The position numbers were made by a program, and so were the translations under genes. Source: Kiritimatiellia bacterium (GTDB lineage Bacteria; Verrucomicrobiota; Kiritimatiellia; RFP12; UBA1067). From it: a DNA stretch of 64,000 bases. Each line of letters starts with the position of its first letter. Within the stretch, counting starts at the first letter, position 1. The stretch spans positions 2,221-66,220 of the forward strand of contig JAFWKK010000016.1 of NCBI GenBank assembly GCA_017514235.1, written 5' to 3'. Below are positions 1 to 64,000 of the stretch, piece by piece. The notes under the pieces were generated by a model, which made no database searches, had not been told where the DNA came from, and saw nothing but the letters and a program-made list of their open reading frames with translations.

Positions 1-1179
1 AGGAACGGCAACTTCGAGAAGGCGTCCCTTGCGGTGGTCGACAGGGTCCATGCGCTCGACTGTGGCTTCTGCTCCGGCGGCGGATGCAACCAGGCGCCGG
101 AGGATTCGCCAGAAGAGCTGCGCGGCGTTCCGAATTCCGATCCGAAGCGCGGCAATCTCGGCTTCAACGTGTGCATCTCGAAGCCGAAAGGGATGGAGCT
201 TCTTTGCCGCCTCAGGAAAGAGCAGATAGAAAAGCTCGCCGGAAGTTCGACCGACTACTTCTGCTACTGGCCGTTCGACGAGGGCGGGTGCGAATGCGAC
301 GGGTGCAAGCCTTGGGGCGGCAACGGATTCCTGCGGCTCATTGAGCGGTTCCGCGCCATGAACAACGCCGCGTTTCCCACGGCCAAGACCATCATCAGCA
401 CATGGGTGTTCCACGATGACGACTGGGAAGGGCTGTACAAATGGCTTGAGACACATGATGGCGTTGATTACATTCTTGCAGACTCGCACACCGACTTCCC
501 GAAATATCCGCTAGAGCACCCGACGCCGAAGGGGATCCCAATCATGACGTTCCCGGAAATCAGCATGTGGGGGCGTTCGCCGTGGGGCGGTTATGGCGCG
601 ACGGCGCTGCCCAAGCGATTCACGCGGTTGTTTCGGCAGGTGGAGCGCATAGCCGACGGGTTCATGAGTTATTCTGAGGGACTTTACGAGGACATCAACA
701 AAGAAGTCGTCAATGGCCTCTACATCAATCCGAAGGCCGACACTGGCGACCTTTTGCGCTCTTATGCCGCCTATTACTTGCCAGGAACCAATCCGGAAGA
801 CTTCGTGAAGCTGTGCGACATTTTCGAAACCAACCACAAGTTCCCCGGCGACCATACGCGCCCATCCTTCAAAGGCGTTGAGCACGACAGTCCCGAACTG
901 GCGGAATACCGCAGCCGAGCAGCCGAGGCATGCCGCATTGTCGAGCGGATGGAGAAGGCGATTCTGCCGACGCTGCGTAGCTCATGGCGTTGGCGGCTTG
1001 TCTACCTGCGGGCGATGATAGACAGAGAGATTCTTGCGACCTGCAATGGAGCGCCGGAATCGGCTCGGAAATACTTCGAGGAGCTTGTCAAGATGTACCA
1101 TGCCGAACGACAGCTCGCCGGATGGCGCGCGACTGGCAAAAGAGGATGGACAACTCCGCAATTCAAAGCGGCAGAATAG
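1..1179 (+). CDS. Hypothetical glycoside-hydrolase-like protein, 3' part (5' end upstream of window)
   Basis: Frame 1 is open from nt 1, with no stop before the GTG at 34, and ends at TAG 1177-1179. It carries a Cys cluster, YWPFDEGGCECDGCKPW, that resembles NWEPSMFYKNGCWCERCRDEF in the 30937 ORF. I could not recognise a family with certainty. Confidence 0.55.
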   Translation, partial: RNGNFEKASLAVVDRVHALDCGFCSGGGCNQAPEDSPEELRGVPNSDPKRGNLGFNVCISKPKGMELLCRLRKEQIEKLAGSSTDYFCYWPFDEGGCECDGCKPWGGNGFLRLIERFRAMNNAAFPTAKTIISTWVFHDDDWEGLYKWLETHDGVDYILADSHTDFPKYPLEHPTPKGIPIMTFPEISMWGRSPWGGYGATALPKRFTRLFRQVERIADGFMSYSEGLYEDINKEVVNGLYINPKADTGDLLRSYAAYYLPGTNPEDFVKLCDIFETNHKFPGDHTRPSFKGVEHDSPELAEYRSRAAEACRIVERMEKAILPTLRSSWRWRLVYLRAMIDREILATCNGAPESARKYFEELVKMYHAERQLAGWRATGKRGWTTPQFKAAE

Positions 1180-1196
1180 AAAGGGGATTGGATAGT

Positions 1197-2153
1197 ATGA
1201 AGACATCACGAAGAGCCTTTCTGGGAGGACTTGTGGCGGCGGCTGGTACGCTGGAGGGGTGCGCTTCAACAGGTATGGGCACGATAGGGAAACTAGATCC
1301 GTATGCAATTGGTGTGATCAGCGACATCCATACAGGATTGCCGTGGGCAAAACAGCAATATCGCACGGGACGGGAGTATCCGTGGCAACCGGACATGTCG
1401 AAAAGACTTGTGCGGGAGATCCTTTCACTTCCGAACCCGCCTGCAAACGTCATCGGGTTGGGTGACATATCGCTGGCGTTTGGCGAGCCCGGGGATTACG
1501 AGATTGCTGCCGAGGTGCTGAAGCCGTTGACGGATGCCGGCATCAAGTTGACGCTTGCCATGGGCAACCACGACATCCGCGCCGAGTTCCTGAAGTTTTT
1601 TCCCGGTTATGACAAGACGACCAAGGTGCCAGGACGGTTCGTCTCGGTCGTGGAGACGCCCCATGCGGATTTCATACTGCTTGATTCGCTCAAGGAACCG
1701 ACGAAGCGCGGCAGCTACAAGGCAGTTGAGGGGTTTGAGTTGGGCGATGCGCAGAAGAAGTGGTTGGAAGCGACGCTTCCGGCGCTCACGAAGCCGACGT
1801 TCGTCTGTTCGCACCACATGGCGGACACGCTGAAGATCGGGCGGCTATGCGCGAAGAGTCCGAAGGTCGTCGGCTATCTGCACGGACACCATCACCATTG
1901 GATGACTAACTACCTCTTCAACGGCTATGCCGATACGGCACGAGAGGTGCGCATGATGGGCTTTCCGTCGCTGGGATTGGACCACGATATTGGCTGGGGA
2001 CTAATCCGTACCACTTCGGAACGCGCCGTGCTGCACTGCCATGCCCGCGACCACTATTTCCCGATCAGGCGCCCTACAGCCGAGCGTCCTGCATCGTGGG
2101 ATGCGTTCGTGAGAGACTGGGACGGGCGGCGGATTACGTTCGAGTTCGCTTGA
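1197..2153 (+). CDS. Tat-signal lipoprotein, calcineurin-like metallophosphoesterase
   Basis: Internal ATG at 1197 follows AAAGGGGA. The N-terminus MKTSRRAFLGGLVAAAGTLEGC is a twin-arginine signal plus lipobox-like Cys. Metallophosphoesterase motifs are present: VISDIHTG, GLGDIS, MGNHD, SHH, LHGHHHHW. Confidence 0.85.
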   Translation: MKTSRRAFLGGLVAAAGTLEGCASTGMGTIGKLDPYAIGVISDIHTGLPWAKQQYRTGREYPWQPDMSKRLVREILSLPNPPANVIGLGDISLAFGEPGDYEIAAEVLKPLTDAGIKLTLAMGNHDIRAEFLKFFPGYDKTTKVPGRFVSVVETPHADFILLDSLKEPTKRGSYKAVEGFELGDAQKKWLEATLPALTKPTFVCSHHMADTLKIGRLCAKSPKVVGYLHGHHHHWMTNYLFNGYADTAREVRMMGFPSLGLDHDIGWGLIRTTSERAVLHCHARDHYFPIRRPTAERPASWDAFVRDWDGRRITFEFA

Positions 2154-2181
2154 AATGAGTTTAGCAAAGGAGAAAACACAA

Positions 2182-3102
2182 ATGAAAAAAGCCATGTTGA
2201 TGATTGTTGCCGCTGCTGCGTCAGTGACGGCCTTTGGCGAGCGTCCCGTTACGCCGGAGGCGCTTGAGACGCTGAAGCATTCGCTGATACACCGTGGCGA
2301 CGGCAAGGGACGTCCCGACAACACGATGGAGGCGCTGCTCTACACGTGGGCGAAGGGCTACACGCCCGAAAGCGACATCCGCTACACGAAAGACGGCAAG
2401 ATCGTGGCGTTCCACGACAACTTCCTCAAGAAGAAGAGGATCAGCGAATGGCTTTGGACGGATTTGCGCGAGGAGGACGTTGGCAGCTATCGTGGCGCAC
2501 AGTATGCCACCTGCCGCGCACCGCTCTGGAAGACGATATTCACCGCCATGGAGGAGAATCCTGTCCGCAAGATTCACATCGACTGGAAGGATGTACCGCC
2601 GGAGAAGGTGGCTGAGTTGGTCAGGGCGCACGGACTGGAGAGGCAGTGCTGGTTCATTACGAGGGAATACGACCTCATCAAGCGCTACAAGGCGGTGCTG
2701 CCCAAGGGCCAGACCCTTCACTGGATGAACCTCGGGAACTGGGGCCGCATCGACTTCAGCAAACCGGATGAACTTGCGAAGTGCGAGGCGTACATGATGG
2801 CGCTCTTCGAAAAGGCGGCGGCTGAGAACTTCAAGGACATCGACAACGTGCAGCTGCACTGCCAGTTGCGGTACGATGCGGACGGGAAACCGACGTTCTG
2901 CCCGAAACCGGAGACGATGAAGAAGTGCGTCGAGCGGCTGCACGAAGCAGGCGTCGAGGCGTCGGTGTGCGTCTGGCAGGAGGAGGCGAACCGTCCTGAG
3001 ACGTATCTGGCGTTGTGGGAGATGGGCTTCGACTCGTTCGGCACGGATTATCCGGAAGCACTGTACAAGGCGGTGGAGATTCTGCGCACGCGCGTCAAAT
3101 GA
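2182..3102 (+). CDS. Secreted glycerophosphodiester phosphodiesterase (GDPD family)
   Basis: ATG at 2182 follows AAAGGAG. Signal peptide is MKKAMLMIVAAAASVTAFG. GDPD signature is HRGDGKGRPDNTMEAL...ESDIRYTKDGKIVAFHDN. Confidence 0.82.
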   Translation: MKKAMLMIVAAAASVTAFGERPVTPEALETLKHSLIHRGDGKGRPDNTMEALLYTWAKGYTPESDIRYTKDGKIVAFHDNFLKKKRISEWLWTDLREEDVGSYRGAQYATCRAPLWKTIFTAMEENPVRKIHIDWKDVPPEKVAELVRAHGLERQCWFITREYDLIKRYKAVLPKGQTLHWMNLGNWGRIDFSKPDELAKCEAYMMALFEKAAAENFKDIDNVQLHCQLRYDADGKPTFCPKPETMKKCVERLHEAGVEASVCVWQEEANRPETYLALWEMGFDSFGTDYPEALYKAVEILRTRVK

Positions 3103-3149
3103 ACTCATAAACAAGAGAAGAAAACAAGAACAGGGAAAAGACGAATAAA

Positions 3150-4220
3150 ATGGCAACGATAGCAATAATCGGTTCGGGCATGATGGGCAGCGCACTGGCG
3201 TTCCCCGCCCGTGAAAACGGAAATACAGTGCGGCTCGTGGGCACGCCCCTCGACCGCGAGATCATCGACGAATGCCGCAAGACGAATCGGCATCCGAAGT
3301 TCGCGAAGCATTTCCCGAACGGCATCCCGCCGTTCCCGGAAGGTTGCGAGTTCTACCAGATAGAGGAAATGACAGACGCCGTCAAGGGTGCGGACTTCGT
3401 GATTGGCGGCGTGTCTAGCTTCGGCGTTGACTGGTTCGGCGAGGAGGTGTTGCCCAAGCTGCCGCCTGCGATGCCGGTTCTTTCCGTTACGAAGGGCCTG
3501 ATGGACACTCCTGACGGGAAGTTGCTTACGTATCCGGCGGTGTGGGAGTCGCGTCTTGCCGAGAAGGGGATTTCGCGCACGATCTGCGCGATCGGCGGCC
3601 CTTGCACGAGCTACGAACTGGTGGCGCACGACCAGACTGAAGTCGCTTTCTGCGGCAAGGACATTGAGACGCTGCGGATGCTGAAGACGGCGATGGCCAC
3701 GGACTACTACCACATCTCGCTTTCCACCGACGTTACCGGCATTGAGAGCGCGGTCGCGCTCAAGAACGGCTACGCACTTGGCATAGCGCTCACGATCGGT
3801 CTCAACCAGAGGGCGTTCGGCATCGATTCCGAACTGCACTTCAACTCGCAGGCGGCGGTGTTCGGCCAGGCGGTCAAGGAGATGAAGAAGCTCCTCGACC
3901 TTCAGGGCGCGGGCACGCTCGAGAACCTGTGCGTGGGCGCGGGCGACCTGTACGTCACGGTATACGGCGGCAGGACGAGGCTTGTCGGCATCCTGCTCGG
4001 ACGCGGCATGAGCATCGACGAGGCGAAGGCCGAGCTGAAGGGCGTTACGCTCGAGTCGCTTGTTGTCGCCGTGCGCGTGGCGCGCGCGGTCAAGGTTCTA
4101 TGCTCGGCAGGCAAACTCGACGCCGCAGACTTCCCGCTGCTCATGCATACGGACGAGATTCTCACGGAAAAGAAGCCTGTTAGCATTCCGTGGGAGAAGT
4201 TCACGTTCGAGCGCGCCTGA
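3150..4220 (+). CDS. gpsA: NAD(P)H-dependent glycerol-3-phosphate dehydrogenase-like protein
   Basis: N-terminal Rossmann motif IAIIGSGMMGSALA. GpsA-like internal motifs are IGGPCTSYEL and ALKNGYALGIAL. Length is 356 aa. Confidence 0.75.
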   Translation: MATIAIIGSGMMGSALAFPARENGNTVRLVGTPLDREIIDECRKTNRHPKFAKHFPNGIPPFPEGCEFYQIEEMTDAVKGADFVIGGVSSFGVDWFGEEVLPKLPPAMPVLSVTKGLMDTPDGKLLTYPAVWESRLAEKGISRTICAIGGPCTSYELVAHDQTEVAFCGKDIETLRMLKTAMATDYYHISLSTDVTGIESAVALKNGYALGIALTIGLNQRAFGIDSELHFNSQAAVFGQAVKEMKKLLDLQGAGTLENLCVGAGDLYVTVYGGRTRLVGILLGRGMSIDEAKAELKGVTLESLVVAVRVARAVKVLCSAGKLDAADFPLLMHTDEILTEKKPVSIPWEKFTFERA

Positions 4221-4222
4221 TA

Positions 4223-4231
4223 TGGTATAAT
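4223..4231 (+). promoter_or_regulatory. Extended -10 box TGGTATAAT (cysE operon)
   Basis: Exact TGnTATAAT, 10 nt before ATG 4242, with no Shine-Dalgarno. Confidence 0.6.
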
Positions 4232-4241
4232 ATGCCGTGAC

Positions 4242-4988
4242 ATGACATTGCCCCAGAGAGTCGAGCGGATCGTTCGGCGCGGGCTTGCCGTACTGCATCC
4301 GTGCGTATACGGCGAGCTTGGCGCCGCTTCTGCCGTTGCCGACCTGGCGGCCGACCTGGAGCGCGAAATCGCGCTGCTCATGACGGAAGAGGACGCCAGG
4401 CGGATTTCCGCCGCTTTCGTTGCCGCGTTGCCGGAGGTGAAGCGGCTGGTGGAGTCCGACGTCATTGCGGCATACGAGGGCGATCCGGCGGCGACTAGCC
4501 GCATGGAGGTGGTGATGGCTTATCCAGGCCTCTACGCGGTGACTGTTCACCGGCTGGCGCACGAGCTCTACCGAATGAAAGTTCCGATCATTCCGCGAGT
4601 GATGTCCGAGCTGGCGCATTCGAAGACCGGCATCGACATACATCCCGGCGCGACGATAGGCGAGAGGTTTTTCATCGACCACGGCACTGGCGTCGTCATC
4701 GGCGAGACGACGGTGATAGGCAGGAACGTGAAGCTCTACCAGGGCGTCACGCTGGGCGCTCTCTCGTTCGACAAGGATCCGGTCACTGGCGCACTCGTCA
4801 AGGGCGTCAAGCGACATCCAAACGTAGAGGACAACGTGGTGATCTATGCCGGTGCGACCATTCTCGGCGGCGGCACCGTCATCGGGCACGATTCAGAAAT
4901 TGGCGGCAACGTTTGGCTTAAGGATTCCGTTCCGCCCAACTCTCGCGTCTACAACCGGCCGCCCGCGCCGTCGATAAGGACGAAATGA
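4242..4988 (+). CDS. cysE: Serine O-acetyltransferase
   Basis: GIDIHPGATIGERFFIDHGTGVVIGETTVIGRNVKLYQGVTLGA is the canonical SAT hexapeptide core. The gene sits just downstream of a TGGTATAAT box. Confidence 0.9.
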   Translation: MTLPQRVERIVRRGLAVLHPCVYGELGAASAVADLAADLEREIALLMTEEDARRISAAFVAALPEVKRLVESDVIAAYEGDPAATSRMEVVMAYPGLYAVTVHRLAHELYRMKVPIIPRVMSELAHSKTGIDIHPGATIGERFFIDHGTGVVIGETTVIGRNVKLYQGVTLGALSFDKDPVTGALVKGVKRHPNVEDNVVIYAGATILGGGTVIGHDSEIGGNVWLKDSVPPNSRVYNRPPAPSIRTK

Positions 4989-5956
4989 TCGGTCTTCTAC
5001 TCGCCCTTGCCCTTGACGTGGGGATGTTGCAGGAGGCCGTCGAGGTCTTTGCTCCTGCCCTTGATGTCTTTCTTGCTGCCGGCGAGCGGAGCCGCGCCTA
5101 CGATGAGTTTCAGCGAGAGATGGGCCGAGAGGATTCGCAGATGTCTCTTTCAGATGCGGTTGAAGTGCTGGAGATCCTTGGAAACAGGTTCTACTTCGAC
5201 GCGGACGGCGAGCTGTGGTACGACGACCGTTTCGTGCGTCCCGACGAGATGGGGGCGATCGAGGCCGTGAACCGGTTTTACCGCAAGCACTTTTCGGATG
5301 CGTCGGCGAAGGCCCGTGCAACGGCTCCGGAGAAGAAGTCGCCTGCCGCGGCTGTCGTCAAGCCCGTTGCAGTGAAGACGCCGAAACTACCGGTCTTCCG
5401 CGGATACGAAGACGCCCGCTACCAGCAGTACGACGATCTCATACTGCGCATGGTGGCCGACTTCAACGCTCGGCGCGGCGAATGGGCCGCGTCCACGCCG
5501 GAGCAGGCGAAGCTGATCCACGACCTGTCGCCGGAGCTGGTGAAGTCGCACATGATAGAGGAGACTGGGGGATGCGACAGCAAGAGCCTGGCGGCCTGGA
5601 AGGTCGATCCTCAGCAGGTCAATGTGCCCGGCGACTGGAATCCGTACAAGGAGCAGCTTGGCCTCAGAAAGCCGGAGCGCCGCAACGAAGGCACCAGCGA
5701 GCAGAACGTCCGGGCGGCGGTCATGTATCTTGCCAGAAAGGGCTTCGGCGTGTCCGGCCAGCCTGCGGCCAACCGCCCCGAGGGTCGCTTTGACGACTGG
5801 TATACGGCCTTGGAACGCTACAACGGACGCAGTGACAAGGTGCAGGACGGGCGGCTTTATCGCAACGTCTACGCCGAACGCATCGTCCGCCGCGCGTACG
5901 AGCCGAAGTCATTCGTGCCGATTTCAATCGTCAGCCGCGGGAGGTCTGCGAAATGA
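4985..5956 (+). CDS. Hypothetical exported protein with lysozyme/SLT-like C-terminal region
   Basis: ATGA overlap with the cysE stop. Hydrophobic N-terminus. SHMIEETGG...VRAAVMYLARKG...WYTALERYNG resembles a lytic transglycosylase Glu-containing core. It is a paralog of the next gene. Confidence 0.6.
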   Translation: MIGLLLALALDVGMLQEAVEVFAPALDVFLAAGERSRAYDEFQREMGREDSQMSLSDAVEVLEILGNRFYFDADGELWYDDRFVRPDEMGAIEAVNRFYRKHFSDASAKARATAPEKKSPAAAVVKPVAVKTPKLPVFRGYEDARYQQYDDLILRMVADFNARRGEWAASTPEQAKLIHDLSPELVKSHMIEETGGCDSKSLAAWKVDPQQVNVPGDWNPYKEQLGLRKPERRNEGTSEQNVRAAVMYLARKGFGVSGQPAANRPEGRFDDWYTALERYNGRSDKVQDGRLYRNVYAERIVRRAYEPKSFVPISIVSRGRSAK

Positions 5957-6711
5957 TTTTCTGCGCAGTGCTTCTTGCCGCGCTGAAGGTGCTGACTGCG
6001 TTAGGCGCTTCGGGTGAATTCTCGGAGCAGGTTGCCGTCGGCGAGGAGGCCGTGCTTGAGAAGGCCGGCCGGCTCGTTTCCGCGCAGAACGGTCGGCGCG
6101 CGAAATGGGAGCGCTATCTCGGCCTGATGGGCTTGCGCGAGTCGCGGCCGTCCCTGGCATCGGTACGCTACCGCCTGTCGGTGGGGCGTCGCGTGTATTC
6201 GTTCACTGTCTACGGCAGGCTTTTCATAGACATCCGGTTCGTCCGTGACGACGAGATGGCGGACGTACTGGCGGTGGAGAGGCTGTTCCGCGAGATGCAC
6301 GCGCGCAGCCCCTGGCGTGGCGAAGCGTTGCGCGACCCGTGGAAGGAGCCGTTGGCGCTTTGCGGCTACGAGGACGGTCGCTTTGCGAGTCTTGACGCTC
6401 CGATAGAGCGTCTCGTAGGCGACTTCAACCGAACTCGTCCCGAGCGCGTGCACGAGCTTTCGCCACGGCTGTTCAAGGCGTTCGTGATAGAGGAGTCGTA
6501 CTGGCGCGGAGGGGAAGTTTCAGAAGGCGAACTGAAGTCCGCGATGTCGCGCCTGGCTGCAGCCGGAAGCCGAAAGGATGGCGCGTTCTGCGGCTGGTAC
6601 GTTGCGCTTCAGAATGCGCGAGACGCCGACTTCGCCGAGCGGGTTGCGGCGAGGAGCAGCCATCCTGAGTTGTTCGTGCCCGTCAGGGCTTGGAAGGAGA
6701 AACAGCAATGA
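5953..6711 (+). CDS. Hypothetical exported protein, shorter paralog of 4985..5956
   Basis: ATGA overlap with the upstream gene. Signal-like N-terminus MIFCAVLLAALKVLTALGA. Blocks shared with the upstream gene: FVRDDEM, GYEDGRF...RLVGDFN, ELSPRLFKAFVIEES, WYVAL, FVPV. Confidence 0.55.
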   Translation: MIFCAVLLAALKVLTALGASGEFSEQVAVGEEAVLEKAGRLVSAQNGRRAKWERYLGLMGLRESRPSLASVRYRLSVGRRVYSFTVYGRLFIDIRFVRDDEMADVLAVERLFREMHARSPWRGEALRDPWKEPLALCGYEDGRFASLDAPIERLVGDFNRTRPERVHELSPRLFKAFVIEESYWRGGEVSEGELKSAMSRLAAAGSRKDGAFCGWYVALQNARDADFAERVAARSSHPELFVPVRAWKEKQQ

Positions 6712-7826
6712 GTCTGTCAGTCGGCATAGTAGGCTTGCCTAACGTCGGGAAGTCCACGCTCTTCAATGCGCTCACGAAACGGCAGCAGGCGGCCGCCGAG
6801 AACTATCCGTTCTGCACAATCGAGCCGAACACCGCCGTGGTCGAGGTTTCCGACGCACGGTTGGACGAGCTTGCCAAGATCGCCAAGCCCGAGCAGGTCA
6901 TCCGTGCGACCGTGGCGTTCACCGACATCGCCGGGCTTGTGAAGGGCGCGTCAAAGGGAGAAGGTCTCGGCAACAAGTTCCTCGCCAACATACGCGAATG
7001 CGACGCCGTGCTGCATGTCGTAAGGTGCTTCGAGAACGACGACATCATCCATGTGCAGGAGGGCGGCGGCAAGTCAGCCCCGATAGATCCCGTGGGCGAT
7101 GCGGAGGTGATTGAGACTGAACTGATTCTTGCTGACATGGAGCAGCTTCAGAAGCGGTTCGACAAGATCCGCAAGGAGGCGCAGGCCAAGCCGCAGCTGC
7201 GTCCCGAGGCTGAGGCTTGCGAGGCATTGCTCAAGCACCTTGGCGAAGGCTCCCCGGTGCGAAGCTTCCCGCGTTCTGAGGGTGATCCGATCCTAAACGT
7301 GCTGAAGGAGCTTAATTTCCTCACCGACAAGAAGGTGATATACTGCGCCAACGTGGCCGACGACGACGTGACTGGCGATTCGAATCCGCATGTCGCGGCG
7401 CTGCGGGAATATGCGGCCCGGCAGAGTTGCGAGACGGTCGTCGTCTGCGCGCAGATGGAGGCCGACCTTGCCGGGCTCTCCGACGACGAAGCCAAGGAAT
7501 TCCTGCAGAGCTACGGACTGGAGGAGTCGTCGCTGGATCGGACCATCAAGCTGGCGTACGAGACGCTGGGTCTGGCGAGCTTCCTGACTGCCGGGCCAAA
7601 GGAGGTTCGGGCCTGGACCTTCCACCGCGGCTGGAAGGCGCCGAAGTGCGCGGGCGTAATTCACACTGACTTCGAGAAGGGGTTCATACGGGCGCAGGTC
7701 GTCGCTTTCGACGATTACGTGAAGTATGGCGGCGAGGCTGGCGCGCGCGAACACGGTGCGCTTCGTCCCGAAGGCAGGGACTACGAGATGCGTGACGGCG
7801 ACGTCGTGGAGTTCCTGTTCAACTGA
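6708..7826 (+). CDS. ychF: Ribosome-binding ATPase YchF
   Basis: MSLSVGIVGLPNVGKSTLFNALT P-loop, a full-length YchF/OLA1 pattern and a C-terminal TGS-like end DGDVVEFLFN. ATGA overlap with the upstream gene; GGAAGGAGA lies upstream. Confidence 0.95.
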   Translation: MSLSVGIVGLPNVGKSTLFNALTKRQQAAAENYPFCTIEPNTAVVEVSDARLDELAKIAKPEQVIRATVAFTDIAGLVKGASKGEGLGNKFLANIRECDAVLHVVRCFENDDIIHVQEGGGKSAPIDPVGDAEVIETELILADMEQLQKRFDKIRKEAQAKPQLRPEAEACEALLKHLGEGSPVRSFPRSEGDPILNVLKELNFLTDKKVIYCANVADDDVTGDSNPHVAALREYAARQSCETVVVCAQMEADLAGLSDDEAKEFLQSYGLEESSLDRTIKLAYETLGLASFLTAGPKEVRAWTFHRGWKAPKCAGVIHTDFEKGFIRAQVVAFDDYVKYGGEAGAREHGALRPEGRDYEMRDGDVVEFLFN

Positions 7827-7848
7827 CGGTCCGGACACGGGGCGCTGC

Positions 7849-8433
7849 ATGAAGGTTGTGGTAGGATTGGGGAATCCGGGCCCGCAGTATGCGGACACTC
7901 CGCACTCCGTCGGTTTTGAGGCGGTTGACCGCATCGCATCCGCGGCTGGCGCGACGTGGGAGGCGAAGCGTGCCTTCCGGTGCTTCATGGCGAAGTGTGT
8001 CATCGAAGGGCAGCAGGTCTTGCTCGTTAAGCCGCAGACGTTCATGAACCTCTCCGGCGAGTCCGTCGCTCCTGTCGTTAGGTATAACAACGCCACTCCG
8101 GCCGATCTCGTCGTGGTGCAGGATGACATTGACCTTCCTGTCGGACGACTCCGTGTCCGCACGGGCGGAAGCTGCGGCGGACACAACGGCATAAGGAACA
8201 TAATCGAGAGACTCGGGACAGGAGCCTTCGTGCGCGTGAAGATCGGCGTCGGCAAGGACCGCGGCAACGTCGTAGGGCATGTGCTCGGCAAGTTCGACCC
8301 CGAGACGCGCAAGGTGATCGACGTCGTGATCGAGAAGGCCGCAGACGCCGTCGGGACCGTGCTCCGCGACGGCCCGGAAAGGGCTATGAACGCATTCAAC
8401 GCATTCAATGCCGTTCCGGCTCCTGAAGGCTGA
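7849..8433 (+). CDS. pth: Peptidyl-tRNA hydrolase
   Basis: MKVVVGLGNPGPQYADTPHSVGF... and GGHNGIRNI motifs. The internal ATG at 7849 gives the typical length of about 194 aa. Confidence 0.93.
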   Translation: MKVVVGLGNPGPQYADTPHSVGFEAVDRIASAAGATWEAKRAFRCFMAKCVIEGQQVLLVKPQTFMNLSGESVAPVVRYNNATPADLVVVQDDIDLPVGRLRVRTGGSCGGHNGIRNIIERLGTGAFVRVKIGVGKDRGNVVGHVLGKFDPETRKVIDVVIEKAADAVGTVLRDGPERAMNAFNAFNAVPAPEG

Positions 8434-8457
8434 GTCGTCCACATCCCTCGCGATTTT

Positions 8458-8466
8458 TGGTATAAT
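8458..8466 (+). promoter_or_regulatory. Extended -10 box TGGTATAAT (ftsB-like gene; leaderless)
   Basis: 7 nt between the -10 box and ATG 8474. Confidence 0.6.
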
Positions 8467-8473
8467 CTTCAAC

Positions 8474-8764
8474 ATGAACGAAAGCCTGAAAGACAAAGTC
8501 GTCGGGTATCTGACGTATTTCGTGCTTGCGTTGATCGCGGTCGGCGGCGTCATGATGATGTATCCTGACTACCGCCGCAGCGAATCGCTGAAGCGGCAGA
8601 ACGCTGAGCTTCAGGAGCGGATCGACCGTCGCAAGCGCGAGATAGAGCAGCTCGTCGACAACCAGCGCCGATTCAAGACGGACGCCGATTTCGTCGAGAA
8701 GATAGCTCGCACGAACCACCGGGTCTTTCCCGGCGAACTGGTGTTCATCTTCGAAAAGGACTGA
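8474..8764 (+). CDS. Septum formation initiator (FtsB/DivIC-like)
   Basis: 96 aa with one TM segment, then a coiled coil (LKRQNAELQERIDRRKREIEQL) and the end ARTNHRVFPGELVFIF. The ATG lies 7 nt after TGGTATAAT. Confidence 0.7.
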   Translation: MNESLKDKVVGYLTYFVLALIAVGGVMMMYPDYRRSESLKRQNAELQERIDRRKREIEQLVDNQRRFKTDADFVEKIARTNHRVFPGELVFIFEKD

Positions 8765-8775
8765 CGGCGGGTAGG

Positions 8776-9480
8776 ATGGCGAACTTCCTGAGGCTCCTGA
8801 CCGGAATCGCGCTGTTGCCGGCGTGCTGGGGTTTCATGCGCGCCCTGTTTGACGCCATTGTCGCGTCCGCCGGCGCGGAGGGCATGAGTCCTGAGGCGCT
8901 GTCCCTCCTTGGCGGCATAGCCGCGTTCGCTCTCGCATGGATGGCTCTCAGCCACCCTGTCAAGGCCTATGTGCTTGGCCACGAGTTGACGCATGCGCTC
9001 TGGGGGCTCCTGTTCGGCGCGCGTCCGAGCGACCTTCGTGTCGGCGAGGGCGGCGGCAGCGTGCGCCTGACGAAGTCCAACATCCTGATCACGCTCGCAC
9101 CGTACTTCTTTCCGTTCTACACGTTTGTCGTAATCGTCTGCGCCCTGGTTACGTTCGCATTCCTGCGTCCCCTGCCTTGCCTTCCGCTTTGGATGTTCCT
9201 TATCGGCTTCACTTGGGCGTTCCACGTGCTCTTCACGCTTGAGACGCTCGGCCAGCGCCAGCCGGACGTCAAGCTGTACGGCCGAATCTTCTCCTGGACC
9301 TTCATCTTCCTTGTGAACGTCATGATAGTCCTCGTTTGGCTGGCTTCGGCGACACCTGTTACGTTCGCCTCCGTCGGCGGCTTCATCGTCGGTCGCGTCT
9401 GCTCCGCCTACTCGGCCGTCTGGGCCTTTGCCTGGTCCGGCGGCAGATGGATTGTCTCGCTATGTACCCGGACCTCATAG
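8776..9480 (+). CDS. Polytopic membrane protein with HExxH motif (M50B-like metalloprotease)
   Basis: Several hydrophobic segments. LGHELTHALWGLLFGARPSDLRVGEGGGSV resembles Peptidase_M50B. This is recalled from memory, not searched. Confidence 0.6.
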   Translation: MANFLRLLTGIALLPACWGFMRALFDAIVASAGAEGMSPEALSLLGGIAAFALAWMALSHPVKAYVLGHELTHALWGLLFGARPSDLRVGEGGGSVRLTKSNILITLAPYFFPFYTFVVIVCALVTFAFLRPLPCLPLWMFLIGFTWAFHVLFTLETLGQRQPDVKLYGRIFSWTFIFLVNVMIVLVWLASATPVTFASVGGFIVGRVCSAYSAVWAFAWSGGRWIVSLCTRTS

Positions 9481-10226
9481 ACATCGGCTTCCTGCATGTC
9501 AGGACGTATGGCGTCCTGATGGCGACTGGGTTCCTGGTCTGCTGGTGGCTCATTGAGAAGCTGAGCGGGCGCAAGGATCTCTCCAACCTGCTCATGGCGC
9601 TGATGATCGGCGGCGTCATCGGCAGCCGGACAGCCTACGTCATCGAGCACTGGAAGGCCGAATTCGCGTCCAATCCGGCGGCGATCGTCCGCGTCGACCA
9701 GGGCGGTCTCATGTTCTACGGCGGGTTCGTGCTTGCTTTTGTGATCTTCTTCGTCTGGTGCCTAGTCCGGAAAGAACATCCGCTTAGGCTGGCGGACCTG
9801 CTGTCGGCGGTCCTGCCGCTCGGCCATGCGTTCGGGCGCATCGGATGCTTCTTCTACGGGTGCTGCTACGGGCGTGACTCTACGGCCTGGTGCGCCGTCA
9901 CTTTCCCGGCTGGAAGCCCTAGCTGGTACGAGCATGGCTGCCGGGCGGTGAGCGTGTTGCCGACGCAGCTTTTCGAGTCGGCGGCGCTGATGGCCCTGTT
10001 CGCGGCGCTGATGGCCCTGTGGCGACGGGGTGCACGCGACCGTCCGGGTCTCGTGACAGGCGCTTACTTGATCGGATACGCGGCAATCCGCTTTGGCATG
10101 GAGTACCTGCGCGGGGATCCGAGGGCGGCGATAGGTCCGTTCAGCATAAGTCAGGCGATTTCCATCGGTATGGTTGTCGTGGGGGTGGGGTTCGTTGAAT
10201 GTTCACGTCATAATCGGCGCGGATGA
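9462..10226 (+). CDS. lgt: Prolipoprotein diacylglyceryl transferase
   Basis: MYPDLIDIGFLHVRTYGVLMATGF start and HAFGRIGCFFYGCCYG signature. It overlaps the upstream gene by 19 nt. Confidence 0.9.
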   Translation: MYPDLIDIGFLHVRTYGVLMATGFLVCWWLIEKLSGRKDLSNLLMALMIGGVIGSRTAYVIEHWKAEFASNPAAIVRVDQGGLMFYGGFVLAFVIFFVWCLVRKEHPLRLADLLSAVLPLGHAFGRIGCFFYGCCYGRDSTAWCAVTFPAGSPSWYEHGCRAVSVLPTQLFESAALMALFAALMALWRRGARDRPGLVTGAYLIGYAAIRFGMEYLRGDPRAAIGPFSISQAISIGMVVVGVGFVECSRHNRRG

Positions 10227-11181
10227 CTACCTCGTGAACGAGGCGGCCAAGCGCATAGTGGGCGACGGTGTCGGCCTGGAGGTTGTGGACTCCCTGAACG
10301 CTACGAACGCCGAGCTGCAGCTGACCGATCTCCGTGCGGCAGACGCCTCGTTCGAGACGCCGCCTTTCCTCGATCCGAAGAAGGTGACCTGGTGGAAGAA
10401 CGTGCACTTCCTTCCCGGCGGGAAGAAGGCTGTCGCCGATGAGGTGCGCTCTGCGCTCGAGAAGTTCGCCGTAAGGCTGGCCGCTGCGACGCTGCCTGAG
10501 AACCAGCACTTCATACTGTCAGGCCCGCACCTGCTGAAGACGTCCGTCTTCGCGAAACGCCTTGCGTCTGCGGTCGAGCTTGTGGTCTTCTCCGAGGACA
10601 GTCCGCGCGAGGCTGCCCGCGCCGCAGTCGTGCGCGCCATCGACTTCGCCGGCGGGATGGGGCTCAAGTTCGAGCCGGGCGCGGCTGAGCGATTCGTGGC
10701 GACAGTCGGCGGCGACGCTCGCTCTCAGATGAGCGAGCTCGGGAAGATGCGCGACTATCTCGGAGGAGAGTCGTCGGTCGTAACCGCCGCAGACGTGGCG
10801 GTTATCGCTAGCCCCGGCGTCGGCGTCGAGCCGGAGGTGTGGGACGTGACTGACGCCATAGGCCGGCGCGACATTGGCGCCGCGCTCGCGGCGATCCGGC
10901 GCTTCGAGCTGGGGACTGGCTTCGCAGTGTTCATGAGCGGCGTGATCGAGCGCTTCTTCCGTCAGCTCGTAGACGTGGCTGGCGGACGTACTTCAGGAAT
11001 GGCCCCGTATGCGGTCAGCAAGGCCAAGGGTTTCCTGCGGAACTGGTCGCTCCAGGAAGCTCGAATGGCGCGCTGGCGCTTCCTGATGTTGCGCGAAAGG
11101 GTGGTGACTGGAACGGCGAGCGGCGATGCGCTGGTTGTCAGCGAGCTCGTGCGCGCGATGCGAAAGGGGCGTGGACGGTGA
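10195..11181 (+). CDS. holA: DNA polymerase III delta subunit-like protein (start uncertain, TTG 10174 or 10195)
   Basis: About 330 aa. N-terminus NVHVIIGADDYLVNEAAKRIV and the overall HolA-like length and pattern. The call is weaker than for the neighbouring genes. Confidence 0.6.
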   Translation: MNVHVIIGADDYLVNEAAKRIVGDGVGLEVVDSLNATNAELQLTDLRAADASFETPPFLDPKKVTWWKNVHFLPGGKKAVADEVRSALEKFAVRLAAATLPENQHFILSGPHLLKTSVFAKRLASAVELVVFSEDSPREAARAAVVRAIDFAGGMGLKFEPGAAERFVATVGGDARSQMSELGKMRDYLGGESSVVTAADVAVIASPGVGVEPEVWDVTDAIGRRDIGAALAAIRRFELGTGFAVFMSGVIERFFRQLVDVAGGRTSGMAPYAVSKAKGFLRNWSLQEARMARWRFLMLRERVVTGTASGDALVVSELVRAMRKGRGR

Positions 11182-11891
11182 GCCGCGAGATGCTTACGCT
11201 TCGGCAGGCCGCGGCGCACATACACCTGTCAGAGAACGAGCTGCGGCACTGTGCGCAGCGCGGCGAGGTGGAAGCATTCCGGCGCGGCGACGACTGGTGT
11301 TTCGAGCACCGGACTTTGGACGAGTGGGCGCAGCGCGCGCTGTTGGCGGCGGGCGAGCGCGACCTTCGCACCAAGCACAGGTCGATGATGGACGAGGCCC
11401 GCCGCGATTCGCAGGCAGACTGGTCGGTCGCATCGCTCTTCGGCACGGCAACCATCGACCTGTCCGTCGGAGCGAAAGCCAAGGCCGGCATTCTGCGCGA
11501 CATGACCGACCTGGCCGAACGCGGCGGCCATGTCTACGATTCCGACGCTCTCTTCCGGGAGTTGCTGGCGCGCGAGGAAGCCGCCTCCACCGCCATCGGG
11601 GAAGGCGTTGCGCTTCTGCATCCAAGGTTCCACGACCCGTATCTCTTCGAGGAAAGCTTCATCGCCTACGGACGCACCGTGCGGCCTATCTTCTTCGGCG
11701 CGTCGAACGGCGAAGGCACCCGTCACTTCTTCCTGATCTGCTCCACCGACCACGCGCAGCATCTTCGCATTCTCGCCCGCCTTGCCGTGCTTGCGCACGG
11801 GACCGGACTGATGCCGTTGCTGGACGTTGCCGAGACAGCCGAGGACATCGTCTCCGCAGTCGCCTCGTGCGAGGCGGAGTTCCTGTCCTGA
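11178..11891 (+). CDS. Excisionase-type HTH fused to a PTS EIIA(Ntr/fructose type 2) domain
   Basis: GTGA overlap with holA. N-terminus LTLRQAAAHIHLSENELRHCAQRGEVEAFRRGDDWCF is HTH-like. The C-terminus has GEGVALLHPRF (EIIA-2 phospho-His context) and HFFLICS. Confidence 0.72.
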   Translation: MSREMLTLRQAAAHIHLSENELRHCAQRGEVEAFRRGDDWCFEHRTLDEWAQRALLAAGERDLRTKHRSMMDEARRDSQADWSVASLFGTATIDLSVGAKAKAGILRDMTDLAERGGHVYDSDALFRELLAREEAASTAIGEGVALLHPRFHDPYLFEESFIAYGRTVRPIFFGASNGEGTRHFFLICSTDHAQHLRILARLAVLAHGTGLMPLLDVAETAEDIVSAVASCEAEFLS

Positions 11892-11906
11892 CATGTGCGC
11901 ACCCCC

Positions 11907-12976
<1,070 letters not shown>

Positions 12977-13003
12977 CGGCGTGTCATTGAGACATTGCGG
13001 ACA

Positions 13004-13036
13004 AGAGACGGCTTTCGGGCCGTCTCTTTCCGTCTT
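13004..13036 (+). terminator. Intrinsic terminator after gap
   Basis: AGAGACGGC / GCCGTCTCT is a perfect 9-bp stem with a 6-nt loop, followed by TTCCGTCTTT. Confidence 0.75.
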
Positions 13037-13092
13037 TATGCGCCGTGCAGGGCGCCCCTTTGACACTTGCGCTTTACGTGACGGGGTCGATT

Positions 13093-13101
13093 TGCTATCA
13101 T
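13093..13101 (+). promoter_or_regulatory. Extended -10 box TGCTATCAT (nagA / glycan locus; leaderless)
   Basis: 7 nt between the -10 box and ATG 13109. It lies downstream of the gap terminator. Confidence 0.5.
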
Positions 13102-13108
13102 ACCTTTG

Positions 13109-14299
13109 ATGAAAGCGATTAAAGGAAGCTTTGTCATAACGGGCGCGCGGGTCGTGACGCCGGGAAGGGATCTAGGCGTGACGCCGGTGCGCGTAGAGGC
13201 GGGTCGAATCGCCGCCGTAGGCGCTGACGTCGCAAAGAAGGAAGGCGACGGGCTTGTCGAGGCGGATGGGCTGACGCTTCTTCCAGGGTTCGTGGACATA
13301 CATTCGCACGGCCGAGGCGGCGCCGACTTCTGCGATGCCACGGACGACGCATTCGACACGATCGGCCGTGGAAAGCTGAAAGACGGCGTGACCGGTTTTC
13401 TCGCGACAGGGCTGACGCGTCCCGAGGAGGAGCTTGCGGAACTCTGTAGCTGCGCCGAGCGCTACAAGAAGCGTGCAGAAGGCTCAAGTTGCCTTGGCGT
13501 CCACCTGGAAGGGCCTTTCTTCAACGCTGATATGGCAGGCGCCCAGAACCCGGCGTATCTCCGCAAGCCTGATGCGGCGTTCGTGAAACGCCTTGATTCA
13601 GTTTCGCCCGTGAAGAAGGTCTCGCTTGCACCGGAGTTGGACGGTGCCGAGGAATGCATACGCGAACTGACGGCGGCGGGGATCGTGACGTCTGGCGGAC
13701 ATTCCACTGCCGACTACGATGCGTTCGAGACGGCGCGCGCGGCAGGAATGACGCACCTTACGCACTTCTGCAACGCTATGATGCCGATCCATCACCTTCG
13801 CCCCACGATGGTGACTGGCGGGCTGCTTGCAGATGACGTGTACGTCGAGATAATCACGGACGGCGTGCACCTCTCCGACCCCATGATACGTCTCATCTCA
13901 AGGGCGAAGGGGCCTGGTCGCGTCATGATCATTACGGACGCGATGTGCGCTGCCGGCGAGCCGGACGGCATGTACTCGCTCGGCGGCTTGCGCGTCAAGG
14001 TGGAGCGAGGCAGGGCGACGCTGGCGGACGTGCCGTACGATCCGAAGGCAGTAGTCTCTAATGTCGCAGGGTCAGTTGCGCTCTTCCCCGACTGCTTCCG
14101 TCGCTTCGTGCGTGTCGCAGGCTGGCCGCTCCACGAGGCGGTCAAGGCGGCTGGATACAACCAGCTTCGCTCGCTAGGCATAATGGATCGCGGCGAGATC
14201 GCGCCGGGGCAGGTTGCCGACCTCGTGCTTCTTGACGGTTCACTGACGCCGCGTATTACGGTTTCTGGCGGAAACATAAAAACCTCAATAGAGACATGA
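13109..14299 (+). CDS. nagA: N-acetylglucosamine-6-phosphate deacetylase
   Basis: GFVDIHSHGRGGADF, HLEGPFF and LTHFCNAM motifs. The ATG lies 7 nt after the TGCTATCAT box. Confidence 0.9.
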   Translation: MKAIKGSFVITGARVVTPGRDLGVTPVRVEAGRIAAVGADVAKKEGDGLVEADGLTLLPGFVDIHSHGRGGADFCDATDDAFDTIGRGKLKDGVTGFLATGLTRPEEELAELCSCAERYKKRAEGSSCLGVHLEGPFFNADMAGAQNPAYLRKPDAAFVKRLDSVSPVKKVSLAPELDGAEECIRELTAAGIVTSGGHSTADYDAFETARAAGMTHLTHFCNAMMPIHHLRPTMVTGGLLADDVYVEIITDGVHLSDPMIRLISRAKGPGRVMIITDAMCAAGEPDGMYSLGGLRVKVERGRATLADVPYDPKAVVSNVAGSVALFPDCFRRFVRVAGWPLHEAVKAAGYNQLRSLGIMDRGEIAPGQVADLVLLDGSLTPRITVSGGNIKTSIET

Positions 14300-17200
14300 A
14301 TGAATGCTGCAATCGGCCATTTGTCATTTGCCGTCGCGTTGACGCTCGTGGCGGGGAGTCTTGACGCAGGCTTCTACCGCGTCGCTCGCGATGCCGACGG
14401 CGGGTGGCGGCTGACAGATCCCGCAGGGCGGCCGACCGTCTGGCTCGGCGTGGACCATGTGAAGTTCAACGGTTTCCGTTGCGAGGCGGACGGCAACCGC
14501 ATGCGCTACCGCGAGGCAAACATACGCAAGTTCGTAACACGTGCCGCATGGGCCAGCAATACGGTCGAGAGGCTTCGCATCTGGGGTTTCAACGCGCTCG
14601 GAGCCGGATGCGACAACGCCGACTTCAAGGGTTCCGGGCTGGGGCGCACGGTGTTTCTCGCATTGGGAGATTCGGCAACCTCGGGCAACGAGAACGATCA
14701 CGAGCATTATCTCGCAAGAAACCTTCACACGCCAGGCACCGCATTTCCGAACGTGTTCGGTCGCGATTTCGCGGAACAATGCGACCGCGCGGCGGCGAAG
14801 GCTTGTTCCGCCAACCGCGACGACCCGGAGGTGCTCGGCTACTTCATTGACAACGAACTCGCATGGGAAGGCCGCAACCGCGGCGCGACGCGTCCTTGGG
14901 GACTGTTCGACGCGGCGTGCTCCAAGCCGCAGGACAACACGGCGCGAAAGGCGGTTGACGCTTTCCTGTCAACGCATGGCCTTAAAGTCGGCGATGACAT
15001 TCCAATCTCGGTCAAGCAGGAATTCGTTGGCATCGTGGCGGAGAAATACTTTTCCGCGACAGTGGCGGCGATCCGCAGGCACGATCCAAACCATCTCGTG
15101 CTGGGTTGCCGCTTCGCTGGAGCAATCGTTCCCGATGCAGTATGGCAGGCGGCCGGACGGCATTGCGATATCGTGACGTTGAATGCGTATGCGCGGGCAG
15201 AGCTGGAGAAGGGCGAGGTGCTCCTGTGGTATCGTGACCGTTATCTCCCGATAGGTGAAGCGCTGTCAAGGGTCAGTGCGCTTGCGGACCGTCCTGTGAT
15301 GCTGACCGAATGGAGCTTTCCGGCGTTCGACGCAGGGCTTCCGTGCAGGTACGGTGCCGGACAGCGCTTCGACACGCAGATCGAGCGTGCCTGGGCGTCC
15401 GCGCTTTATGCGCGGACGGTGCTGTCGCTGCCGTGCATTGTCGGATATGACTACTTCATGTGGGTAGACATGCCGGCGAAGGGCATCAGCTACGGATTCC
15501 CAGAAGACACGAATTACGGGCTGGTGCGTGAAGACGGAACGGAGCACCGTGAACTGACGTCGGCTCTTGCGGAAGTGCAGAAGTCAAGGATGCGCGGAGT
15601 GTCCATGCCGGGAGGTGCGCGATTCAACGCGTCCGCACGCGACATCCTTGCCGTTTTGTACGATCCCGTGACTAACTCCGCTGCGCGGCCACCGTCATTT
15701 TCCTTCTCGAATGGCGCGTACCGCGTGAAGAACATCGCCGGACTTGAAATATCGGGACGTGTTGGCGGAAAATTTCCGATCGAGAGGATCGCCATGGACG
15801 GCAAGAATTACGGAAAGTTTTCCGCAATGCTCCAGACGCAGGGCGCGTTCAATCCGAAAGACCGCAGCGGATACAACATATCCTCGTATGGGATAAAGAA
15901 AATCGGCAGCGTGGAATGGCACGAATCGGCCGGGCGCGGCATGCTCTCGCTCATGTGCGATACGGGCGTTGCCATGCTTGAACTTGAAATCGGAATCGGA
16001 CCGGGAAGCCGCAACTTCATCGCCGAAGTGAAACGCGTAATCAACACAGGAAGCAAACCTATTGCCGTTAACGAGGTGTTGTTTTTGCCGTACTCACCGT
16101 TCACAAACGTGATTGAATCGGTCAAAAGGCCGACTCCGTCGCAGATGGAGATGGCACATTGTGCTTGTGCGTGGCTGGAGCGCGGCTCCGGCCGCTATCT
16201 AGGCGTGCTTACAGATTCGCCTTTTACGGAGGGGATGGACTTCTGGAAGGACAGGAGCGGAGGCTGGCATCCTGACGTGCGTTTCTCCCCAAACCGTCCC
16301 GCGCATGGCGGACGGCTCGTAATCGCGCCGGGCGAGTCGTGGATCCCCGAAGTGCCGCTCCATGCGCTCGTTCGGGCCGGCGCAGACGGCTCCGACGGAT
16401 GGAACACGTTCTCGCGCCGAATCCCCCGCGTTGCCGTTTCAGTTGATTTCTCGCGGACCAAAGGCAAGGTCAAGCCTGTGAACGGCGTGGGTCAGCCACC
16501 TTTCATCGGAAGGAACTACAAGCTAATCCCGTATCTGAAGGAAGCGCATGTCCCGTATTCGCGCCTTCACGATGTCGGCGGCGCCGTGACAGGACAAGGT
16601 CTGTACGTTGACATTCCAAATGTCTTCAAAGACTTCGATGCCGACCCTGCGAACCCCGATTCCTACTTTTTCGCATTCACTGACGACCTGCTCAAGGCCG
16701 TCGTCACGAACGGCATCGCGCCGTACTTCCGCCTTGGAGTGTCAATCGAGAACTATGCCAACGAACTTGGAGCGCGCAAGATATATCCGCCAAAAGACAA
16801 CCTCAAGTGGGCGAAGATCTGCGAAGGGGTCGTGCGCCATTACACCGAAGGCTGGGCTGGCGGCTTCAAGTGGAAAATCGACAATTGGGAGATATGGAAC
16901 GAGCCGGACGGCGAGGAGCCGCCGGAGCAGAACAGCATGTGGCGAGGCACGTTCGGACAGTATCTCGACCTTTATGGAACGGCCCTGAAACACTTGAAAA
17001 AGAAATTTCCGCACTTGAAGTTCGGAGCGTACGGCAGTTGCGGTTTCGAAGCGCTCTGCTCGAAGTGGAAGCCCGAACGCACCGCTCATCACATGCGCTG
17101 CTTCAACGAGTTTCTCGATTACGTGCAGAAAAACAGATGTCCGCCGGACTTCTTCTCGTTCCACTGCTACGGACCGTGGTGGAAGATTGAAAAGCAGGCA

Positions 17201-17722
17201 AACCATGCTCGGCGCGAACTGGACAAGGCCGGGCTAAAGGACGTTCCGCTTCACCTTACCGAGTGGCTTTCGTCGCACGGCAACGGAACTGCGCGGCAGG
17301 CCGCGCTTCTTGCCTATACGATCGTGCGCCTTCAGGGGTCTGTTGTCGATCTCGCGACGATCTACGACGCGCGTTGCAGCTCCGGCTTGTACAGTCCGCT
17401 CTTCGACCCTGCTGCGTGGGCTCCGCGAAAGGCGTATTATGCGTTCAGGGCGTTCGGGGATCTTTATGCCCTCGGCACGGAGGTGCGTACGGCGTGCTCA
17501 AGCAAGGATGTTGTGGCGCTGGCCGCAACAGGCAAAGGCGGCGAAGCCGCGATGATGGTGGTGAATCCGACCGACATGGCGGTGCCTTTCATATCTGATT
17601 TCGGCGGGCGTCGAGTCAAGTCAGTGCGCGTGACGGATGAAAGTCGCGACTGGTCCGAATCCGAACGTCCGGCCGTGCTCACCCCTTGGAGCGTATGGCT
17701 CTTCAGCCTTTCTAGGCATTGA
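14300..17722 (+). CDS. Secreted double glycoside hydrolase (two clan GH-A-like TIM-barrel modules; the C-terminal module is GH39-like)
   Basis: 1140 aa with a signal-like N-terminus. Module 1 has FIDNELAWEG (acid/base NE) and MLTEWSF (nucleophile E). Module 2 has WEIWNEPD and LHLTEWLS. Confidence 0.72.
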   Translation: MNAAIGHLSFAVALTLVAGSLDAGFYRVARDADGGWRLTDPAGRPTVWLGVDHVKFNGFRCEADGNRMRYREANIRKFVTRAAWASNTVERLRIWGFNALGAGCDNADFKGSGLGRTVFLALGDSATSGNENDHEHYLARNLHTPGTAFPNVFGRDFAEQCDRAAAKACSANRDDPEVLGYFIDNELAWEGRNRGATRPWGLFDAACSKPQDNTARKAVDAFLSTHGLKVGDDIPISVKQEFVGIVAEKYFSATVAAIRRHDPNHLVLGCRFAGAIVPDAVWQAAGRHCDIVTLNAYARAELEKGEVLLWYRDRYLPIGEALSRVSALADRPVMLTEWSFPAFDAGLPCRYGAGQRFDTQIERAWASALYARTVLSLPCIVGYDYFMWVDMPAKGISYGFPEDTNYGLVREDGTEHRELTSALAEVQKSRMRGVSMPGGARFNASARDILAVLYDPVTNSAARPPSFSFSNGAYRVKNIAGLEISGRVGGKFPIERIAMDGKNYGKFSAMLQTQGAFNPKDRSGYNISSYGIKKIGSVEWHESAGRGMLSLMCDTGVAMLELEIGIGPGSRNFIAEVKRVINTGSKPIAVNEVLFLPYSPFTNVIESVKRPTPSQMEMAHCACAWLERGSGRYLGVLTDSPFTEGMDFWKDRSGGWHPDVRFSPNRPAHGGRLVIAPGESWIPEVPLHALVRAGADGSDGWNTFSRRIPRVAVSVDFSRTKGKVKPVNGVGQPPFIGRNYKLIPYLKEAHVPYSRLHDVGGAVTGQGLYVDIPNVFKDFDADPANPDSYFFAFTDDLLKAVVTNGIAPYFRLGVSIENYANELGARKIYPPKDNLKWAKICEGVVRHYTEGWAGGFKWKIDNWEIWNEPDGEEPPEQNSMWRGTFGQYLDLYGTALKHLKKKFPHLKFGAYGSCGFEALCSKWKPERTAHHMRCFNEFLDYVQKNRCPPDFFSFHCYGPWWKIEKQANHARRELDKAGLKDVPLHLTEWLSSHGNGTARQAALLAYTIVRLQGSVVDLATIYDARCSSGLYSPLFDPAAWAPRKAYYAFRAFGDLYALGTEVRTACSSKDVVALAATGKGGEAAMMVVNPTDMAVPFISDFGGRRVKSVRVTDESRDWSESERPAVLTPWSVWLFSLSRH

Positions 17723-17827
17723 AGAACCTGACCGTGCATCAGCGCCATGATATGATACCTCCCTTTGGTTGCAAAGCGGCAAGATTATGACAAAATCATC
17801 TTTTCTCGGCAACGCACGGTGGATTTA

Positions 17828-17836
17828 TGGTATAAT
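17828..17836 (+). promoter_or_regulatory. Extended -10 box TGGTATAAT (five-module repeat protein)
   Basis: Lies in an AT-rich 170-nt intergenic region. A leader of about 55 nt carries AAGGAAA before ATG 17894. Confidence 0.6.
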
Positions 17837-17893
17837 GCATGCATGAAACATTGTATCACTTGTGTAATGTTATCTTAAATCAAAGCAAGGAAA

Positions 17894-20800
17894 ATGCAAA
17901 TGAAGAAGCTGATTGTGGCTGCTGCGTTGCTGAGCGCGGCCGAACTTTTCGCTGACGAGGCGTATATTCAGTCGGATGGAACGCAATCCATCAACACCGG
18001 CTACTACATCAACGCCAAGACGAAGATCGAAATCGACTTCCAGATGACGGAGATAACGTCGCAGGGGCGTCTTTGGGGGCAGAACGGAACAGGTTGCGGG
18101 AACATGGCAGTCGTCTATTTCGGCGACACGGCCAACAATTTCAAGATCGGCTACGGCAATGCCACCTTCAGCGGTGCGTTTCTGGCCGCGAACAACCTTG
18201 AGCGCAACACAATCATCTACGACGGCCCAGGCAACAAGGGATATCTCTATCAGAACGGAGCTCAAGTTGCGTCTTGCGACTTGACGGCTGCGCACAACGG
18301 AACCGCCACGTTCCCGATGTCAATCTTCGGGCAGAGTTCCAACGCAAAGGGAGCAGCGGCAAACGGTCTGGTAAAGATGAAACTCTACGGTTTCAAGGTC
18401 TATGAGGACGATGTCCTCGTCCATGACTACGCGCCGGCCTTCAGGGGCAGCATAACGGGACTTGTCGATACCGTGACGGGCACGTTCCTCTACGATACGC
18501 GTGCTTCTGGCGGTGCGTTGACGGGCAGCGGCAATCTTGTTGAGGTGGAAGACGATCCCTACATCGAATCCGACGGCACGAGCGCGATCAACCTTGGCAT
18601 CAGCGCCTCGCCCAAGCTCAAGGTCGAGATCGACTATGAACTTACAGACGTCACAGACCCGACGCCTGATGGCTCAAATCATTACCAGCAGCGTTTGTTT
18701 GGCGAGGATACTACCTCCGCAACCCCGCGCATGTCAGTATATGTCAACGGCAGCAAGATCATTGCCGTCGCGACAGGCGATGGTTGGGACGCGAAGTCAA
18801 CGGGCGTCACGGCAGACTTCAGGCGCCATACCGTAATCATCGACAATGTTGCAGCGGTGCGCGCCCTAATGACGGGCGTGACGACAAACTGGAGCGACAC
18901 CTGCACGGACGTCACCAAGTGTGCAACACGGCCGCTTGCTCTTCTCGGCAATACTGCCAACGATGCGGGCACCTCCTTCGCCAACCTTTGCAAAACCAAG
19001 GTCTATGGCTGTAGAATCTGGTCCGGCGGAACGCTTATCCGCGACCTCTCGCCGCGCAACATCGGCGGCACAGCGGGCTTCGAGGATCTCGTGACGGGCA
19101 GGTTCTACACGTGCAATGGCCTCACGGCGAGCGAGAATGCCTCGACCGAGCTTTCCGGTGCGTCGAGGGACGGCGATGCGTTTGTAGAGTCTGACGGCTC
19201 GTTCTACTCCGTCGTCAACACCTACTATTTCGTCAAGCCGAGCACGAAGATTGAAATCGACTACGCGCTCGCCGCCATCGTCTCCGGCGCCGGCGTACTT
19301 GGCGGCTACGGCGCGAACGCCGGGATTTCCACGATCCTCTGGTGCAACAGCACCACCAAATTCGTACTTGAGATGCGCGACGGGAACCACGACGCTACGG
19401 CGGACGACCTGCTCTCTCCGGCGATTCCGCTCGATCTCGCGCGGCACACGGCGGTGCTTGACGGTCCAGGACGGCATCTCTCGCTCTCCTCGCACGACGG
19501 GACGGTCGAGGCGGAGTCCGATTTCCATGAAAGCTGGACGCTAAACACGGCTCAGGCCAACTGGCCGGTGCTGCTCTTCGGGTTCGCGACTGATGCCTAC
19601 GGTCACAACAAGCAGCGCGCAAAAGCCCGCATCTATGGTGTGAAGTTCTATGAAAACGGCTCGCCCGTGCTGACGCTCACGCCGGCGGTCAAGGGCGGCG
19701 TGGCAGGCTTCAAGGACGGCGACGGCAACTTCTACTCCGGTGACGGCCTGATTGCCGGCGGCGCAGTCGAAACAATCGACGAGGATCCTTATGTCGAGAA
19801 CCCGGACGGCGGACGCTTCTTCGACACTGGCTACTACGTGACGAGCAACACGTGCGTCAAGGTCGATTACATGCCGCTCATGCAGCAGAATGGGCAGCAG
19901 TTCCCGTTTGAGGCAGGGGACTCCATCTCTGCGACAAACGCCAACAAGAAGATGTACATGCGCACATACGGCAACGGCAGCTCTGGGCAGGGCGACATCG
20001 CCTACGCCTGCGGTGGGCAGCTCTTCATAAGCACGAGCGTTCCCTATGCCCCGCATGTCCGCCGTCAGGTCACGCTTGACGCCTACAATCTCAAGTGCAA
20101 TGTCGAGACGGCTGGCGTTTTGGTCCGGGAGGTGACGATTGGCGCAATCGGAAGCGTGGCGCAGTCCAGCTCGACCTTGAAGCTGCTCAGCAACGCTGGC
20201 ATGAACTCGGGCAGCTGCAAGGCGCGACTCTATGGCGTTCAGATATACGAAGAAGGAACGCTCGTCCGCGATTACGTGCCAATCTGTCAGGCTGGATCAT
20301 ACGCGCTTTTGGACAAGGTGCAGGGCAAGGTGCTCGCCAAGGCGTCGAATTCGAAGGAATTCACGGGATATACCTCTAACAACGACCTCGACGACGCCTT
20401 CTTCACCGCGCCGATGCGCGCCGAGGACGCCTACATCGAGTCGGACGGTACGCAGGGCATCAACCTCGGCTACCAGACGACGCCGAACACGCGCTACGAG
20501 ATCGACTACGCGCTGACGGCCATTGTCGGACAGAACCGTCCCTTCGGCGAGGCGGGCGGCAATCTCAGCGCAGAACTTTACATTCAGGGCGAAGCAACTG
20601 GCTCCGGCAATGTGGCGTTTGGCGTCGGCGAAACGTGGAAAGGACAGTACACAAGCATGGGTGCAGACCTGAACCGTCATCTTGCTGTCCTCGACCTGGC
20701 CAACCATCAATGCGGATATAGTGGGAAAGGGATGTTTAAGTTTGGAACGGACGTCACTACCAAGAAGACAGCGACGAACCTGATGTGGCTCTTCGCCAAA

Positions 20801-21319
20801 GGGACGAGCGGCGGCGGACTTTATGCCAACAACTCACTTACGGCGATGAAGCTCTACGCATTCCGCATCTTCGAATCGGGAATGCTCGTCCACGAGTATT
20901 TGCCCTATAAGGTCGGCTCGACCGTCGGCCTCTACGACACGATGACTGGCGATGTGGTGACGAGCAGCATTTCCGGGAGCAACGCCTTCACCTACGGCGG
21001 CGGGCTTGGCTACGGCAAATATGCCGGCACGCGGCGCAACCTCGTCATTGCGCCGACGTCGACGTCTGTCTACTTTGATTCGTCGCGGACGCTCACGGCT
21101 TATGCTCCGGGTGCGGTGGCGTATCGCTGGACGTGCAACGGCGAGGAGGTTGCCGGCGGCGAGAACGGCGAACTTGCCGTGACGTGGCGCAAGACCAAGA
21201 CGCCTGACAACTATACTGTCGCGCCCGTCTATCTCATCAATGGCGAAGAGGCCGAAGGCGAAACCTCTTCCTTTGTCATCGAGAACGTGCCGCTCGGCAT
21301 GATGATCTTGCTTCGCTGA
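17894..21319 (+). CDS. Secreted repeat protein: five ~200-aa modules, an Ig-like region and a short C-terminal tail motif
   Basis: Signal peptide is MQMKKLIVAAALLSAAELFA. Five modules each start with [AP][YF][IV]E[SN]xDG and end with K[AMT][KR][LIV]YG.[KQR][IVF][YWF].. No catalytic motif was recognised. The protein ends in VPLGMMILLR. Confidence 0.85.
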   Translation: MQMKKLIVAAALLSAAELFADEAYIQSDGTQSINTGYYINAKTKIEIDFQMTEITSQGRLWGQNGTGCGNMAVVYFGDTANNFKIGYGNATFSGAFLAANNLERNTIIYDGPGNKGYLYQNGAQVASCDLTAAHNGTATFPMSIFGQSSNAKGAAANGLVKMKLYGFKVYEDDVLVHDYAPAFRGSITGLVDTVTGTFLYDTRASGGALTGSGNLVEVEDDPYIESDGTSAINLGISASPKLKVEIDYELTDVTDPTPDGSNHYQQRLFGEDTTSATPRMSVYVNGSKIIAVATGDGWDAKSTGVTADFRRHTVIIDNVAAVRALMTGVTTNWSDTCTDVTKCATRPLALLGNTANDAGTSFANLCKTKVYGCRIWSGGTLIRDLSPRNIGGTAGFEDLVTGRFYTCNGLTASENASTELSGASRDGDAFVESDGSFYSVVNTYYFVKPSTKIEIDYALAAIVSGAGVLGGYGANAGISTILWCNSTTKFVLEMRDGNHDATADDLLSPAIPLDLARHTAVLDGPGRHLSLSSHDGTVEAESDFHESWTLNTAQANWPVLLFGFATDAYGHNKQRAKARIYGVKFYENGSPVLTLTPAVKGGVAGFKDGDGNFYSGDGLIAGGAVETIDEDPYVENPDGGRFFDTGYYVTSNTCVKVDYMPLMQQNGQQFPFEAGDSISATNANKKMYMRTYGNGSSGQGDIAYACGGQLFISTSVPYAPHVRRQVTLDAYNLKCNVETAGVLVREVTIGAIGSVAQSSSTLKLLSNAGMNSGSCKARLYGVQIYEEGTLVRDYVPICQAGSYALLDKVQGKVLAKASNSKEFTGYTSNNDLDDAFFTAPMRAEDAYIESDGTQGINLGYQTTPNTRYEIDYALTAIVGQNRPFGEAGGNLSAELYIQGEATGSGNVAFGVGETWKGQYTSMGADLNRHLAVLDLANHQCGYSGKGMFKFGTDVTTKKTATNLMWLFAKGTSGGGLYANNSLTAMKLYAFRIFESGMLVHEYLPYKVGSTVGLYDTMTGDVVTSSISGSNAFTYGGGLGYGKYAGTRRNLVIAPTSTSVYFDSSRTLTAYAPGAVAYRWTCNGEEVAGGENGELAVTWRKTKTPDNYTVAPVYLINGEEAEGETSSFVIENVPLGMMILLR
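17960..21002 (+). repeat. Five tandem in-frame coding repeats (module starts at 17960, 18557, 19178, 19787, 20429)
   Basis: Module starts are AYIQSDGTQSINTGYY, PYIESDGTSAINLGIS, AFVESDGSFYSVVNTYY, PYVENPDGGRFFDTGYY and AYIESDGTQGINLGYQ. Module ends are KMKLYGFKVYEDDVLVHDYAP, KTKVYGCRIWSGGTLIRDLSP, KARIYGVKFYENGSPVLTLTP, KARLYGVQIYEEGTLVRDYVP and AMKLYAFRIFESGMLVHEYLP. The period is 597-642 nt. Confidence 0.85.
21287..21316 (+). other. Extreme C-terminal tail motif VPLGMMILLR-stop
   Basis: Shares G-h-x-I-x-[LI]-R-COOH with 30001..30030 and 37528..37557. Confidence 0.6.
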
Positions 21320-21344
21320 GCGAACGCGTCTAACAAACACCACG

Positions 21345-21383
21345 GGCTTCAGTTGTCATTGTGACTTGAGGCCCGTCTTCTGG
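21345..21383 (+). terminator. Weak terminator-like hairpin after the repeat-protein gene
   Basis: GGGCTTCAG / TTGAGGCCC is a 9-bp stem that includes two G-U pairs, with a 13-nt loop and the tail GTCTTCT. Confidence 0.3.
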
Positions 21384-21384
21384 A

Positions 21385-23829
21385 GTGAATGTCATGAGCA
21401 AAGCAATGGTTTTAGCCTTTTCGACAACCGCATTAGTTTCGTGCGGAGTGTGCGCGGCGGAGGTGGAGCAGGTGTTTAGACCGGAGCGGTATTCGCGCGG
21501 TGACACGAACGTGCGCGTGCAGCAGCCTATCGACGAGGCGTCGTGGGTGTGGGCGCAGGGCAGCGAAGTGTGGGGCGGGGCCGTATTCTCCAACACGCGC
21601 ACCGATCCCGCGACGCTCGCCAAGATGCCGCAGTCGTTCTTCCGGTTCCGCCGCGACTTCACGGCTGAGGAGGAGCCGCTGGAGATTGACATTTCCGCCG
21701 ACGAGCGGTTCGTTCTGCTTCTTGACGGCAGGGAGATTGCTAGAGGCCCTATGCGAGGTCTTCCAAACCGCTGGCACTACCAGAGCTACAGGGTTGCGGG
21801 GCTTGCTCAGGGGACGCATCGTCTTGAGGCGGTCTGCTGGCAGGTTGGCGAACATGCGCCTCTCGCGCAGGTCTCCGTGCGCGGCGGTTTCATAGCAAGG
21901 GCCTACGGCGGTTACGATTCGCAACTCACTACGGGCAAGGCGACGTGGAGAGTCGCGCCGCTTCACAGTACGCGCATGACGCATAAGGGGAAGTCGGGCG
22001 CGTTCGGCGTCGGTTCGCAGTGCGAGGTCTCAGGAGCGTCGCTGCTTGACGAGGAACCGTCCGCCGAATCGTGGCAAGACGCCGTCGTCGTGCGCGGCCC
22101 CGTCAAGACCTGGGCCGGGCTTACGGTGCAGGGCTGGAAGCTGTTCCCCTCGCCCCTCAGGGACTTGATGCACGAGCTGAAGACGCCTGGCGAGGTGAAG
22201 CGCGGATTCGACGTCCTGAAAGCGGGTGCGGTCGTGTCCGCCAACACGAAAGTCACGGCGTGGTGGGATCTCGGCAACTACTACTGCGCGTATCCGTCAT
22301 TGACTGTCTCCGGCGGCAAGGGCGCAAGAGTCAGCTGGGACTGGGCTGAGTGCCTGACCGGGGCGGACGGCAAGAAGGGGGATCGCGCGGCATTCGGAGA
22401 TGGACTGGACATGCCTCGTCCGTTCGGCGACGTGTTTCTCTGCGACGGGCGCGCACGTGCCCGTTTCTCCACGCCGTGGTGGCGCTGCGGACGCTGGTGC
22501 CGGCTGACGATAGAGACGGCGGACGAGCCGTTGACTCTCGACAAGGTCGAAATCGCCGAGACGCGCTACCCTGTTGAAATGGCCGCCTCGTTCGATTGCG
22601 ACGATCCGTTTGTCATGAAGATGCAGCCCGTGTGCGCACGCGCCTTGCAGATGTGCATGCACGAGATGTTCTTCGACTGCCCGTACTACGAGCAGCAGAT
22701 GTATCCAGGCGACAGCCGCGTTCAGTACCTTGTCTCCGGTCTTTTCGACACCGAGGACCGCATGGTTCGCAACGCGATTACGCTCTACGACACCGACCGA
22801 CGCGAGAACGGCATGATTCCCATGAACTGTCCGACACGCGGGATGCAGGACGCGCTGGGCTTCACGTGCTGCGAGGCGATGATGTTCGGCGACTACGCCT
22901 GGAATCATACGAACCGGGACTGGCTCAAGGCGCGGCTTCCTGGCCTCAACCACACGCTGATGGGAATGGAGCTGTTCTTGAACGGAGATGGGCTGCTTGG
23001 CAAGACGCCTGGCTGGAACTTCGTTGATTGGGTTTCGTCGTGGAGAGACGGCGTGCCGCCTGACGGCGACGATGAGAGGCCGAACGCCGAGATGAACCTG
23101 CAGTATCTCCACGCGATCCTTTCGGCTGCGATTGCCGAGGAGGCTGTCGGCGACGCTACGCTGGCAGCGCATTGGCGGACGCGAGCCGAGGTGCTAAAGG
23201 CTGCCCTGCGCAAGGCGTTCTGGTGCGCGGACAAGGCGCTGTTCTCGTCCGATGTGTCGAAGACAAAGTTCAGCGAGCATTCGCAGTGCCTTGCGCTTCT
23301 GGCTGACGTTGTGACGGGCGAAGAGGCCGAGCGTTGCTTCAAGGCTTTGGTCGAGACGCCTGATCTTGCCCGCGGCACGATCTATTACAAGCACTATCTC
23401 TTTGCGACATGCTTCAAGTTCCGACGCTCCGATCTCTTCTTCGGCAACCTCGGCTTCTGGCGCGATTGCCTTAACTGGAACCTCTCGACTATCCTTGAGA
23501 CGCCAAACATCAACTCGCGCAGTGACTGCCACGGTTGGGGGTCTCATCCGCTCTGGCACCTGCATACGGGCGTTGCGGGCGTGAAGAGCGCCGCGCCGTT
23601 CTACGAGAAGGTCCTTGTAGAGCCTCAGCCCGCGCACCTGAAGCATATTCGCAGCTCCACGCCTACACCGAGGGGAGACGTGAAGCTTGACCTGGCGTTT
23701 GACGGAGAAGCGGTGTCCGGCACGGTTGCGCTGCCGGAAGGTCTTGCCGGAGTCTTTCGGTGGAAGGGCCATGAGCTGCCGCTCGCAGCCGGCAAGCCAT
23801 GTAACATAAGTATCTCAACTGGCAAATGA
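21385..23829 (+). CDS. GH78-like alpha-L-rhamnosidase family protein (start GTG 21385 or ATG 21394)
   Basis: Signal-like N-terminus. FFDCPYYEQQMYPGDSRVQ is typical of the six-hairpin domain of the bacterial rhamnosidase family. An N-terminal rhamnosidase-like beta domain has RFRRDF...LLLDGREIARGP. Confidence 0.7.
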   Translation: MNVMSKAMVLAFSTTALVSCGVCAAEVEQVFRPERYSRGDTNVRVQQPIDEASWVWAQGSEVWGGAVFSNTRTDPATLAKMPQSFFRFRRDFTAEEEPLEIDISADERFVLLLDGREIARGPMRGLPNRWHYQSYRVAGLAQGTHRLEAVCWQVGEHAPLAQVSVRGGFIARAYGGYDSQLTTGKATWRVAPLHSTRMTHKGKSGAFGVGSQCEVSGASLLDEEPSAESWQDAVVVRGPVKTWAGLTVQGWKLFPSPLRDLMHELKTPGEVKRGFDVLKAGAVVSANTKVTAWWDLGNYYCAYPSLTVSGGKGARVSWDWAECLTGADGKKGDRAAFGDGLDMPRPFGDVFLCDGRARARFSTPWWRCGRWCRLTIETADEPLTLDKVEIAETRYPVEMAASFDCDDPFVMKMQPVCARALQMCMHEMFFDCPYYEQQMYPGDSRVQYLVSGLFDTEDRMVRNAITLYDTDRRENGMIPMNCPTRGMQDALGFTCCEAMMFGDYAWNHTNRDWLKARLPGLNHTLMGMELFLNGDGLLGKTPGWNFVDWVSSWRDGVPPDGDDERPNAEMNLQYLHAILSAAIAEEAVGDATLAAHWRTRAEVLKAALRKAFWCADKALFSSDVSKTKFSEHSQCLALLADVVTGEEAERCFKALVETPDLARGTIYYKHYLFATCFKFRRSDLFFGNLGFWRDCLNWNLSTILETPNINSRSDCHGWGSHPLWHLHTGVAGVKSAAPFYEKVLVEPQPAHLKHIRSSTPTPRGDVKLDLAFDGEAVSGTVALPEGLAGVFRWKGHELPLAAGKPCNISISTGK

Positions 23830-23879
23830 CTGCTTGTCATGACGCACGGACAAGCAGAGGCAAGGGCGTTGCGTTTTTT
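23830..23879 (+). terminator. Terminator-like structure after the GH78-like gene
   Basis: CTGCTTGTC / GACAAGCAG is a perfect 9-bp stem with a 10-nt loop. It is followed by the small hairpin GCAAGGGCGTTGC and a T6 run. Confidence 0.45.
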
Positions 23880-23910
23880 ACAGGCGAATTGTAAAAAGTA
23901 CAGTTGATTT
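23871..23910 (+). promoter_or_regulatory. Conserved 40-nt upstream element, copy 1 (core ATTGTAAAAAGTACAGTTGATTT)
   Basis: 35/40 identical to 35763..35802, with the last 23 nt identical. Contains TGTA-N5-TACA and T[AG]CAG-N15-TACAG. Its 3' TTGATT serves as the -35. Confidence 0.7.
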
Positions 23911-23932
23911 TGCGTAGCTGGTGGCGTATAAT
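23904..23932 (+). promoter_or_regulatory. Promoter TTGATT-17 nt-TATAAT (DUF4091/GH123-like operon)
   Basis: The -35 is embedded in the conserved element. GCGTATAAT is the -10 region. The leader to ATG 24038 is about 100 nt. Confidence 0.6.
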
Positions 23933-24037
23933 AAACGCGCAATGGAATGCTGTTCGCGCAAATCGTTTATAACCGGCTCTGCCGCGTTTGCGGCGTGCGG
24001 GCGTCGGGCCATTGAAACCAAGGCAAGCGGATGAGAT

Positions 24038-26842
24038 ATGGCAAAGCGACTTCTCATTGTCTTGGCCCTGCTTGGTACGTTTGCGGCAATTGCGGATGCG
24101 GACCTGCCAAATGCTCGGTTCGATAAGGCCCTGGAAGGCCAGCCGGATGGCTGGCGGCTTACGGCGTCCGACGGCGGTGACTGGCTGAAGAATGTCGGTC
24201 GTGATGGTGATGCCGCGATACGGGTGACAGGCAAGGGCTCCTCGTCCGGGCAGTGGCGATCCGATCCCGTGGAACTGGCGACAGGACGATGCTATGTCTT
24301 TTCGTTCTGGAGCAAGGGGAACGGGTCAGGCTGCGTCACCAGCGGAATCGACGACATGAACGTGGATTGGGGTTGTGCGGGAGAGCAGTGGACTCAACGC
24401 CTCAACGTTTTGCGGACTCCAGATCGGCCAGGCGTCTACACCCCGGCATTTCATCTGGGCCAGTGGATGATGGATGGCGAAGCGCTTTTTGACGATGTGG
24501 CGTTGACGCCCGTCAGGCCCGTCTACGTGAAGGCTGGCGATGTGGAGCTTGGCCATGGCGAACAGGTTGACGGCAACCGATATTCGTTCTCTACGCAATA
24601 TGGCGCAGTGTCGCGGAACCATGCGCGGACGCTCGTGGAGGGGACGTCATCCTTCAATTCGGACCGTTGGGACATTGGGCGAGGGCGTTGCATCGCTTAC
24701 CGCTTTGCCCTTCCCCGCCGCACATGGAGCTCCGCAAAGGTCGGTGTGACCTGCGGACATTATACAAAAGGAACGGCGGATGTCGAGATTTCGTCCGATG
24801 GGGAAAAATGGAAACAGCTTGCCATGGTCACAAGTGCGACGACGGTGGAACTTGACGTTCCGGCGTCACTCTTTCCTGCTGCCGCAATTTTCGTCCGTGT
24901 TCGCGGGAACGATCCTTGCCAGCTGCAGATATATCACGTATCCTTCATTGGTGAATTTTCTGGCGTGCCTGTGACGGCTGTAGGTGCTACGAAATATTTG
25001 GACGAGAAGTCGGGGACTGTCGTATGCAAGACAGCCGGATGTACGTTCTTCTCTGACGATTACGGCGAAATCTTGCCGTGCGGCGGCAATGACGTGAATC
25101 TCTGGCGGGCGTCGAGCGGATGGAAGATTCCACGAGTGCGAGAGCTTCCGAAGAAGAAGGCCAAGGGTCTTTTCATCCAAACGGCGGCGAATGAGGCGGA
25201 AGCCGTGCAGCTTGTAGTTTCGCCGAAGGATGCCCTTGATGACGTCCGGGTCGAAGTGGCAGGTCCGCTGGTCTGCCGCTCTGCCGGAAAGGAACTGACG
25301 GCAGTCTCCGTGGAGGTCCTTCGTGTCGGATATGTTTCAGTGGACGTTCCGACAGACGAAGTGGGGTGCCGTGCGCGCTGGCCCGATCCTCTGCCGCCGC
25401 AGGACGGCGCGGCATTCCCTGTTGCGGCAGGAGAGAACCAACCGTTCTGGGTGCGCGTGAAGCCGCCTAAGGGAACGCCTAAGGGCGTCTATGCCGGCTC
25501 GCTGCAGGTGGTCTGCTTAAAAGCAAAGAGCCGACAGAAGATGACTTTCTCCGTTCCGCTGTCCGTAGAGGTGTTTGGATTCGAGTTGCCGGATGTGATG
25601 ACATGCGAGACGGCGTTCGATTTCTCGCTATGGACCGTCTCGAAGTATCATGGGCTCAAGACCGCCGAGGAGAAAAAAATTGTCGCGGAAAAGTATCTCC
25701 GTTCGCTTGGCGACCATCACATCTCGCCATACGATCCTGCGCCCAACGTAAACTGGAGCGTGAAGTGGAAGGGGATGGAGAATCCCATGACCGCCGAGCC
25801 GGCGTTTGACTGGGCGTCTTGGGACAAGGCGGTGGAGGAGGCGCTCGCCAAGCATCACTTCAACACGTTTCTCATTCGTGTAAAAGGGCTTGGCGGAGGC
25901 AACTATCAGAAATGGTCGCAACCGGAGTTCATGGGAATTCCTGCCGACAATCCGGCGTATGATGTCCTGGTCGGGAAGTATCTTCACGGGATTGAACGTC
26001 ATCTGGAGGAGAAGGGCTGGCTGGATAAGGCGTTCCTCTACGCCTTCGATGAGCCGGAGCCGAGGCACTATCCGATTGTGATGCGGATATTCGAGACAGT
26101 GAAACGACATGCGCCGAAGCTGCGTCGTATGGTCACGGAGGAGGCCGTCGAGGCGCTTCACGGCGGGCCGAACCTCTGGGTGCCGCTCACGCCGAACCTT
26201 CACGTCTCCGGAGAGAAGAAGGCTCGCGCTGCAGGTGACACATTCTGGTGGTACGTGTGCTGTGGACCGAAGGCCCCGTATGTCACGGAGTTCATCGACC
26301 ACCCCGGCACGGAAATGCGCCTGTGGCTGTGGCAGACGTGGGGAGAGAACGTGTCAGGCATCTTGATCTGGGCGACGACATGGTGGACCAGCGCGAACGC
26401 CTACCCCGATCCAGCCCATCCGCAGAACCCCTACGAAGACCCAATGGGCTGGTGCGAGAGCGACAGCCTCGGGAGAGGGACGAAAAGTCCGTGGGGAAAC
26501 GGCGACGGACGCTTTCTCTATCCGCCGCGTGCTGCGGCCCAGCCGTCGCCCACGCCAGTCCTGGACGGGCCTGTCGATTCGTTCCGCATCGAGATGCTTC
26601 GTGACGGCATCGAGGACTATGAGTATTTTGCGATGCTGAAACGGCTTCTTGACGAACGGCGAAATCTTCCTCCGGCCTTTCGCGCCAATGCCGAAGCGCT
26701 ACTGAAGGTGCCGTCGTCCGTCTATTCGTCGATGACGGAGTTCACGACGGATCCGGAGCCGATGGAGGCTCACCGCAAGAAACTTGCGCGTGCAGTCGAA
26801 AAGATTTTGATACAATACAATGCAGCCGGGGTGAAATCATGA
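24038..26842 (+). CDS. Secreted DUF4091/GH123-like glycoside hydrolase with an N-terminal carbohydrate-binding-like region
   Basis: Signal peptide is MAKRLLIVLALLGTFAAIADA. The C-terminal half has YAFDEPEP, WWYVCCGP, GILIWATTWW, GDGRFLYP and FRIEMLRDGIEDYEYF, recalled as DUF4091 features. Confidence 0.7.
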   Translation: MAKRLLIVLALLGTFAAIADADLPNARFDKALEGQPDGWRLTASDGGDWLKNVGRDGDAAIRVTGKGSSSGQWRSDPVELATGRCYVFSFWSKGNGSGCVTSGIDDMNVDWGCAGEQWTQRLNVLRTPDRPGVYTPAFHLGQWMMDGEALFDDVALTPVRPVYVKAGDVELGHGEQVDGNRYSFSTQYGAVSRNHARTLVEGTSSFNSDRWDIGRGRCIAYRFALPRRTWSSAKVGVTCGHYTKGTADVEISSDGEKWKQLAMVTSATTVELDVPASLFPAAAIFVRVRGNDPCQLQIYHVSFIGEFSGVPVTAVGATKYLDEKSGTVVCKTAGCTFFSDDYGEILPCGGNDVNLWRASSGWKIPRVRELPKKKAKGLFIQTAANEAEAVQLVVSPKDALDDVRVEVAGPLVCRSAGKELTAVSVEVLRVGYVSVDVPTDEVGCRARWPDPLPPQDGAAFPVAAGENQPFWVRVKPPKGTPKGVYAGSLQVVCLKAKSRQKMTFSVPLSVEVFGFELPDVMTCETAFDFSLWTVSKYHGLKTAEEKKIVAEKYLRSLGDHHISPYDPAPNVNWSVKWKGMENPMTAEPAFDWASWDKAVEEALAKHHFNTFLIRVKGLGGGNYQKWSQPEFMGIPADNPAYDVLVGKYLHGIERHLEEKGWLDKAFLYAFDEPEPRHYPIVMRIFETVKRHAPKLRRMVTEEAVEALHGGPNLWVPLTPNLHVSGEKKARAAGDTFWWYVCCGPKAPYVTEFIDHPGTEMRLWLWQTWGENVSGILIWATTWWTSANAYPDPAHPQNPYEDPMGWCESDSLGRGTKSPWGNGDGRFLYPPRAAAQPSPTPVLDGPVDSFRIEMLRDGIEDYEYFAMLKRLLDERRNLPPAFRANAEALLKVPSSVYSSMTEFTTDPEPMEAHRKKLARAVEKILIQYNAAGVKS

Positions 26843-29800
26843 ATGAAGCCAAAGGGAAGAGACGCATGAAAAGAAAGACTGTTTTCATAGTCGCGGGAGT
26901 TTTCCTGACAATGTCAGTCTCTGCGGACACCTACTACTGGCGCGGGTCCAACACCGCCTGGTCGGACTGGACAAACATCGCTGATGGCGGCTGGTCGCTT
27001 GCGCGCGATTCATATGTCGCGCCATCGCATGTGCCCGGCACGGATGCGGGCGACACGCTTTGGCCGTTTGGTGTTCAGTCACAAAACTATATAGGCAACT
27101 TCAATCTTGGCGGCGGCAGTTACACAGTTGCAGGCTACTCGTCGGAGGGCAATGTCCCTGCGAATTGGCAACTATATCAGTTGCAGATTACGAATGGAAC
27201 GCTGACGGTATCCAGTTTCCAGAAACCATTCAAGACGGGCAGCACTTCAGATCGTGCTCCAGTTGCATGGAGGTATGATGTCTGGAACGGCGCGACATTC
27301 AATTTTAATACGGTGCTTGGAGGCTTTGACCGGGCATACGGTGCAAGTGGGCTCTATGAATATTGGTATGTGATGTCTGGTGGTCGCATGAATCTTCCGG
27401 GGCCTTTGGTGCCTTGCGCTTTGGATGTTACCGTGAACAGCGGTGGCGTCCTGAATGTTGCAGACGGCACATTCCGCGTCAACAATAACTCTCATCGTGA
27501 TTATCCGAACAAGATCACAAACTTTGGCACACTACTTCTTCCGAATGGCTTTGAATGGGTTGCCGGCGATCCGTGGTCGCCTACCGCCAACAACTCAAAA
27601 GCCATGATCGTTACGCAAAGCGCCGGAGAAACCCGGATGGGCGGCGATTTCAAGAAGACCGGTCTTGAATCGCACAACTATACGGTGATGATGAAATTCG
27701 TGCTCCAGGGCGGAACGCTTACGGTCGAGGAGAACAAGTCGGTCTCGTTCATCAGCCACACGGACCGCAACTCAGGCTACACCAAGAGCGAGGAGGTGTT
27801 TGCCGAAATGCCTGCATCTGCATCGGCAACAGTGCAGACGCTTGCCGGCTCAGTGCTTGACATGTCACTCTTCACATACGGCAACGGGGCTGCGTTGACG
27901 AAGACGGGATCTGGCACTCTGATTATGAAGGATCGCCCGGCGACAGTCAATGTGACGGCGGGCATGCTCAAGTTGACGAATTCTGTTGCCGATCTTTCGG
28001 GTGTCAGCCTTTCGTCTGGCACGACGCTTGAGTTTGCGCAGGCTGGAAATGTTGCAGCTGTGGCTCCGACCGGCTATGCCAGCGCAGTCTTTGCGCTCGA
28101 CAACTCCGGAGGTGCCTTTACCGACGGCGCTAACGTGATCTCTTCGAACGACGCTGATTTTCTTGCGGCTGTGGCTACATCATTGAATGCCGGCGGCACG
28201 GTGCCGGCAGGCCTGGCCGCGATAGTGTCCGGCGGTGCGGTAAAGGTGATGACGCCGCCGTCGCACACGTTCACGAGCGATGGCGAACTTGACCTTGGCG
28301 ATGCGTCAGGCTGGAACATGCCAGGCTACGTCGGCACAAACGTGTTTGTAAGCGGCGCATCGACAGTCGCCCTGATTTCGCCGGCCACCCCTGCGTTCGA
28401 CAGCATCACGCTGAGCGACGGCGCGACGCTGAAGGTTTCTGGCGATGGCATCGAATTGCCGAAGATTACGTTGCTTACCCCGTCAACGCTCCTCGTGCCG
28501 GGCGGATCGAGCGCGGTGATGACCAATGGCTTCACGGCTGCTGGCGATGTGAGCGGACTGCCTGTCGTCAAAGTAGAGACGAACGGAGTTCTCACCGTGG
28601 CGCGCGGCACGAAGTTCAAGAACTGCGCGGTGAAGCTCTATGGCGAGATCGGCGTGCCGCCGGTCTATGGCGACGTCAAGCTTGCGGATGACCAGGGCAT
28701 TCAGTTCGGCTATGCAGCGGCGGGCGAGACGACGTACTTCGCGATGGAGTCCATCGGAGGCAATATAAATGTCTCCGGCAATACGACGGTGGACCGTCAG
28801 AAGGAGCTGACTTTTGCATGGGCGGACAACGGCGGCCGGGTGCTGACGTACGGAGACATCCTGCTGAAGGACACGACGTTCAAGACGCCGCAAGGAGCCT
28901 GGCATTACATCGGCAAAATGATCGGCGGCTATAATCCGGACGATTCCGGCATTCGTGTGGTGCTTGACAACACGGTGTTGCCGTTGCGGCGCTTCAACTG
29001 GTTCAATTCCGGTACTGTCGTCTGCCGTAATGGCGGGAGGCTGGAGCGTCAGGACTATCATGCAGGAACCGACTGTCGCCTGACTGTCGACAGATACACG
29101 AGGATCGAATGCGAGGGCGAAGGCTCTGGACTTTTCCTGCCGTACGCGAACGTATGGCGTCCGTTCTACTACGACATCTGGCTAGATGGCGGCGTCGACC
29201 AGTTCACGTTCAGGGACGGCGCGGTTATGGCGGCGCACTACTACTGGGGCGGCAACCATTCTGTTCTCGTCTTCTCCAACGGCGTCTACCAGGTGGGTAC
29301 GCTTCCGTTCGTTTCCAGCGACAGGAATCCCAACCCGCCGAATGGAGATCCGCACAACTGGATGACCAACGCATTCACCGGGGCACATTCTGTGCGTATC
29401 GAACGGGGCGGCAAGCTGTTCTTCCAGTCCGCGTCCGTTCTCAGCGGAACGGAGTGGGACCGATACATGACGCTTGCCGACAAGCCGATCAAGGGCGAAG
29501 GCGACTTCGTGATGACTAACGGCGTGCCGGGACGCGGTTTTTCTGCGACTGTGGTCTGCAACCGCAACACCTCGACCGGCTCGATCTCCGTTGCGCCGTC
29601 CGCCGATCCGACTACGCTCTTCTTCAACGACGGTGCGAACTGGGCGGGCACGGTCGTAGCGGGCAATATAGCGCTTACGAACCTGACAGCGGCGGCGAGC
29701 CCTTCGACAGTCAGTTTCAAGACGCTTGACCTTTGCGGAATCTTCCCGATCCGCATCATGGATAATGGCGGAATCCACACAAACGACGTTGTGAACATTT

Positions 29801-30033
29801 CAACGGCATTGACGGGTGGCGGCGCGATCAAGCCGATCGTGCAGCCGGGGCTCAGGCTGTCAGGCGGCGAGACCTTCGTGCTGGGAACATGCCCGGCGGC
29901 CGGCGTCGACACGTCCGGTCTGCAGTCGCATGTGACGCGCAACTGGGAGCTCATGTCCGAAGACGCAGGCGGCGGCAAGGTGCGGTTGCTGCTCAAGTAC
30001 ATGCCTCGCGGGCTGCTCATTTCAATAAGGTAA
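26839..30033 (+). CDS. Large secreted beta-helix/adhesin-like protein with a PATR (autotransporter-associated beta-strand) repeat and a short C-terminal tail motif; no beta-barrel
   Basis: ATGA overlap with the upstream stop. Basic N-terminus plus a hydrophobic signal. LTKTGSGTLIMKDRPATVNVTAGMLKL matches the PATR pattern. Ends in MPRGLLISIR. Confidence 0.8.
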   Translation: MNEAKGKRRMKRKTVFIVAGVFLTMSVSADTYYWRGSNTAWSDWTNIADGGWSLARDSYVAPSHVPGTDAGDTLWPFGVQSQNYIGNFNLGGGSYTVAGYSSEGNVPANWQLYQLQITNGTLTVSSFQKPFKTGSTSDRAPVAWRYDVWNGATFNFNTVLGGFDRAYGASGLYEYWYVMSGGRMNLPGPLVPCALDVTVNSGGVLNVADGTFRVNNNSHRDYPNKITNFGTLLLPNGFEWVAGDPWSPTANNSKAMIVTQSAGETRMGGDFKKTGLESHNYTVMMKFVLQGGTLTVEENKSVSFISHTDRNSGYTKSEEVFAEMPASASATVQTLAGSVLDMSLFTYGNGAALTKTGSGTLIMKDRPATVNVTAGMLKLTNSVADLSGVSLSSGTTLEFAQAGNVAAVAPTGYASAVFALDNSGGAFTDGANVISSNDADFLAAVATSLNAGGTVPAGLAAIVSGGAVKVMTPPSHTFTSDGELDLGDASGWNMPGYVGTNVFVSGASTVALISPATPAFDSITLSDGATLKVSGDGIELPKITLLTPSTLLVPGGSSAVMTNGFTAAGDVSGLPVVKVETNGVLTVARGTKFKNCAVKLYGEIGVPPVYGDVKLADDQGIQFGYAAAGETTYFAMESIGGNINVSGNTTVDRQKELTFAWADNGGRVLTYGDILLKDTTFKTPQGAWHYIGKMIGGYNPDDSGIRVVLDNTVLPLRRFNWFNSGTVVCRNGGRLERQDYHAGTDCRLTVDRYTRIECEGEGSGLFLPYANVWRPFYYDIWLDGGVDQFTFRDGAVMAAHYYWGGNHSVLVFSNGVYQVGTLPFVSSDRNPNPPNGDPHNWMTNAFTGAHSVRIERGGKLFFQSASVLSGTEWDRYMTLADKPIKGEGDFVMTNGVPGRGFSATVVCNRNTSTGSISVAPSADPTTLFFNDGANWAGTVVAGNIALTNLTAAASPSTVSFKTLDLCGIFPIRIMDNGGIHTNDVVNISTALTGGGAIKPIVQPGLRLSGGETFVLGTCPAAGVDTSGLQSHVTRNWELMSEDAGGGKVRLLLKYMPRGLLISIR
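30001..30030 (+). other. Extreme C-terminal tail motif MPRGLLISIR-stop
   Basis: Same motif as above. Encoded with AT-rich codons (TCA ATA AGG TAA). Confidence 0.6.
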
Positions 30034-30058
30034 CCCTAAAAGCAAGGAGGAAAATAAA

Positions 30059-30922
30059 ATGACACACAAGGAACGGAAAGAGGAAGTGCGCGAGATTCTC
30101 GCGCTGGATACGGATGAACTCGTGAAGCGCGCGAAGGGACAGCTGGTGCTGTTCCCGACGCTTGACGAAGTGTACGACTATCTCGCAGAAGAGATGGTGA
30201 AGGAGTTCGCCAAGGCGGCGAAGGGCAAGAAGATAGTGAACTTTATCATGCCTGTCGGCCCCACGCAGCCATACCGCCTGATGGCCGAGAAGATCAACTA
30301 CCGCCAGCTGAACCTGAAGAACGTCCGCTTCTTCTTTATGGACGAGTATGTCGACGACGAGAAGGACGAGCTTATCCCGAAGACTAGCCCGCTTTCGTTC
30401 CGCGGGCAGATCGGCCCGTTGCTCTTCAACCGCATCCGCCCGGACCTGATGATGCCGAAGGACCAGATAATCTTCCCGACACCGAAGAACGTCAAGGACC
30501 TCCCGAAGATGATAAAGGACGCCGGAGGCATCGAGGTGTGCTACGGCGGCATAGGCATCCACGGGCATGTCGCGTTCAACGAGCCGGCGCCGGGCGTGGC
30601 GGAGTCTAACCCGCGCATACTTGAGATCAACGAGTTCACGCGGACGATCGACTCTACGCGTCATTGCGGCGTCGGCGGCAATCTTGAGAACTTCCCGCGC
30701 CGCGCGATCACGATGGGCATGAAACAGTGTCTTGAAGCGCGCAAGATGCTCCTCATGACGCGCAACGAGACGACGGCGTACCTCTGGGCGAACACGATTC
30801 TCAGGATTGCCGCGCTCGGCAAGCCGGGCGACGACTATCCCGTCACCCACGCGCGCTACCACAAGAACCTGCGCATCGTCTCGGACTACGGCACGGCCCA
30901 GAAGCCCAGATTCAACATCTGA
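30059..30922 (+). CDS. nagB: Glucosamine-6-phosphate deaminase/isomerase family protein (NagB-like)
   Basis: AAGGAGG Shine-Dalgarno upstream. FFFMDEYV and GGIGIHGHVAFNEPAPG motifs. Confidence 0.78.
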   Translation: MTHKERKEEVREILALDTDELVKRAKGQLVLFPTLDEVYDYLAEEMVKEFAKAAKGKKIVNFIMPVGPTQPYRLMAEKINYRQLNLKNVRFFFMDEYVDDEKDELIPKTSPLSFRGQIGPLLFNRIRPDLMMPKDQIIFPTPKNVKDLPKMIKDAGGIEVCYGGIGIHGHVAFNEPAPGVAESNPRILEINEFTRTIDSTRHCGVGGNLENFPRRAITMGMKQCLEARKMLLMTRNETTAYLWANTILRIAALGKPGDDYPVTHARYHKNLRIVSDYGTAQKPRFNI

Positions 30923-30936
30923 CGGATTGCTGCCAG

Positions 30937-33141
30937 ATGTCGGGATTGCTTGCAGCATTTCTGTGCGCTGTCGGAATGCCGTCCTTGGCGTTTGACGAGG
31001 GCGGCTTTTCCATCGACTTCGCCGCTGCTTCGGCCCGGCGTTTCGCCAATGGCGCGAAGTTCACGGAACGGTCGGGCTATCCCGTGTCGGTGACGAACCG
31101 TCCGTTCGGATACATCGACAACCGCTTCGCGATTTCCGAAGGGCAGTGCGGAGTCGTGTCTTTCGGCTGGCGACGCGACAGCGCCTATCCGTGCAAAGTC
31201 CATACCAAAGACTTCCACTTCGAAATCGGCATTCCGCGCGGCTATCGCCTGCTGGGAACGACCTTTGGAGACGTCGCGTCGCGCAGAACGGATACGTCGC
31301 CTGACGGGTCGGCCGTCGTCCGCTGCAGGATCCGCGACGGACTCGAGCCGAGCTCGTGGATGAACAACCAGTCGCCATGCAATGTGCTTGTCGCGCCGAA
31401 TGACGGAGCGGGGACGGGGAACCTGACGTTCCGGGTCGTAGACCCGCGCGGAACCCCGCTTTCCAATCTTGCGTCCGTCGAGCTTTACTTAGTGCCGCCG
31501 GTGAAGGCGAAGGCGGTTCCGAAGCGTTTCCGCAACGGCATGGACGCCTCGTTGCACATATATTTCCGCGAGGCGTCAGCCTATGAGGAGCTAGCCAGAC
31601 TGTTCGGGGACATCGGCGCGAGGTGGCTGGTGCAGGACATTCGCAATGGGGCGTTCATTCCTTATTGGCGCAAGCATGCGGGAGGCCCTGTCACGCCGAT
31701 GTGGGAAAAAGTCATCGAGAACGGTTTCCGCGTCGGCCGTCCCGAAACCTTGCCTGCCTCGGAGCATTTCGTATGCGACCCGAAAAGTCCGCGCGTAACC
31801 CGTAAGGAGGGGCGTGCGAAGTACCTCTCAGACTCGACGTGCCCGACGACAGTCTACCGCGAAAGCGAGCATTTCAGGACCGTGACGATGGCCGAACTGG
31901 ACAGGCTTCTTGCCGGGGCGGACGGACTGTGGGGCAATTGGGAGCCGTCGATGTTCTACAAGAACGGCTGCTGGTGCGAACGTTGCCGCGACGAGTTCAC
32001 ATCATGGTCAATGCTGCCGGCGGACGAAGTGAAAAGGGAATGGCCGAAGCTTATCCAGGAAGGGGGACGTCTTGAAAGGCTGGGGTTGAAGTTCCATTCG
32101 TGGCAGCACGCTAACGTCGTGAGGACGCTTGACCGTTACGTCCGCAAGGCAACGGGCGGCGAGAAGTCCTGCGGATTCATTCCAGGCGTCGCTGCGGTGG
32201 AGATGTCCGATTACTGGCTGCGGACCGGATACCCGCAGGCAATGCTGCAGATCGACTATTCAGGCGACGTCAGGTGGATGAACCCGTGGGGGCCGTATGT
32301 GCGCTGGGAGTCGGAACACCCGTACGTGCATGAGCGCCGGGCCTCGCTGATCTACTGGGTTTACGCGCAGGACGTCAAAAGGACCGTGGCGATCGACCAT
32401 CGGGACGGGCGCATTCCGAAGCTGCTTTCGTATCCGCAGGGTGGCCAGTGCGGAACGTGGGTGACGCAGCCAGAGCAGATCGGCCTTGCGCTCGACTCGT
32501 TCCTGCTAAACGGCTGGGACGCCAATTGCGTCTATTATTTTCCGAACGGATACGATGCCCGTTACTTGAAGGCATTCGCCGAAGCCAACGAGCGCGCAGC
32601 CGTTGCGGAGGATTTCGTCTTGGACGGGACACCTGCGGACGACCGCGTTTTGGTCTCTCCGGTTGCGGAGTATGCCGTGCCGGTCAGGACAGTGACGGCA
32701 TGGCTGCCGGCTTACACTAACGTATCGCTCTTGCAGTCCAAGGCGTTCGACTTGAAGGGCAGCCGGCTGGTTGCAGTTCTTAACTTCTGGGATGCGGGGA
32801 TGGCGTTTGCCAGTCTGAAATGCAGCGGTCTTGCCGCAGGGGAGTATTCCGTGGTTTCGGGTGACATGGCCTGGGTCAAGGACCTCGAGCGTCCTTATTG
32901 GACGGCCGAAGAGCTGGCGAACGGGATTCGCGTTGCGGTCGGCGCGGCGAGATCGTCGTTCTTCGTGGTCCGTCCGCGGGGGACGCGCGTGCCGAGGGGA
33001 TTGGCCAGGCTTGTGACGAGCGACGCAATTGACGCGCTTTACGCGCAGCGCCGTGCCGCGCTCAGAGACGCGGCGGAACGCGATGCGGAAGAAGAGCGCC
33101 GCCTGCCGCCGCCGAAAATGGATTGGATGGGCCTTAACTGA
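30937..33141 (+). CDS. Hypothetical secreted protein (734 aa) with a CxCxxC motif
   Basis: Signal-like N-terminus MSGLLAAFLCAVGMPSLA. WGNWEPSMFYKNGCWCERCRDEF. No family recognised. Confidence 0.65.
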   Translation: MSGLLAAFLCAVGMPSLAFDEGGFSIDFAAASARRFANGAKFTERSGYPVSVTNRPFGYIDNRFAISEGQCGVVSFGWRRDSAYPCKVHTKDFHFEIGIPRGYRLLGTTFGDVASRRTDTSPDGSAVVRCRIRDGLEPSSWMNNQSPCNVLVAPNDGAGTGNLTFRVVDPRGTPLSNLASVELYLVPPVKAKAVPKRFRNGMDASLHIYFREASAYEELARLFGDIGARWLVQDIRNGAFIPYWRKHAGGPVTPMWEKVIENGFRVGRPETLPASEHFVCDPKSPRVTRKEGRAKYLSDSTCPTTVYRESEHFRTVTMAELDRLLAGADGLWGNWEPSMFYKNGCWCERCRDEFTSWSMLPADEVKREWPKLIQEGGRLERLGLKFHSWQHANVVRTLDRYVRKATGGEKSCGFIPGVAAVEMSDYWLRTGYPQAMLQIDYSGDVRWMNPWGPYVRWESEHPYVHERRASLIYWVYAQDVKRTVAIDHRDGRIPKLLSYPQGGQCGTWVTQPEQIGLALDSFLLNGWDANCVYYFPNGYDARYLKAFAEANERAAVAEDFVLDGTPADDRVLVSPVAEYAVPVRTVTAWLPAYTNVSLLQSKAFDLKGSRLVAVLNFWDAGMAFASLKCSGLAAGEYSVVSGDMAWVKDLERPYWTAEELANGIRVAVGAARSSFFVVRPRGTRVPRGLARLVTSDAIDALYAQRRAALRDAAERDAEEERRLPPPKMDWMGLN

Positions 33142-33150
33142 AACGGTGAA

Positions 33151-34551
33151 ATGAAACGATTTGATTTCTCTCGACGAGGATTTTTGCGGCTGGGCGTCGC
33201 GGGGGCGGCGATGTCTGCGGCCGACTGGCGACTGTGGGCGGCGGAGGAACGCCTGCCGGCCTACTACGGCGAGCATCTTGCAAAAGTCGCCGAGCGCATG
33301 CGCACGCTGTCGAAGAATTGCGACGACGCATTCTTCTTCATCACAGACCTGCACACGCCTTCAAACAGATGCGTTTCAGGACGGATTCTCGCCAAGTTGA
33401 TCGCCGAGACTGGCGTGAAGAAGGTGCTGTGCGGAGGAGATCTGACGGAAGCGTTCGGCGGCAAGGCGTCCGTCGACCGCACCGTAGCCGATTACCGCGA
33501 GCAATGGGTGGCGACGGTCGAGCGCGCTGGCGGCGAGTTCTATCCGGCGAAGGGCAACCATGATTTCACGATCAAGGACAGCCCGACGGCGCAGAGCGGC
33601 TTTACATACGACGGAAAGTCCGCGCACGACATCCTGATGGACACCGCAGCCGTCAGGGCGAATGCCGTCACGAACCCTGACGATCCTGAGGCATGCTACT
33701 ACTACGTCGACTGCCAGGAATCGCGCATGCGCTATATCGTAGCCGACACGACTGACAGCATAAGAACCGACCGCACCTATTGGGCGGTGCAGTACGGCAT
33801 TGGCGAAAGACAGCTCAGCTGGTTGGCGGAAAAGGCGTTTTCGACAATCCCTTCCGGCTGGGGCGCGCTAGTCATGCACCATATCCCAGTGACGGGAATC
33901 GCAAGCGGCGAGGACGGGAACCTGACTCTGTTCGCGCCGTGGCGGAATCTGCTTGAGGCATATCAGAACCGCAGCAAGGCGTCGGTTGGCGGCAAAGCAT
34001 ACGATTTCTCTTGTGCGCACGGACGGATCATTTGCAGCCTGACCGGACATGAACATGCGGAGAGACAGACGTTTCAGAACGGGCTCTGGCACATCACAGA
34101 ACCGTGCGACGCCGCATACAGCGACTACATCGTAGGCTCCTTGCCGTGGTGCAGGAACCTGCCGACGAAGGAGAAGGGCACGGTTTACGAACAGACGTTT
34201 GACGCCATCCACATTGACAGGCGCAACGATGTCCTGCACTTCACCCGCATAGGCGGCGGCGGAAACCGCATGTTCCATCTTGACTCCCTCCGCGCCAAGG
34301 TCGGCGAGCCGTTGCGACTCGCTGCGGCAAAGTTGAAGGGCGACGTGGCATGGGGATGCTACGACGCAGACAGGGCGACAAAGAAGCGGAATCCGAAGAA
34401 CAGGTACCAGCACTTCTACGGCTACTTCAACGATGTCGCGGATGTTTCGGCAGACGGCATGTTCACTTCAAAGAAGCCAGGCGAGTCGGTCGTTCTTGCA
34501 ACAGCCGCAAACGGCGACAAGGAGTTGTTTGCCGTGAGCACATCGTGTTAA
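33151..34551 (+). CDS. Tat-signal metallophosphoesterase
   Basis: MKRFDFSRRGFLRLGVAGAAMSAA twin-arginine signal. FFFITDLHTP, CGGDL, KGNHDF, MHHIP and TGHEH motifs. Confidence 0.8.
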   Translation: MKRFDFSRRGFLRLGVAGAAMSAADWRLWAAEERLPAYYGEHLAKVAERMRTLSKNCDDAFFFITDLHTPSNRCVSGRILAKLIAETGVKKVLCGGDLTEAFGGKASVDRTVADYREQWVATVERAGGEFYPAKGNHDFTIKDSPTAQSGFTYDGKSAHDILMDTAAVRANAVTNPDDPEACYYYVDCQESRMRYIVADTTDSIRTDRTYWAVQYGIGERQLSWLAEKAFSTIPSGWGALVMHHIPVTGIASGEDGNLTLFAPWRNLLEAYQNRSKASVGGKAYDFSCAHGRIICSLTGHEHAERQTFQNGLWHITEPCDAAYSDYIVGSLPWCRNLPTKEKGTVYEQTFDAIHIDRRNDVLHFTRIGGGGNRMFHLDSLRAKVGEPLRLAAAKLKGDVAWGCYDADRATKKRNPKNRYQHFYGYFNDVADVSADGMFTSKKPGESVVLATAANGDKELFAVSTSC

Positions 34552-34557
34552 TTGCGG

Positions 34558-35736
34558 TCAGGAGGGCGTCCGCTCGCGCCAGTCGGACGGGGTCAGCCCC
34601 GTTGCCGTAGAGAATGCGCGAGACAGGTATTCCAACGTAGAGAAGCCAGTTCGTGCCGCAACCTCCTTGATCGGCAGGGAAGTGTGCGAGAGAAGCTTCT
34701 TCGCCTCTTCAATTCGCGTTTCTGCAATTTGCCTCTGCACAGATGTGGCGATGTTGTCCCTGAAGGTGCGCTCCACGAGCGTGCGCGAGAACCCTACATG
34801 CCTGAATACGTCTGAAGCCGATATGCCCTTGGTGGCGTTAGAACGGATGAATGCGAGTGCATCTGCAAACCATTGTGGCGCATGCGGGTAGATGTTGGTA
34901 GATGCACGTTCGACGATTCCTTTGGGCGGTATGATCACCTGTGGAGGATTTTCTCGTGCATTCTTTTCCGACAGCATTTTTGCAAGCGCAGAGGCTGCGG
35001 CCCGTCCGATGGCAGGGGCGCCGGGGTCTATGCTTGAAAGGCGTGGCGTCGTGAACATGCAGAACATCGGGTCGTCATCCACGCCGAGTATCGCTACGTC
35101 GGACGGGGCCGAGAGTCTTAGCAAATGGCATGCGGCGAGAACGTGCGAAGCCCGAAGGTCATCGCAACAGAACACGCCTATGGGTTTCGGCAGCCGCTTA
35201 AGCCATTTGGAAAGGTCGTCAAAGTCAGGAGGCGATTCGATGTGGTCGCCCAGCAGGAAGTCGCGTCTGAAGCGGTTCTGGGGATGAAACGGCGGACGGT
35301 AGATTGCGGGACGAATCTTGTTCTTCTCAAGAAATGTGGCGAATGCGTTGCGACGCCTGTCCGAGAAGGAAACGCGGCGGTAGCCGCAGAACGCGAAGTT
35401 TGAGAATCGGTGCCGCATCAGATGCTCTGCGGCTAGGCGTCCGATTGCATCGGCATCAGTCTTGACTGTGGCGAACCTCGGCTGTGAGATTGCACAGAGG
35501 CAGTCAACGACAGGACTTTCGCATCGGGCCAGCGCCTTTGCCGTGCGGATGTCGACAACGCGGCAGATCCAGCCGTCGAATCCGTTGGACGCCTTGAACG
35601 CGGCTTGCTGGGGATCGACAAGCACGAGACTCCATTCCGGATGCTGTTCGGCGATCTCGGCAACGCCGCATATGCAGTTGCGTCCATAGGCACTAGACCG
35701 TTCTACGGCGACCGCTATGTTTATCTGTCGCTTCAT
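34558..35736 (-). CDS. XylR-like transcriptional regulator (periplasmic-binding-protein-like sugar sensor domain plus AraC-type HTH)
   Basis: N-terminus MKRQINIAVAVERSSAYGRN... is LacI/PBP1-like. The C-terminus SASDVFRHVGFSRTLVERTFR...IKEVAARTGFSTLEYLSRAFSTATGLTPSDWR is an AraC double HTH. The ATG lies 7 nt after TGTTATAAT on the minus strand. Confidence 0.85.
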   Translation of the reverse strand: MKRQINIAVAVERSSAYGRNCICGVAEIAEQHPEWSLVLVDPQQAAFKASNGFDGWICRVVDIRTAKALARCESPVVDCLCAISQPRFATVKTDADAIGRLAAEHLMRHRFSNFAFCGYRRVSFSDRRRNAFATFLEKNKIRPAIYRPPFHPQNRFRRDFLLGDHIESPPDFDDLSKWLKRLPKPIGVFCCDDLRASHVLAACHLLRLSAPSDVAILGVDDDPMFCMFTTPRLSSIDPGAPAIGRAAASALAKMLSEKNARENPPQVIIPPKGIVERASTNIYPHAPQWFADALAFIRSNATKGISASDVFRHVGFSRTLVERTFRDNIATSVQRQIAETRIEEAKKLLSHTSLPIKEVAARTGFSTLEYLSRAFSTATGLTPSDWRERTPS

Positions 35737-35743
35737 GCTCTGT

Positions 35744-35752
35744 ATTATAACA
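35744..35752 (-). promoter_or_regulatory. Extended -10 box TGTTATAAT on the minus strand (XylR-like regulator; leaderless)
   Basis: The reverse complement reads ATCTGTTATAATACAGAGCATG, with 7 nt between the -10 box and the ATG at 35736. Confidence 0.6.
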
Positions 35753-35762
35753 GATCTCCGTG

Positions 35763-35802
35763 GCGTTTTGTGCAGATGGATTGTAAAAAGTACAGTTGAT
35801 TT
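35763..35802 (+). promoter_or_regulatory. Conserved 40-nt upstream element, copy 2
   Basis: See copy 1. It lies between the divergent regulator promoter and the LamG-protein promoter. Confidence 0.7.
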
Positions 35803-35825
35803 CATGGAGATAGATTAAGTATAAT
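35796..35825 (+). promoter_or_regulatory. Promoter TTGATT-18 nt-TATAAT (LamG protein operon)
   Basis: The -35 is embedded in the conserved element. The leader to ATG 35908 is about 80 nt. Confidence 0.6.
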
Positions 35826-35907
35826 ACCCTGCAGAAGGAAAAACTGTGCACTTGACCACCGATTTCCATAACATCGGCTGCCCAAGCAGGGCGTCAGAAA
35901 GGAAACT

Positions 35908-37560
35908 ATGAAAAGGCCACACGCCTTTACCGTCGCATGTCTGGCAGGTTGTGCTTTTGCAGCCTTTGGAACGGCCTGCGCAGAAACGGTCGCGTGGTAT
36001 CGGTTCGATGATGCGGATCCGGGCACGAAGACTACCGGCGGCATGGCCGTAACAAACTGTGTGGACGCTTCGTATCCTGCCATGCCGCGCACGATTTATA
36101 ACACGACATACCATGACAGCGCGTCCCCGAACCAGAACTATCTACCGACCTTCGCCGAGTCCGCTCCGACAAACTATGTAGTCTATGACCCTGTGAGCGG
36201 ACGGCGTGTCGCAAATCGCGGAGGACTTCACTTCCACACGAACGGAAGCTCTGACCGAAATGGCGGCCTGCTGCGCATCGAGGATAACGCGGCTCTTCGG
36301 GCGATTACGAATTTGACGCTGGAAGCGTTCATCCGTCTGCCTACAGATGTAGCCATTGCGGCAAACTATATGCGCCCGATCATTCTCAAGATGAATGATG
36401 GGTATCAAGGATCGTGGGGACTGCATGTGTTCGAGTCCAACCTCATGCATCGCGCAACGCTTCTTCTCGCTGACAACTCGACGAAGGTCTGTGCGTGGGG
36501 GAACAAGTCGCAGAGCGCGCGGGTGGATGACGGGCGGTGGCACCATATGGCCGTGACGTATGATTTCGGCACTCGGAAGGCGCGTTCCTACGTGGACTAT
36601 GAGTGTATAAACACGTTGGATATTGATGCCAACGCAGTCGGGTTCTATCATCCCGAGAACAGTCCATTGCTGATCGGCGGCAACGACTTGAATAATACGC
36701 GCCGGTTCTGCGGCGACATCGACGAGGTGAGGATTTCGAACGAGGCCTTGCCGCCGGAGAAGTTCCTGCGGTACATCCCGTTGCGCGAGATTGATGCGGA
36801 CACTGCGTTCTACATGCCGTTTGACGATGGCTTGGCGGAGTGGTTCAGCGCGTCGTATCCGCCGCTCAACGCGGCGACGAATGCGCCGGGAGGAGTATTC
36901 TGCTACCGCAATGAAGGGACTCCTGCCGCAGCCCGCGTTTTGGATGTGCCTGGCGACGGCATTCGTGCGGGGCGGCAGTCGATGACAAGATTCGCAGACG
37001 GCGGTGCAATCAATCTTCCGGTTACAGCGGTAGGCGTACACAACGGCACGAGTTTCACGTTGCAGGATCCGAACAAGTCGGTGGCTTCTGGCAGCTATAC
37101 GTTCGAGGCGTTCTTCAAGACGGACCGCCAGGTGACGAAACCGGCGGAATCGACGTATGGCGATTCGTTCTGCATCTTCAATGCGGCTTTCATGAAGGTG
37201 CTCATAAACGGCGGCGCGGGCGGCGATACGCTTTTCCGCCACAAGAGCGTGGATGGCGATACGAGCCTGCAGCTTGGCCCTCGTCTTGACGACGGCGTAT
37301 GGCACCATATCGCCCTTGTGTTCGATGCCGACACGCTGACAATGACCGGCTATGTCGATTACAAGGCTGTCACATCCTCCGCCGTTAAGGCAAAGGATTA
37401 TTCCGGTTCCGGCGATATTCGCTTGAGCGGCGAGAACTCCGGCTATCAGACGTTTGCCGGAAGCTTCGATGAGGTACGCATTACGCGGCGGGCGTTGGAA
37501 ACGAGAGAGTTCCTGACGACACGTCCCATTACTGGGGGTGTAAGGATATTAATCCGTTGA
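35908..37560 (+). CDS. Secreted protein with two LamG (concanavalin-like) domains and a short C-terminal tail motif
   Basis: Signal peptide is present. LTLEAFIRLP...GRWHHMAVTYD...CGDIDEVRISNEALPPEKF, then YTFEAFFKTD...GVWHHIALVFD...FAGSFDEVRITRRAL. Ends in ITGGVRILIR. Confidence 0.85.
   Translation: MKRPHAFTVACLAGCAFAAFGTACAETVAWYRFDDADPGTKTTGGMAVTNCVDASYPAMPRTIYNTTYHDSASPNQNYLPTFAESAPTNYVVYDPVSGRRVANRGGLHFHTNGSSDRNGGLLRIEDNAALRAITNLTLEAFIRLPTDVAIAANYMRPIILKMNDGYQGSWGLHVFESNLMHRATLLLADNSTKVCAWGNKSQSARVDDGRWHHMAVTYDFGTRKARSYVDYECINTLDIDANAVGFYHPENSPLLIGGNDLNNTRRFCGDIDEVRISNEALPPEKFLRYIPLREIDADTAFYMPFDDGLAEWFSASYPPLNAATNAPGGVFCYRNEGTPAAARVLDVPGDGIRAGRQSMTRFADGGAINLPVTAVGVHNGTSFTLQDPNKSVASGSYTFEAFFKTDRQVTKPAESTYGDSFCIFNAAFMKVLINGGAGGDTLFRHKSVDGDTSLQLGPRLDDGVWHHIALVFDADTLTMTGYVDYKAVTSSAVKAKDYSGSGDIRLSGENSGYQTFAGSFDEVRITRRALETREFLTTRPITGGVRILIR
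37528..37557 (+). other. Extreme C-terminal tail motif ITGGVRILIR-stop
   Basis: Same motif as above. Encoded with AT-rich codons (GTA AGG ATA TTA ATC CGT). Confidence 0.6.
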
Positions 37561-37571
37561 CGGTGAGATTA

Positions 37572-38912
37572 ATGAGGCATGCTTGTTTCGTCCTGGCTAT
37601 GACGGTCGTATGGCTGTCGGCGCTTGGGGCGGCTGGCGACGGCGGCAAAAGCGTACGCTACTTCTCAAACGACGGCAACGATGCCGCCGACGGACTGACG
37701 CCCCAAACGGCTTGGCGAACACTGGAGAAGCTTTGCAAGGACCTGCCCGCCGGCGCAGAGGCGCGTCTTCGCCGAGGCGACGTGTTTTACGGCAAGGTAG
37801 AGTTGAAGCCTGGCTTGAGTTCAGAACAGCCAACCGTGCTCACGTCATACGGCGAGGGCGCAAAGCCGGAGATATGTGCGTTCAAGGTGGCGAAGCCCGA
37901 CCCGGCCGTGTGGACGCCTGCCGGCACGAACAACCTCTGGCGGATAGACCTCGGCGACTATTCGAAGTTCGGCGGCAACCACATGACAAGGAACGGCAAC
38001 GTAGGCTTCCTGAAGGTGAACGGCCGCATATTCGGCCGTAAGTTCTTTGCGAAGCTGAAGAAGCCTCTTGAGCGGCAATGGGACTTCATTGACGACGGAC
38101 GCAACCTCACTGTATGGAGCAGAGGCAATCCTGCGCTTGCAGCGAAGGACATCCGCATCGCCCCGTGCATGGGCACATTGCCGTTCAGGAATCACATTGT
38201 GGTGAGCAATGTCGTTGTGCGTGGCACTGGCGCTCATGGCGCAAACGGCTGTGGCGTTGACATCCGAATCTTCAACTGTGCGTTTCTGGAGATAGGCGGT
38301 TCGCATCTGTATGGACACGGCGAGGGCGTGTCCCGCTACGGCAACGGCGTGGAATGTTGGGGAGGATGTCGCGACGTGCAGGTGCGCCGATGCGTGTTTG
38401 CGGATGTTTACGATGTTGGTTTCACCATGCAAGGCAGGCAAGCTCCGTTTTCGTGGGAGAACATTCACGCTACTGACTGCGTATTCGTCAGGTGTTCGCA
38501 ATGCTATGAGCTTTGGTTGAACAACTGCCTTCCTGGGATCGGCATGAAGAACTGTTCTTTCATGCGCAACCGTTGCATCGACACCGCGCGCGGCTGGGCG
38601 TATGACGTGCGTCCGGACAAGGCGAATGCCGCGCCGCTCCTGATGTACACCATGGCTACGGACACATGCGACATTCTTGTAAAGGACAACATCTTCATCA
38701 ACTCGCGCGGATATCTCATATTCAAGTCGGGCGGACTGGCCAACCTGCCGGAATCATACCGCGTCGTCGACAACACGGTCGTAGGACCTACGAACCAGCC
38801 CCTTGCCAATTGCGTGGGGCAGGGAAAGGCAGCGGCCGAGGCCGTGCGCGAGCGGACCATCCGCGCCGCGAACAGATTTGTCAGCCGCATGAAAGACGTT
38901 CACTCGCATTAA
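37572..38912 (+). CDS. Secreted right-handed parallel beta-helix repeat protein (start ATG 37572, or TTG 37557)
   Basis: Signal-like MRHACFVLAMTVVWLSALGAAG. SNDGNDAADGLTPQTAWRTLEKL is typical of the N-terminus of pectate-lyase-fold proteins. Repeated G..G/N..V segments are present. Confidence 0.65.
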   Translation: MRHACFVLAMTVVWLSALGAAGDGGKSVRYFSNDGNDAADGLTPQTAWRTLEKLCKDLPAGAEARLRRGDVFYGKVELKPGLSSEQPTVLTSYGEGAKPEICAFKVAKPDPAVWTPAGTNNLWRIDLGDYSKFGGNHMTRNGNVGFLKVNGRIFGRKFFAKLKKPLERQWDFIDDGRNLTVWSRGNPALAAKDIRIAPCMGTLPFRNHIVVSNVVVRGTGAHGANGCGVDIRIFNCAFLEIGGSHLYGHGEGVSRYGNGVECWGGCRDVQVRRCVFADVYDVGFTMQGRQAPFSWENIHATDCVFVRCSQCYELWLNNCLPGIGMKNCSFMRNRCIDTARGWAYDVRPDKANAAPLLMYTMATDTCDILVKDNIFINSRGYLIFKSGGLANLPESYRVVDNTVVGPTNQPLANCVGQGKAAAEAVRERTIRAANRFVSRMKDVHSH

Positions 38913-38925
38913 AGGGGAGATTGCA

Positions 38926-40353
38926 ATGAGTACACTTGGAATTCTAGCTGCCGTTATTGCGCTTGTGCCGGCTCCGCGAGAGCAGGCCTGGCGCGATGGC
39001 GTCTGCAACCTTGCGGAGAAGGGCGTTCGCTTCGTGCAAGATGCAACGCTGCCGCCAGAGGGCTATCGGCTCGACATCACGCCTGACGGCGCGACCGTGG
39101 CGAGCGCGGACGATGCGGGCGCGTTCTATGCCAGGAAGACGCTTAAGCAGCTTGGAACCAATGCGGTTCCGTGCGGAACCGTGACGGACGCGCCGGCATT
39201 CCGCTGGCGCGGTTTAATGCTTGACGAGGGCCGGCACTTCTTCGGCAAGGAGACGGTGAAGGCGCTGCTCGACCAGATGGCCGATCACAAGCTCAACGTG
39301 TTCCATTGGCATCTGACCGAAGACCAGGGCTGGCGGCTCGCCATCGACCGCTTTCCGGAGCTCGTGCAATACGGGGCCGTGCGGCCAGAGTCGCCGGTAC
39401 ATGGGTGCACTGGCAGGCCGAACGAATACCGCGGCAACGGACAGGTTTACGGTCCTTACTTTTACACGGCGACGGACGTGCGCGAAATACTCGCCTATGC
39501 GAAGGAACGCTTCATAACGGTCGTGCCGGAGATCGAGGTTCCGGGGCATGCCCGCGCGCTCCTCGCTGCGCACCCTGAGTTTGCGTGCCGCGAAGGGCTG
39601 CCGCGCGTGCCGCGCACGATGAACGGCATCGAGGACGATGTTCTCTGCGCCGGGAACGATGCGGCGATCCGTTTCATGGAACAGGTCTATGACGAGGTGT
39701 GCGCGCTCTTTCCCGGAACATACGTTCACATCGGCGGTGACGAGTGTCCGAAGAAGCGGTGGAAGGAGTGTCCGAAGTGTCAGGCGCGCATAAAGGCGCT
39801 TGGCCTCAAGGACGAGGACGCCCTTCAAGCATGGGTGACGCGACACTTCACCGACTATCTCGCGAAGAAAGGTCGGCGGACCATCGGTTGGGACGAGATA
39901 CTGGCCGGGGACCCTGGCTTGGAGACGGTTGTGCACAACTGGCGCAAGCCCGAATATGGAATTGAGGCGGCGGAGAAGGGGCATGACGTGGTCGTGTCCG
40001 CGCTTGGAGCGACGTACTTCTCCGTGCCGCAGGGCGTGAAGGACGATCCGTTCACCTATCTCAGCCCCAAGAGGCGCTGTCCGCTCGAAACTGCCTATGC
40101 GTTCGACCCTCTTGCAGGCATGACGGAGACGGCGAAGAAACGCGTTCTGGGCGCTGAATGCTGCATGTGGAGCGAATGCGTATGGAACGAGTACGACCTC
40201 GCCTTCAAGCTGTGGCCCCGCGCCTGCGCGTTCGCGGAGGCGGTGTGGACCGCACCTGCCGCCCCGCGTGATTTCACGGACTTCTCGCGTCGCATGGCCG
40301 TTCACCGCTCGCGTCTCATATCCGCAGGCGTCAACTGCGCTCCTTTGGAGTGA
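38926..40353 (+). CDS. Beta-N-acetylhexosaminidase (GH20)
   Basis: FRWRGLMLDEGRHFF, KLNVFHWHLTEDQGWRL and HIGGDECP motifs. GGGGAG Shine-Dalgarno upstream. Confidence 0.9.
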   Translation: MSTLGILAAVIALVPAPREQAWRDGVCNLAEKGVRFVQDATLPPEGYRLDITPDGATVASADDAGAFYARKTLKQLGTNAVPCGTVTDAPAFRWRGLMLDEGRHFFGKETVKALLDQMADHKLNVFHWHLTEDQGWRLAIDRFPELVQYGAVRPESPVHGCTGRPNEYRGNGQVYGPYFYTATDVREILAYAKERFITVVPEIEVPGHARALLAAHPEFACREGLPRVPRTMNGIEDDVLCAGNDAAIRFMEQVYDEVCALFPGTYVHIGGDECPKKRWKECPKCQARIKALGLKDEDALQAWVTRHFTDYLAKKGRRTIGWDEILAGDPGLETVVHNWRKPEYGIEAAEKGHDVVVSALGATYFSVPQGVKDDPFTYLSPKRRCPLETAYAFDPLAGMTETAKKRVLGAECCMWSECVWNEYDLAFKLWPRACAFAEAVWTAPAAPRDFTDFSRRMAVHRSRLISAGVNCAPLE

Positions 40354-40392
40354 ACGGCCCTACTTGAAGCCGTGGATTTTCAGGCGGGGTTT

Positions 40393-40401
40393 TGGTAAAA
40401 T
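40393..40401 (+). promoter_or_regulatory. Extended -10 box TGGTAAAAT (Tat phosphatase gene)
   Basis: Followed by ACC, matching the TGGTAnAATAC pattern. AAGGAGGA Shine-Dalgarno lies before ATG 40443. Confidence 0.45.
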
Positions 40402-40442
40402 ACCTTCATCAAGGTTTCAGCAATCCAAGGAGGACTTCTGTG

Positions 40443-41768
40443 ATGGATCAGAGCAGGCGCGAGTTCTTGACGAACACGGCTTGGAAGGGTGCTGCCGCAA
40501 TGGCGGCGGCAGGTGCTGCAAAATGCGGCATGGGGATGCTTCCAAGCGAACAGGCCGCTTACGACAGGTACAACGCGCTGACGATACCAAGGCCTGACGG
40601 CATTCTGGACGGAGAGCCGGTTCTGCAGGTCCCGGCGCCTGACTCGATGGGCGTTGCGTTCGCCGTGACTGCGCTTGCGAACGGTTTTGTGGAATTGGCG
40701 GACAATGCCCAGATGAAAGGTTCCGTGCGGTTCATGGCGGAGGGAATGCCGCAGGCAGGCATCGACGACCGCGTGCTGCAGGTGCGGATGACCGGACTCA
40801 AGTCCGGAACGAGGTACTGGTACCGTGCCGGAGCGGCGAAGCTTGAGCACCCGGTCGGCTACTGGACGAAGCCGTCGGAGATCGTATGGAGCGCGGTCCA
40901 CACGTTCGTCACCCCCGGCGAAAACGCGCCGTCCCACTTCGGCATGATGTGCGACACGCACGCCCACTTCGAGCAGATGGGGAAGATCACGAAGAAGTAC
41001 CGTGAGCTTGGCGTACCGCTGATGGTCTGGAACGGCGACATTCCTCGGAGTCTCACGAACAATCGAGAGGATTTCGTTCGGCACTATCTCGTGCCGCCGC
41101 ACAACGCAGGATACGCCGCAGACACGCCGATCATCCTGAACCGAGGCAACCATGACTACCGCGGCACTGCGGTGAAGCGCCTGGGAGAAGTGATGATGCC
41201 GCGCCTGCCGACAGAGCGTTCGGCGCGCGACTTCGCGCTCGACCGCAACTTTGCGTTCCGCATGGGGGAAGTCGCGCTTATAGGGCTTGACACCGGGGAG
41301 GACAAGCCAGACCATCATCCCGCCAACGGAGGCCTGTCCAGGTTTACCCCGTTCCGCATAGCGCAGACAGAGTGGCTGAGGGATCAGTTCAAGCGTCCGG
41401 AGATAGCAAGAGCTCCGTACGTCGTTGCATTCGTGCACATACCTTTGATCGAGCTTTGGCCCGGGGCCAACCCAGGGACGCTGCTTGAAGACTATGCCGT
41501 ATGGCAGAAGGAGTGCGCGGACCTGTGGGGCCCGATCCTCACCGAAAACAAGGCGCAGCTTGTCCTCGCCGGTCATATCCACCGTTACCGCTACGATGCC
41601 GCGACGCCGACGCGCTCGTGGGCGGAGATAGTGGGCGGAGGACGCGGGGACAGAACGTTTCAGACGCTGGTCGAGGGAAAGGTTGAGAACGGTCGGCTAG
41701 TGATACGCGTCTACAACACAGACGCCGGAACTGTCGTAGGCGAACATGTCTTCGCCCCGCGTGCATAA
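40443..41768 (+). CDS. Tat-signal purple-acid-phosphatase-like metallophosphoesterase
   Basis: MDQSRREFLTNTAWKGAAAMAAAGAA signal after AAGGAGGA. N-terminal PAP-like beta domain (LKSGTRYWYR). MMCDTHAH, WNGDI, RGNHDYRG and AGHIHRYRY motifs. Confidence 0.8.
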   Translation: MDQSRREFLTNTAWKGAAAMAAAGAAKCGMGMLPSEQAAYDRYNALTIPRPDGILDGEPVLQVPAPDSMGVAFAVTALANGFVELADNAQMKGSVRFMAEGMPQAGIDDRVLQVRMTGLKSGTRYWYRAGAAKLEHPVGYWTKPSEIVWSAVHTFVTPGENAPSHFGMMCDTHAHFEQMGKITKKYRELGVPLMVWNGDIPRSLTNNREDFVRHYLVPPHNAGYAADTPIILNRGNHDYRGTAVKRLGEVMMPRLPTERSARDFALDRNFAFRMGEVALIGLDTGEDKPDHHPANGGLSRFTPFRIAQTEWLRDQFKRPEIARAPYVVAFVHIPLIELWPGANPGTLLEDYAVWQKECADLWGPILTENKAQLVLAGHIHRYRYDAATPTRSWAEIVGGGRGDRTFQTLVEGKVENGRLVIRVYNTDAGTVVGEHVFAPRA

Positions 41769-41815
41769 CGCTGCTGCGGGAATGGCAAAGCAAGCAAAGA
41801 AACAGGAGGACGTTC

Positions 41816-42676
41816 ATGATGACAAGAAGGGATTTTCTGTCCGCATCTGCACTCGCTGCAGGCGCGTTCGTGGCAGGCGGCTGCGTTACGGCGGCGGCGA
41901 AACGCCGTCCGCAGGTAGCGGCGCAGCTCTACTCGATATGGAAGATTTTCTGGAAAGAGCCAGAGAAATGCCTTGCCGCCTTGAAAGCAGGCGGATTCGA
42001 TGGCGTTGAGTTCGCCGGATACGAGAACCACACGGCGAAGGAGATACGCAAGATGCTTTCCGACGCCGGGCTGAAGGCCGCGGGCACGCACGTGAACGGC
42101 GACATCGATCTCGTGGGCGACGGGCTGAAGCGATCTCTCGACTTCTGCGTCGAGGCTGGGATCGAAAGCATAACGACGCCGCACGCGAAGCGCGATTCCG
42201 CCGACGCCTACCGCCGCTTCGGGCATGACATGGGGCTGGCTGCCGAGGCCGCCGCGCCGTACGGCATAAAGGTCGGGGTTCACACGACGTACCATCACTT
42301 CACAACCGTCTATGAAGGCGGGATGACGGCGTGGGACGCCATCTACAGCGATGCGTCTAAACTGCTTCAGCAGCAGATCGACACGGCTAATGCGCTCCAC
42401 ACGGGCACTGACGTGGTCGCCCTCCTGAAGAAATACAGGAACCGTCATCACTCGATACACCTGAAGGAGAACGTGCCTACAGTGGCCGGCATCTTCGGCG
42501 AACGCCCGACGGACGGCGGACCGCTCGTTCCGTGGGACGAAGTCTTTGACTACATGTCCACCGAGCCGGGGTGCAGGTGGTACATCATAGAGGCGGAAGG
42601 CAAGCCGGACTCGCTTGAGCCTTGCATAGCCAACTGCCGTTTCGTGATGAAGGAGCTGGAGAGATGTCGCTTGTAA
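41816..42676 (+). CDS. Tat-signal sugar phosphate isomerase/epimerase (xylose-isomerase-like TIM barrel)
   Basis: MMTRRDFLSASALAAGAFVAGGC signal. GFDGVEFAGYENH and other AP-endonuclease-2/TIM family features. AGGAGGA Shine-Dalgarno upstream. Confidence 0.78.
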   Translation: MMTRRDFLSASALAAGAFVAGGCVTAAAKRRPQVAAQLYSIWKIFWKEPEKCLAALKAGGFDGVEFAGYENHTAKEIRKMLSDAGLKAAGTHVNGDIDLVGDGLKRSLDFCVEAGIESITTPHAKRDSADAYRRFGHDMGLAAEAAAPYGIKVGVHTTYHHFTTVYEGGMTAWDAIYSDASKLLQQQIDTANALHTGTDVVALLKKYRNRHHSIHLKENVPTVAGIFGERPTDGGPLVPWDEVFDYMSTEPGCRWYIIEAEGKPDSLEPCIANCRFVMKELERCRL

Positions 42677-43491
42677 ACATGAGGGAGATGCTGTGCGAGG
42701 CGCGGAACGCGCATCGCGCCGCAGGTGCCTTCAACGTCACGAACTACGAAACGGCTGCGGCTGTACTGAAGGCTGCGGAAGCCGAAAATGAGCCTGTCAT
42801 CATACAGCTTTACATGCGTCTCTTCGACACAGGCAAGGCATATGACCTCGCCGGGACGCTTCAGCGTCTCGCTTTCCGCGCCAAGGTTCCGGTAGCCCTG
42901 CATCTCGACCACGGCAATACGGTGAAGCAGGCGACGGACGCCCTCGCATGGGGCTATACGTCGGTCATGTACGATGGCTCGCGCTCGCCTTATGACGAGA
43001 ACGTGAAGTGGACGAAGCATGTGGCCGACTACGCCCATGCCCTCGGCGCCACGTGCGAAGGCGAAATCGGCCACGTCGCCCAGGGCGACGAGACAGCCCT
43101 GACCGACGTGGACGAGGCTGTGTCTTTCGCCAAGGCTACGGGCGTGGACGCGCTAGCCGTCTCGATCGGCACGGCGCACGGCTACTACAAGGCGGAGCCT
43201 AAGCTCGACATCGCACGCTGCGCGGCGATTGCGGATGCCCTGCCTGACGTTCCGCTCGTCCTGCACGGCGGCAGCGGAACCCCGCTCGCGGACGTGAGAA
43301 GGGCGATAGAGAGCGGCATCGCCAAGGTGAACATCGCCACGGAGTTCCTCGACGGCTACATCAAGTCGACGCTCAAGGTCTATGGCGATCTTCAGGGCGC
43401 GTTCGTGCCGCCTGACAAACTGGCGGATCCGATCATCGACGCGTGCGCCGCGCACGTACGACGGCTGATAAAGTTCTTTGCGGGAAGATAA
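42664..43491 (+). CDS. Class II ketose-bisphosphate aldolase (tagatose/fructose-1,6-bisphosphate aldolase family)
   Basis: AFNVTNYE, LHLDHG, SVMYDGS, CEGEIGHV, IGTAHGYY and LVLHGGSG motifs. It overlaps the upstream gene by 13 nt. Confidence 0.88.
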   Translation: MSLVNMREMLCEARNAHRAAGAFNVTNYETAAAVLKAAEAENEPVIIQLYMRLFDTGKAYDLAGTLQRLAFRAKVPVALHLDHGNTVKQATDALAWGYTSVMYDGSRSPYDENVKWTKHVADYAHALGATCEGEIGHVAQGDETALTDVDEAVSFAKATGVDALAVSIGTAHGYYKAEPKLDIARCAAIADALPDVPLVLHGGSGTPLADVRRAIESGIAKVNIATEFLDGYIKSTLKVYGDLQGAFVPPDKLADPIIDACAAHVRRLIKFFAGR

Positions 43492-43512
43492 ACAGGCGAA
43501 CGAAAGGGCGAG

Positions 43513-44766
43513 ATGACGGAAACGAAGTCTGATTCGCGCTACAAGTGGGTGATGCTTGGCCTTCTGGCGGTCACCTACTTTCTGATGCATTCCTCGAGAC
43601 AGGTGTTCAACGCATCTCTTCCGCAGATAAAGGCCGACCTCGCAGGTCACGGCGCGACCGACGCGCAGCTTGGGCTGTCGCGCACGATCTTCCTCTTCGC
43701 GTATGGCTGCATGGTGCCGTTTGCGGGGATGGCTGCGGACTTCTTCCGTCGCAAGTGGGTGATAGTGATCGGCGCGGCTCTATTCTCGACAAGCGTGTTC
43801 TTCACGGGTTTTGCCGATTCGATGCTGGTGTTCTTCGTGCTGTACGGACTCATGAACGGCGTAGGACAGTGCATGATTCCCGGACCGGCGTCTTCGCTTA
43901 TAGCGCAATACCATACTGAGACGCGGTCGACCGCGCTCTCCATCTACCAGTCTGCGCTTTACGTCGGCATTCTCGTATCGAGCGTGCTAGCCGGCTGGCT
44001 GGGCGGTGCGTCGCAGGGCGGCTGGAGGATTTCCTTCTGGGCGTTCGGAGGCGTTGCGGTCGCCTGGGTTTTTGCGCTTCTGTTCCTCCTGCGCGACACT
44101 CCCGCGCTAAAGGTCGAGGGCCATGACGACAAGCCGAGGTTCTCCGAGGCGTGTTCTGCGTTCTTCTCGAAGCCGTCCGCGCTTCTTCTCACGTTCGCCT
44201 TCGGCATGCTCGTCTTTGGCTCGAACTGCTTCCGCACGTGGATGCCGGCCTTCATGCAGCAAAAGACTGAATGGGGTCTTACGCCAGGATCCGCGGCGTT
44301 TCACTCGGTCTTCTGGTTCTACCTTGGCAGCTTCATAGGCATCGCGGTTGGCGCTCGCACGTCCGACAGGCTTTCGCACTTGCGGCCCGGCATAAGGCTT
44401 TCGGTCATGGCAATCGGACTGGCCATCTCCGCGCCGACGATGGCGGGAATGGTGCTTGTGCCAACGCTGACGCTCAGCTGCGTCATGATGTTCGTATTCG
44501 GGCTTGGAGGCGGATTCTTCGACTGCAACCTCTATGCGGGGCTCTTTGACGTCGTGGCTCCGCGCTTCAGGTCGGCCGCGATGGGAATGTACCTCTGCGG
44601 CGCGTTCTTCCTTGGCTGTCCTGCCACATGGGTGCTCGGCAAGGTGGGCGAGCATTATTCGCTTCAGGCCGGCATCGCGATCTTCGGCGGCACTTACGCG
44701 CTGGGTGCGCTTGCGATCTTCCTCGCACGCGTGCTGTTCTTCCGTCGGGACCGCTGCGGAGCCTAG
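43513..44766 (+). CDS. MFS transporter (anionic-sugar/ACS-like)
   Basis: 417 aa with about 12 hydrophobic segments and an MFS-like N-terminus RYKWVMLGLLAVTYFLMHSSRQVF. Confidence 0.85.
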   Translation: MTETKSDSRYKWVMLGLLAVTYFLMHSSRQVFNASLPQIKADLAGHGATDAQLGLSRTIFLFAYGCMVPFAGMAADFFRRKWVIVIGAALFSTSVFFTGFADSMLVFFVLYGLMNGVGQCMIPGPASSLIAQYHTETRSTALSIYQSALYVGILVSSVLAGWLGGASQGGWRISFWAFGGVAVAWVFALLFLLRDTPALKVEGHDDKPRFSEACSAFFSKPSALLLTFAFGMLVFGSNCFRTWMPAFMQQKTEWGLTPGSAAFHSVFWFYLGSFIGIAVGARTSDRLSHLRPGIRLSVMAIGLAISAPTMAGMVLVPTLTLSCVMMFVFGLGGGFFDCNLYAGLFDVVAPRFRSAAMGMYLCGAFFLGCPATWVLGKVGEHYSLQAGIAIFGGTYALGALAIFLARVLFFRRDRCGA

Positions 44767-44816
44767 TGCGCGACCCCGCCGCCGCGCAATAAGTTCAACA
44801 ACGGAGCGTGGCGAAA

Positions 44817-44825
44817 TGGTATAAT
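44817..44825 (+). promoter_or_regulatory. Extended -10 box TGGTATAAT (etfBA; leaderless)
   Basis: 7 nt between the -10 box and ATG 44833. Confidence 0.65.
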
Positions 44826-44832
44826 ACGCAGC

Positions 44833-45630
44833 ATGAGAACCTACAACTGCGTTGTCTGCGTCAAGCAGGTGCCGGACACCAAGAAGGTGACGGGCGATGC
44901 CATGAAGGCGGACGGTACTATCAACCGGGCGGCACTGCCGGCGATATTCAATCCTGAAGACAGGAATGCGCTTGAGGCCGCGCTCTACGTCAAGGAGACC
45001 TACGGCGGAACGGTAACCGTTGTCACTATGGGGCTTCCGGCGGCGAAGGCGGTCCTCCGCGAGGCGCTGATGTGTGGGGCTGACAGGGCGGTGCTGCTAA
45101 CCGACCGCAAGGCCGCCGGCTCCGACACTTTGGCGACTAGCTACATACTCTCGCAGGCTGTCAGGAAGCTCAATCCTGACCTTGTGTTCTGCGGACGCCA
45201 GGCCATCGACGGCGACACGGCGCAGGTCGGTCCGCAGATCGGCGAGAAGCTTGATTATGCGGTCGTGACGTACCTTGAGAAGCTGGTGCTGGACGGAGAC
45301 TACGCCGTGGCGACGCGTGACATCGGAACTGGCATCGAGACCTGCCGCGTGCAGCTGCCCGCTCTCTTCACGGTCACCGAGAAATTCGGCGAACTGCGTC
45401 CCTTCCAGATGCGCCGGGTGATGAAGTACAAGGACGCCGAGCCGGAGGTTCTTTCTTGCGACGACGTGGGCTGCGCGCCGGAGCGATGCGGCTTCGCAGG
45501 GTCGCCCACGAACGTCAACAAGATCATGTCTGTCGTGCTGGCCGGCGGCGAGTTCAAGGAGGTTCCGGCGACGGACGAGGGAATAGGCGGGCTCGTCAGC
45601 GAGCTGATTGCGGACCATACGATCGGTTAA
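44833..45630 (+). CDS. etfB: Electron transfer flavoprotein beta subunit
   Basis: MRTYNCVVCVKQVPDTKKV start; 265 aa; canonical EtfB pattern. The ATG lies 7 nt after TGGTATAAT. Confidence 0.92.
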   Translation: MRTYNCVVCVKQVPDTKKVTGDAMKADGTINRAALPAIFNPEDRNALEAALYVKETYGGTVTVVTMGLPAAKAVLREALMCGADRAVLLTDRKAAGSDTLATSYILSQAVRKLNPDLVFCGRQAIDGDTAQVGPQIGEKLDYAVVTYLEKLVLDGDYAVATRDIGTGIETCRVQLPALFTVTEKFGELRPFQMRRVMKYKDAEPEVLSCDDVGCAPERCGFAGSPTNVNKIMSVVLAGGEFKEVPATDEGIGGLVSELIADHTIG

Positions 45631-45639
45631 GGAGGGTTT

Positions 45640-46683
45640 ATGGATCGTGCGAAGGGTGAAGTCTGGGTGTTCGCCGAGCAGGAGGAGGGCAAGCTCTCCG
45701 ACGTGCCGTTCGAACTGCTTGGCAAGGCACGCGAACTGGCCGGCAAGCTGGGCGTGAAGGTCGGCGCCGTGCTGATGGGAGACGGAGTGGAGCCGCTTGC
45801 AGGCAAGCTGATTGCGGGCGGGGCCGACGTCGTGCATCTCGTGGAGGATCCTGCGCTCAAGGTCTTCCGCAACAAGGCGTACCGTCATTCGCTCGTCGAG
45901 CTGGTGAAGGAGTGCGGCCCGCAGATCGTCATCTTCGGCGCGACGCACATGGGGCGCGACCTTGCGCCGTCCGTCGCCTCTGCGCTGCAGTGCGGCCTCA
46001 CGGCTGACTGCACTGATCTCCAGATCGGCGACTACACGGACAAGAAGTGCGCATGCGAGGATGGCGAGCCAAAGGTCGTCAAGAATGTACTTCTCCAGAT
46101 TCGCCCGGCGTTCGGCGGCAACATCATCGCGACGATCGTTAACCCGTACAACTGGCCTCAGATGGCTACGGTGCGCGAGGGCGTGATGAAACCGCTGGCG
46201 GCGGACGCGTCGCGCAAGGGCGAAGTCGTGCGTCACGATTCGCGCCTTGGCGGAGTTGAGATTCCGACGGAGGTCCTGGAGATAGTCCGCAAGGTGTCGT
46301 CCGTCAACCTAAAGGGCGCACGCATCATCGTGTGCGGCGGTGCGGGCGTGGGGTCAAAGGAAAACTTCGCCCTCCTTCACGAACTTGCCGCGGCGCTTGG
46401 CGGCGCTGTCGGCGGGTCGCGCGCGGCGGTGGACCTCGGCTACTGCGAGCACGAGCGGCAGATAGGCCAGACGGGTGTCACGGTGCGCCCGGCGCTCATG
46501 ATAAGCTGCGGCGTTTCCGGCGCGGTACAGCACCTCGCCGGCATGCAGGACTCTGCGAAGATCATCGCCATCAACACCGACAAGGACGCTCCGATATTCA
46601 AGGTCGCGCACTATGGCATCGTCGGCGACCTCAACGTTGTCATCCCCAAGCTTATCAAGGCAATCAAGACGAAGGGCGAATAA
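45640..46683 (+). CDS. etfA: Electron transfer flavoprotein alpha subunit
   Basis: SCGVSGAVQHLAGMQDSAKIIAINTDKDAPIFKVAHYGIVGDL FAD-binding signature. Confidence 0.92.
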   Translation: MDRAKGEVWVFAEQEEGKLSDVPFELLGKARELAGKLGVKVGAVLMGDGVEPLAGKLIAGGADVVHLVEDPALKVFRNKAYRHSLVELVKECGPQIVIFGATHMGRDLAPSVASALQCGLTADCTDLQIGDYTDKKCACEDGEPKVVKNVLLQIRPAFGGNIIATIVNPYNWPQMATVREGVMKPLAADASRKGEVVRHDSRLGGVEIPTEVLEIVRKVSSVNLKGARIIVCGGAGVGSKENFALLHELAAALGGAVGGSRAAVDLGYCEHERQIGQTGVTVRPALMISCGVSGAVQHLAGMQDSAKIIAINTDKDAPIFKVAHYGIVGDLNVVIPKLIKAIKTKGE

Positions 46684-46857
46684 GAAGATACGGCCTTGGT
46701 GACGCACGATGCATCCACGGCCGTCAATTTGGTTTTATTGTAATGAAGGGTGCTGTCATTGTATTATCGTCGTACGCTTGCAAAAATGAAAGTATGGTTG
46801 CGCATTTGCACGTAGTTTGATGTTGTGTAGTGGGAAGAGTGTATGATAGAAAAAGAC

Positions 46858-47110
46858 ATGGCGGTAAGGGCGCGTGAATTAAGGCATAAATACCCTGTGC
46901 TGACCTGACTGGCCCAAGACAGTCCGGCAGGACTACGCTCGCCCGCAGCGTTTTTCCTGACGCAGAATATGTGGATCTGGAGGATCCGGAGATTCACGTC
47001 ATGGCGCTTTATGACATGCGTGAGTTCCCTAGGCGACATCCCGCTCCTGTGGTGTTCGACGAGGTTCAGTATGTCCCTGAACTTTTTCGTTATGTTCCCG
47101 AATTTGGCGA
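46858..47110 (+). pseudogene. Remnant of a DUF4143-type AAA+ ATPase gene (N-terminal ~85 codons only, frameshifted)
   Basis: ATG 46858 gives MAVRARELRHKYPVLT, then a stop. After a frame shift near 46905 the reading continues as LTGPRQSGRTTLARSVFPDAEYVDLEDPEIHVMALYDMREFPRRHPAPVVFDEVQYVPELFRYV. This covers the Walker A region (with K replaced by R) and the DE(V/I)Q box of that family. The remaining ~300 codons are absent. Confidence 0.65.
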
Positions 47111-47183
47111 AATGGGGCGGTGCAGGCGTCGGAGTGTCTGCCATGTCGCACACCTTCGCCGCTGGCAGCCGTCAAGATTGTGG

Positions 47184-47555
47184 TTAGATGGCGACCTCCT
47201 TTGATTGTTGTCTACCAACTGCATCACAAAGCATATCAACAATGTCGGCGAACATCTGCCCGTTTATCGCGCCAAATGCTATGGGCTTCTGTGTCGCGTC
47301 GGAATTTACCGTGACAATTCGATAGCCACGATCCACCGAAAGCACATCGGACAATTTTATGATGCGGTTTTTCTTGTCCCCGTCGAAAATAATGCGCTTG
47401 TTCGTCACATATAACGCGCCTTGTGATATTTCGCGCCATTCGTCGTGCGACTCCGAGCGGAATCCTCCGGAGTGGACTGTTAGACCCTTCGCTACGCGAA
47501 AAGACGCGCCTCCGACGTTGCCATGGCGAACAGCGCGGTACACAGGAGGACACAC
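47184..47555 (-). CDS. PH/GRAM-like domain ORF, possibly a gene fragment
   Basis: GALYVTNKRIIFDGDKKNRIIKLSDVLSVDRGYRIVTV looks like a bacterial PH-like fold. GTG start. The frame is open for only ~25 codons further upstream. It lies in a low-GC patch. Confidence 0.35.
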   Translation of the reverse strand: MCPPVYRAVRHGNVGGASFRVAKGLTVHSGGFRSESHDEWREISQGALYVTNKRIIFDGDKKNRIIKLSDVLSVDRGYRIVTVNSDATQKPIAFGAINGQMFADIVDMLCDAVGRQQSKEVAI

Positions 47556-47707
47556 GACTGCCCCACTATGACGAGACGTGTAAAGCCCATGAAGCGGTGA
47601 ACCGCTGGAAATGGACGAGGGAGTTCATTGTCGGAAGCTGGTCTGAAAGCAGTTCCGTGACAAGGCTAAACACCCTGCCGTCGGAAGACAACCGGGCCGG
47701 AGAGGAG

Positions 47708-47887
47708 ATGAGGAACGAGATCGACCAGAAGATGAGGTGGTTCGGGTTCGTCACCGTGGGATGGAGCTGTATGGGACACACACGGGCACGGTGGCAGACA
47801 GAGGCCGTCTGCGAATGGGCTAAGAAGGTTCATCCAGAGTGGAAGGTCAGGAACAACGGGTACGACTGCCTTCTCAAAGCCAAATGA
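47708..47887 (+). CDS. Small hypothetical ORF (59 aa)
   Basis: GGAGAGGAG lies directly upstream of the ATG, and the ORF is followed 7 nt later by a strong intrinsic terminator. No similarity recognised. Confidence 0.25.
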   Translation: MRNEIDQKMRWFGFVTVGWSCMGHTRARWQTEAVCEWAKKVHPEWKVRNNGYDCLLKAK

Positions 47888-47893
47888 CAACCG

Positions 47894-47938
47894 GGACGCC
47901 CTGCGGGATTGCTACAGGTTCCACAGGGCGTCCTTTTT
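47894..47938 (+). terminator. Intrinsic terminator
   Basis: GGACGCCCTG / CAGGGCGTCC is a perfect 10-bp stem with a 20-nt loop, followed by TTTTT. Confidence 0.7.
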
Positions 47939-47994
47939 CATGACTCAATGGAAACGGACGGAAACCCAAAGAGCGAACACGCCGCACCAGATTT

Positions 47995-48003
47995 TGGTAT
48001 AAT
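47995..48003 (+). promoter_or_regulatory. Extended -10 box TGGTATAAT (acyl-CoA dehydrogenase)
   Basis: Embedded in the palindrome TTGGTATAATACCAA. A leader of about 55 nt carries GGAGAA before ATG 48067. Confidence 0.6.
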
Positions 48004-48066
48004 ACCAACCAAACGGTGCGGCAACGGCATGGTGTTCGGTTTGCCTCACGGACAGGAGAAAAATTA

Positions 48067-49800
48067 ATGGGCAATTTCTACGAAGACAACAAGGACATCG
48101 CGGCGACGATCGACGTGCTCGACCTCACTGAGGTCGCGACGCTGTTGGAGGAAAACTTCCGCTTCGCCGAAGAGTACGACTTCGCGCCGAAGGACGCGGC
48201 GTCTGCAATCGACAACTACAAGAGGGCGCTCTCGCTCTGCGGCGACATCTGCGCGAACAGGATCGCCCCGACGGCCGAGGAGACGGACAAGGTAGGCAAC
48301 GTCCTGAACGAGGACGGCACGGTTACCTATGCGCCAGGCATCAAGCTCGCGATCAAGCTCCTCGGAGGCTCTGGCCTTATGGGCGCCACGATCCCATACC
48401 GACTCGGCGGACTCAACATGCCGTGCGTGGTGCTGACGGCCCTGAATGATATCGTTTCGCGCGCCGACGCTTCGCTCATGAACATGTTCGGGCTACAGGG
48501 CATTGCCGAGACGATCAACGCTTTTGCCGACGAGGACCTGAAGCAGAAGTACGTGCCGAAGCTTGTCACAGGCGAGTATACCGGCGCTATGGTGCTTACA
48601 GAGCCTGACGCCGGGTCTGACCTGCAGAGCGTAAAGGTGTCTGCGCACCAGGATGCGGACGGCAACTGGTTCGTGAACGGCGTCAAGCGCTTCATCACCA
48701 ACGGCTGCGGAGATGTCCTTATCGTTCTCGCCCGCACCGAGCCTGAGTTCTCGGACGGGCGCGGGCTCAGCTGCCTCTTGGTCGAGAAGGGCCCATGGGT
48801 GAAGGTGCGCCGTCTGGAGCACAAGCTCGGAATCAACGGTTCGCCTACGTGCGAGCTCGTGTTCAACGAGGCGCCTGCGAAACTTATAGGCTTGCGCAAG
48901 CGCGGGCTCATCACGTACATAATGGCGCTCATGAACGGCGCCCGCATGGGCATTGCCGCGCAAGGCACGGGCATCGGCGAGGCCGCGTACCGCGCCGCGC
49001 GCGACTACGCGGCAAGCCGCAAGCAGTTCGGCACGACGATCGACACGTTCCCTGCGGTTCGCGACTTGCTCTGCGGAATGTCCGTCGACGTGCAGGCGAG
49101 CCGTGCGCTCGCTTACTATGCGGCGAAGTGCGTGGATCTGGAAACGGGGCTCTCCCGCGCCTTCGAGAAGGCAAAGGGCACCCCCGAGGCTCCGGCCCTG
49201 CGTACGCGCATGAAGCTCTACGGCGGATTCAACAAGATGCTCACGCCGATGGCGAAGTATTTCGCGTCCGAGATGTCGATGCGCGTCTCCAACGGTGCGG
49301 TCGCGGTTCTTGGCGGCTCCGGCTACATGAAGGACTACCCGGTCGAACGCTATCTGCGCGACGCCCGCATAACTACGATATACGAGGGCACGTCGCAGCT
49401 GCAGGTGGTGGCGGCCATCGCAGGCGTAACCGGCGGACTGGTTGCTGCCGTCGTCAATGACATTCTTGGAGAAGGCTGGTCGTCCGCGCATCCGCGCATG
49501 GCGGCGCTTCTCTCGTCGCTTGACGAGGCAATCGCATACGTGAAAGGCCGCGAGGATGCGAAGGACTACCACGACCTCTCGGCGCGGCGGCTCGTCGACG
49601 CCGGAATCGCGCTTGTCGTCGCCGCGCTCTTCGTGAAGCTGGAGGAGAAGGGCGTAGCCGGAAAGCACGAAGCGCTCTGGTACTGGCTGAACGTGGAGTT
49701 CCCGCGCGTGCGCGCCGGCCTCGAAGTCGTCAAGGGCGGTTATGCCGGCGCGGTGACAGACTTCGAGGCGCTTGCTCCTGCCGTACCCAATCTCGACTGA
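48067..49800 (+). CDS. Acyl-CoA dehydrogenase (long, ~577 aa form)
   Basis: GGAGAAAAATTA then ATG. MVLTEPDAGSDL, RFITNG and YEGTSQLQ motifs. Confidence 0.9.
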   Translation: MGNFYEDNKDIAATIDVLDLTEVATLLEENFRFAEEYDFAPKDAASAIDNYKRALSLCGDICANRIAPTAEETDKVGNVLNEDGTVTYAPGIKLAIKLLGGSGLMGATIPYRLGGLNMPCVVLTALNDIVSRADASLMNMFGLQGIAETINAFADEDLKQKYVPKLVTGEYTGAMVLTEPDAGSDLQSVKVSAHQDADGNWFVNGVKRFITNGCGDVLIVLARTEPEFSDGRGLSCLLVEKGPWVKVRRLEHKLGINGSPTCELVFNEAPAKLIGLRKRGLITYIMALMNGARMGIAAQGTGIGEAAYRAARDYAASRKQFGTTIDTFPAVRDLLCGMSVDVQASRALAYYAAKCVDLETGLSRAFEKAKGTPEAPALRTRMKLYGGFNKMLTPMAKYFASEMSMRVSNGAVAVLGGSGYMKDYPVERYLRDARITTIYEGTSQLQVVAAIAGVTGGLVAAVVNDILGEGWSSAHPRMAALLSSLDEAIAYVKGREDAKDYHDLSARRLVDAGIALVVAALFVKLEEKGVAGKHEALWYWLNVEFPRVRAGLEVVKGGYAGAVTDFEALAPAVPNLD

Positions 49801-49809
49801 ATATCTGCG

Positions 49810-50451
49810 ATGGACATAGCTGACATACTTCGTACGGCAGGAGTGGTGCCGGTCATTGTCATTGAGCGGGAGGACCAGGCGGTTCCCCTTGCCCGCGCCC
49901 TGACGTCAGGCGGACTGCCCGTACTTGAAGTGACGTTCCGTACCCAGGCGGCGGCCGGTGCCATAGCGGCGATCCGTCGTGAAGTGCCCGAGGCCGTTGT
50001 AGGCGCGGGGACGCTTCTGACGGCCGAGCAAGTGCGCGCGGCAAAGAAGGCTGGCGCGGCATTCGGCGTGGCTCCAGGCTTCGACCCGGCCATCGTGGAC
50101 GAGGCGAAGAGCCATCTCCTGCCGTTCTGCCCCGGCGTGGCCACTGCAAGCGAAGTCTCGCAGGCGCTGTCGGCGGGCTGCACGACGGTGAAGTTCTTTC
50201 CGGCGGAGGCTGCTGGCGGAGTGAAGATGATCAAGAACCTGTTGGGGGCGTTCCGATTCGCCGGAGTGCGTTTCATGCCGACAGGCGGAGTCAGTGCCGC
50301 GAATCTGGCGGATTACCTTTCTGTGCCGGAGGTGATCTGCTGCGGCGGAACATGGGTCGTGCCGAAAGACGCGCTCGCGGCCGGCGACTACGCTGCAATC
50401 GAAAAGCTCGCATCCGAAGCCGCGGCAATTGTGAGACGCCTGCGAGCGTGA
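49810..50451 (+). CDS. eda: 2-dehydro-3-deoxyphosphogluconate / 4-hydroxy-2-oxoglutarate aldolase
   Basis: VIVIEREDQAVPLARAL, LEVTFRT, GAGTLL, CPGVATASE, VKFFPAE and PTGGV motifs. Confidence 0.85.
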   Translation: MDIADILRTAGVVPVIVIEREDQAVPLARALTSGGLPVLEVTFRTQAAAGAIAAIRREVPEAVVGAGTLLTAEQVRAAKKAGAAFGVAPGFDPAIVDEAKSHLLPFCPGVATASEVSQALSAGCTTVKFFPAEAAGGVKMIKNLLGAFRFAGVRFMPTGGVSAANLADYLSVPEVICCGGTWVVPKDALAAGDYAAIEKLASEAAAIVRRLRA

Positions 50452-50533
50452 CCGAACATGGCTGCATTTCTCAAAATTCGGCGTGTGCCGTAATGGAGAA
50501 ACAAAAAACAGACGAAAATCAAAGGAGTAAAAA

Positions 50534-51097
50534 ATGGGATTATTTGACAGGATGAAGACCTCCGCGGCAGGAATCGGTGCCGCCGTATCGAGGGGTGTAG
50601 GGCAAGTTACCGGGAAAGCTACGGTGGAGGCAAAGGAGGCGGCCAAGATCACTGCCGTTAAGGCTGACATCGCCGCACTCCAAGCCGACATTGACGCTGG
50701 TTATCTGCAAATCGGCAAGGCTTATGTCGATGCGTGCATTGCAGGCACGAACGTACCGGACATCGGGGTAGGTGGAACGCTCAAGCTGATGGAACCTAAG
50801 CTTGAAAAGAAGATTGCACTCGAAAAAGAGCTTATAGAGCTCGAGAAGGCTCTGGCAGATTCGCAACTGATGCAGGAACGCGCCCTTGTGCAGGCGGAAG
50901 TTGACGATGTCAAGGCAAAGCTCGACAAGGCGAAGGCCATGGGAGCCATAACCGAAGCAGACTACAACGCCAAGCTTGCGCAGGCTAACAAGAAGCTTGA
51001 GCACTTCGAGGATATCCGAATGCTGAAGAAGCAGAAGGAACTGGGACTGCTCACTAGCGCAGAGTTGGACGCCAAGGTCAAGGCTCTTCTCGCGTGA
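50534..51097 (+). CDS. Coiled-coil protein with SHOCT-like C-terminal motifs
   Basis: AAAGGAG Shine-Dalgarno upstream. Heptad-rich centre. GAITEADYNAKL and GLLTSAELDAKVKALL resemble SHOCT. Confidence 0.55.
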   Translation: MGLFDRMKTSAAGIGAAVSRGVGQVTGKATVEAKEAAKITAVKADIAALQADIDAGYLQIGKAYVDACIAGTNVPDIGVGGTLKLMEPKLEKKIALEKELIELEKALADSQLMQERALVQAEVDDVKAKLDKAKAMGAITEADYNAKLAQANKKLEHFEDIRMLKKQKELGLLTSAELDAKVKALLA

Positions 51098-51107
51098 TCG
51101 GCATATA

Positions 51108-51129
51108 GTTCCACGCATGGAACGCTTTT
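51108..51129 (+). terminator. Intrinsic terminator after the SHOCT-like gene
   Basis: GTTCCA-CGCA-TGGAAC is a 6-bp stem with a tetraloop, followed by GCTTTTC. Confidence 0.5.
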
Positions 51130-51211
51130 CGTGTCCCATGCACAGCCAACAAGCGCGAATCAAGATTCTGTCGCATTTGCCCCGTCCAGATGCGCGAACG
51201 GATGCGGATTT

Positions 51212-51220
51212 TGGTATAAT
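51212..51220 (+). promoter_or_regulatory. Extended -10 box TGGTATAAT (GNAT gene; leaderless GTG start)
   Basis: 7 nt between the -10 box and the in-frame GTG 51228. Confidence 0.55.
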
Positions 51221-51227
51221 ACGTCGA

Positions 51228-51719
51228 GTGGAACGGAATACGACAGTAAGGCCGGCGACGCTGAAGGACGCGGAGACGATCTATGCGCTTATAGACCGCC
51301 ACCGCGACGAGCTGGTGCCGCGGTCGCTCGGCAACGTAGTCGAGTCGATAGACCGGTTCGTCGTCGCCGAGTGCGACGGCGAGACAGCCGGTTGCGCCGC
51401 CTACCAGATACACCCTGAGATCGGCAACGCCGAGGCCGCTACGGTCGAGATAGTGTCCGTCGCCGTCGACCGGCAGTTCCGCATGCGCGGGATCGGGCGG
51501 AAGTTGGTTGAAGCCGTAGTGGACGGGGTGCGCCGTTTTCGTCCGCACGAGGTGATGGTCCTCACGTTCGCGCCTGGATTCTTCGGCAAGCTCGACTTCG
51601 TGGAGTTCCCGAAGACGGAAATAATGCACAAGCTCTACACCGGGTGCATCAACTGCACGAAGCACGCCAATCCTTACACGTGCCCTGAAGTCGCGATGCG
51701 GCGCAGGCTGGATTCTTGA
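51228..51719 (+). CDS. GNAT family N-acetyltransferase
   Basis: In-frame GTG 7 nt after TGGTATAAT. VAVDRQFRMRGIGRKLVE acetyl-CoA binding motif. C-terminal Cys cluster CINCTKHANPYTCPE. Confidence 0.75.
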   Translation: MERNTTVRPATLKDAETIYALIDRHRDELVPRSLGNVVESIDRFVVAECDGETAGCAAYQIHPEIGNAEAATVEIVSVAVDRQFRMRGIGRKLVEAVVDGVRRFRPHEVMVLTFAPGFFGKLDFVEFPKTEIMHKLYTGCINCTKHANPYTCPEVAMRRRLDS

Positions 51720-51759
51720 ACAAGCAACAAACCACAACCAACCAAGGAGCAAACGGAAG

Positions 51760-52602
51760 ATGAAGTCGGTCAAGGACAAGGGAGTCGAAGGCAAGGTGAT
51801 CGTATGCACGGGCGCGGCAGGCGTCCTCTGCTCGTCGATGACGGAGGACCTGCTACGGCACGGAGCGAAGGTGGCGGTGCTGGATCTCCGCAAGGACGTC
51901 GCAGACAAGTTTGTCGCCTCTCTCGCGAAGAAGGGCCTTAAGGAGTGCATTGCCGTGGAGGCGAACGTGCTCGACAAGGATTCGCTGGAGGCGGCGAAGA
52001 AGGTGGTGCTGAAGAAGTGGCGCCGCATCGACATCCTTATAAACGGCGCAGGCGGCAACCACCCGAAGGGCACGACGCCGGCCGAGCAGATGACGAAGGG
52101 CGTTCCGCTCGAGGACACGTTCTTCGGCCTCACGGCGGAAGGCTTCGAATTCGTGAACAGGCTGAACCTCGTCGGCACGATCCTGCCCTGCCAGGTATTC
52201 TGCAAGGAGATGCTGAAGAAGGGCGGCGCTGTGCTGAACTTCTGCTCGATGGCGGCGTACCAGCCGCTCACGAAGGTGGCCGCCTACGGCGCGGCGAAGG
52301 CCGGCATCATGAACTTCACACGCTTCCTGGCGACGCATCTGGCGCCGATGGGAATCCGCGTCAACGCGCTTGCGCCAGGCTTTTTCATCACCAACCAGAA
52401 TCGCTTCCTTATGTTGGAGAAGGACGGCAAGACTCTCACTGCACGCGGCAACAAGGTGATTGCCAAGACGCCGATGCGCAAGTTCGGCCAGCCGAGCGAC
52501 CTGCACGGTGCGGCGCGCTTCCTGCTTTCCGACGAGGCAAGCTTCATCACGGGCGTGACGCTGCCGGTGGACGGCGGCTTCGTCTGCTATTCAGGCGTTT
52601 GA
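51760..52602 (+). CDS. SDR family oxidoreductase
   Basis: VIVCTGAAGVLC, NGAGGN and YGAAKAG (YxxxK) motifs; 280 aa; AAGGAG Shine-Dalgarno upstream. Confidence 0.9.
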   Translation: MKSVKDKGVEGKVIVCTGAAGVLCSSMTEDLLRHGAKVAVLDLRKDVADKFVASLAKKGLKECIAVEANVLDKDSLEAAKKVVLKKWRRIDILINGAGGNHPKGTTPAEQMTKGVPLEDTFFGLTAEGFEFVNRLNLVGTILPCQVFCKEMLKKGGAVLNFCSMAAYQPLTKVAAYGAAKAGIMNFTRFLATHLAPMGIRVNALAPGFFITNQNRFLMLEKDGKTLTARGNKVIAKTPMRKFGQPSDLHGAARFLLSDEASFITGVTLPVDGGFVCYSGV

Positions 52603-52607
52603 TCCCG

Positions 52608-53399
52608 ATGAGAGACCGTCCGGACCGCCGCGACCACAAGGGTCCCCGCGAGCTTGTCTCCGGGGGCGAGTGGCTGTTCGGACGGAATCCAGTGGAGGAG
52701 GCCCTCGCCGCCGGACGGCGGACTTGCTCGGAAGTAGTGCTGCCTCCGGCTTCGCCTGACGAAGACGGCCAGATCCGCCGAATCCGCGACGAGGCCCGCG
52801 CCAGGCGCCTGACCGTCCGCACCATGACGCGCGACCAGCTCGACCGCCTTACCAGGTTCGGGCACCATCAGGGCGTAGCGCTCAAGACGTCCGGCTATCC
52901 GTATGTAGGTTTCGATGAGATCGTTGCGGATGCGGAGGCCGACGAGAACGCCATAGTTCTCATGCTCGATCACCTTGAGGACCCGCAGAACGTCGGCTCG
53001 ATACTGCGGACTGCGGCGGCAGTAGGCGTTACCGGCGTCGTCATCCCGGAGGACCGCGCCTGCGGCATCACTCCGGCAGCGGTCCGTGCTTCCGCCGGTG
53101 GTGCGGAATACGTGCGCGTCGCCCACGTAGTGAACCTGCCGAGGGCGATGAAGGCCTTGCAGGAGGCAGGCGTGTGGATTACGGGACTTGACTGGGGCGA
53201 TGACGCGAAACCCTACACGAAGCTGGATTTCAAAGGTCGCGTAGGACTTGTTGTCGGTGCGGAAGGGGCAGGGCTTTCCCGTCTCGTCCGCGAGACCTGC
53301 GACTTCATCGGCGTGCTGCCGATGCCCGGCGGATTCGAATCGCTCAACGCTGGCGTGGCGGCTGCAGTCGCGCTTTACGAGATAGTGAGGCAACGCTAA
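52608..53399 (+). CDS. rlmB: 23S rRNA (guanosine-2'-O)-methyltransferase RlmB-like SpoU/TrmH methyltransferase
   Basis: WLFGRNPVEEAL, LEDPQNVGSILRTAAAVG and ESLNAGVAAAVALYE motifs. The internal ATG at 52608 was chosen because the long upstream extension overlaps the SDR gene out of frame. Confidence 0.85.
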   Translation: MRDRPDRRDHKGPRELVSGGEWLFGRNPVEEALAAGRRTCSEVVLPPASPDEDGQIRRIRDEARARRLTVRTMTRDQLDRLTRFGHHQGVALKTSGYPYVGFDEIVADAEADENAIVLMLDHLEDPQNVGSILRTAAAVGVTGVVIPEDRACGITPAAVRASAGGAEYVRVAHVVNLPRAMKALQEAGVWITGLDWGDDAKPYTKLDFKGRVGLVVGAEGAGLSRLVRETCDFIGVLPMPGGFESLNAGVAAAVALYEIVRQR

Positions 53400-53824
53400 T
53401 GACCGTTCTCAGGCTCAACCGCGAATTCTTCCTGCGCCACCTTGGCGTGGCCGTTCTTTTCTTCTGCATGGGCTGCTGGTTCGGATATGACGGCTATGTA
53501 GCGTACCCTGAGCATGACGACGCCTGGTTCGAGGCGCAGCACCTTCGGCGCGACAACGCAATAAGAAGACAAAAAGAGTTCATGGTTCTGGCATTCATTG
53601 CGTCGGCTTTGGTAGGCGGGCACCTTTGGGCCGTCTCGCGCCTTCGCTTCGCGTTCGACGACGACGGCTTCGTGTTCCGCGGCAAGCGTACGGCTTATGG
53701 CGACGTTAAGACGGTTGACCGTTCCAAGTGGGAGAAGAAGGGCATCGTCAAGGTCGACGGCATAACCCTCGACGCCTGGCATCATACGGGTGTCAGGGAA
53801 TTCGAGGAGAAGCTAAAACGGTGA
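53399..53824 (+). CDS. Hypothetical membrane protein
   Basis: TAATG overlap with rlmB. Two hydrophobic segments and a small soluble C-terminal domain. Confidence 0.5.
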   Translation: MTVLRLNREFFLRHLGVAVLFFCMGCWFGYDGYVAYPEHDDAWFEAQHLRRDNAIRRQKEFMVLAFIASALVGGHLWAVSRLRFAFDDDGFVFRGKRTAYGDVKTVDRSKWEKKGIVKVDGITLDAWHHTGVREFEEKLKR

Positions 53825-54282
53825 GACGGATCTGCCTGTTCGTTGCAAGCGGCCTTGGCCTCGGTCTTGTCGCGCCGTTCGCACCGGGAACGTTCGGGTC
53901 GCTTCCGGGCGTCGCGCTCGCCTACGCCACGACTGCACTGTCGCTTCCGCTGCAGATCGCGGCATGCGCTGCGCTTGCGTTTATGGCGGTCCCGATATGC
54001 GGCGCGGCGGAACGTGCGTTCGGCATCAAGGACGACGGGCGCATAGCTGCTGACGAATGGATGCTCTACCCGATCGCGCTCGTCGGCATTCCGCTCGCGT
54101 CTCTCCCGTGGTGGTCGATGGCCGTTTTTTTCTGCGTGGTGCGCGCCGTAGACATTCTGAAGCCGTGGCCGTGCCGCGGGCTGCAGGCCCTGCCGGGCGG
54201 CTGGGGCGTCGTTCTCGACGACCTTGTCGCGAACCTCTATTCGCTGGCGGTCAATTGGACGATTGCCGCAAGTATGCTATAA
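53821..54282 (+). CDS. pgpA: Phosphatidylglycerophosphatase A
   Basis: GTG start. GLGLGLVAPFAPGTFGSLPGV, DDGRIAADEW and GWGVVLDDLVANLY motifs. Confidence 0.85.
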   Translation: MRRICLFVASGLGLGLVAPFAPGTFGSLPGVALAYATTALSLPLQIAACAALAFMAVPICGAAERAFGIKDDGRIAADEWMLYPIALVGIPLASLPWWSMAVFFCVVRAVDILKPWPCRGLQALPGGWGVVLDDLVANLYSLAVNWTIAASML

Positions 54283-54283
54283 T
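54275..54283 (+). promoter_or_regulatory. Extended -10 box TGCTATAAT (lptF/G; leaderless)
   Basis: 8 nt to ATG 54292. The pgpA stop codon TAA (54280-54282) lies inside the TATAAT hexamer. Confidence 0.55.
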
Positions 54284-54291
54284 AGGCGGCG

Positions 54292-55389
54292 ATGAGAATA
54301 CTTACTCGCTACGTCCTCAGGGAGTTCCTGGTCCCGCTGTTTTACTGCCTGACCGGGTTCATTTCCATCTACGTGCTGTTCGACCTGTTCGGGTCGTTCT
54401 CGCGGATGGCGGCGGCGAAGCTTCCGGCAAAAACGGCTGCGCTGTACTTCTGCGGATACCTGGCCCCCTATTTCCATTACATCGTGCCAGCCGCGCTGAT
54501 GCTGGCTACGCTCTACACAATGTGGAGCTTCTGCCGACACTCGGAGATCGTCGCCATGCGCGCGAGCGGCGTGAGCTTCATCGCGATCGTCCGTCCTCTC
54601 CTGTCCGTCGCTCTTGTGATGGCGGCTTGCGTAGCATACGTGAACGAGGTCTTCGTGCCGCAGAAGGCGCAGTGGGCGGCACAGATGAAGAAAGACCGCT
54701 TCGACCAGGCCAGCATGTCCAAGGGCGACAACATCGTCTTCCGCAACGCACAGGCCGGTCGCATCTGGAACATTGATGCGTTTCGCGACGAGGAGGGCAA
54801 GAGCCTCTCGAACGTCCAGGTCACGATAGACCGTCCGGGCGGGGGGCGGTGCATGAGCGTGTCTGCGCCGAGGGCCGACTATCTTGACGGAGAGTGGTGG
54901 TTCTTCGGTCCCAAGGTGCAGCATTACGGCGCACAGGGTCAGGAGATTGCGACACCGGTGCCTGAACTGGACGCGCTGCCGCTTCGGTGCTTCAGCGATT
55001 TCGGGGAGCGTCCGACGGACTTTGTCATGCAGAACCGTCCGTGGAAGTTCAATTCCGTGCGGGACCGCCTGCGCTATCTCCGCACCCACCCAGAGCTCTC
55101 CGCCGAGACCCGGCGCGACTGCGTGTACGATGTCTGGGCGCAGATTGCGGCGCCATGGGCCTGCATCGTGATCACGCTTTTTGCCATTCCGGCCGGCATC
55201 GCGTCGGGGAGGCAGTCAGTCTTTCGCGGAATCATCGGGGCCCTGGCCATGTACTTCTCGTTCTACGGCGTCGTCATCGCCGGAATGGTCGCTGCCAAGA
55301 ACGGATGGTGTCCGGCGATCCTTGCCGCGCTTTTCCCGTACGCGCTCTTCCTGGCGCTGGGCGTCCGCGCGTTCTGGAAGCAGCGTTGA
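54292..55389 (+). CDS. LptF/LptG family lipopolysaccharide export permease
   Basis: MRILTRYVLREFLVPLFYCLTGFISIYVLFDLF is the YjgP/YjgQ N-terminus; 365 aa with TM segments at both ends. The ATG lies 8 nt after TGCTATAAT. Confidence 0.85.
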   Translation: MRILTRYVLREFLVPLFYCLTGFISIYVLFDLFGSFSRMAAAKLPAKTAALYFCGYLAPYFHYIVPAALMLATLYTMWSFCRHSEIVAMRASGVSFIAIVRPLLSVALVMAACVAYVNEVFVPQKAQWAAQMKKDRFDQASMSKGDNIVFRNAQAGRIWNIDAFRDEEGKSLSNVQVTIDRPGGGRCMSVSAPRADYLDGEWWFFGPKVQHYGAQGQEIATPVPELDALPLRCFSDFGERPTDFVMQNRPWKFNSVRDRLRYLRTHPELSAETRRDCVYDVWAQIAAPWACIVITLFAIPAGIASGRQSVFRGIIGALAMYFSFYGVVIAGMVAAKNGWCPAILAALFPYALFLALGVRAFWKQR

Positions 55390-55415
55390 CAAGGCGGAAG
55401 GGAATTTGGTAAACT
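55386..55415 (+). promoter_or_regulatory. Promoter TTGACA-18 nt-TGGTAAACT (leader peptide and aromatic supraoperon)
   Basis: Perfect -35, which overlaps the lptF/G stop TGA at 55387-55389. An extended -10 is present. The leader-ORF ATG lies 11 nt downstream. Confidence 0.65.
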
Positions 55416-55426
55416 ATTCGCGTCAC

Positions 55427-55492
55427 ATGAACAAGAGCTACCAGATCAAGTGGTTTTACTACTTCGGCTTTACGCCGGGGCGGGCCTGTTAG
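55427..55492 (+). CDS. Candidate aromatic-amino-acid leader peptide (21 aa: MNKSYQIKWFYYFGFTPGRAC)
   Basis: The ATG lies 11 nt after a TTGACA-18 nt-TGGTAAACT promoter. 7 of 21 residues are aromatic, with the run W-F-Y-Y-F-G-F. A terminator-like hairpin follows, and the ORF lies upstream of pheA and the aro genes. Confidence 0.6.
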   Translation: MNKSYQIKWFYYFGFTPGRAC

Positions 55493-55528
55493 CGCTGCGT
55501 TCAGATGACATCGGTCATGAATGAAGAC

Positions 55529-55571
55529 AACGGCCCCGCTCCACAGAAGCGAGGCCGTTTCTCGTTCTCGG
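55529..55571 (+). terminator. Attenuator-type terminator between the leader ORF and pheA
   Basis: AACGGCCCCGCT / AGCGAGGCCGTT pairs at 11 of 12 positions and is GC-rich. The loop is CCACAGA and the tail TCTCGTTCTC is pyrimidine/U-rich. Confidence 0.55.
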
Positions 55572-55614
55572 CCATTCTCCGCAAGAAAGACGATCGAAAG
55601 GAAGAGTCAATCGA

Positions 55615-56763
55615 ATGAAAAATCTGGAAGAGGCACGAAAGGAAATAGACGACATCGACGGACGGTTGGTGCCGCTCCTCAAGAGGCGCCTGGAAATCGC
55701 TGGCGACGTGCTGCGGGCCAAGATCGAGAAGGGCTTGCCGATTCTCGACCCGGCGAGAGAACGCGAGGTGATGGCACGGGTCGCCGAGGAGATCGGCTCC
55801 GGAATGGAAGACGAAGCACGTCTCGTCTTCACCACTCTGTTTGCCATTTCCCGCGCAAGGCAGCGTTCCGCGCTTCCGGACAGGTGTGCGCTTGGAACCG
55901 AGATCGCCGATGCGGTCGCTGCTGCAGGCGGCAAGGCATTCCCGTCGCGCGCCACGGTCGCCTGCCCTGGCACGGAGGGAAGCTATTCGCAGCAGGCGCT
56001 GTGCGCGATGGTCAAGTTCCCGTCGATACTCTACTTCAAGGGGTTTGAGGACGTGTTCATGGCCGTCGAGAAGGGAATGTGCGATTACGGCGTGTTGCCG
56101 ATCGAGAACTCGAAGGCTGGCAGCGTTACCGCAGTCTACGACCTGATGGCACGGCACTCGTTCCGGATAGTCCGTGCGACGCGCCTTCGAATTCACCACG
56201 TGCTGCTTGCCCCGAAGGGCGTGCAGATATCCGACTTGCGCGAAATCACGAGCCACCCTCACGCGCTCGCCCAGTGCGCCAACTTCCTTGCTGCCCATCC
56301 CGGAATCAGGTGCGTGCCGGCGTCCAACACGGCTGCCGCAGCGAAAGAGCTTGCCTCATCAGGGCGTCGCGACAGCGCCGTGATAGCATCGCGCGAGTGC
56401 GCTGTGCTTTACGGGCTCGAGCCGATCGCCGAGGAAGTCTCCGACACCACCAGCAACTTCACCCGCTTCATCTGCATATCAAAACGCGGCGAGATATATC
56501 CGAAGGCGAACAAGATGTCGCTGCTGATGAGCCTCGGGCACCGGCCCGGAGCTCTGGCCGACGTGTTGGTGCGCTTCGCCGCCGTTGGCGTAAACCTCAC
56601 GAAGCTCGAATCGCGGCCCGTGGAAGGGTCGGACTTCGAGTTCCGTTTCATCTTCGAGCTGGAGGCGTCGGTCAATGACGAGCGGACGGTGCGGCTGCTC
56701 ACCGGCCTTGCCAACGACCCGGACATCGAACACTTCACGTTCCTCGGCGCTTACGAGGAATAA
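55615..56763 (+). CDS. pheA: Bifunctional chorismate mutase / prephenate dehydratase
   Basis: N-terminal AroQ-type CM (IDDIDGRLVPLLKRRLEIA), then a PDT domain (ACPGTEGSYSQQA...TSHPHALAQC) and a C-terminal ACT (SLLMSLGHRPGALADVL...ESRP). Confidence 0.92.
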   Translation: MKNLEEARKEIDDIDGRLVPLLKRRLEIAGDVLRAKIEKGLPILDPAREREVMARVAEEIGSGMEDEARLVFTTLFAISRARQRSALPDRCALGTEIADAVAAAGGKAFPSRATVACPGTEGSYSQQALCAMVKFPSILYFKGFEDVFMAVEKGMCDYGVLPIENSKAGSVTAVYDLMARHSFRIVRATRLRIHHVLLAPKGVQISDLREITSHPHALAQCANFLAAHPGIRCVPASNTAAAAKELASSGRRDSAVIASRECAVLYGLEPIAEEVSDTTSNFTRFICISKRGEIYPKANKMSLLMSLGHRPGALADVLVRFAAVGVNLTKLESRPVEGSDFEFRFIFELEASVNDERTVRLLTGLANDPDIEHFTFLGAYEE

Positions 56764-56805
56764 CGAGCCGGATTTCCATGGAATGACAGGTAAAGGAGTG
56801 CTGAA

Positions 56806-57819
56806 ATGATAATAGTGCTGAAGAAGGACGCCGACAAGGGCCAGGTCGAGTCGCTGCTCGGTTGGCTAAGGGCGCGGAACATAAAGCCGAACGTATCTGC
56901 CGGTGACCGTGAAACGGTAATCGGCTGCGTCGGCGACGTAGCGAAGATGGACATCGGACTGGTCCAGGCGCTTAGCGTCGTGGAAAGCGTCCAACGCATA
57001 CAGGAGCCATACAAGGCGGCGAATCGCAAGTTTCATCCAGAGGACACTGTCGTCGACTGCTCCGGCATGAAAATCGGCGGCGGCAACTTCCAGGTGATCG
57101 CTGGGCCGTGCAGCGTGGAGTCGGTCGAACAGATGGTCGGCATCGCAAGGAGCGTGAAGGCGTCAGGAGCGACGCTGATGCGCGGCGGCGCGTTCAAGCC
57201 GCGCACGTCGCCTTACTCGTTCCAGGGCCTCGGCAAGCGCGGGCTTGAGATCCTTCTTGAGGCGAAGCGGGAGACGGGCCTGCCCATCGTCACGGAGCTT
57301 ATGGCGATCGAGCACCTGCCGCTCTTCAACGACGTTGACGTCATACAGATCGGAGCCAGGAACATGCAGAACTTCGATCTCCTCAAGGAGGTCGGCTCGA
57401 TGTCAAAGAAGCCGATACTTCTTAAGCGCGGCATGAGCGCGACGCTGCAGGAACTGCTGATGAGCGCGGAGTACATCATGGCGAGCGGCAACCCGAACGT
57501 CATGCTTTGCGAACGCGGCATACGCACTTTCGAGACGGCTATGCGCAACACGATCGACCTTACGGTGATTCCGGTGCTGAAGAGGCTCTCGCACCTTCCT
57601 GTCGTGATCGACCCGAGCCACGCGACCGGATACGCGCACCTGGTCGAGCCCGTCGCCATGGGTGCGACGGCGATGGGGGCGGACGGGCTCATCATCGAAG
57701 TGCACAACGATCCGCCGCACGCGCTGTGCGACGGCGTTCAGTCGCAGACGCCGGAGATGTTCGCCGAAACCATGAAGAAAATAGCGGCGATCCGTCCGCA
57801 CGCCTGGCGGAGAGCCTGA
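56806..57819 (+). CDS. 3-deoxy-7-phosphoheptulonate (DAHP) synthase, type I-beta with an N-terminal ferredoxin-like regulatory domain
   Basis: MIIVLKKDADKGQVESLL...VIGCVGD is the regulatory domain, as in the Thermotoga-type enzyme. VIAGPCSVES, GAFKPRTSPYSFQG and VIDPSHATG motifs. Confidence 0.92.
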   Translation: MIIVLKKDADKGQVESLLGWLRARNIKPNVSAGDRETVIGCVGDVAKMDIGLVQALSVVESVQRIQEPYKAANRKFHPEDTVVDCSGMKIGGGNFQVIAGPCSVESVEQMVGIARSVKASGATLMRGGAFKPRTSPYSFQGLGKRGLEILLEAKRETGLPIVTELMAIEHLPLFNDVDVIQIGARNMQNFDLLKEVGSMSKKPILLKRGMSATLQELLMSAEYIMASGNPNVMLCERGIRTFETAMRNTIDLTVIPVLKRLSHLPVVIDPSHATGYAHLVEPVAMGATAMGADGLIIEVHNDPPHALCDGVQSQTPEMFAETMKKIAAIRPHAWRRA

Positions 57820-57820
57820 T

Positions 57821-58597
57821 ATGACTGTCGGCATCCGCGGCATGGGGCTTATAGGCGGCTCGTTCGAAAAGGCGTTCCGCGCGGCCGGGCATGAGGTCGT
57901 TGACCTTAAGGCCGCCTCGCCGGAAGCATTCGCCAAGTGTGGACTTGCCGTCGTATGCCTGCCGCCGCGTCTCGTAGCGCCATGGGTAAGCGCACACGCC
58001 GGCGAATTCGCCGACGGCGCGTTCGTCGTCGACGCCGCCGGGGTGAAGGGCGCCGTCTGCCGCGAGCTTGCAGACGTCGCCCGAGCCGCGCACTGGACGT
58101 TCGTCGGCGGGCACCCGATGGCCGGCAAGGAGGTAAGCGGCTACGAGAACTCCGACGCCACGCTTTTCCACGGCGCGTCAATGGTGCTTACTCCGTACGA
58201 CTGGACGCCGCCGGCGGCCGTGGAACGCCTCAAGGAACTTCTCGAGCCTGCCGGCTTCTCGCGCTTCGTAGTAACCGATCCCGATCACCACGACGAGATG
58301 ATAGCCTACACAAGCCAGCTCGCGCACGTCGTGTCGTCCGCCTACGTGCGCGACCCGCTCTCCGCGTCGCACGCCGGCTTCTCCGCCGGCAGCTACCAGG
58401 ACATGACGCGCGTCGCCACGGTCGACCCGGACATCTGGACCGACCTCTTTCTCTTCAACGGCAAGTCGCTCGATGCCGTGCTCGGACGTCTCATCGACCG
58501 TCTCGCCGACTACCGCAACGCCGTTCGCGACGGCAATGCCGCCGCGCTCAGGAGCCTGCTGGCGGAAGGGCGGGCCGCCAAGGAAAGGACGAAGTGA
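57821..58597 (+). CDS. tyrA: Prephenate dehydrogenase
   Basis: VGIRGMGLIGGSF Rossmann motif, GGHPMAGKE, and SQLAHVVSSAY (catalytic His region). Confidence 0.88.
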   Translation: MTVGIRGMGLIGGSFEKAFRAAGHEVVDLKAASPEAFAKCGLAVVCLPPRLVAPWVSAHAGEFADGAFVVDAAGVKGAVCRELADVARAAHWTFVGGHPMAGKEVSGYENSDATLFHGASMVLTPYDWTPPAAVERLKELLEPAGFSRFVVTDPDHHDEMIAYTSQLAHVVSSAYVRDPLSASHAGFSAGSYQDMTRVATVDPDIWTDLFLFNGKSLDAVLGRLIDRLADYRNAVRDGNAAALRSLLAEGRAAKERTK

Positions 58598-59574
58598 TGG
58601 AACTGCCGAACATCGAAGTGGACTTCTCGAAGTTCCCGAGGGCAAAGACGGTCGCGCTGGTCACGGACTCCAACGTGGATCGTCTTTACGGCGATGCGGC
58701 GGTGAAGCGGCTTGAGGCGTCCGGACTGCGCGTTGAGCGCATCGTGTTCCCTGCAGGCGAGCGTTCCAAGACGCTTGACACGTACGCCGAGCTCGTGCGC
58801 GGATTCGCAGCGCTTGGCATGACGCGTGCCGACGTGGCCATAGCGCTTGGCGGCGGCGTCGTAGGCGACCTTGCTGGTTTCGCTGCCGCAACATATATGC
58901 GCGGCATCAGTTTCGTGCAGGTTCCGACCACGCTTCTTGCCATGGTCGATTCTTCCATCGGCGGCAAGACAGGCGTTGACATTCCGGAAGGCAAGAACCT
59001 TGTCGGCGCGTTCCACCTGCCGAGCCAGATCGTCCGTAACGTCGGCTTCCTCGCCACGCTGCCGGAACGGGAGATGAAGAACGGATTCGCCGAACTTATA
59101 AAGACGGCTGTGCTTTTCGATCCTGAACTATTCGCCGCACTGTCGCCGCGTCCTTCGCTAGGCGCACTCGCGCCGCTAGTGGAGCGATGCGCCCGCTGGA
59201 AGGGAGAGGTAGTGGCTGCAGACTTCCGCGAAGTGGGACGCCGAAAGCTGCTCAACCTCGGCCATACGTTCGGCCACGCCATCGAAAGCGCGAGCGGATT
59301 TCGCCTTTCCCACGGCGAGGCTGTGGCTGTCGGAATGCGCATCGTCGGGCGCGATGTGCCGGAAATCGGTGCAATGCTCGACAAATATGGATTTCCTCAA
59401 GCCGACGATGTTTTCTCCGAACCGCTCAACCTGACTCCGGACGATCTGCGCGGCTATCTGGCCAATGACAAGAAACGCTCCGGCGACATGATAACCCTCG
59501 TCGTGCCGAAGCGCATCGGCGAATGCGAACTGAAAGATGTCCCGATGTCGGAACTGGACGCATGGCTAAAGTGA
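58597..59574 (+). CDS. aroB: 3-dehydroquinate synthase
   Basis: TGATG overlap with tyrA. LGGGVVGDLAGFAAATYMRG, VPTTLLAMVDSSIGGKTGV and LNLGHTFGHAIE motifs. Confidence 0.92.
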   Translation: MELPNIEVDFSKFPRAKTVALVTDSNVDRLYGDAAVKRLEASGLRVERIVFPAGERSKTLDTYAELVRGFAALGMTRADVAIALGGGVVGDLAGFAAATYMRGISFVQVPTTLLAMVDSSIGGKTGVDIPEGKNLVGAFHLPSQIVRNVGFLATLPEREMKNGFAELIKTAVLFDPELFAALSPRPSLGALAPLVERCARWKGEVVAADFREVGRRKLLNLGHTFGHAIESASGFRLSHGEAVAVGMRIVGRDVPEIGAMLDKYGFPQADDVFSEPLNLTPDDLRGYLANDKKRSGDMITLVVPKRIGECELKDVPMSELDAWLK

Positions 59575-60581
59575 TAGAACCAGGGCGGCGACGCGGTTCG
59601 GCAACGGTGCCGTCGTCGAAGTCGATCGCACACCGCGAGCTGATAGCGGCGGCGCTTTCCAACGCCGAACCGCCCGTCATTCGCGGCGAATCAAAAGACA
59701 CGCTGGCGACACGCGCATGCCTGAAGGCGATGATGTCAGGAGAAAGCGTCTGGCCGTGCGGCGAAAGCGGCACCACGCTTCGGCTTCTCGAGCCGATTGC
59801 AGGCGTCATGGGCTGGAAGGGAGACTTCGCCTGTGAAGGACGGCTTGGAGAGCGTCCGCGCATGCCGTTCGAGAGGAAGTCTCGCTACGTCGTGCCTGGC
59901 AACGTCTCCTCGCAGTTTGTGAGCGGACTTCTCATGGCGCTGCCGCTTGCCGACTGGGATTCAGAAATAGCGGTCGAAGGCAGGCTGCAAAGCGAGGCAT
60001 ACGTGCGCCTGACCGAGGATACGCTTAGGGCATCTGGCATTTCGTTCGAGCGGCCTGGAGAAGGCGTATGGCGGGTGCCGGGGCGACAGTCATATCGATT
60101 CTGCGGCGGACGCGAGGTTGAGGGCGACTGGTCACAGGCAGCGTTTTTCATTGCTATGGGCGTTGAGGCGAAAGGGCTTCGAGCCGATTCGCTGCAGGGC
60201 GACCGCGCCGTCGTCGGCCTGCTGGCGGAAATCGATTCGGCGCAAGCGGCGGGCGTGACGCTCGACATTTCGCAGACGCCGGATCTTTATCCGGTCCTTG
60301 CCGCATATGCCGCCGCGACCGGACGCGCCGTCGCCTTCACCGGCACCGAGCGGCTGCGACTGAAAGAGTCGGACCGCATAGCGTCAACTGCCGCACTGAT
60401 CGAGTCCGTGCGGCGCGGCGAAACGGTAAAGGCGTTCGGCGACCATAGGATCGCCATGTCTGCGGCCGTAATGGCATGCTATTCAGACAAGCCAATAGCC
60501 ATCGACGACCCTGACTGCGTCGCAAAGTCGTATCCGCGTTTCTGGGATGACTTCGATGCGCTCGAAAGGAGTGCCCCGTGA
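59562..60581 (+). CDS. aroA: 3-phosphoshikimate 1-carboxyvinyltransferase (compact, ~340 aa; start ATG 59562 or GTG 59571)
   Basis: VPSSKSIAHRELIAAAL, GESGTTLRLL, GERP, NVSSQFVSGLLMA, VEGDWSQAAFF, LKESDRI, GDHRIAMS and KSYPRFWDDF motifs occur in the canonical EPSPS order. Confidence 0.85.
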   Translation: MAKVIEPGRRRGSATVPSSKSIAHRELIAAALSNAEPPVIRGESKDTLATRACLKAMMSGESVWPCGESGTTLRLLEPIAGVMGWKGDFACEGRLGERPRMPFERKSRYVVPGNVSSQFVSGLLMALPLADWDSEIAVEGRLQSEAYVRLTEDTLRASGISFERPGEGVWRVPGRQSYRFCGGREVEGDWSQAAFFIAMGVEAKGLRADSLQGDRAVVGLLAEIDSAQAAGVTLDISQTPDLYPVLAAYAAATGRAVAFTGTERLRLKESDRIASTAALIESVRRGETVKAFGDHRIAMSAAVMACYSDKPIAIDDPDCVAKSYPRFWDDFDALERSAP

Positions 60582-61519
60582 AGATCAAGACGTTCGGTGA
60601 ATCCCATGCGCCGGAAATCGGCGTTGAGATGGAAGGCGTGCCGCCGGGAACACGCATAGACATGGATGAGCTTCAGGCTTTCCTCGACAGACGTGCGCCG
60701 GGCAACGGGCAGGGCGGACTTTCGACGCCGCGCCGCGAACCGGACAGGCCTGAGTTCGTCGCCGGCGTCGTTGACGGCATTGCGGACGGCACGACAATCC
60801 GCGCCGTGATCCGAAATACAAACGTGCGTCCGCAAGACTACGCCAACGTTTCTACTGTGCCGCGTCCGGGTCACGCCGACTATGCGTCGTGGCTCAAGTG
60901 CGGAAACATCCCGACGGGCGGCGGCAAGTGGTCGGGACGCATGACCGCACCGCTATGCATTGCAGGCGGCATTGCGATGCAGCTGCTGAAGCGTCGTGGC
61001 ATTGCGGTTTCGTCAGAGGTGCGACGGCCGTCGCTGGACGGCGTGCATTCCGGCGACTCCGTAGGCGGAACAGTGCGTCTTGTCGTCACAGGTTTTCCTG
61101 CGGGCATAGGCGATGCCGGCACGGACGGCATCGAGTCGCGCCTTTCAGCGGCGCTTTTCGGGATTCCGGCCGTCAAGGGCGTCGAGTTCGGCGACGGATT
61201 CGCTCTCGCCGAGATGCGCGGTTCGGAGGCCAACGACGCGTTCGTAGTGGAGAATGGGCGCGTGACGCTCCGTACGAATCATTGCGGCGGCATGCTGGGC
61301 GGCGTCTCGGTCGGAACGCCGATCGTGATCAGGATCGCGTTCAAGCCTACGCCTTCAATTTCCATCGAGCAGGATTCAGTAGACCTTGCGACAATGACTC
61401 CAGTAAAACTGACGGTGAAGGGGCGACACGACCGATGCGTAGCGTTTCGCGGCGCGGTCGCCGCAGAGGCGGCCGTGGCACTGGCGCTAGACGACATGCT
61501 GCAGGAGGCGGGACGATGA
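60578..61519 (+). CDS. aroC: Chorismate synthase (compact, 313 aa)
   Basis: GTGA overlap with aroA. FGESHAPEIGVEMEGVPPG, RPGHADY, SGRMTA, GVEFGDGF and GGMLGGVSVG motifs. Confidence 0.9.
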   Translation: MKIKTFGESHAPEIGVEMEGVPPGTRIDMDELQAFLDRRAPGNGQGGLSTPRREPDRPEFVAGVVDGIADGTTIRAVIRNTNVRPQDYANVSTVPRPGHADYASWLKCGNIPTGGGKWSGRMTAPLCIAGGIAMQLLKRRGIAVSSEVRRPSLDGVHSGDSVGGTVRLVVTGFPAGIGDAGTDGIESRLSAALFGIPAVKGVEFGDGFALAEMRGSEANDAFVVENGRVTLRTNHCGGMLGGVSVGTPIVIRIAFKPTPSISIEQDSVDLATMTPVKLTVKGRHDRCVAFRGAVAAEAAVALALDDMLQEAGR

Positions 61520-62664
61520 AGGCCGGGCTGCTGGGCCGTCGCCTCGGCCATTCCCTCTCGCCGCAGATACACCGCTTCTTCGGCGACTACGACTATTGCC
61601 TTTACGAACGCGAACCGGAGGATGTGGCGGACTTCGTACGCGAATCAGGACTGGACTTTCTGAATGTCACGATTCCCTACAAGCAAACTGTCGCGCATAT
61701 CTGCGACGAACTGACGCCCCTTGCCGAACGGCTCGGCAACGTCAATCTCGTCACACGTCTTTCCGACGGACGGTTTCGCGGCGACAACACTGACTACTTC
61801 GGGTTCTCGCAACTGCTTGACTTTGTCTGCGCGGCGGCAGGAAAGGCCGTGCCGCCGCGTGCGGCGGTTCTTGGCGCGGGCGGAGCCGCGCTTACGGCGA
61901 AGGCTGTGCTTGAGGACCGTTGCGAGGAGGTTGCGCTCGTTCGGCGAGGAGAAATTCCACCGCAGGACGCAGAAATCATCGTGAACGCGACACCGGTCGG
62001 AATGTTCCCAGATGTAGACGGTCGGCGAATCGACATCGCCGGGTTCCCTGCATGCGAAATCGTGCTTGATCTCGTGTACAACCCTTCGCCAACGCGACTC
62101 GTAAGGGAAGCAAGGGCGTGCGGCAAGACTGCAGAAGACGGCATGGTAATGCTTGTTGCACAGGCGTACCGTGCGTTCCAGCTAGCGTCGCCTGACGCGT
62201 CCGCACCCGCAGGGAACCTCTACATTTACGGCCCTCCGGCGTCAGGGAAGACGACTTGGGCGAGGAGGATTGCGGCGGCAACGGGCGCCACCCTTGTTGA
62301 CATAGACGAGGAGATCGTACGCAAGGAGGGACGGACTATTGCCGACATCTTCACTAATGACGGAGAAGCAACGTTCAGGCGCATCGAAAAGGCGACGTTG
62401 GCACGTGTCGCGTCTTCGAGAGGGCAGGTGGTTGCACTCGGCGGCGGCGCACTTCTGGACGATGAATCGCGCAGCATTGCAGAGGCGACAGGTCGCGTGG
62501 TTCTGCTGGAATGTCCCGAAGGGGAGCTGCTGCGGCGTGCCGCAAATTCGTCTGACCGCCCTCTTCTTGCCGGAGACAAGGCGAACAGGCTTGCAGCCTT
62601 GCTTGCCTCGCGCAGGAATCACTATGCCTCGTTTCCCGTAAAGATTTCGACATGGCGTCAGTAA
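61516..62664 (+). CDS. aroE/aroK: Shikimate dehydrogenase - shikimate kinase fusion
   Basis: ATGA overlap with aroC. The N-terminal part has LGHSLSPQIH, NVTIPYKQ, GDNTDYFGF, LGAGGAA and NATPVGM. The C-terminal part has IYGPPASGKTT (Walker A), DIDEEI, FRRIEK and ALGGGAL. Confidence 0.88.
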   Translation: MKAGLLGRRLGHSLSPQIHRFFGDYDYCLYEREPEDVADFVRESGLDFLNVTIPYKQTVAHICDELTPLAERLGNVNLVTRLSDGRFRGDNTDYFGFSQLLDFVCAAAGKAVPPRAAVLGAGGAALTAKAVLEDRCEEVALVRRGEIPPQDAEIIVNATPVGMFPDVDGRRIDIAGFPACEIVLDLVYNPSPTRLVREARACGKTAEDGMVMLVAQAYRAFQLASPDASAPAGNLYIYGPPASGKTTWARRIAAATGATLVDIDEEIVRKEGRTIADIFTNDGEATFRRIEKATLARVASSRGQVVALGGGALLDDESRSIAEATGRVVLLECPEGELLRRAANSSDRPLLAGDKANRLAALLASRRNHYASFPVKISTWRQ

Positions 62665-62688
62665 CAGCAGTTTCAAAGGAGGAACAAC

Positions 62689-63333
62689 ATGAATAGCAAA
62701 GAGAAAGTCAAGGCATGCCTTGCGGCGACGAAGGTCGTCGCAATCATTCGCGGAATGGCGCCTGAAACATGCGTCAGGCTGGCGGAGGCATATCATGAGG
62801 GCGGCATACGCCTGGTGGAGGTCACGTTCGACCAGACAGGCGACCCGGAGGCTACTGTGGCGGCCGTTCGGGCGGTTCGTGCGGCGTATCCCGACATGCA
62901 TGTCGGCGCCGGGACCGTCGTGACGGCAACCCAACTGGACCGTGCGATCGCCGCAGGGGCGGAATTCATCGTCACGCCGAACTGCAATCCACAGATCATC
63001 AGCGCGGCCGGGACCGCCGGGCTTGTCACGATGCCTGGCACGTTCACGCCGACGGAAATGGAGATAGCTCACGAGGCAGGTGCCGACTACGTCAAGGTTT
63101 TCCCGGTCCGCGCGTTAGGTCCGGCATACGTCAAGGACGTCCTTGCCCCTCTGAAGCATCTGAAGCTGATTGCCGTCGGAGGCGTGTCGCCGGAGAATGC
63201 TGCGGACTACATCAAGGCCGGCTGCATCGGCGTCGGTGCAAGCGGCTCGCTGGTGAACAAGGAATGGATTGCGGCAGGCGAGTACGGTCGTATAGCCGAC
63301 GTCGCCCGGAGGCTCGTTGAAAATTGCCGTTGA
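62689..63333 (+). CDS. KDPG/KHG aldolase family protein (second Eda paralog), last gene of the aromatic operon
   Basis: AAAGGAGGA Shine-Dalgarno 24 nt after the aroE/K stop. VVAIIRG, VEVTFDQ, GAGTVV, IVTPN, MPGTFTPTE, VKVFP and AVGGV motifs. Confidence 0.8.
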   Translation: MNSKEKVKACLAATKVVAIIRGMAPETCVRLAEAYHEGGIRLVEVTFDQTGDPEATVAAVRAVRAAYPDMHVGAGTVVTATQLDRAIAAGAEFIVTPNCNPQIISAAGTAGLVTMPGTFTPTEMEIAHEAGADYVKVFPVRALGPAYVKDVLAPLKHLKLIAVGGVSPENAADYIKAGCIGVGASGSLVNKEWIAAGEYGRIADVARRLVENCR

Positions 63334-63381
63334 CCGAGCCCGTTGCCGCAGGAGTCGAGAACAGCCGGCGAATCGCAGATA

Positions 63382-63390
63382 TGATATAAT
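63382..63390 (+). promoter_or_regulatory. Extended -10 box TGATATAAT (batA-like gene)
   Basis: 17 nt before ATG 63408, with no Shine-Dalgarno. Confidence 0.5.
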
Positions 63391-63407
63391 ACGCTTCAAA
63401 AGCGATT

Positions 63408-64000
63408 ATGAAATTTGCGAATCCGATGTTCCTGTTGCTTGTCGCGGCGGTTCCGCTTGCGGGGCTCTTCTGGGCGTTCCTGCGGGCACGGCGTGAAAAG
63501 TCGCTCGACAGGTTGGTGGCGCCGTCGTTGCGCCATCGGCTGATGCCGGCCGGCGTCAACCTTTGGGGTCTTCAGGCATGGCTTATACTTGTAGGAATGT
63601 TCCTATGCCTGTTCGCCGCGTCGCGTCCGCAGTGGGGCAAGACGACCGAACGGACGGTGGAGCGCAGCCGCAACGTGGTGGTTGCCATAGACGTGTCGCG
63701 CTCGATGCTTGCCGAGGACGTGCGTCCGAACCGCCTGGAGCGGGCCAAGGCCGACGTCGCAGACCTCATAGACTCCCTTGAGGGAGACCGCTGCGCACTT
63801 GTGGCGTTCCGGCGCACCGGCGTAGTGATATGCCCGCTCACGACTGACCACGGCTACCTGCGCAGCGCGCTCGAGCAGCTTACGCCGGAATCCGCGCCAC
63901 GCGGCGAGACGGACCTCGGGAGCGCTATCCGGGCGTCGCTTGAGGCGCTGGATCCGGCGGCGGACGACCACAACGCTGTCATAATGATTTCAGACGGCGG
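63408..64000 (+). CDS. BatA-like membrane-anchored von Willebrand factor A domain protein (3' end outside window)
   Basis: My own translation: MKFANPMFLLLVAAVPLAGLFWAFL...VVVAIDVSRSMLAEDVRPNRLERAK...DRCALVAFR...GETDLGSAI...VIMISDGG (MIDAS DxSxS). The frame is open to the window end, so it is absent from the ORF track. Confidence 0.8.
   Translation, partial: MKFANPMFLLLVAAVPLAGLFWAFLRARREKSLDRLVAPSLRHRLMPAGVNLWGLQAWLILVGMFLCLFAASRPQWGKTTERTVERSRNVVVAIDVSRSMLAEDVRPNRLERAKADVADLIDSLEGDRCALVAFRRTGVVICPLTTDHGYLRSALEQLTPESAPRGETDLGSAIRASLEALDPAADDHNAVIMISDG

Follow-up and report, generated by a model that had tools for sequence, protein, structure and literature searches.

Extended -10 promoter boxes abutting start codons predict widespread leaderless genes in a Kiritimatiellia bacterium

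The window analysed here is a 64,000-nt stretch of contig JAFWKK010000016.1 from a Kiritimatiellia bacterium (assembly GCA_017514235.1), an uncultured bacterium of the gut or rumen. It contains seven genes whose start codons lie close behind a promoter-like box, together with leadered genes that provide a contrast (Table 1). Gene identities were confirmed by Pfam (Hexapep, DivIC, Amidohydro_1, Peripla_BP_3+HTH_18, ETF, GNAT, LptF_LptG and PgpA). The initial annotation had counted fifteen boxes ahead of transcription units, in approximate agreement with the ~16 box-like sites (including one at 55407) found ahead of genes on the coding strand. For its seven leaderless cases the spacing (d, the number of nucleotides from the last T of the hexamer to the start codon) could be read directly as 7 nt in five genes, 8 nt in lptF/G and 10 nt in cysE, with the correction that nagA has the hexamer TATCAT in place of TATAAT. 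Neither GGAG, GAGG nor AGGA was seen upstream of these seven start codons, in keeping with the reported lack of a Shine-Dalgarno sequence, and operon-internal genes were indeed found to have Shine-Dalgarno sequences of the AAGGAGG type or to overlap as ATGA/GTGA. Stop codons embedded in promoter hexamers were also recovered as described: the pgpA TAA (54280-54282) lies within the TATAAT at 54278-54283, and the lptF/G TGA (55387-55389) within the TTGACA at 55386-55391.

Table 1. Promoter boxes and start codons of predicted leaderless genes, of leadered genes and of an ORF ahead of pheA in the window
Gene or ORF	Coordinates (strand)	Promoter elements	Box to start	Start codon and gene
cysE-like hexapeptide transferase	4223..4244 (+)	TGGTATAAT 4223-4231	10-nt spacer	ATG 4242; gene 4242-4988
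ftsB/DivIC	8458..8764 (+)	TGGTATAAT 8458-8466	7-nt spacer	ATG 8474; gene 8474-8764, 96 aa
nagA-type amidohydrolase	13093..14299 (+)	TGCTATCAT 13093-13101	7-nt spacer	ATG 13109; gene 13109-14299
XylR-type regulator	34558..35752 (-)	TGTTATAAT 35752-35744	7-nt spacer	ATG 35736; gene 34558-35736, 392 aa
etfB	44817..45630 (+)	TGGTATAATAC 44817-44827 (hexamer end 44825)	7-nt spacer	ATG 44833; gene 44833-45630
GNAT acetyltransferase	51212..51719 (+)	TGGTATAATAC 51212-51222 (hexamer end 51220)	7-nt spacer	GTG 51228; gene 51228-51719, 163 aa
lptF/G	54275..55389 (+)	TGCTATAAT 54275-54283	8-nt spacer	ATG 54292; gene 54292-55389
gap (GAPDH), leadered	11907..11977 (+)	perfect TTGACA-18-TATAAT 11907-11936	38 nt, Shine-Dalgarno-like AAAGGAAAGG	ATG 11975
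metallophosphatase, leadered	40393..40445 (+)	TGGTAAAAT 40393-40401	AAGGAGG Shine-Dalgarno in leader	GTG/ATG 40440/40443
acyl-CoA dehydrogenase, leadered	47995..48070 (+)	TGGTATAATAC 47995-48005	~63 nt, Shine-Dalgarno region GGAGAAAAATTA	ATG 48067/48068
ORF ahead of pheA	55386..55492 (+)	TTGACA, 18 nt, TGGTAAACT	11 nt	aromatic-rich 21-codon ORF 55427-55492

Where 0.20 would be expected, the window contains 9 exact copies of TGNTATAAT, a number reached in none of 100 shuffles. The full 11-mer TGGTATAATAC is present exactly just three times, and 19 sites match it when up to two mismatches are allowed (2.5 expected). The observation that boxes abut start codons is confirmed as real and far above chance. 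The box consensus is W-T-W-T-G-G-TATAAT-A-C, in which the T and G ahead of the hexamer each reach 83% and the next G 55%; a T-rich -17/-18 region lies upstream, and A-C is preferred after the hexamer. The -35 element is vestigial, with at most 0.14 bit per position in that region, and a generic -35/-10 scan overlooks most of these promoters. Where the -35 is weak or absent, a TG placed one base ahead of the -10 hexamer compensates for it. The boxes are best described as housekeeping (sigma-70-type) extended -10 promoters, with recognition by sigma being putative, and seem to make up the dominant promoter class here.

The positions of the start codons were compared with homologs and with public gene calls. 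Four track ORFs (8408, 13106, 51117 and 34558-35805) had been considered too long, and for ftsB (8408), GNAT (51117) and xylR (35805) this is borne out by the onset of homology and by the NCBI calls on this contig, which coincide with the leaderless starts (96, 163 and 392 aa, versus 118, 193 and 415 aa in the ENA/Logan calls). With respect to the long ORF, homology of ftsB in relatives starts at residue 22-25; ten of these relatives (nine of the same genus and G020, from another family) have a box 6-8 nt before the ATG. Similarly, alignments of xylR paralogues and orthologues begin at residue ~22-29 of the long form, and in most of them a separate box lies 6-8 nt ahead of the ATG. GNAT orthologues have N-termini equal in length, and in genome G006 an in-frame TGA lies upstream while the GTG is likewise at 7 nt. 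The nagA start at 13109 is backed by the 396-aa form found in public collections and by G006, where the N-terminus differs, the TTG codon is missing and the 7-nt spacing is unchanged. The LptF/G N-terminus MRILTRYV is near-invariant, with minor variants, in 20 genomes (with the Pfam model starting from residue 6), and in six of these, one from another family, the box is found at 7-8 nt. This N-terminus, MTLPQR and M-x-x-YNCVVC (etfB) all start at the proposed codons in orthologues. In all probability, the proposed start codons mark the true N-termini. For cysE, which is predicted to be near-leaderless with a leader of 0-4 nt, the 10-11 nt arrangement is kept in three genomes (G006 and G002 included); in other members of the genus the gene is operon-internal with a GGAGG Shine-Dalgarno sequence.

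A genome-wide histogram of box-to-start distances, the check suggested in the initial annotation, was strongly positive. There are 558 copies of TGNTATAAT in 3.96 Mb at 60% GC, and start codons of ORFs 100 aa or longer were found at 6, 7, 8, 9 and 10 nt in 44, 80, 43, 33 and 27 cases, where the per-offset baseline is 12.8. The peak at 7 nt is sharp (Poisson P 1e-36), and the excess corresponds to ~163 boxes, or 29%. Gene-centred counts left the peak unchanged and displayed a trough at 11-18 nt followed by a second rise from 19 nt, which represents leadered genes with Shine-Dalgarno sequences. Of the leaderless-type starts, 81% are ATG. C occupies position -1 in 82% of these starts at d=6 and in 73% at d=7, versus 30% of Shine-Dalgarno-led starts; at d=8 the preference drops to 47%, with 42% at -2. 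A pyrimidine/purine pair at -1/+1 is a universal start-site motif (PMC4782308), and with its pyrimidine followed by a purine the C(-1)/A(+1) pattern at leaderless starts bears the signature of transcription initiation.

A Shine-Dalgarno-like 4-mer was present in just 2 of 296 strong leaderless candidates, and internal genes have AAGGAGG at 5-9 nt; the 3' end of the 16S rRNA (anti-Shine-Dalgarno) was not found in the assembly. Boxes are 3-4 times commoner before divergently oriented genes than before internal ones (21% versus 5.8%). In 57 cases a leaderless-type box follows an upstream gene of the same strand by less than 40 nt (e.g. pgpA to lptF/G); genes of this kind may also be expressed from polycistronic mRNA. 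Gene calls were crude (longest ORFs with a codon-usage score), and ~90-125 of the 338 raw candidates are expected by chance. The resulting prediction puts the leaderless share at about 8-10% of genes (~210-300) and ~30% of consensus promoters, making "widespread" a fair description.

Conservation was evident well beyond the window. A box precedes an in-frame etfB start by 6-10 nt at 24 of 34 Kiritimatiellia-type orthologous loci versus 0 of 46 outgroup loci, where 44 have a Shine-Dalgarno-like sequence; Planctomycetota orthologues have Shine-Dalgarno leaders instead. In nagA and etfB the spacing is kept despite a changed N-terminus, the box shifting together with the ATG. The arrangement is conserved in relatives and is probably under selection. 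Within this genome TGNTATAAT followed by N6-8 and ATG outnumbers the N13-15 form by 183 to 24, and sister genera, like one neighbouring family, show similar ratios. The trait is strong in the genus of the window (g1), in the sister genera g10 and g11 of its own family and in family f10, weaker in f9 and f36/g62, and faint in f6; most other families lack it, as does at least one genus within the window's own family. This distribution suggests that leaderless frequency differs among neighbouring families. More tentatively, boxes abutting start codons could be a recently expanded, clade-restricted trait inside Kiritimatiellia, a proposal that we regard as plausible and a little short of probable. 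If true, a Shine-Dalgarno-using PVC-group bacterium would have been caught gaining or losing leaderless initiation.

How would these genes be expressed? Judging from promoter geometry, leaderless genes behind extended -10 promoters are very probably the best explanation. The interpretation of the initial annotation is supported by the spacing histogram, C(-1)/A(+1), the trough at 11-18 nt, the spacing in orthologues, the onset of homology (ftsB, GNAT and xylR) and the NCBI starts. With the box at 6-8 nt (and a tail reaching 10) upstream of start codons in ~210-300 genes, RNA polymerase would start on, or a few bases from, the A/G of AUG/GUG. The resulting mRNA would lack both a 5' leader and a Shine-Dalgarno sequence, and the ribosome with initiator tRNA would recognise the 5'-terminal start codon through the leaderless translation route. 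Operon-internal and other first genes would rely on AGGAGG Shine-Dalgarno leaders or translational coupling. Given a rigid 6-nt discriminator, the 7-nt mode would mean that some transcripts carry 1-4 additional bases at the 5' end, above all those with d = 8-10 (cysE, lptF/G). Initiation 1-4 nt before the start codon, again with no Shine-Dalgarno sequence, might even apply to many genes (d = 8-10 and part of d = 7), as the mode at 7 nt with its tail to 10, the split C preference at d=8 and the cysE arrangement would allow. We consider this unlikely, because the C found at -1 for d=6 and d=7 agrees with an mRNA that begins with the A of ATG; it would in any case refine the main explanation and not contradict it. 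Leaders of up to 5 nt count as leaderless in the literature.

The motif is also A/U-rich and positioned like a ribosome-binding site, and together with the 57 candidates close behind a same-strand gene this could indicate a non-Shine-Dalgarno ribosome-binding signal (Bacteroidota-type) in mRNA started further upstream. Such a role is highly improbable: the TG extension and upstream T-tract are typical of sigma-70 contacts, C(-1)A(+1) is a feature of transcription, and the excess before divergently oriented genes does not fit. Moreover, the identical box and flanks also occur at variable longer distances ahead of a genuine AGGAGG, which argues for a promoter. It is harder still to credit that chance or wrong start codons account for the pattern, with true starts downstream and the boxes driving ordinary leaders. 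ORF-based starts are ambiguous and ~13 pairs per offset arise by chance, but the significance of the peak, the N-termini of orthologues and an LptF/G Pfam model lying within 6 residues of the start all speak against it.

Looking forward, leaderless starts bear on annotation, as pipelines that choose the longest ORF or demand a Shine-Dalgarno sequence yield N-terminally extended proteins, which affects how signal peptides, domains and structures are predicted in uncultured Kiritimatiellia of the gut and rumen. Transcription units and regulons of a lineage without genetics can be predicted from the clean consensus (TTTGGTATAAT, C-1/A+1). Leaderless initiation is already known as a mode of gene expression and the understanding of its mechanism is unchanged; predicted frequent leaderless initiation now extends to another PVC lineage.

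Leaderless mRNAs are well known in Actinobacteria and Deinococcus; to our knowledge, leaderless initiation had not been described in this Kiritimatiellia lineage. In GeneMarkS-2 group C (Mycobacterium, Streptomyces, Corynebacterium and Deinococcus deserti), 25-50% of operons are leaderless (bioRxiv 10.1101/193490), to be set beside the ~30% of consensus promoters here. As in that group, a Pribnow box lies 6-8 nt before the first genes of operons with no Shine-Dalgarno sequence, and internal genes have one. However, group C has a loose TANNNT -10 whereas here the extended -10 (TTTGGTATAAT) is near-perfect, and the host is an LptF/G-encoding member of the PVC group (Kiritimatiellia), not of Actinobacteria or Deinococcus-Thermus. 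The leaderless share of about 8-10% of genes is also lower than in Deinococcus (~60% of genes). The A/U-rich site of GeneMarkS-2 group B (Bacteroidota-type) was considered and set aside, as it lies at a fixed short distance at first and internal genes alike, unlike the uneven occurrence and variable distances here. TG before the hexamer and little -35 are shared with the extended -10 (TGn) of E. coli and the TRTGn "-16 region" of Bacillus subtilis; unlike in those species it is apparently the dominant class, with the perfect 9-mer numbering in the hundreds in 4 Mb at 60% GC. A parallel from a related phylum-level lineage is Akkermansia muciniphila (Verrucomicrobiota), in which Cappable-seq of mouse gut placed ~10% of mapped start sites on annotated start codons (PMC4782308). 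The two share a gut habitat, a TATAAT box and pyrimidine/purine at -1/+1; they belong to different classes, and leaderless initiation is experimental in Akkermansia muciniphila and predicted here.

The initial annotation had proposed that extended -10 boxes (TGn followed by a TATAAT-like hexamer) recur 7-8 nt ahead of start codons, indicating widespread leaderless transcription, and a genome-wide histogram of box-to-start distances was set beforehand as the result that could refute it. Applied to the assembly (3.96 Mb, 82 contigs, 60.4% GC), this histogram showed the 7-8 nt enrichment, sharpest at 7 nt. Start codons opening ORFs of at least 100 aa were found 6, 7, 8, 9 and 10 nt past the 558 genomic copies of the exact 9-mer box TGNTATAAT in 44, 80, 43, 33 and 27 cases, respectively, compared with a baseline mean of 12.8 (maximum 31) over offsets 11-79 (Poisson P = 1e-36 at 7 nt; an excess of ∼163 boxes, or 29%). 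A gene-centred histogram, for which genes were called only crudely (2758 genes, 90% coverage), repeated the leaderless peak and displayed a trough at 11-18 nt. From 19 nt the counts climbed again over a broad range, with a local maximum at 28 nt. The class at these longer distances is that of leadered genes, an example being a nagA paralogue on another contig (C78) with the arrangement TATAAT-N17-AAGGAGG-N6-ATG.

There were 338 raw leaderless candidates; chance should account for roughly 90-125 of them, leaving ∼210-250 predicted leaderless genes (8-9% of all genes). Candidates constituted 21% of genes whose upstream neighbour is divergently oriented and 5.8% of genes located <40 nt downstream of a same-strand gene. 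For the Shine-Dalgarno side, the 16S rRNA 3' end (the source of the anti-Shine-Dalgarno) was absent from the 82-contig assembly when looked for, and the GGAGG-to-start histogram was swamped by codon periodicity; the usable signal was confined to the 7-mer AAGGAGG and to offsets out of phase with the codons (4-8 nt). The class of 1848 genes labelled 'SD' is inflated because the best among several candidate starts was picked, and is not a Shine-Dalgarno frequency.

Within the window (positions 2221-66220 of contig C4) TGNTATAAT occurs nine times versus 0.20 expected, a count reached by no shuffle, and TGGTATAATAC with up to two mismatches occurs 19 times versus 2.5 expected. The 11-mer was also considered as a repeat or mobile element and this was rejected: the copies have only the promoter core in common, their orientation follows the downstream gene and their positions are those of gene starts. 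Reading the sequence directly gave 7-nt spacers in ftsB, nagA (hexamer TATCAT), xylR, etfB and GNAT; the spacer is 8 nt long in lptF/G and 10 nt long in cysE, and a Shine-Dalgarno-like sequence precedes the start in none of these seven genes, in agreement with what had been claimed. Pfam backed the gene names, and ∼16 boxes (fifteen had been reported) were found before genes on the coding strand. The stop codons said to be embedded in promoter hexamers are there (the pgpA TAA within TATAAT, the lptF/G TGA within TTGACA), and operon-internal genes do instead carry AAGGAGG-type sites or ATGA/GTGA overlaps (Table).

Table. Window features associated with extended -10 boxes, translation signals and gene calls.
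Feature	Position (nt)	Description
AAGGAGG-type sites, internal genes	30059, 40440, 41816, 45640, 50534, 51760, 56806, 62689	
ATGA/GTGA overlaps, internal genes	4985, 5953, 6708, 53821, 60578	
ORFs called differently by ENA/Logan	8408-8764, 34558-35805, 51117-51719	
gap (GAPDH) promoter	11907-11977	perfect 12/12 TTGACA-18-TATAAT; 38-nt leader with Shine-Dalgarno-like site
Candidate attenuator	55386-55614	TTGACA-18-TGGTAAACT promoter (box at 55407), 11 nt, then 21-codon ORF
ORF of candidate attenuator	55427-55492	MNKSYQIKWFYYFGFTPGRAC; 7 aromatic residues
Hairpin downstream of this ORF	∼55529-55570	strong, with T-rich tail
pheA-type gene, next after hairpin	55615-56763	CM_2+PDT+ACT
Box before VWA-domain protein gene	63382-63410	TGATATAAT 17 nt upstream of ATG 63408, small hairpin between; no Shine-Dalgarno
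Box inside ychF-type GTPase gene (6708-7826)	7336-7355	TGATATACT, 8 nt, in-frame GTG (7353)
Box before short ORF	17828-17893	TGGTATAAT, 6 nt, 11-codon ORF MKHCITCVMLS (17842-17877) within ∼57-nt leader of 1141-aa gene without Pfam match

The logo of the box reads W-T-W-T(83%)-G(83%)-G(55%)-TATAAT-A-C/T, and its flanks are identical for leaderless and leadered boxes. In the -35 region no position exceeds 0.14 bit, and a faint TTGnC shows at 18-nt spacing. Because the -35 is nearly without information, a generic sigma-70 scan that needs a -35 element detected only three of the seven cited promoters. The window's clearest full-consensus leadered promoter is that of gap. Terminator-like hairpins were not enriched (11 versus 17.7 and 24 versus 18.8) and thus were of no help in delimiting transcription units.

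The best available stand-in for a start-site map is the base preceding the start codon. A cytosine occupies -1 in 82%, 73% and 47% of cases at spacers of 6, 7 and 8 nt, respectively, compared with 30% of AGGAG-led ATG starts (n=281); start sites generally combine a pyrimidine at -1 with a purine at +1 (PMC4782308). From this signature, transcription is predicted to begin on the A or G of the start codon for spacers of 6-7 nt, whereas some of the genes with spacers of 8-10 nt may be transcribed from one base further upstream. Start codons of the leaderless set are ATG (81%), GTG (13%) and TTG (6%). By analogy with other bacteria, from which the mechanism is inferred, the predicted mRNAs would be translated as leaderless messages.

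Several boxes invite readings of their own. The region ahead of the pheA-type gene is a candidate aromatic-amino-acid attenuator. The GTG within the ychF-type gene could be an internal leaderless start yielding a 157-aa C-terminal product, or could reflect chance, and the 11-codon ORF is possibly a leaderless upstream ORF. The spacing ahead of the VWA-domain protein gene sits in the otherwise depleted zone of 11-18 nt.

Orthologues of the cited genes were compared. For etfB, the box lies 6-10 nt ahead of an in-frame start in 24 of 34 Kiritimatiellia-type loci, and in a subgroup with a 12-residue N-terminal extension it has shifted together with the ATG; among the 46 outgroup loci the box is found in none and a Shine-Dalgarno-like sequence in 44. 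The nearest public etfB loci come from rumen and gut metagenome-assembled genomes labelled Kiritimatiellae/Kiritimatiellia (some mislabelled), with Planctomycetota the next group out. Homology of the ftsB relatives starts at residue 22-25 of the 118-aa ORF, and TGnTATAAT stands 6-8 nt ahead of the ATG in ten of them, with Shine-Dalgarno or coupled starts in two. In the related genome G006, the nagA N-terminus differs, yet TATCAT-7 nt-ATG is found again, and GNAT has an in-frame TGA upstream of the same GTG start; another relative (G004) has TATAAT-6 nt-ATG before GNAT, whose orthologues have N-termini of equal length. The lptF/G N-terminus MRILTRYV is kept, with minor variants only, across 20 genomes; in six of these genomes, one of them belonging to another family, the box stands 7-8 nt ahead of the start. 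The cysE N-terminus MTLPQR is conserved, with the box at 10-11 nt in three genomes and the gene operon-internal behind GGAGG in the others. Most XylR-type paralogues have their own box at 6-8 nt.

Six genus relatives (loci L125, L128, L131, L132, L133 and L135) share a ∼45-nt conserved stretch (gaacgggcgTATAGTatctcac, a T-run and aagtcaatg) that immediately precedes the ftsB promoter and is absent from this genome. Its opposite strand resembles a promoter, TTGAC-N17/18-ACTATA, that points away.

The proposal that several ORFs begin at the leaderless codon rather than at the first possible start agrees with the NCBI records, although public gene calls differ. Exact look-ups for the 95,791-nt contig at NCBI returned short forms of 96, 163, 392 and 396 aa that start at this codon, while ENA/Logan calls in sister assemblies have N-terminally extended forms of 118, 193 and 415 aa. 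The NCBI pipeline models leaderless starts.

Distribution in the class was measured by counting TGNTATAAT-N6-8-ATG versus N13-15. The counts were 183/24 in this genome, 34/4, 63/7 and 89/13 in two sister genera of its family, 15/6, 25/2 and 43/3 in family f10, 53/20 in family f9 and 30/7 in f36/g62, compared with 0/1 in one genus of the same family and 0-5 in both counts for most other families. In 400-kb samples with small numbers, a same-order genome of 66% GC (G017) had a weak TGnTAnnnT excess (12 versus ∼3) and enrichment was not found in a same-family genome (G123). A search for the exact 9-mer misses boxes in genomes of higher GC content, so the apparent absence of the arrangement elsewhere is only suggestive.

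Our literature search found no paper tying leaderless genes or promoter structure to Kiritimatiellae, which feature in a survey solely as Shine-Dalgarno users, with sites in 63% of mRNAs (PMC10783764). Leaderless transcription is known to be frequent in Actinobacteria and Deinococcus-Thermus; such genomes, with 25-50% of operons leaderless, are modelled as 'group C' by GeneMarkS-2 (bioRxiv 10.1101/193490). In Akkermansia muciniphila, Cappable-seq identified ∼10% leaderless start sites (PMC4782308).

Follow-up and report, generated by a model that had tools for sequence, protein, structure and literature searches.

Results

Three secreted proteins with a common C-terminal end

The 64-kb stretch of DNA analysed here (the window) carries three open reading frames, all on the + strand, whose secreted products end in similar peptides, hereafter the tail. 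The first (17894..21319) encodes a protein of 1141 aa in which a signal peptide precedes five LamG/LNS-like jelly-roll modules, an Ig-like C-terminal domain and the tail. Its signal peptide (17894..17956), as read off the translation, would end approximately between MQMKKLIVAAALLSAAELFA and the following D. The protein has zero Pfam or NCBIfam matches; its AF2 model has a pLDDT of 83.6 (below 50 for residues 1-20), and Foldseek places it closest to neurexin LNS arrays and to laminin LG domains (E 2.5e-19). The tail, PLGMMILLR (21290..21316; the protein ends VPLGMMILLR), is followed by a TGA stop at 21317-21319.

The second gene (26839..30033) encodes a PATR-like protein of ~1055-1064 aa. Translation likely starts at ATG 26866, which is also the start of an identical NCBI protein (P0077, 100% identity, from a Kiritimatiellae bacterium MAG), and the signal peptide read off the translation (26866..26925) has its approximate boundary between MKRKTVFIVAGVFLTMSVSA and D. 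A Pfam search of the window's copy returned zero matches, although Pfam PATR is present in other tail-bearing proteins of the loci that were fetched. Its tail is PRGLLISIR (30004..30030; the protein ends MPRGLLISIR), with a TAA stop at 30031-30033. The third gene (35908..37560) specifies a 550-aa double-LamG protein with two Pfam Laminin_G_3 domains (E 2.7e-33) and an AF2 model of pLDDT 84.7. Here the translation places the approximate signal peptide boundary (35908..35982) between MKRPHAFTVACLAGCAFAAFGTACA and ETVAWYRF; mature LamG homologues begin at a conserved TV.WYRF[DE]. Its tail, TGGVRILIR (37531..37557; the protein ends ITGGVRILIR; TGA stop at 37558-37560), lies beyond the second LamG domain, which ends ...DEVRITRRALETREFL. 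Scored against a position-specific matrix (PSSM), the three tails reach 22.6, 21.0 and 9.2, respectively.

An initial sequence-only reading of the window had reported the same C-terminal motif on these three proteins, N-terminal signal peptides on all of them and no catalytic motif. The translations give exactly the reported ends, the signal peptides are seen by inspection of the same translations, and Pfam recognizes nothing in the first two proteins and only the Laminin_G_3 pair in the third. A proline said to lie 1-3 residues before the glycine is found there in two of the tails; in the third, it lies 3-4 residues upstream.

The motif G..I.[LI]R$ occurs in 3 of the 1176 stop-to-stop reading frames (at least 30 aa, six frames) of the window, and these are exactly the three carriers. 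Given the amino-acid frequencies of the window, three or more occurrences among 52 genes have a probability of 1e-9 when the motif is strict and 5e-6 when it is relaxed, the motif having been defined after the fact. Chance origin of the three shared tails is excluded (P about 1e-9).

Conservation and consensus of the tail

The tail is kept in about 325 homologues of the three families, which are unrelated by BLAST. It is present, with the stop codon directly behind it, in 195 of 212 word-search matches and in 130 of 147 cluster representatives, the latter from a profile search with the PATR-like protein that gave 371 clusters. By family, the tail is found in 64/76 LamG homologues, 15/16 PATR-like homologues from the word search and about 112/120 homologues of the five-module protein. 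Two distant LamG matches from Pirellulaceae (P0074 and P0076) lack the tail, and none of the retrieved homologues has a different C-terminal anchor.

The consensus, (P)-x-G-x-x-Φ-x-Φ-R-COOH, spans 7-9 residues, and the position profile is alike across families. Gly occupies position -7 in 87% of the sequences, positions -4 and -2 are strongly hydrophobic (100% each), and the last residue is R (82%) or K (10%), hence R/K in 92%. Pro at -9 is found in 55% across families. Aromatic residues are rare (about 1-2% at -1 and 11% at -2). Hydrophobic residues prevail at -5 and -3 too (63% and 83%), so that the strand falls short of the amphipathic character of a typical edge strand. PSSM scores above 12 are found at the C-terminus of 186 of 212 proteins, versus 1 of 204,012 internal positions. 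This strict terminal position, with translation stopping directly after the Arg, points to recognition of the free end.

Among the homologues, four codons are used for the Gly and all three stop codons are found. All six codons are used for the Arg, which argues that selection acts at the protein level. The rare, AT-rich codons to which the initial reading had drawn attention (TTA, ATA, AGG) do appear in the LamG and PATR-like tails of the window; however, they are not a general trait, since tail codons have a GC3 of 0.753 compared with 0.774 upstream (55 genes, p=0.79).

The tail lies outside the folded domains

In the AF2 models, the last residues of both the five-module protein (1136-1141) and the double-LamG protein (543-550) are coil with pLDDT < 50, next to domains modelled with confidence. 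Low confidence at chain ends is common in AF2 models in general; still, disorder of the tail in both modelled families suggests that it is not a strand of its own fold. This bears on the possibility that the tail is an ordinary structural element, a final β-strand capping the last domain and alike by coincidence in several β-rich folds. Every carrier is β-rich, P-x-G could form a hairpin turn, and the residues preceding the tail of the five-module protein do form a β-strand in its model (E1125-1132). However, that the neighbouring strands are modelled confidently and the tail is not, that one and the same profile follows a LamG domain, an Ig-like domain and PATR-type regions, and that the stop consistently falls right behind the Arg make this explanation highly improbable. 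It also fits poorly with the LamG paralogues: in those of 550 aa the tail comes after domain 2, in those of 780 aa after domain 3. Terminal conservation, unrelated carrier domains and disorder together bear out the earlier suggestion that the tail is a portable tag at the protein level rather than part of a fold.

Carriers and their gene neighbourhood

Judged from their sequences, the carriers, which number in the hundreds, are predicted to be large Sec-exported, non-lipidated, mostly non-catalytic proteins of the binding or adhesin type, made by gut and rumen Kiritimatiellae. Their domains are LamG arrays, PATR β-helices, PKD or InlB-B-repeats, and tail bearers fall into six BLAST-unrelated clusters (Pfam types LamG, PATR, PKD and Flg_new_2). 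A crude hydrophobicity rule detects a signal-peptide-like N-terminus in 163 of 192 carriers, the remainder having truncated or fused starts; only 22 of 317 show a lipobox-like pattern. A single genome stretch can hold several tail copies, three in the window and three to four in a 22-kb locus (L006) from a survey whose loci were picked through tail-bearing genes.

The adjacent genes for secreted enzymes (GH106, GH95, GH39, GH20, GH123, GH78-like, Melibiase, SASA and Metallophos) all lack the tail. The initial reading had noted that none of the enzyme genes at the locus ends in the motif, and indeed no other gene of the window does. The tail is not strictly confined to non-catalytic proteins, however: one GDPD+LamG protein has it.

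No conserved receptor or peptidase candidate was found beside the tail-bearing genes, whose most frequent neighbour is an AraC-type regulator (31 copies in 28 loci). The tail reader, if any, would be encoded elsewhere. One could also envision that there is none, the tails pairing with each other as aggregation-prone β-segments flanked by gatekeepers (Pro/Gly before, Arg after) and building a mixed lectin/adhesin surface complex or matrix. A run of four to five residues, all β-branched or aliphatic, between P-x-G and R, the joint encoding of many different carriers within shared loci, the disorder of the tail in the monomer model and the lack of a receptor gene nearby are all in keeping with such a zipper. 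Yet self-association requires neither a strict stop after the Arg nor R/K in 92% of the last positions, the constant spacing of the Gly suggests that binding occurs in a set register, and uncontrolled aggregation in the periplasm would presumably be harmful. We regard this model as unlikely.

A protease could be the reader as well. PDZ proteases recognise free hydrophobic C-terminal strands, and the hydrophobic tail might be the target of a periplasmic protease, either tail-specific or of the PDZ kind (Prc/Tsp, CtpA or DegP type), that controls maturation, turnover or release of the carriers. A Prc/Tsp homologue (TSP_NTD, PDZ, Peptidase_S41 and DUF3340) is in fact encoded in the same lineage (L065, 3505-5742). 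However, it lies among housekeeping genes and is absent from the other loci, so that its linkage looks coincidental. Prc-type enzymes, moreover, prefer small non-polar terminal residues, unlike the Arg of the tail, and a degron on hundreds of large, costly secreted proteins of three families is hard to rationalize. A role in proteolysis or quality control therefore strikes us as quite improbable.

Discussion

Exported proteins of otherwise unrelated families end in the same conserved, strictly terminal peptide, which is portable and disordered in the models of its carriers. From its sequence features, it has the appearance of a tag for sorting or docking that has not been described before. Our literature search retrieved no description of it, no Pfam model matches it, and NCBIfam models yielded zero matches to the full proteins (E<=1), as did the NCBIfam CTERM models to the isolated tails (E<=10).

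The closest analogies in terms of distribution are with the LPXTG/sortase, PEP-CTERM/exosortase, GlyGly-CTERM/rhombosortase and MYXO-CTERM/myxosortase systems, whose signals also sit at the extreme C-terminus, in several copies, on signal-peptide proteins that are otherwise unrelated. In these tripartite signals, a signature motif precedes a hydrophobic stretch and a basic end (bioRxiv 10.1101/2023.06.07.544157), the same order of elements as in the tail. Of eight attributes given there for C-terminal sorting signals, the tail has five in full and two in part. Those relating to distribution are present, namely C-terminal location, several copies per genome stretch, a signal peptide and mutually unrelated carriers. 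As for a signature motif, only G(-7) comes near invariance at the start of the tail. Tripartite signals are ~20-35 residues long and include a transmembrane helix and a basic cluster, whereas the tail has 7-9 residues, only five of them between the Gly and the terminal Arg, no hydrophobic region of transmembrane length, a single basic residue in place of a terminal cluster of 2-5, and no NCBIfam model. With neither a transmembrane segment nor a basic cluster, the tail is not of the sortase or exosortase type, in line with the initial judgement that it is too short for a PEP-CTERM, LPXTG or GlyGly-CTERM anchor.

A miniature relative of such signals may nonetheless be considered: a dedicated peptidase or transpeptidase would cut at or near P-x-G, remove the hydrophobic stretch with the Arg and join the protein covalently to lipid, LPS or glycan, in parallel with sortase/LPXTG, exosortase/PEP-CTERM or PorU/T9SS. 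The tripartite design and the distribution argue for it. In other phyla, PATR proteins usually have an autotransporter barrel or a PEP-CTERM at their end, and the tail occupies the place of that anchor. On the other hand, the known intramembrane sorting enzymes require a helix for motif presentation, Pro(-9) is present in little more than half of the tails, and neither the window nor the roughly 74 loci showed a gene resembling a sortase or exosortase. We consider cleavage of this kind an improbable alternative.

Another signal at the end of large adhesins and secreted glycan-active proteins is the C-terminal domain (CTD) of type IX secretion (T9SS) substrates; its last element is a β-strand whose final residue is often basic. 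T9SS is, however, a feature of the Bacteroidota/FCB group, and its CTD is a folded Ig-like domain of ~70-100 residues, in contrast to 7-9 disordered residues that may directly follow a LamG domain. No T9SS CTD model from Pfam or NCBIfam matches the three carriers and, in the LamG family, the tail comes within about 14 residues of the LamG domain, in line with the earlier dismissal of a CTD.

The likeness to the outer-membrane β-signal, which is read by BamA/BamD, had been set aside too quickly. Although a terminal aromatic is indeed rare, the core of the tail equals that of the β-signal, ζxGxx[Ω/Φ]x[Ω/Φ] in the last eight residues (PMC10945584), plus one Arg. Both are C-terminal strand motifs with Gly-x-x-Φ-x-Φ spacing and an exact terminal position; in the β-signal register, the Gly and the two Φ are those of the consensus given above, followed by the extra R/K and preceded by a Pro rather than a polar residue. 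Unlike β-signals, which are found on barrels and end in an aromatic residue, the tail is found on soluble LamG, PATR or Ig-type proteins, ends in Arg, and is mostly hydrophobic at -3 and -5 too. Nor do the AF2 models contain a transmembrane β-barrel with the tail as its last strand: they show jelly rolls of the LamG type, an Ig-like domain, and the tail as coil.

These properties inspire an analogy with the L-type pyocins, lectin-domain proteins in which a short C-terminal peptide mimics the β-signal and β-augments strand 1 of BamA, an Omp85 protein (PMC13463100). A pyocin is a toxin that attacks another cell from the outside, and its final 16 residues bind, a longer segment than the tail. By analogy, it may be hypothesized that the Kiritimatiellae tail binds BamA. 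PDZ ligands, such as those of the T2SS GspC PDZ domain or of tail-specific proteases, offer a second comparison: they too are free C-terminal ends of a few residues with hydrophobic positions at -2/-4, and a PDZ domain reads them by strand addition plus the carboxylate. The strict terminal position of the tail is compatible with such a ligand. Most PDZ domains prefer a hydrophobic last residue, however, and the tail ends in Arg. To our knowledge, a PDZ role in T2SS substrate choice has been described in only a few proteobacteria.

On balance, we lean towards reading the tail as a linear tag, specific to this lineage, that serves in docking or sorting and is bound through β-strand addition by a receptor common to the carriers in the envelope. 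We infer this mode of docking, and likewise the identity of the reader and the place where the carriers end up, as suggested below. After export to the periplasm, the tail would pair edge-on, as a strand, with the receptor (β-augmentation). Its strictly hydrophobic face (-6, -4, -2) would lodge in a groove, while a specific pocket would read the terminal Arg and the free carboxylate. Docking would then direct the carrier to the outer membrane or the cell surface, or keep it there. Since the tail core is that of the β-signal, an Omp85-family protein (BamA-, TamA- or TpsB-like) is our first candidate for the reader; a PDZ-type domain, for instance that of T2SS GspC, is the second. Neither fits cleanly, given a terminal Arg in place of an aromatic or hydrophobic residue. 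It is tempting, if speculative, to go one step further and to see in the tail the first case, in a diderm bacterium, of a compact linear C-terminal signal (7-9 residues) by which folded, soluble proteins are exported or anchored at the surface. An Omp85 protein that docks a β-signal mimic without inserting it, or a PDZ-type reader of the T2SS, would then select which products of a Kiritimatiellae glycan-utilisation locus are displayed on the cell, the enzymes staying behind. We regard this extension as possible but doubtful.

The Kiritimatiellae, which abound in guts, rumens and sediments, are glycan degraders that have barely been cultured. A short tag on hundreds of their large lectin- and adhesin-like proteins provides a sequence handle for predicting the surface and secreted binding proteome from metagenomes, and a route to the apparatus that reads it. 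If transferable, nine residues might also be of use as a display tag. More generally, the tail would add a class of C-terminal signals that work without a membrane-spanning segment, and it may be relevant to the choice of the secreted proteins that cross the outer membrane or dock to it.

A shared C-terminal tail in three window proteins

The sequence-only reading had described three large proteins with a common extreme C-terminus, and this observation is confirmed and greatly extended here. All three ORFs are present on the forward strand, and their translated C-termini are exactly as described: a five-module protein of 1141 aa (17894-21319) ends ...ENVPLGMMILLR*, a PATR-like protein of 1064 aa (26839-30033, likely start 26866) ends ...KYMPRGLLISIR, and a double-LamG protein of 550 aa (35908-37560) ends ...RPITGGVRILIR. 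Each starts, as had been claimed, with a signal-peptide-like N-terminus. The common end, hereafter the tail, comprises a glycine, a short hydrophobic strand and a terminal arginine. A six-frame search of all stop-to-stop ORFs with 30 aa or more (1176 in total) gave no match to G..I.[LI]R$ other than these three; a similar end had been said to be missing from the enzyme genes of the locus, and no further window gene carries one. Calculated from window amino-acid composition, with a motif set post hoc, the probability that 52 genes include at least three such ends is about 1e-9 with the strict motif and 5e-6 with its relaxed version, G-x-x-[ILVM]-x-[VILF]-[RK]. A chance origin was ruled out on the basis of the ORF scan and these probabilities.

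Conservation, terminal position and coding of the tail

Word-indexed searches returned 76 relatives of the LamG protein which, obvious truncations and frameshifts aside, are all tailed (e.g., QPNGTMLIVR, GTFILVR, GGLMIVVR), down to about 25% identity. The tail is kept in 15 of 16 relatives of the PATR-like protein and in about 112 of 120 of the five-module family. A PATR-like family profile matched 371 clusters among 1.84 billion cluster representatives, and 130 of the 147 newly listed representatives have the tail as their C-terminus. Orthologs lacking the motif, an outcome held to speak against the original proposal, are the exception: homologues of all three proteins mostly keep it. A minority of PATR-like members (P0253, P0280, P0355, P0376, P0387, P0272, P0255 and the gene at 19990-22323 of the fetched locus L006) share the register yet have Phe, Tyr or Trp as the last residue rather than Arg (for example GFIISIY, GMQIIVF, GLVISIF), and look closer to the end of a canonical β-signal.

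A position profile was pooled over 269 distinct tails, those above a score threshold that most homologues pass, which leaves a small bias. Counting back from the last residue (-1), position -9 is Pro in 55% of tails; -7 is Gly in 87% and otherwise Ala or Ser; -6 is Thr, Leu, Phe or Met; -5 is hydrophobic in 63%; -4 and -2 are strongly hydrophobic in 100%; -3 is hydrophobic in 83%, mostly Ile; and -1 is Arg in 82% and Lys in 10%. The profile is alike in each of the three families, so that the motif first proposed widens to (P)-x-G-x-x-Φ-x-Φ-R-COOH, where Φ is hydrophobic. Its information content is about 15-25 bits, and a tail-only profile therefore falls short of significance in a library of 1.8 billion proteins.

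Scores above 12 bits were obtained at the C-terminus of 186 of 212 word-search homologues and at a single one of their 204,012 internal positions; the stop codon directly follows the terminal Arg. The sole extended homologue, P0267, reads ...PGGILLNFR followed by eight more residues (GAPPPES), possibly through read-through or a frameshift, or as a true exception to the free end. In 61 distinct tail-coding sequences all six Arg, four Gly and three stop codons are used, and GC3 is 0.753 in tails versus 0.774 upstream (n = 55, p = 0.79). The rare codons remarked upon in two of the window tails are real there but not general. Codon variety and unchanged GC3 rule out a nucleotide-level constraint or rare-codon signal. 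Judged from these comparisons, the tail is apparently a terminal signal that acts at the protein level.

Carriers and their structures

The tail PSSM was applied to the window and 60 fetched loci (596 kb), which were gathered through tail-bearing genes and are not a random genome sample. Tail bearers in this set form six clusters without BLAST relation to one another. Further carriers among neighbouring genes have Pfam PATR, PKD, Flg_new_2 (InlB B-repeat) or Laminin_G_3 domains, or no Pfam domain. By a crude rule, 163 of 192 carriers have a signal-peptide-like N-terminus, the remainder being truncated gene starts or fusions. A lipobox-like pattern occurs in only 22 of 317, where it resembles a Cys inside an SPase-I signal peptide; carriers are therefore not lipoproteins, and lipoprotein anchoring was discarded.

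Secreted enzymes of the same loci (GH20, GH123, GH78-like, GH39-like, GH106, GH95, Melibiase, GHL10, SASA, GDSL lipase, Metallophos and DUF5696) lack the tail. The sole exception is a 1298-aa protein in locus L066 (779-4675, +), which ends ...GTIISVK and combines a faint LamG match with a GDPD (glycerophosphodiester phosphodiesterase) domain. The view that carriers are exclusively non-catalytic has to be relaxed, since the GDPD protein shows that the tag is not strictly limited to such proteins.

Several five-module homologues have additional N-terminal regions. A subgroup of 1450-1505 aa (P0101, P0102, P0107, P0112, P0118, P0120 and others) has an extra region of about 330 residues that opens AWYD[DNS]PS[IV][IV]KKVPL directly past the signal peptide and is shared by P0191, P0195 and P0199. 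In six clusters of this family (P0197, P0202, P0203, P0205, P0210 and P0212) a single ORF opens with ECF sigma-70 domains, followed by one transmembrane helix (about residues 180-200) and an acidic, Ser-rich linker; the next segment resembles a whole gene start, with 'KEK.TM' (AAGGAG-like codons), a full signal peptide and an AxA site, and the LamG-like modules and tail come last. Such an order implies a fused sigma/sensor protein or else the use of an internal start.

AlphaFold2 models built from family alignments reached pLDDT 84.7 for the LamG protein and 83.6 for the five-module protein. Foldseek identifies the five modules as jelly rolls of the LamG/LNS type, its top matches being laminin LG domains and neurexin-1α LNS arrays (E 2.5e-19 for the latter). 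What precedes the tail is an Ig-like domain in five-module proteins and, in the LamG family, the second LamG domain when the protein has 550 aa but the third when it has 780. The tail itself is coil in both models, at a pLDDT below 50 (residues 543-550 and 1136-1141 of the LamG and five-module proteins, respectively), and is thus predicted to lie outside any fold. The two models disfavor an integral structural strand, and the idea that the tail is an ordinary capping strand appears highly improbable in the face of such coil.

Genomic context

By Pfam annotation, the tail genes sit inside a glycan-utilisation cluster (13106-44766) that encodes a NagA-like amidohydrolase, a GH39-like fusion, GH78-like, GH123 and GH20 enzymes, three calcineurin-like/purple-acid metallophosphoesterases (two with twin-arginine signals), a xylose-isomerase-like TIM barrel with a Tat signal, a class II aldolase, an MFS transporter and an AraC-type regulator (Peripla_BP_3+HTH_18). 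This annotation suggests that the substrate contains hexosamine and phosphate. Three forward-strand ORFs of the cluster have no Pfam match: those of 734 aa (30937-33141) and 451 aa (37557-38912), each with a signal peptide and no tail, and one of 287 aa (30059-30922). The β-helix-like gene downstream of the LamG gene is listed with a TTG start (37557) lying across the LamG stop; its true start is more likely the ATG at 37572, which follows GGTGAG (window 37528-37575). The window also holds housekeeping genes, and Pfam revealed no secretion or sorting genes in it.

Clustering of 375 heuristic genes from the 60 loci and the window gave no recurrent peptidase, sortase-like or outer-membrane neighbour. 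Prepilin-like (G-F-T-L-I-E) neighbours were looked for and none was present. Outside the window, five-module genes are most often accompanied by an AraC-type regulator, as in the window cluster (31 copies in 28 loci); being the sole recurrent neighbour, it led us to reject an adjacent processing enzyme or receptor. One could also envision the tail as a protease or quality-control signal. The lineage does encode a Prc/Tsp homologue, in locus L065, but the Prc/Tsp gene is unlinked to tail genes in other loci, and we consider this reading very unlikely. In L065 the gene for this tail-specific protease (3505-5742, +; TSP_NTD, PDZ, Peptidase_S41, DUF3340) lies among housekeeping genes, 4 kb upstream of that for a tail-bearing 1514-aa protein; proteases of this class are candidate tail readers.

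The PATR-like window protein is identical to one from a 'Kiritimatiellae bacterium' MAG, and all named relatives are labelled Kiritimatiellae, Kiritimatiellia or, in older usage, 'uncultured Verrucomicrobia'. A genome-contig scan with a single protein query returned only five loci, and the range covered is that of gut- and rumen-type Kiritimatiellae.

Comparison with known signals and proposed function

The full proteins gave no NCBIfam match at E<=1, and the isolated tails none to an NCBIfam CTERM model at E<=10; no Pfam match extends over the tail, and literature searches found no published description of the motif. The tail matches no described family. NCBIfam and Pfam silence on the tails rules out a known CTERM, T9SS or other curated signal, and the earlier statement that this is neither PEP-CTERM nor a T9SS CTD stands. 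Compared with published criteria for sorting signals (bioRxiv 10.1101/2023.06.07.544157), the tail agrees in where it lies, in occurring several times and in having unrelated carriers with signal peptides, but has neither a transmembrane-length hydrophobic segment nor a basic cluster. These two architectural differences place it outside the sortase/exosortase/rhombosortase/myxosortase signal class; it cannot work like sorting signals that depend on a transmembrane helix. A miniaturised cleavable signal leading to covalent attachment is, in our estimation, unlikely.

Another comparison is with the outer-membrane β-signal, ζxGxx[Ω/Φ]x[Ω/Φ], Ω being aromatic (PMC10945584). The core G-x-x-Φ-x-Φ has equal spacing, but the tail differs by one extra terminal Arg and the rarity of aromatics, and it sits on soluble proteins of several domains, not on barrels. 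In one entry, P0057, an N-terminal LamG part is joined to a DUF481 (PF04338) outer-membrane-barrel part that ends ...YILGLGYKW, a canonical β-signal with aromatic terminus. P0057 may have arisen by chimeric assembly; if it stems from the lineage of the tail carriers, that lineage retains the usual β-signal on its ordinary outer-membrane proteins. A functional precedent for the tail is offered by the L-type pyocins, lectin-domain proteins whose short C-terminal peptide pairs with BamA strand 1 (PMC13463100).

The proposal that the tail is a compact tag for sorting or docking is borne out in part, by its terminal position, conservation, portability, disorder in the models and class of carrier proteins. 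We rate it among short C-terminal sorting or recognition signals; that it represents an export or anchoring route of a truly new kind is doubtful. Self-association through a zipper with gatekeeper residues also seems rather unlikely. We lean, by a little, towards a portable docking or sorting tag acting by β-strand addition to a shared envelope receptor. The docking mode, reader and carrier location that we infer are as follows. The tail would stay disordered until added as a β-strand to the receptor, which would bury its -6/-4/-2 face and specifically recognise the terminal Arg-carboxylate. The preferred candidate reader would be an Omp85-family protein, with a PDZ-type domain as second choice. 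Such docking would direct the carrier binding proteins to the outer membrane or cell surface, or hold them there.

Follow-up and report, generated by a model that had tools for sequence, protein, structure and literature searches.

A Conserved 40-nt Element, Probably the Operator of an XylR-Type Regulator, at the Head of Two Putative Hexosamine-Glycan Operons in a PVC-Superphylum Bacterium

The segment 23868–23909 of the window (the whole 64,000-nt stretch of DNA analysed here) is likely to be the second operator of an XylR-type regulator encoded at 34558–35736, which would act through it and through a further copy of the same element (copy 2) to switch on the two operons that the copies precede. 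According to this proposal, the predicted regulator, together with a sugar (probably a hexosamine-derived one), would occupy both operator copies and bring RNA polymerase to the sigma-70-type promoters next to them, so that the GH123/NagB-like operon (24038–34551) and the LamG/GH20 operon (35908 onward) would be turned on together. We infer both that the regulator binds the element and that it activates, rather than represses, transcription.

A preliminary description of this DNA had read the element as a selected regulatory site of a small regulon, as opposed to the trace of a recent duplication. That reading is supported by the conserved block, by the unrelated flanks and by the linked regulator gene. 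The relevant features are collected in Table 1.

Table 1. Positions of the element, its promoters and the neighboring genes in the window
Feature	Positions	Strand	Remarks
Hairpin, CTGCTTGTC / GACAAGCAG	23830–23857	+	directly past the GH78-like stop codon; 9-bp stem, 10-nt loop
Putative operator, copy 1	23868–23909	+	~42 nt; sequence, weight matrix, conservation
Distal repeat of copy 1, TTGCGTTTTTTACAG	23869–23883	+	
Spacer of copy 1, GCGAA		+	between distal and proximal repeats
Proximal repeat of copy 1, TTGTAAAAAGTACAG	23889–23903	+	followed by -35 TTGATT, 23904–23909
-10 box TATAAT, GH123 operon promoter	23927–23932	+	17 nt past the -35
Operon 1	24038–34551	+	five tightly spaced genes, gaps of -4 to 25 nt
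GH123-family hydrolase	24038–26842	+	operon 1
1064-aa secreted protein	26839–30033	+	operon 1
NagB-like deaminase/isomerase, 287 aa	30059–30922	+	operon 1
734-aa protein	30937–33141	+	operon 1
Metallophosphoesterase	33151–34551	+	operon 1
XylR-type regulator, 392 aa	34558–35736	-	starts at MKRQINIAVAVERSSAYGR; Peripla_BP_3 and AraC double HTH
-10 box of the regulator, TATAAT	35744–35749	-	7 nt ahead of the ATG
Putative operator, copy 2	35760–35801	+	weight-matrix score 68.5
Distal repeat of copy 2, TGGCGTTTTGTGCAG	35761–35775	+	
Spacer of copy 2, ATGGA		+	between distal and proximal repeats
Proximal repeat of copy 2, TTGTAAAAAGTACAG	35781–35795	+	followed by -35 TTGATT, 35796–35801
-10 box TATAAT, LamG operon promoter	35820–35825	+	18 nt past the -35
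Operon 2	35908–42676	+	at least five genes
LamG_3 protein	35908–37560	+	operon 2
Beta-helix-like protein, 451 aa	37557–38912	+	operon 2
GH20 beta-hexosaminidase	38926–40353	+	operon 2
Purple-acid-phosphatase-like metallophosphoesterase	40392–41768	+	operon 2
Tat-signal xylose-isomerase-like TIM-barrel protein	41816–42676	+	operon 2

Two Copies of the Element, Each Adjoining a Promoter

The stretches 23871–23910 and 35763–35802, which lie 11.9 kb apart in the same orientation, were identical at 35 of 40 positions by script count, as the preliminary description had stated. Its claim of a fully identical 23-nt core also proved correct: the 23-mer ATTGTAAAAAGTACAGTTGATTT occurs without any mismatch at 23888–23910 and 35780–35802, on the + strand in both cases. 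When up to three mismatches were allowed, this core was found twice in the window (vs no match in 100 shuffles) and exactly twice in the entire 3.96-Mb, 60% GC genome. A 46-column weight matrix, trained on 14 related sites, gave copy 1 the best score of all sites (74.8) and copy 2 a score of 68.5, with the rest of the genome below 12.

Weight-matrix scans of the same genome, run for the full element as well as for the proximal half, revealed no weaker regulon members above a reversed-matrix control, and the shorter 21-nt matrix gave no weaker matches exceeding its own such control. Two 15-mer matches with two mismatches (on contigs C25 and C80) were rejected as further sites, as they had no promoter context.

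The intergenic DNA around the two copies had been described as otherwise unrelated, in agreement with our pairwise alignment and blastn results, in which the two regions share a 44-nt block only. The search for longer flank homology, of the kind expected from a duplicated segment, was negative, as nothing was common beyond this block.

In one reading, each copy comprises two related half-sites of 15 nt (TTGnnwwwwwkTrCAG) that are 20 nt apart, and in both copies the last base of the proximal half-site is followed directly by the -35 hexamer. Consistent with such a reading, the self-similarity of 20 distinct aligned sites, from genomes and metagenomes, was maximal at a shift of 20 (0.44–0.46, vs ~0.25–0.3 for most shifts). 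However, an inverted reading, TTTTTACA-N7-TGTAAAAA, scored about as high as the direct repeat, and centering on the GCGAA spacer gave 0.55 over 16 pairs; since the two readings are about equal, the internal symmetry of the element must be considered ambiguous. Copies 1 and 2 differ at five positions, all of them in the distal half; this half is likewise where species differ from one another, and the proximal 23 nt are nearly invariant across the 20 distinct sites. The resulting operator motif is GTTGCGTTTTkTrCAGrCGAATTGTAAAAAGTACAGTTG.

Downstream of either copy a TATAAT box stands in the same register, the spacers being 17 and 18 nt as originally noted, and each of the two promoters matches the consensus at 10 of 12 positions. 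The operator-to-promoter geometry was identical in all 20 distinct sites. Across species, TTG is the only conserved part of the -35 hexamer, the remaining three bases being variable.

Since the block is rich in A/T, in contrast to a genome of 60% GC, and occupies the position of an UP element, one might take it for a strong promoter of the generic kind, a module in which polymerase uses an A/T-rich UP element and a -35 and needs no dedicated factor. Such a module would hardly be limited to two copies in 3.96 Mb, with no weaker matches to the 21-nt matrix; moreover, the G/C positions within the block are exactly conserved and its distribution tracks one regulator gene (see below). We deem this explanation extremely improbable and treat the block as a putative operator in what follows.

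Transcription from the copy 1 promoter is predicted to start at ~23939–23941, with a leader of ~98–100 nt to the ATG at 24038; the leader of about 100 nt proposed in the preliminary description thus follows from the promoter geometry. No Rfam match was obtained at E <= 1 in the region 23700–24200, and the predicted fold of the leader was not unusually stable (z = +1.4).

The hairpin upstream of copy 1 had been called terminator-like and was thought to close the GH78-like gene, a description that our data do not favor. Besides having a 10-nt loop, the hairpin has no adjoining T-run, the nearest one being 17 nt away and itself part of the conserved operator. A terminator consensus scan at 23830–23857 detected none, the structure folded no better than shuffles (z = -1.2), and it is missing from the corresponding GH78–GH123 junction of G006, a related genome discussed below. 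We therefore rate it as a weak candidate terminator. As to the idea that copy 1 defines an independent transcription unit, the presence of its own promoter supports it, but a convincing terminator upstream is lacking, and some read-through from the GH78 gene could occur.

Genes Downstream of the Element

The annotation of the genes behind copy 1 was retained in part. The GH123 label proved correct. The product designated nagB appears to be a distant relative of NagB only, as it matched TIGR00502 at 78 bits (cut-off, 237) and PDB entry 3HN6 with E = 2e-14. The PATR assignment was not recovered, the 1064-aa protein giving no Pfam or NCBIfam match at E <= 0.1. Copy 2 is part of the 171 nt that separate the regulator gene from operon 2, which is transcribed divergently from it.

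Across species, the genes that follow the element encode NagB-like, GH123, GH20, GH109, LamG and PATR-like proteins and metallophosphoesterases. The GH123, GH20, GH109, NagB-like and LamG products point to hexosamine-containing (GalNAc/GlcNAc) glycans as the common theme.

The XylR-Type Regulator

The gene for the regulator is located between the two element-headed operons, on the opposite strand and six bases past the end of operon 1. Its product matched Peripla_BP_3 (1.9e-33), HTH_18 (4.8e-19) and HTH_AraC (4.7e-9), and could be aligned end to end (residues 7–388, E = 4e-38) with Escherichia coli XylR (PDB 4FE4). The NCBIfam matches were to assorted AraC- and LacI-family models, all well under the cut-offs. 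When genome contigs were searched with the regulator as a query, only distant paralogues (<= 40%) were retrieved, from Lentisphaerae, Verrucomicrobiota and Planctomycetota.

The regulator is transcribed divergently with respect to copy 2; its ATG (35736, a start codon set by the N-termini of the orthologues) is separated by 24 nt from the conserved block (35760 onward). A TATAAT or TATACT box is found 7–9 nt ahead of the regulator ATG in 9 out of 9 orthologous loci compared (L071–L078 and L012, in addition to the window), and in the window (35737–35760) as in these nine loci the box is so near the ATG that there is no space for a Shine-Dalgarno sequence. Because of this short distance, the regulator mRNA is probably leaderless.

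The -35 zone of this same promoter falls inside the distal repeat of copy 2. Since the distal half-site covers it, autoregulation is likely, and the regulator probably limits its own synthesis. Class II AraC/XylS activators show a comparable design: their gene diverges from a target operon, and the region common to both serves for autoregulation.

Orthologues retain the predicted recognition helices (SRTLVER and STLEYLSRAF), whereas paralogues in these genomes, at 38% identity, have different ones, in agreement with the conservation of the operator. The window's own genome harbors a large family of PBP-AraC regulators; one of its 11 XylR-type paralogues, outside the window (G000:C49:27482-28648), carries an in-frame TGA and may be a pseudogene.

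Conservation and Co-occurrence of Element and Regulator

We surveyed 221 species genomes of the same family, including the window's own (G000), scoring the element as present when a 19-mer core with at most one mismatch was accompanied by a full distal half and by a promoter. It was found in G000, G006, G021, G161, G176, G195, G204, G236, G239 and G240, and the weight matrix detected a diverged copy in G235. Orthologues of the regulator (52–70% identity, E <= 1e-110) occurred in 11 of the 221 genomes, namely the same set without G006 and with the addition of G235 and G140. Hence 10 of the 11 orthologue-bearing genomes had the element, as against one of the 210 others. For the resulting table (10 / 1 / 1 / 209), Fisher's test gave p = 2e-15, a figure uncorrected for shared ancestry or physical linkage, and the co-occurrence is partly due to the simple physical linkage of site and gene. 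The exception among orthologue-bearing genomes was G140, whose regulator is 52% identical and in which no element was detectable.

In seven genomes (G161, G176, G204, G235, G236, G239 and G240) the element is flanked by the regulator gene on one side and by the NagB-like gene on the other, the two diverging from it. An exact-match scan of metagenome contigs gave 17 matches, 15 of which contained the full element, nearly all with a regulator orthologue divergent upstream and a NagB-like gene downstream; the element adjoined a regulator orthologue in about 12 metagenome contigs. This divergent arrangement, regulator included, is likely the ancestral one.

The two remaining metagenome matches (L121 and L123) were without a distal half or a promoter and in unrelated contexts, and matches with two mismatches in other genera (G070, G135, G218, G227/G228, G231) lacked both distal half and promoter. 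All of these were attributed to chance, because they were about as frequent as matches to a reversed-pattern control (8 matches).

The preliminary description had proposed aligning orthologous intergenic regions to see whether only the 23–40-nt block is conserved, and this is what we observed. For 14 sites in 11 genomes, mean column conservation was 0.83 in the 40–44-nt element, vs 0.45 upstream and 0.48 downstream. When the intergenic region of the window was compared by blastn with all the relatives' loci, the match was confined to 23867–23911 of the window. The element is conserved between genera whose regulators are just 59–70% identical.

Additional copies away from the regulator gene occur in orthologue-bearing genomes: besides copy 1 of G000, they were seen in G021, where they precede AXE1-type esterase genes, in G236, where a copy on contig C14 precedes a LamG / PATR-like / GH109 cluster, and in G195, where the copy is followed by the NagB-like gene and then by a homologue of the 1064-aa protein.

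A different, unlinked factor might in principle bind the element, for example a GntR/HutC-type amino-sugar repressor recognizing TGTA-N5-TACA, with the XylR-type gene as a mere neighbor. Amino-sugar regulons are often under GntR control, and the proximal half does have a palindromic center (0.525 complementarity). On the other hand, the conserved block is 40 nt long and asymmetric, with invariant non-palindromic parts (GAAT, AAAAAG, CAGTTG), and genes for other regulators were not seen next to the sites. The distribution described above also speaks for the neighbor: element and XylR orthologue are adjacent in seven genomes and about 12 metagenome contigs, and jointly absent from about 209 related genomes.

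The one observation of a genomic kind that might favor an unlinked factor comes from G006, the sole element-bearing genome with no regulator orthologue, where the element (21/23 in the core) lies ahead of the NagB-like gene. The identity of this element to copy 1, 86%, corresponds to the neutral level of the G000/G006 pair. The divergence between the two genomes is therefore short, and the orphan site may simply not have decayed yet. In our opinion the G006 case argues neither for nor against the regulator–operator model. Overall, we consider the involvement of an unlinked factor quite unlikely, and the XylR-type protein the probable cognate regulator.

Some further observations were made in these genomes. 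In G235, which is placed in another genus, the NagB-like protein (L086, G235:C52, 4632-5507) is 98% identical to that of the window; the regulator beside it is ~70% identical and the operator is the most diverged copy of all. Such a pattern suggests gene transfer, recombination or a binning problem. In G020 (L050, G020:C62), a NagB-like orthologue (82% identity) is found without an operator, preceded by a cysteine-synthase-like gene and a tandem array of ~12 CCTCTAT/CCTCTAC copies. One operator copy of G236 (L084, G236:C14, 5483-5500) shows a run of 12 A in the spacer between -35 and -10 (TTGAAAAAAAAAAAACC...), a homopolymer whose length variation could alter promoter spacing.

Comparison with Known Systems and Mode of Action

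The closest known counterpart of the regulator is E. coli XylR (4FE4, 4FE7; Ni et al. 2013, PMC3561964), which also combines a LacI/GalR-type sugar-binding domain with an AraC-type double HTH, as does our 392-aa protein. The E. coli protein does not bind DNA in the apo form, and with xylose it binds and activates both of its promoters; its two operators of ~37 bp each consist of two direct repeats and adjoin a -35, and one dimer binds two operator duplexes, looping the DNA between them (PMC3561964). In both systems, then, there are two operators of ~37–40 bp (IA and IF in E. coli) that allow a direct-repeat reading and lie beside a sigma-70 -35, and the operons that they head, one apiece, belong to a single sugar pathway.

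The differences are equally evident. The operator described here bears no relation to the consensus in E. coli (gaAa-a-a-AAT twice), the two copies are 11.9 kb apart in the same orientation (vs ~360 bp and divergent in E. coli), and no CRP-like site was seen. The targets are hexosamine-glycan hydrolases and a NagB-like enzyme instead of xylose genes.

In a pairwise alignment of roughly quarter identity, and hence tentatively, three of the six xylose contacts of E. coli XylR seem to be kept in the regulator (Tyr18, Arg139, Asp219) and three changed (Trp135 to Phe, Asp65 to Val, Gln237 to Pro). Because half of the ligand contacts are changed and because of the target genes, the inducer is probably a hexosamine-derived sugar and not xylose. 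With targets and operator differing and half of the contacts changed, the regulator does not appear to be an orthologue of E. coli XylR in the sense of a xylose-regulon regulator.

Were the regulator to share the stoichiometry of E. coli XylR, one dimer might also hold together copies 1 and 2, 11.9 kb apart, with the whole GH123/NagB-like operon and the regulator gene looped out in between. If true, bridging would couple the firing of both promoters; we find it unlikely.

The arrangement of the half-sites can also be compared with AraC at araI1-I2 and with the class II activators RhaS, MelR and XylS. The half-sites are in all cases about two helical turns apart, and the promoter-proximal one touches or overlaps the -35. 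In those proteins, however, the N-terminal domain is a cupin or some other domain, whereas a periplasmic-binding-protein fold is present here, and the half-site period is 20 nt in place of 21 nt. As for function, the NagC, NagR, DasR and AgaR regulons similarly include hexosaminidases and a hexosamine-6-phosphate deaminase-like enzyme, but their regulators are of the ROK, GntR or DeoR families and not AraC-PBP proteins, and our operator is no dre- or NagC-like palindrome and lies upstream of the -35, not over the promoter.

The main feature that fits activation poorly is the quality of the core promoters, near consensus here (10/12) and poor in E. coli (xylA, xylF), so that repression or a substantial basal activity is conceivable. 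Activator-dependent promoters, those of the E. coli xyl genes included, are usually poor. The same regulator at the same site could then be mainly a repressor, or a dual regulator: the promoters would fire by default, and the bound protein would obstruct polymerase until released by the sugar. Apart from the two 10/12 promoters, this would suit a sugar domain of the LacI/GalR repressor kind and the overlap of the distal half-site with the promoter zone of the regulator gene itself, since a protein bound there would repress.

Yet the site lies wholly upstream of the -35 (about -36 to -77), i.e., in the classic place for AraC/XylS/XylR activators and in a poor one for steric repression, and no conserved block extends over the -10 or the start. 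Furthermore, the -35 is conserved across species in TTG only, and apo E. coli XylR has no DNA binding and activates with xylose (PMC3561964). A mainly repressing or dual role therefore strikes us as unlikely. From the E. coli XylR analogy and from a site at about -36 to -77 with no conservation at the -10 or start, we infer sugar-dependent activation of the class II type.

The proposed control is well supported but of an ordinary bacterial kind; its mechanism would be the one expected of an AraC/XylR-type activator and would hardly surprise a specialist. In the literature that we searched, the work on E. coli XylR was the only description of a regulon of the same kind, and we found no transcription-factor regulon described in this PVC-superphylum lineage. 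The present analysis supplies an operator motif and a probable cognate regulator for this uncultured lineage. It also ties GH123, GH20, GH109, NagB-like and LamG genes into what would be a single response to hexosamine glycans, a linkage that aids the annotation of several unassigned secreted proteins in these operons. Finally, the regulator and its 40-bp operator represent a compact candidate for a sugar-inducible switch.

Rearrangements of the Locus

The locus is mosaic between the two species: at 85–92% DNA identity, that of G006 (L010, G006:C55) is syntenic with 21290–42921 of the window, interrupted by four clean differences, each the size of a gene. An 18-nt junction replaces a single 3.1-kb piece comprising the regulator, copy 2 and the LamG gene; the 1064-aa gene is absent, with a 117-nt promoter region in its place; a GH3 gene is found where the window has the 734-aa gene; and a 26-nt junction, devoid of the element, separates the GH78 and GH123 genes in place of the 208-nt promoter region. 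Recombination between the two direct copies was considered as the source of this layout and discarded, as it would remove the genes from GH123 through the regulator, which differs from what is seen in G006.

In G006, as in most other genomes, the operator–promoter cassette precedes the NagB-like gene; in the window it precedes GH123. Judging from such cases (G000 vs G006, G021), across species it may behave as a portable module that changes place in the locus along with gene gain and loss.

The varying position raises the question of whether the block might be a recent duplication or a small mobile promoter cassette, not selected as a binding site at all. Two facts favor this: the cassette is sited ahead of GH123 in G000 but ahead of the NagB-like gene in G006, although these loci are otherwise syntenic, and the G021 copy next to the regulator gene is cut off at a 3.3-kb insertion. 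But the flanks of copies 1 and 2 are unrelated on both sides, the 44-nt block alone being common, and no inverted repeats bounding the element (terminal inverted repeats) or target duplications were found at the block edges. The genome contains just two copies, whose five differences are all distal, in the part that varies between species, against an invariant proximal 23 nt, and the block is conserved between genera with regulators only 59–70% identical. On these grounds a duplication or mobile cassette seems very improbable, and a selected operator accounts better for the block.

In G021 (L007, G021:C57, 5237-5267 and 8530-8568; L012 2700-2734), the operator beside the regulator orthologue ends after ...GAATTGTAAAAAG. 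Past the broken operator there is a 3.3-kb stretch with two ATPase_2/DUF234-type AAA ATPase genes, and then a complete operator again, before the NagB-like gene. About 31 nt of the distal part of the operator are therefore present twice, with two differences, and the 3.3-kb stretch looks like an insertion into the operator. The XylR-like gene beside the NagB-like gene (L007:9679-10857) was rejected as the cognate regulator, being a G021-specific paralogue whose product shows about 31–33% identity to anything in G000 or G006; the true orthologue (67%) is 3.3 kb upstream.

The same genome has two near-identical AXE1-esterase promoter regions (L008 14061, G021:C57; L009 1740, G021:C34). The AXE1 copy on C34, a 5.9-kb contig, retains the proximal half of the operator only. 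The pair may represent strain variants, or else the assembly may contain a recent duplication.

Follow-up and report, generated by a model that had tools for sequence, protein, structure and literature searches.

A XylR-type regulator and its probable tandem-repeat operator at two glycan-degradation operons of a Kiritimatiellia bacterium

Introduction

Kiritimatiellae degrade glycans in animal guts, where they are abundant, and hardly any have been cultured. To our knowledge nothing is known of how they regulate their CAZyme loci (our literature search returned no paper on promoters in Kiritimatiellae or on regulators of the XylR type for amino sugars). The locus described here raises the question in a concrete form. 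In the 64-kb stretch of DNA that was analysed, which we refer to as the window, a regulator gene on the minus strand and an operon on the plus strand, headed by a gene for a LamG-domain protein, are separated by the intergenic region 35737–35907. An initial annotation of this region had proposed that a 40-nt element within it is an operator through which the adjacent XylR/AraC-like regulator controls both the LamG operon and its own synthesis. Is this element the binding site of the neighbouring regulator, and what would the regulator do there? A point of reference is provided by Escherichia coli XylR, which binds sites of ~37 bp made of two direct repeats that adjoin the −35 of two operons, and which requires its sugar to do so (PMC3561964).

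Results

The regulator and the operons on either side of it

The regulator has an N-terminal Peripla_BP_3 domain (1.9e-33) and a C-terminal AraC-type double helix-turn-helix domain (HTH_18, 4.8e-19) in Pfam, and E. coli XylR (4FE4) matches it over its full length in a phmmer search (residues 7–388 against 8–385, E = 4.1e-38). It has the architecture of the XylR type, which combines a PBP/LacI-type ligand domain with an AraC-type double helix-turn-helix in a protein of ~390 amino acids. An alignment of 120 homologues, most of which are 390–397 amino acids long, begins at a conserved M-K-x-Q..IAVAxERSSAYGR motif, and its first methionine corresponds to the ATG at 35736 which the initial annotation had already taken as the start. 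A longer mechanical reading frame of 415 amino acids, which starts at an ATG at 35805 and would place the element inside the gene, was rejected because the extension is not conserved and the homologues are 390–397 amino acids in length.

We also considered, and rejected, the possibility that the regulator is a xylose-specific XylR orthologue. Of the six residues with which E. coli XylR contacts xylose, only three are clearly retained (Tyr18, Arg139 and Asp219, as Y17, R128 and D220), with Trp135 replaced by F124 and Gln237 by P238 in the pocket and Asp65 ambiguous (V61/D62), and there are no genes for XylA, XylB or a xylose ABC transporter in the two operons that we assign to the regulator (Table 1).

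The seven genes of the LamG operon (operon 2) are separated by gaps of no more than 47 nt and encode, in order, the LamG-domain protein, a 451-aa protein without an assigned identity, a GH20 hexosaminidase, a purple-acid-phosphatase-like metallophosphatase, an AP_endonuc_2 TIM-barrel protein, a class II ketose-bisphosphate aldolase and an MFS transporter, and these domain assignments agree with the gene content originally given for the operon. The first ATG, at 35908, is preceded by an AAGGA ribosome-binding site, and the gene after the operon, encoding ETF beta (44833), has a TGGTATAAT-7 nt-ATG arrangement of its own. Operon 1, which is convergent with the regulator gene, encodes a GH123 β-N-acetylgalactosaminidase-like protein, a 1064-aa unknown, a 287-aa NagB/AgaI-like deaminase, a 734-aa unknown and a metallophosphatase. 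A convergent operon with a second copy of the element is also found in two related loci (L011 and L050), and the neighbours of the regulator in relatives include GH109, GH123, GH20, LamG, NagB-like and AP_endonuc_2 genes. The shared theme of the genes around the regulator is the breakdown of glycans containing GalNAc or GlcNAc, and the regulon in the window very probably consists of the two operons on either side of the regulator. Because of the substitutions in the ligand pocket and the gene content of this regulon, the effector is likely to be a sugar other than xylose, with amino sugars of the GalNAc/GlcNAc type, or their derivatives, as the simplest candidates.

Further glycan genes lie upstream of operon 1 at 13106–23829, where no element is found; they encode a NagA-like amidohydrolase, a 1140-aa GH39-like protein, a 1141-aa unknown and a rhamnosidase-like protein, and are presumably under different control. 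A perfect 9-bp hairpin at 23830–23857 (CTGCTTGTC, a 10-nt loop and GACAAGCAG) begins 1 nt past the stop of the rhamnosidase-like gene (21385–23829) and lies just upstream of one copy of the element. It has no adjacent T-run and so was not called by the terminator scan, and a search of the whole window with Rfam at gathering thresholds found no known RNA element.

Table 1. Features of the regulator locus in the window (operator and promoter assignments are predictions).
Feature	Position	Strand	Description and basis
Operon-1 candidate operator (copy 1)	23868..23907	plus	Unit A 23868–23887, unit B 23888–23907; 65.8 bits, E 1.5e-19
Operon-1 promoter (predicted)	23904..23932	plus	TTGATT, 17 nt, TATAAT
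Operon 1	24038..34551	plus	Five genes; convergent with the regulator gene
Regulator gene	34558..35736	minus	392 aa; ATG 35736–35734; start fixed by alignment of homologues
Regulator extended −10 (predicted)	35744..35752	minus	TGTTATAAT, 7 nt upstream of the ATG; conserved in orthologues
Candidate operator, unit A (distal, 20 nt)	35760..35779	plus	GTGGCGTTTTGTGCAGATGG; footprint alignments
Candidate operator, unit B (proximal, 20 nt)	35780..35799	plus	ATTGTAAAAAGTACAGTTGA; footprint alignments; the 23-mer is also in copy 1
Operon-2 promoter (predicted)	35796..35825	plus	TTGATT 35796–35801, 18 nt, TATAAT 35820–35825; matches 10 of 12 consensus positions
Operon 2	35908..44766	plus	Seven genes; gene gaps ≤47 nt

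Two copies of the element, each overlapping a predicted promoter

A repeat finder paired 35759–35802 with 23867–23910, 11.9 kb away, with 86% identity over 44 nt, which places the element where the initial annotation had it and extends its length from 40 to 44 nt. The two copies have an exact 23-mer, ATTGTAAAAAGTACAGTTGATTT, in common, and when up to three mismatches are allowed this gives two matches in the window against an expected 0.00 in shuffled sequences. A profile run over the entire window, unfiltered, found these two copies and no others (E about 1e-19, with the next match at E = 0.24); a half-site pattern allowing one mismatch added only matches at 16437 and 51647, which are at chance level.

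Each copy ends in a TTGATT-17/18-TATAAT promoter and heads one of the two operons flanking the regulator. The promoter originally proposed for the LamG operon was recovered by a consensus scan at the same place and with the same 18-nt spacing, and both predicted operon promoters are of the sigma-70 type (TTGnnn, 16–18 nt, TAnnnT), with the hexamers and spacing conserved across orthologues. The −35 hexamer begins within unit B and shares its first 4 nt with the end of that unit. The short direct repeats noticed earlier, TGCAG (35771–35775) and TACAG (35791–35795), are indeed 20 nt apart and prove to be parts of whole 20-nt repeat units. The inverted repeat TGTA-N5-TACA is likewise present, at 35783–35795, but was rejected as a binding site since its arms are not conserved and are lost without compensation in six relatives (L003, L004, L005, L006, L008 and L009).

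A conserved double-repeat footprint in orthologous loci

The element was compared across about 35 related loci from metagenomes and MAGs, which were obtained by exact-protein look-ups and one metagenome scan (35 loci). When the 130 nt before the conserved start codon of the regulator were aligned for 25 of these loci, three conserved islands were apparent in otherwise unalignable DNA: the TGnTAnAAT of the regulator, a block of ~40 nt, and the TATAAT of the operon. A sequence-only profile (R1) found the block in nearly all loci with a regulator that is at least 57% identical, with one or two matches per locus. Overall the element has one to four copies per genome or locus, and there are few loci in which it does not adjoin the XylR-like gene. 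All 34 profile matches in loci oriented by the regulator are on the strand opposite to it, placed either divergently from it or at the head of a convergent downstream operon.

A footprint alignment of 26 sites from 22 loci, with regulators that are 57–89% identical, gave the consensus tGTkGCGTTTTnTrCAGryGAATTGTAAAAAGTACAGTTGatTT - 17/18 variable nt - TAtAAT. ATTG, TTG and T.G are invariant in the 26 sites and T.CA is nearly invariant in both units. The sequence of the spacer behind the block is free, and the TAtAAT and its distance of 17–18 nt are kept in all full-length copies, so the distance between the candidate operator and the operon −10 is fixed and unit B overlaps the −35 by 4 nt. The block consists of two direct-repeat units of 20 nt, each of the form TKGYR-N6-TRCAG, with T-K-G at positions 2–4, T-R-C-A-G at 12–16 and G at 19 in the same register in both. 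The two boxes of a unit are about one helical turn apart, and the pattern is repeated after 20 nt. This compares with the MarA-type footprint of ~20 bp, in which one double helix-turn-helix domain reads two major-groove boxes one helical turn apart (PMC3561964). In its two direct repeats, total length within the ~37–40 bp range and overlap with the −35, the site is built like a XylR-type operator.

Several loci depart from the standard layout. Two metagenome contigs encode an identical regulator protein (L001, 1053–1123, and L002, 5309–5335), and one of them, L002, is without 19 nt of the element that make up the core of unit B and the −35, which is either a natural promoter/operator deletion variant or an assembly error. 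In some relatives (L047, L025, L006, L012 and L016) the regulator and the full element have 1.2–3.3 kb of other genes between them, and in L047 (3234–3266) and L025 (1781–1812) a truncated element, consisting of unit A and half of unit B, still adjoins the regulator gene; this suggests insertions inside the operator region. The ORFs adjoining the element in UBA3841 were considered as its regulator and rejected, as the regulator there sits 3.3 kb away beside a partial element.

Rarity of the element and co-variation with the regulator

A degenerate 28-mer was used for a search, blind to the regulator, of 185,579 species represented by one genome each, and gave eight matches. Seven are in Kiritimatiellae-type gut or rumen MAGs, and the eighth is a half-match in a bin labelled Ignavibacteriales. 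The regulator signature FCCDDLR is present within the 5–8 kb fetched at four of the eight loci and a fifth shares its contig with one of these, while the signature was not found within the DNA fetched for the other three. Two of these three (L040 and L044) lie between co-directional genes, as does copy 1 in the window. The rarity of the element led us to reject a generic promoter or UP-element reading. The Ignavibacteriales-labelled half-match (L045, 2684–2740) has a good unit B and a correctly spaced TATAAT without a unit A, and could be a mis-binned contig, a transfer or a chance match.

A second clade of regulators (L026–L034, 50–53% identity) has the same layout, with a divergent TATAAT, a double repeat of ~40 nt and a TATAAT-8 nt-ATG, and its neighbours likewise include NagB-like, GH123 and AP_endonuc_2 genes. 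The corresponding site, read in the orientation of the operon, is GTGTGGCGAAATTTACATGCnACTTGTAATATTTCACATTGCGCC, which retains TKGYR as its first box and has TTnACAT, not GTRCAG, as its second. A site that drifts with the adjacent regulator at a fixed position is what would be expected of that regulator's operator.

The predicted promoter of the regulator gene

Genes are leaderless when transcription starts within ~1–2 nt of the start codon, without a Shine-Dalgarno sequence. The spacing on which such a start had been proposed for the regulator is exact in the window (the 7 nt are 35737–35743, ACAGAGC on the minus strand, ahead of TGTTATAAT), and among the 25 aligned loci the TG and TAnAAT of the TGnTAnAAT box are invariant or nearly so, with 6–8 nt to the ATG or GTG in 22. 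The second clade, with 8 nt, has this arrangement too, and the prediction of a leaderless mRNA is strengthened accordingly. In several relatives (including L003 and L004) the upstream ATG chosen by gene callers falls within TATAATG, and a conserved methionine follows three codons after that start, again 7 nt past the box. The regulator mRNA would then start at the ATG, or 1 nt before it, from an extended −10 promoter. TATAAT-N6-8-ATG occurs five times in the window against 0.16 expected; the other four matches, all on the plus strand, are at 44820–44835, 54278–54294, 8461–8476 and 17831–17845, and three of these four are at plausible starts (that of ETF beta at 44833, that of the ORF 54292–55389, and an in-frame ATG in the ORF 8408–8764). 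Leaderless genes with extended −10 boxes seem to be common in this organism and no peculiarity of the regulator.

In the window, positions −24 to −63 of the regulator promoter fall within the candidate operator (with unit A at about −24 to −43), and in most relatives the end of the operator is near −36. The spacing between it and the regulator TGnTAnAAT, counted by hand from the alignments, is shortest in the window and in L001, its closest relative (10 nt), and measures 18–20 nt in 16 loci, 30 nt in L003 and 41 nt in L020. This range weakens the case for a precise auto-regulatory geometry, and auto-regulation, while plausible, is far less certain than control of the operon. The steps of ~10 nt are a hint of helical phasing.

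Discussion

Is the element the operator of its neighbour? With fair confidence we regard the 40-nt element as the DNA-binding site of the adjacent XylR-type regulator, and the basis of this link is the co-occurrence and co-variation of the two in sequence comparisons. The original proposal that the site serves both operon control and auto-regulation has fared differently in its two halves, with conservation of the block, the fixed distance to the −10, linkage to the regulator and co-variation all supporting the first, and the second left on weaker ground.

The anatomy of the site suggests how it might be used. The two boxes of each unit would be read by one AraC-type domain with its two helix-turn-helix motifs, and because there are two double-box units, and one double helix-turn-helix domain for each, a single regulator dimer would fill the whole 40 bp. 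The PBP-like domain would take up a sugar released from the substrate, on which the regulator would bind its sites and activate both operons by touching RNA polymerase at the −35. Occupancy of the operator would probably also modulate synthesis of the regulator itself. We favour sugar-dependent activation because the fixed overlap with the −35 is the geometry of the AraC/XylS class and because XylR needs xylose. The assignment of one dimer to each 40-bp site is less certain since Ni et al. (2013) reported that one XylR dimer binds two separate duplexes (PMC3561964).

The system resembles E. coli XylR (PDB 4FE4/4FE7) in protein length, two-domain build and end-to-end alignment, and in having operators of ~37–40 bp, like IA and IF, with two direct repeats by the −35 and one site at each of two operons. 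It differs in that protein identity is distant and the operator sequence unrelated (the XylR consensus is gaAa-a-a-AAT), and in that XylR controls xylAB/xylFGH whereas the genes here are for hexosaminidases, a NagB-like deaminase and an aldolase. The regulator gene here is also divergent from its target operon, with the operator region in common, and is predicted to be leaderless. As the two sites are 11.9 kb apart, compared with ~360 bp for E. coli XylR, looping between them in the manner of XylR is unlikely. The tandem half-sites with a period of ~20–21 bp are a feature generally known from AraC (araI1-I2 at pBAD), RhaS, MelR and XylS, and AraC and other class II activators also have a proximal half-site that overlaps the −35 by ~4 bp and a divergent regulator promoter in the same region. 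Unlike AraC, the ligand domain here is of the PBP/LacI type and not a jelly-roll, and the −35 and −10 are much nearer consensus than those of pBAD; nor did we find a distal O2-like site or a CRP site here, as in the AraC system. The marbox of MarA, SoxS and Rob is similarly ~20 bp read via two boxes, which matches the TKGYR-N6-TRCAG unit, but these proteins act as monomers on single boxes and the two tandem units here imply a dimer.

The alternative that deserves most weight leaves the regulator on its site and reverses its sign. In E. coli, a promoter with TTG and a perfect TATAAT at optimal spacing would be active without an activator, and the invariant TTG and perfect TATAAT conserved here at 17–18 nt mean that a site on the −35 could equally serve repression relieved by sugar: the regulator would sit on the −35 when sugar is lacking and leave when it is present, and would also repress its own extended −10 promoter, of which the site spans −24 to −63 in the window. 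We think this rather unlikely, as many orthologous sites have a −35 of only TTGCGT, TTGCGG, TTGCAC or TTGTGT, and direct repeats overlapping the −35 by ~4 bp are generally regarded as a hallmark of AraC/XylS activators (AraC at I2, RhaS and XylS). E. coli XylR, moreover, requires its sugar for DNA binding (PMC3561964), which also speaks against repression.

Other explanations dispense with the regulator altogether, and we give them little credence. The element contains T4 and A5 tracts, includes the −35 and is part of a promoter in both copies, so it might be thought a generic promoter context of the lineage, an UP-element-like A/T tract joined to a −35. This is very improbable given that it is rare, with one to four copies that are nearly always near the regulator and eight matches across the 185,579 species genomes; there are only two copies in the window despite other TATAAT promoters there (44820 and 54278), the conserved positions contain G/C (TKG and TRCAG), and the corresponding site of the sister clade differs in sequence. 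Somewhat less remote, though still improbable, is that the element is bound by an unlinked regulator of the NagC/ROK, GntR or DeoR type and the XylR-like gene is a mere neighbour. NagC, NagR and AgaR are generally known to run amino-sugar regulons in other phyla, but a bipartite direct repeat of 2 × 20 nt suits AraC-type domains and not the palindromes of NagC, GntR or DeoR dimers, the sole palindrome present is not conserved, and the site adjoins the XylR-like gene in nearly all loci and changes with the clade of the regulator. Least credible of all is that the pair of copies arose by recent duplication within the locus or represents a functionless mobile-element remnant, for which the identity of the 23-mer in both copies and the rearranged or partial copies in L002, L025 and L047 might be cited. 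The orthologous loci do carry the element, the block is kept, at a fixed register to the −10, in loci with regulators up to 43% different and flanks that cannot be aligned, and no inverted terminal repeats or transposase accompany it in the window.

Returning to sugar-dependent activation by the adjacent regulator, this can be taken one step further in a tentative and somewhat doubtful proposal, in which a Kiritimatiellae-specific branch of XylR has turned to amino-sugar sensing and a single dimer on the 40-bp operator drives both divergent promoters with positive feedback. In most orthologues one end of the operator may overlap the −35 of the glycan operon while the other adjoins the leaderless regulator gene's −35 position, and insertions and deletions of roughly whole helical turns would then allow the single bound dimer to drive both.

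The regulator and its predicted operator make a well-supported XylR/AraC-type sugar switch which is of an ordinary kind and mechanistically unsurprising, and our understanding of AraC/XylR-type control is left unchanged. What is gained for the Kiritimatiellae is a concrete candidate regulator–operator pair with a 2 × 20-bp motif, a defined local regulon (GH20, GH123, a NagB-like deaminase, an aldolase and an MFS transporter, with GH109 in relatives), and working evidence for TATAAT-type promoters and leaderless starts in this lineage. The motif may be of use in annotating regulons for amino-sugar and mucin-type glycans in MAGs, or as a sugar-inducible expression part.
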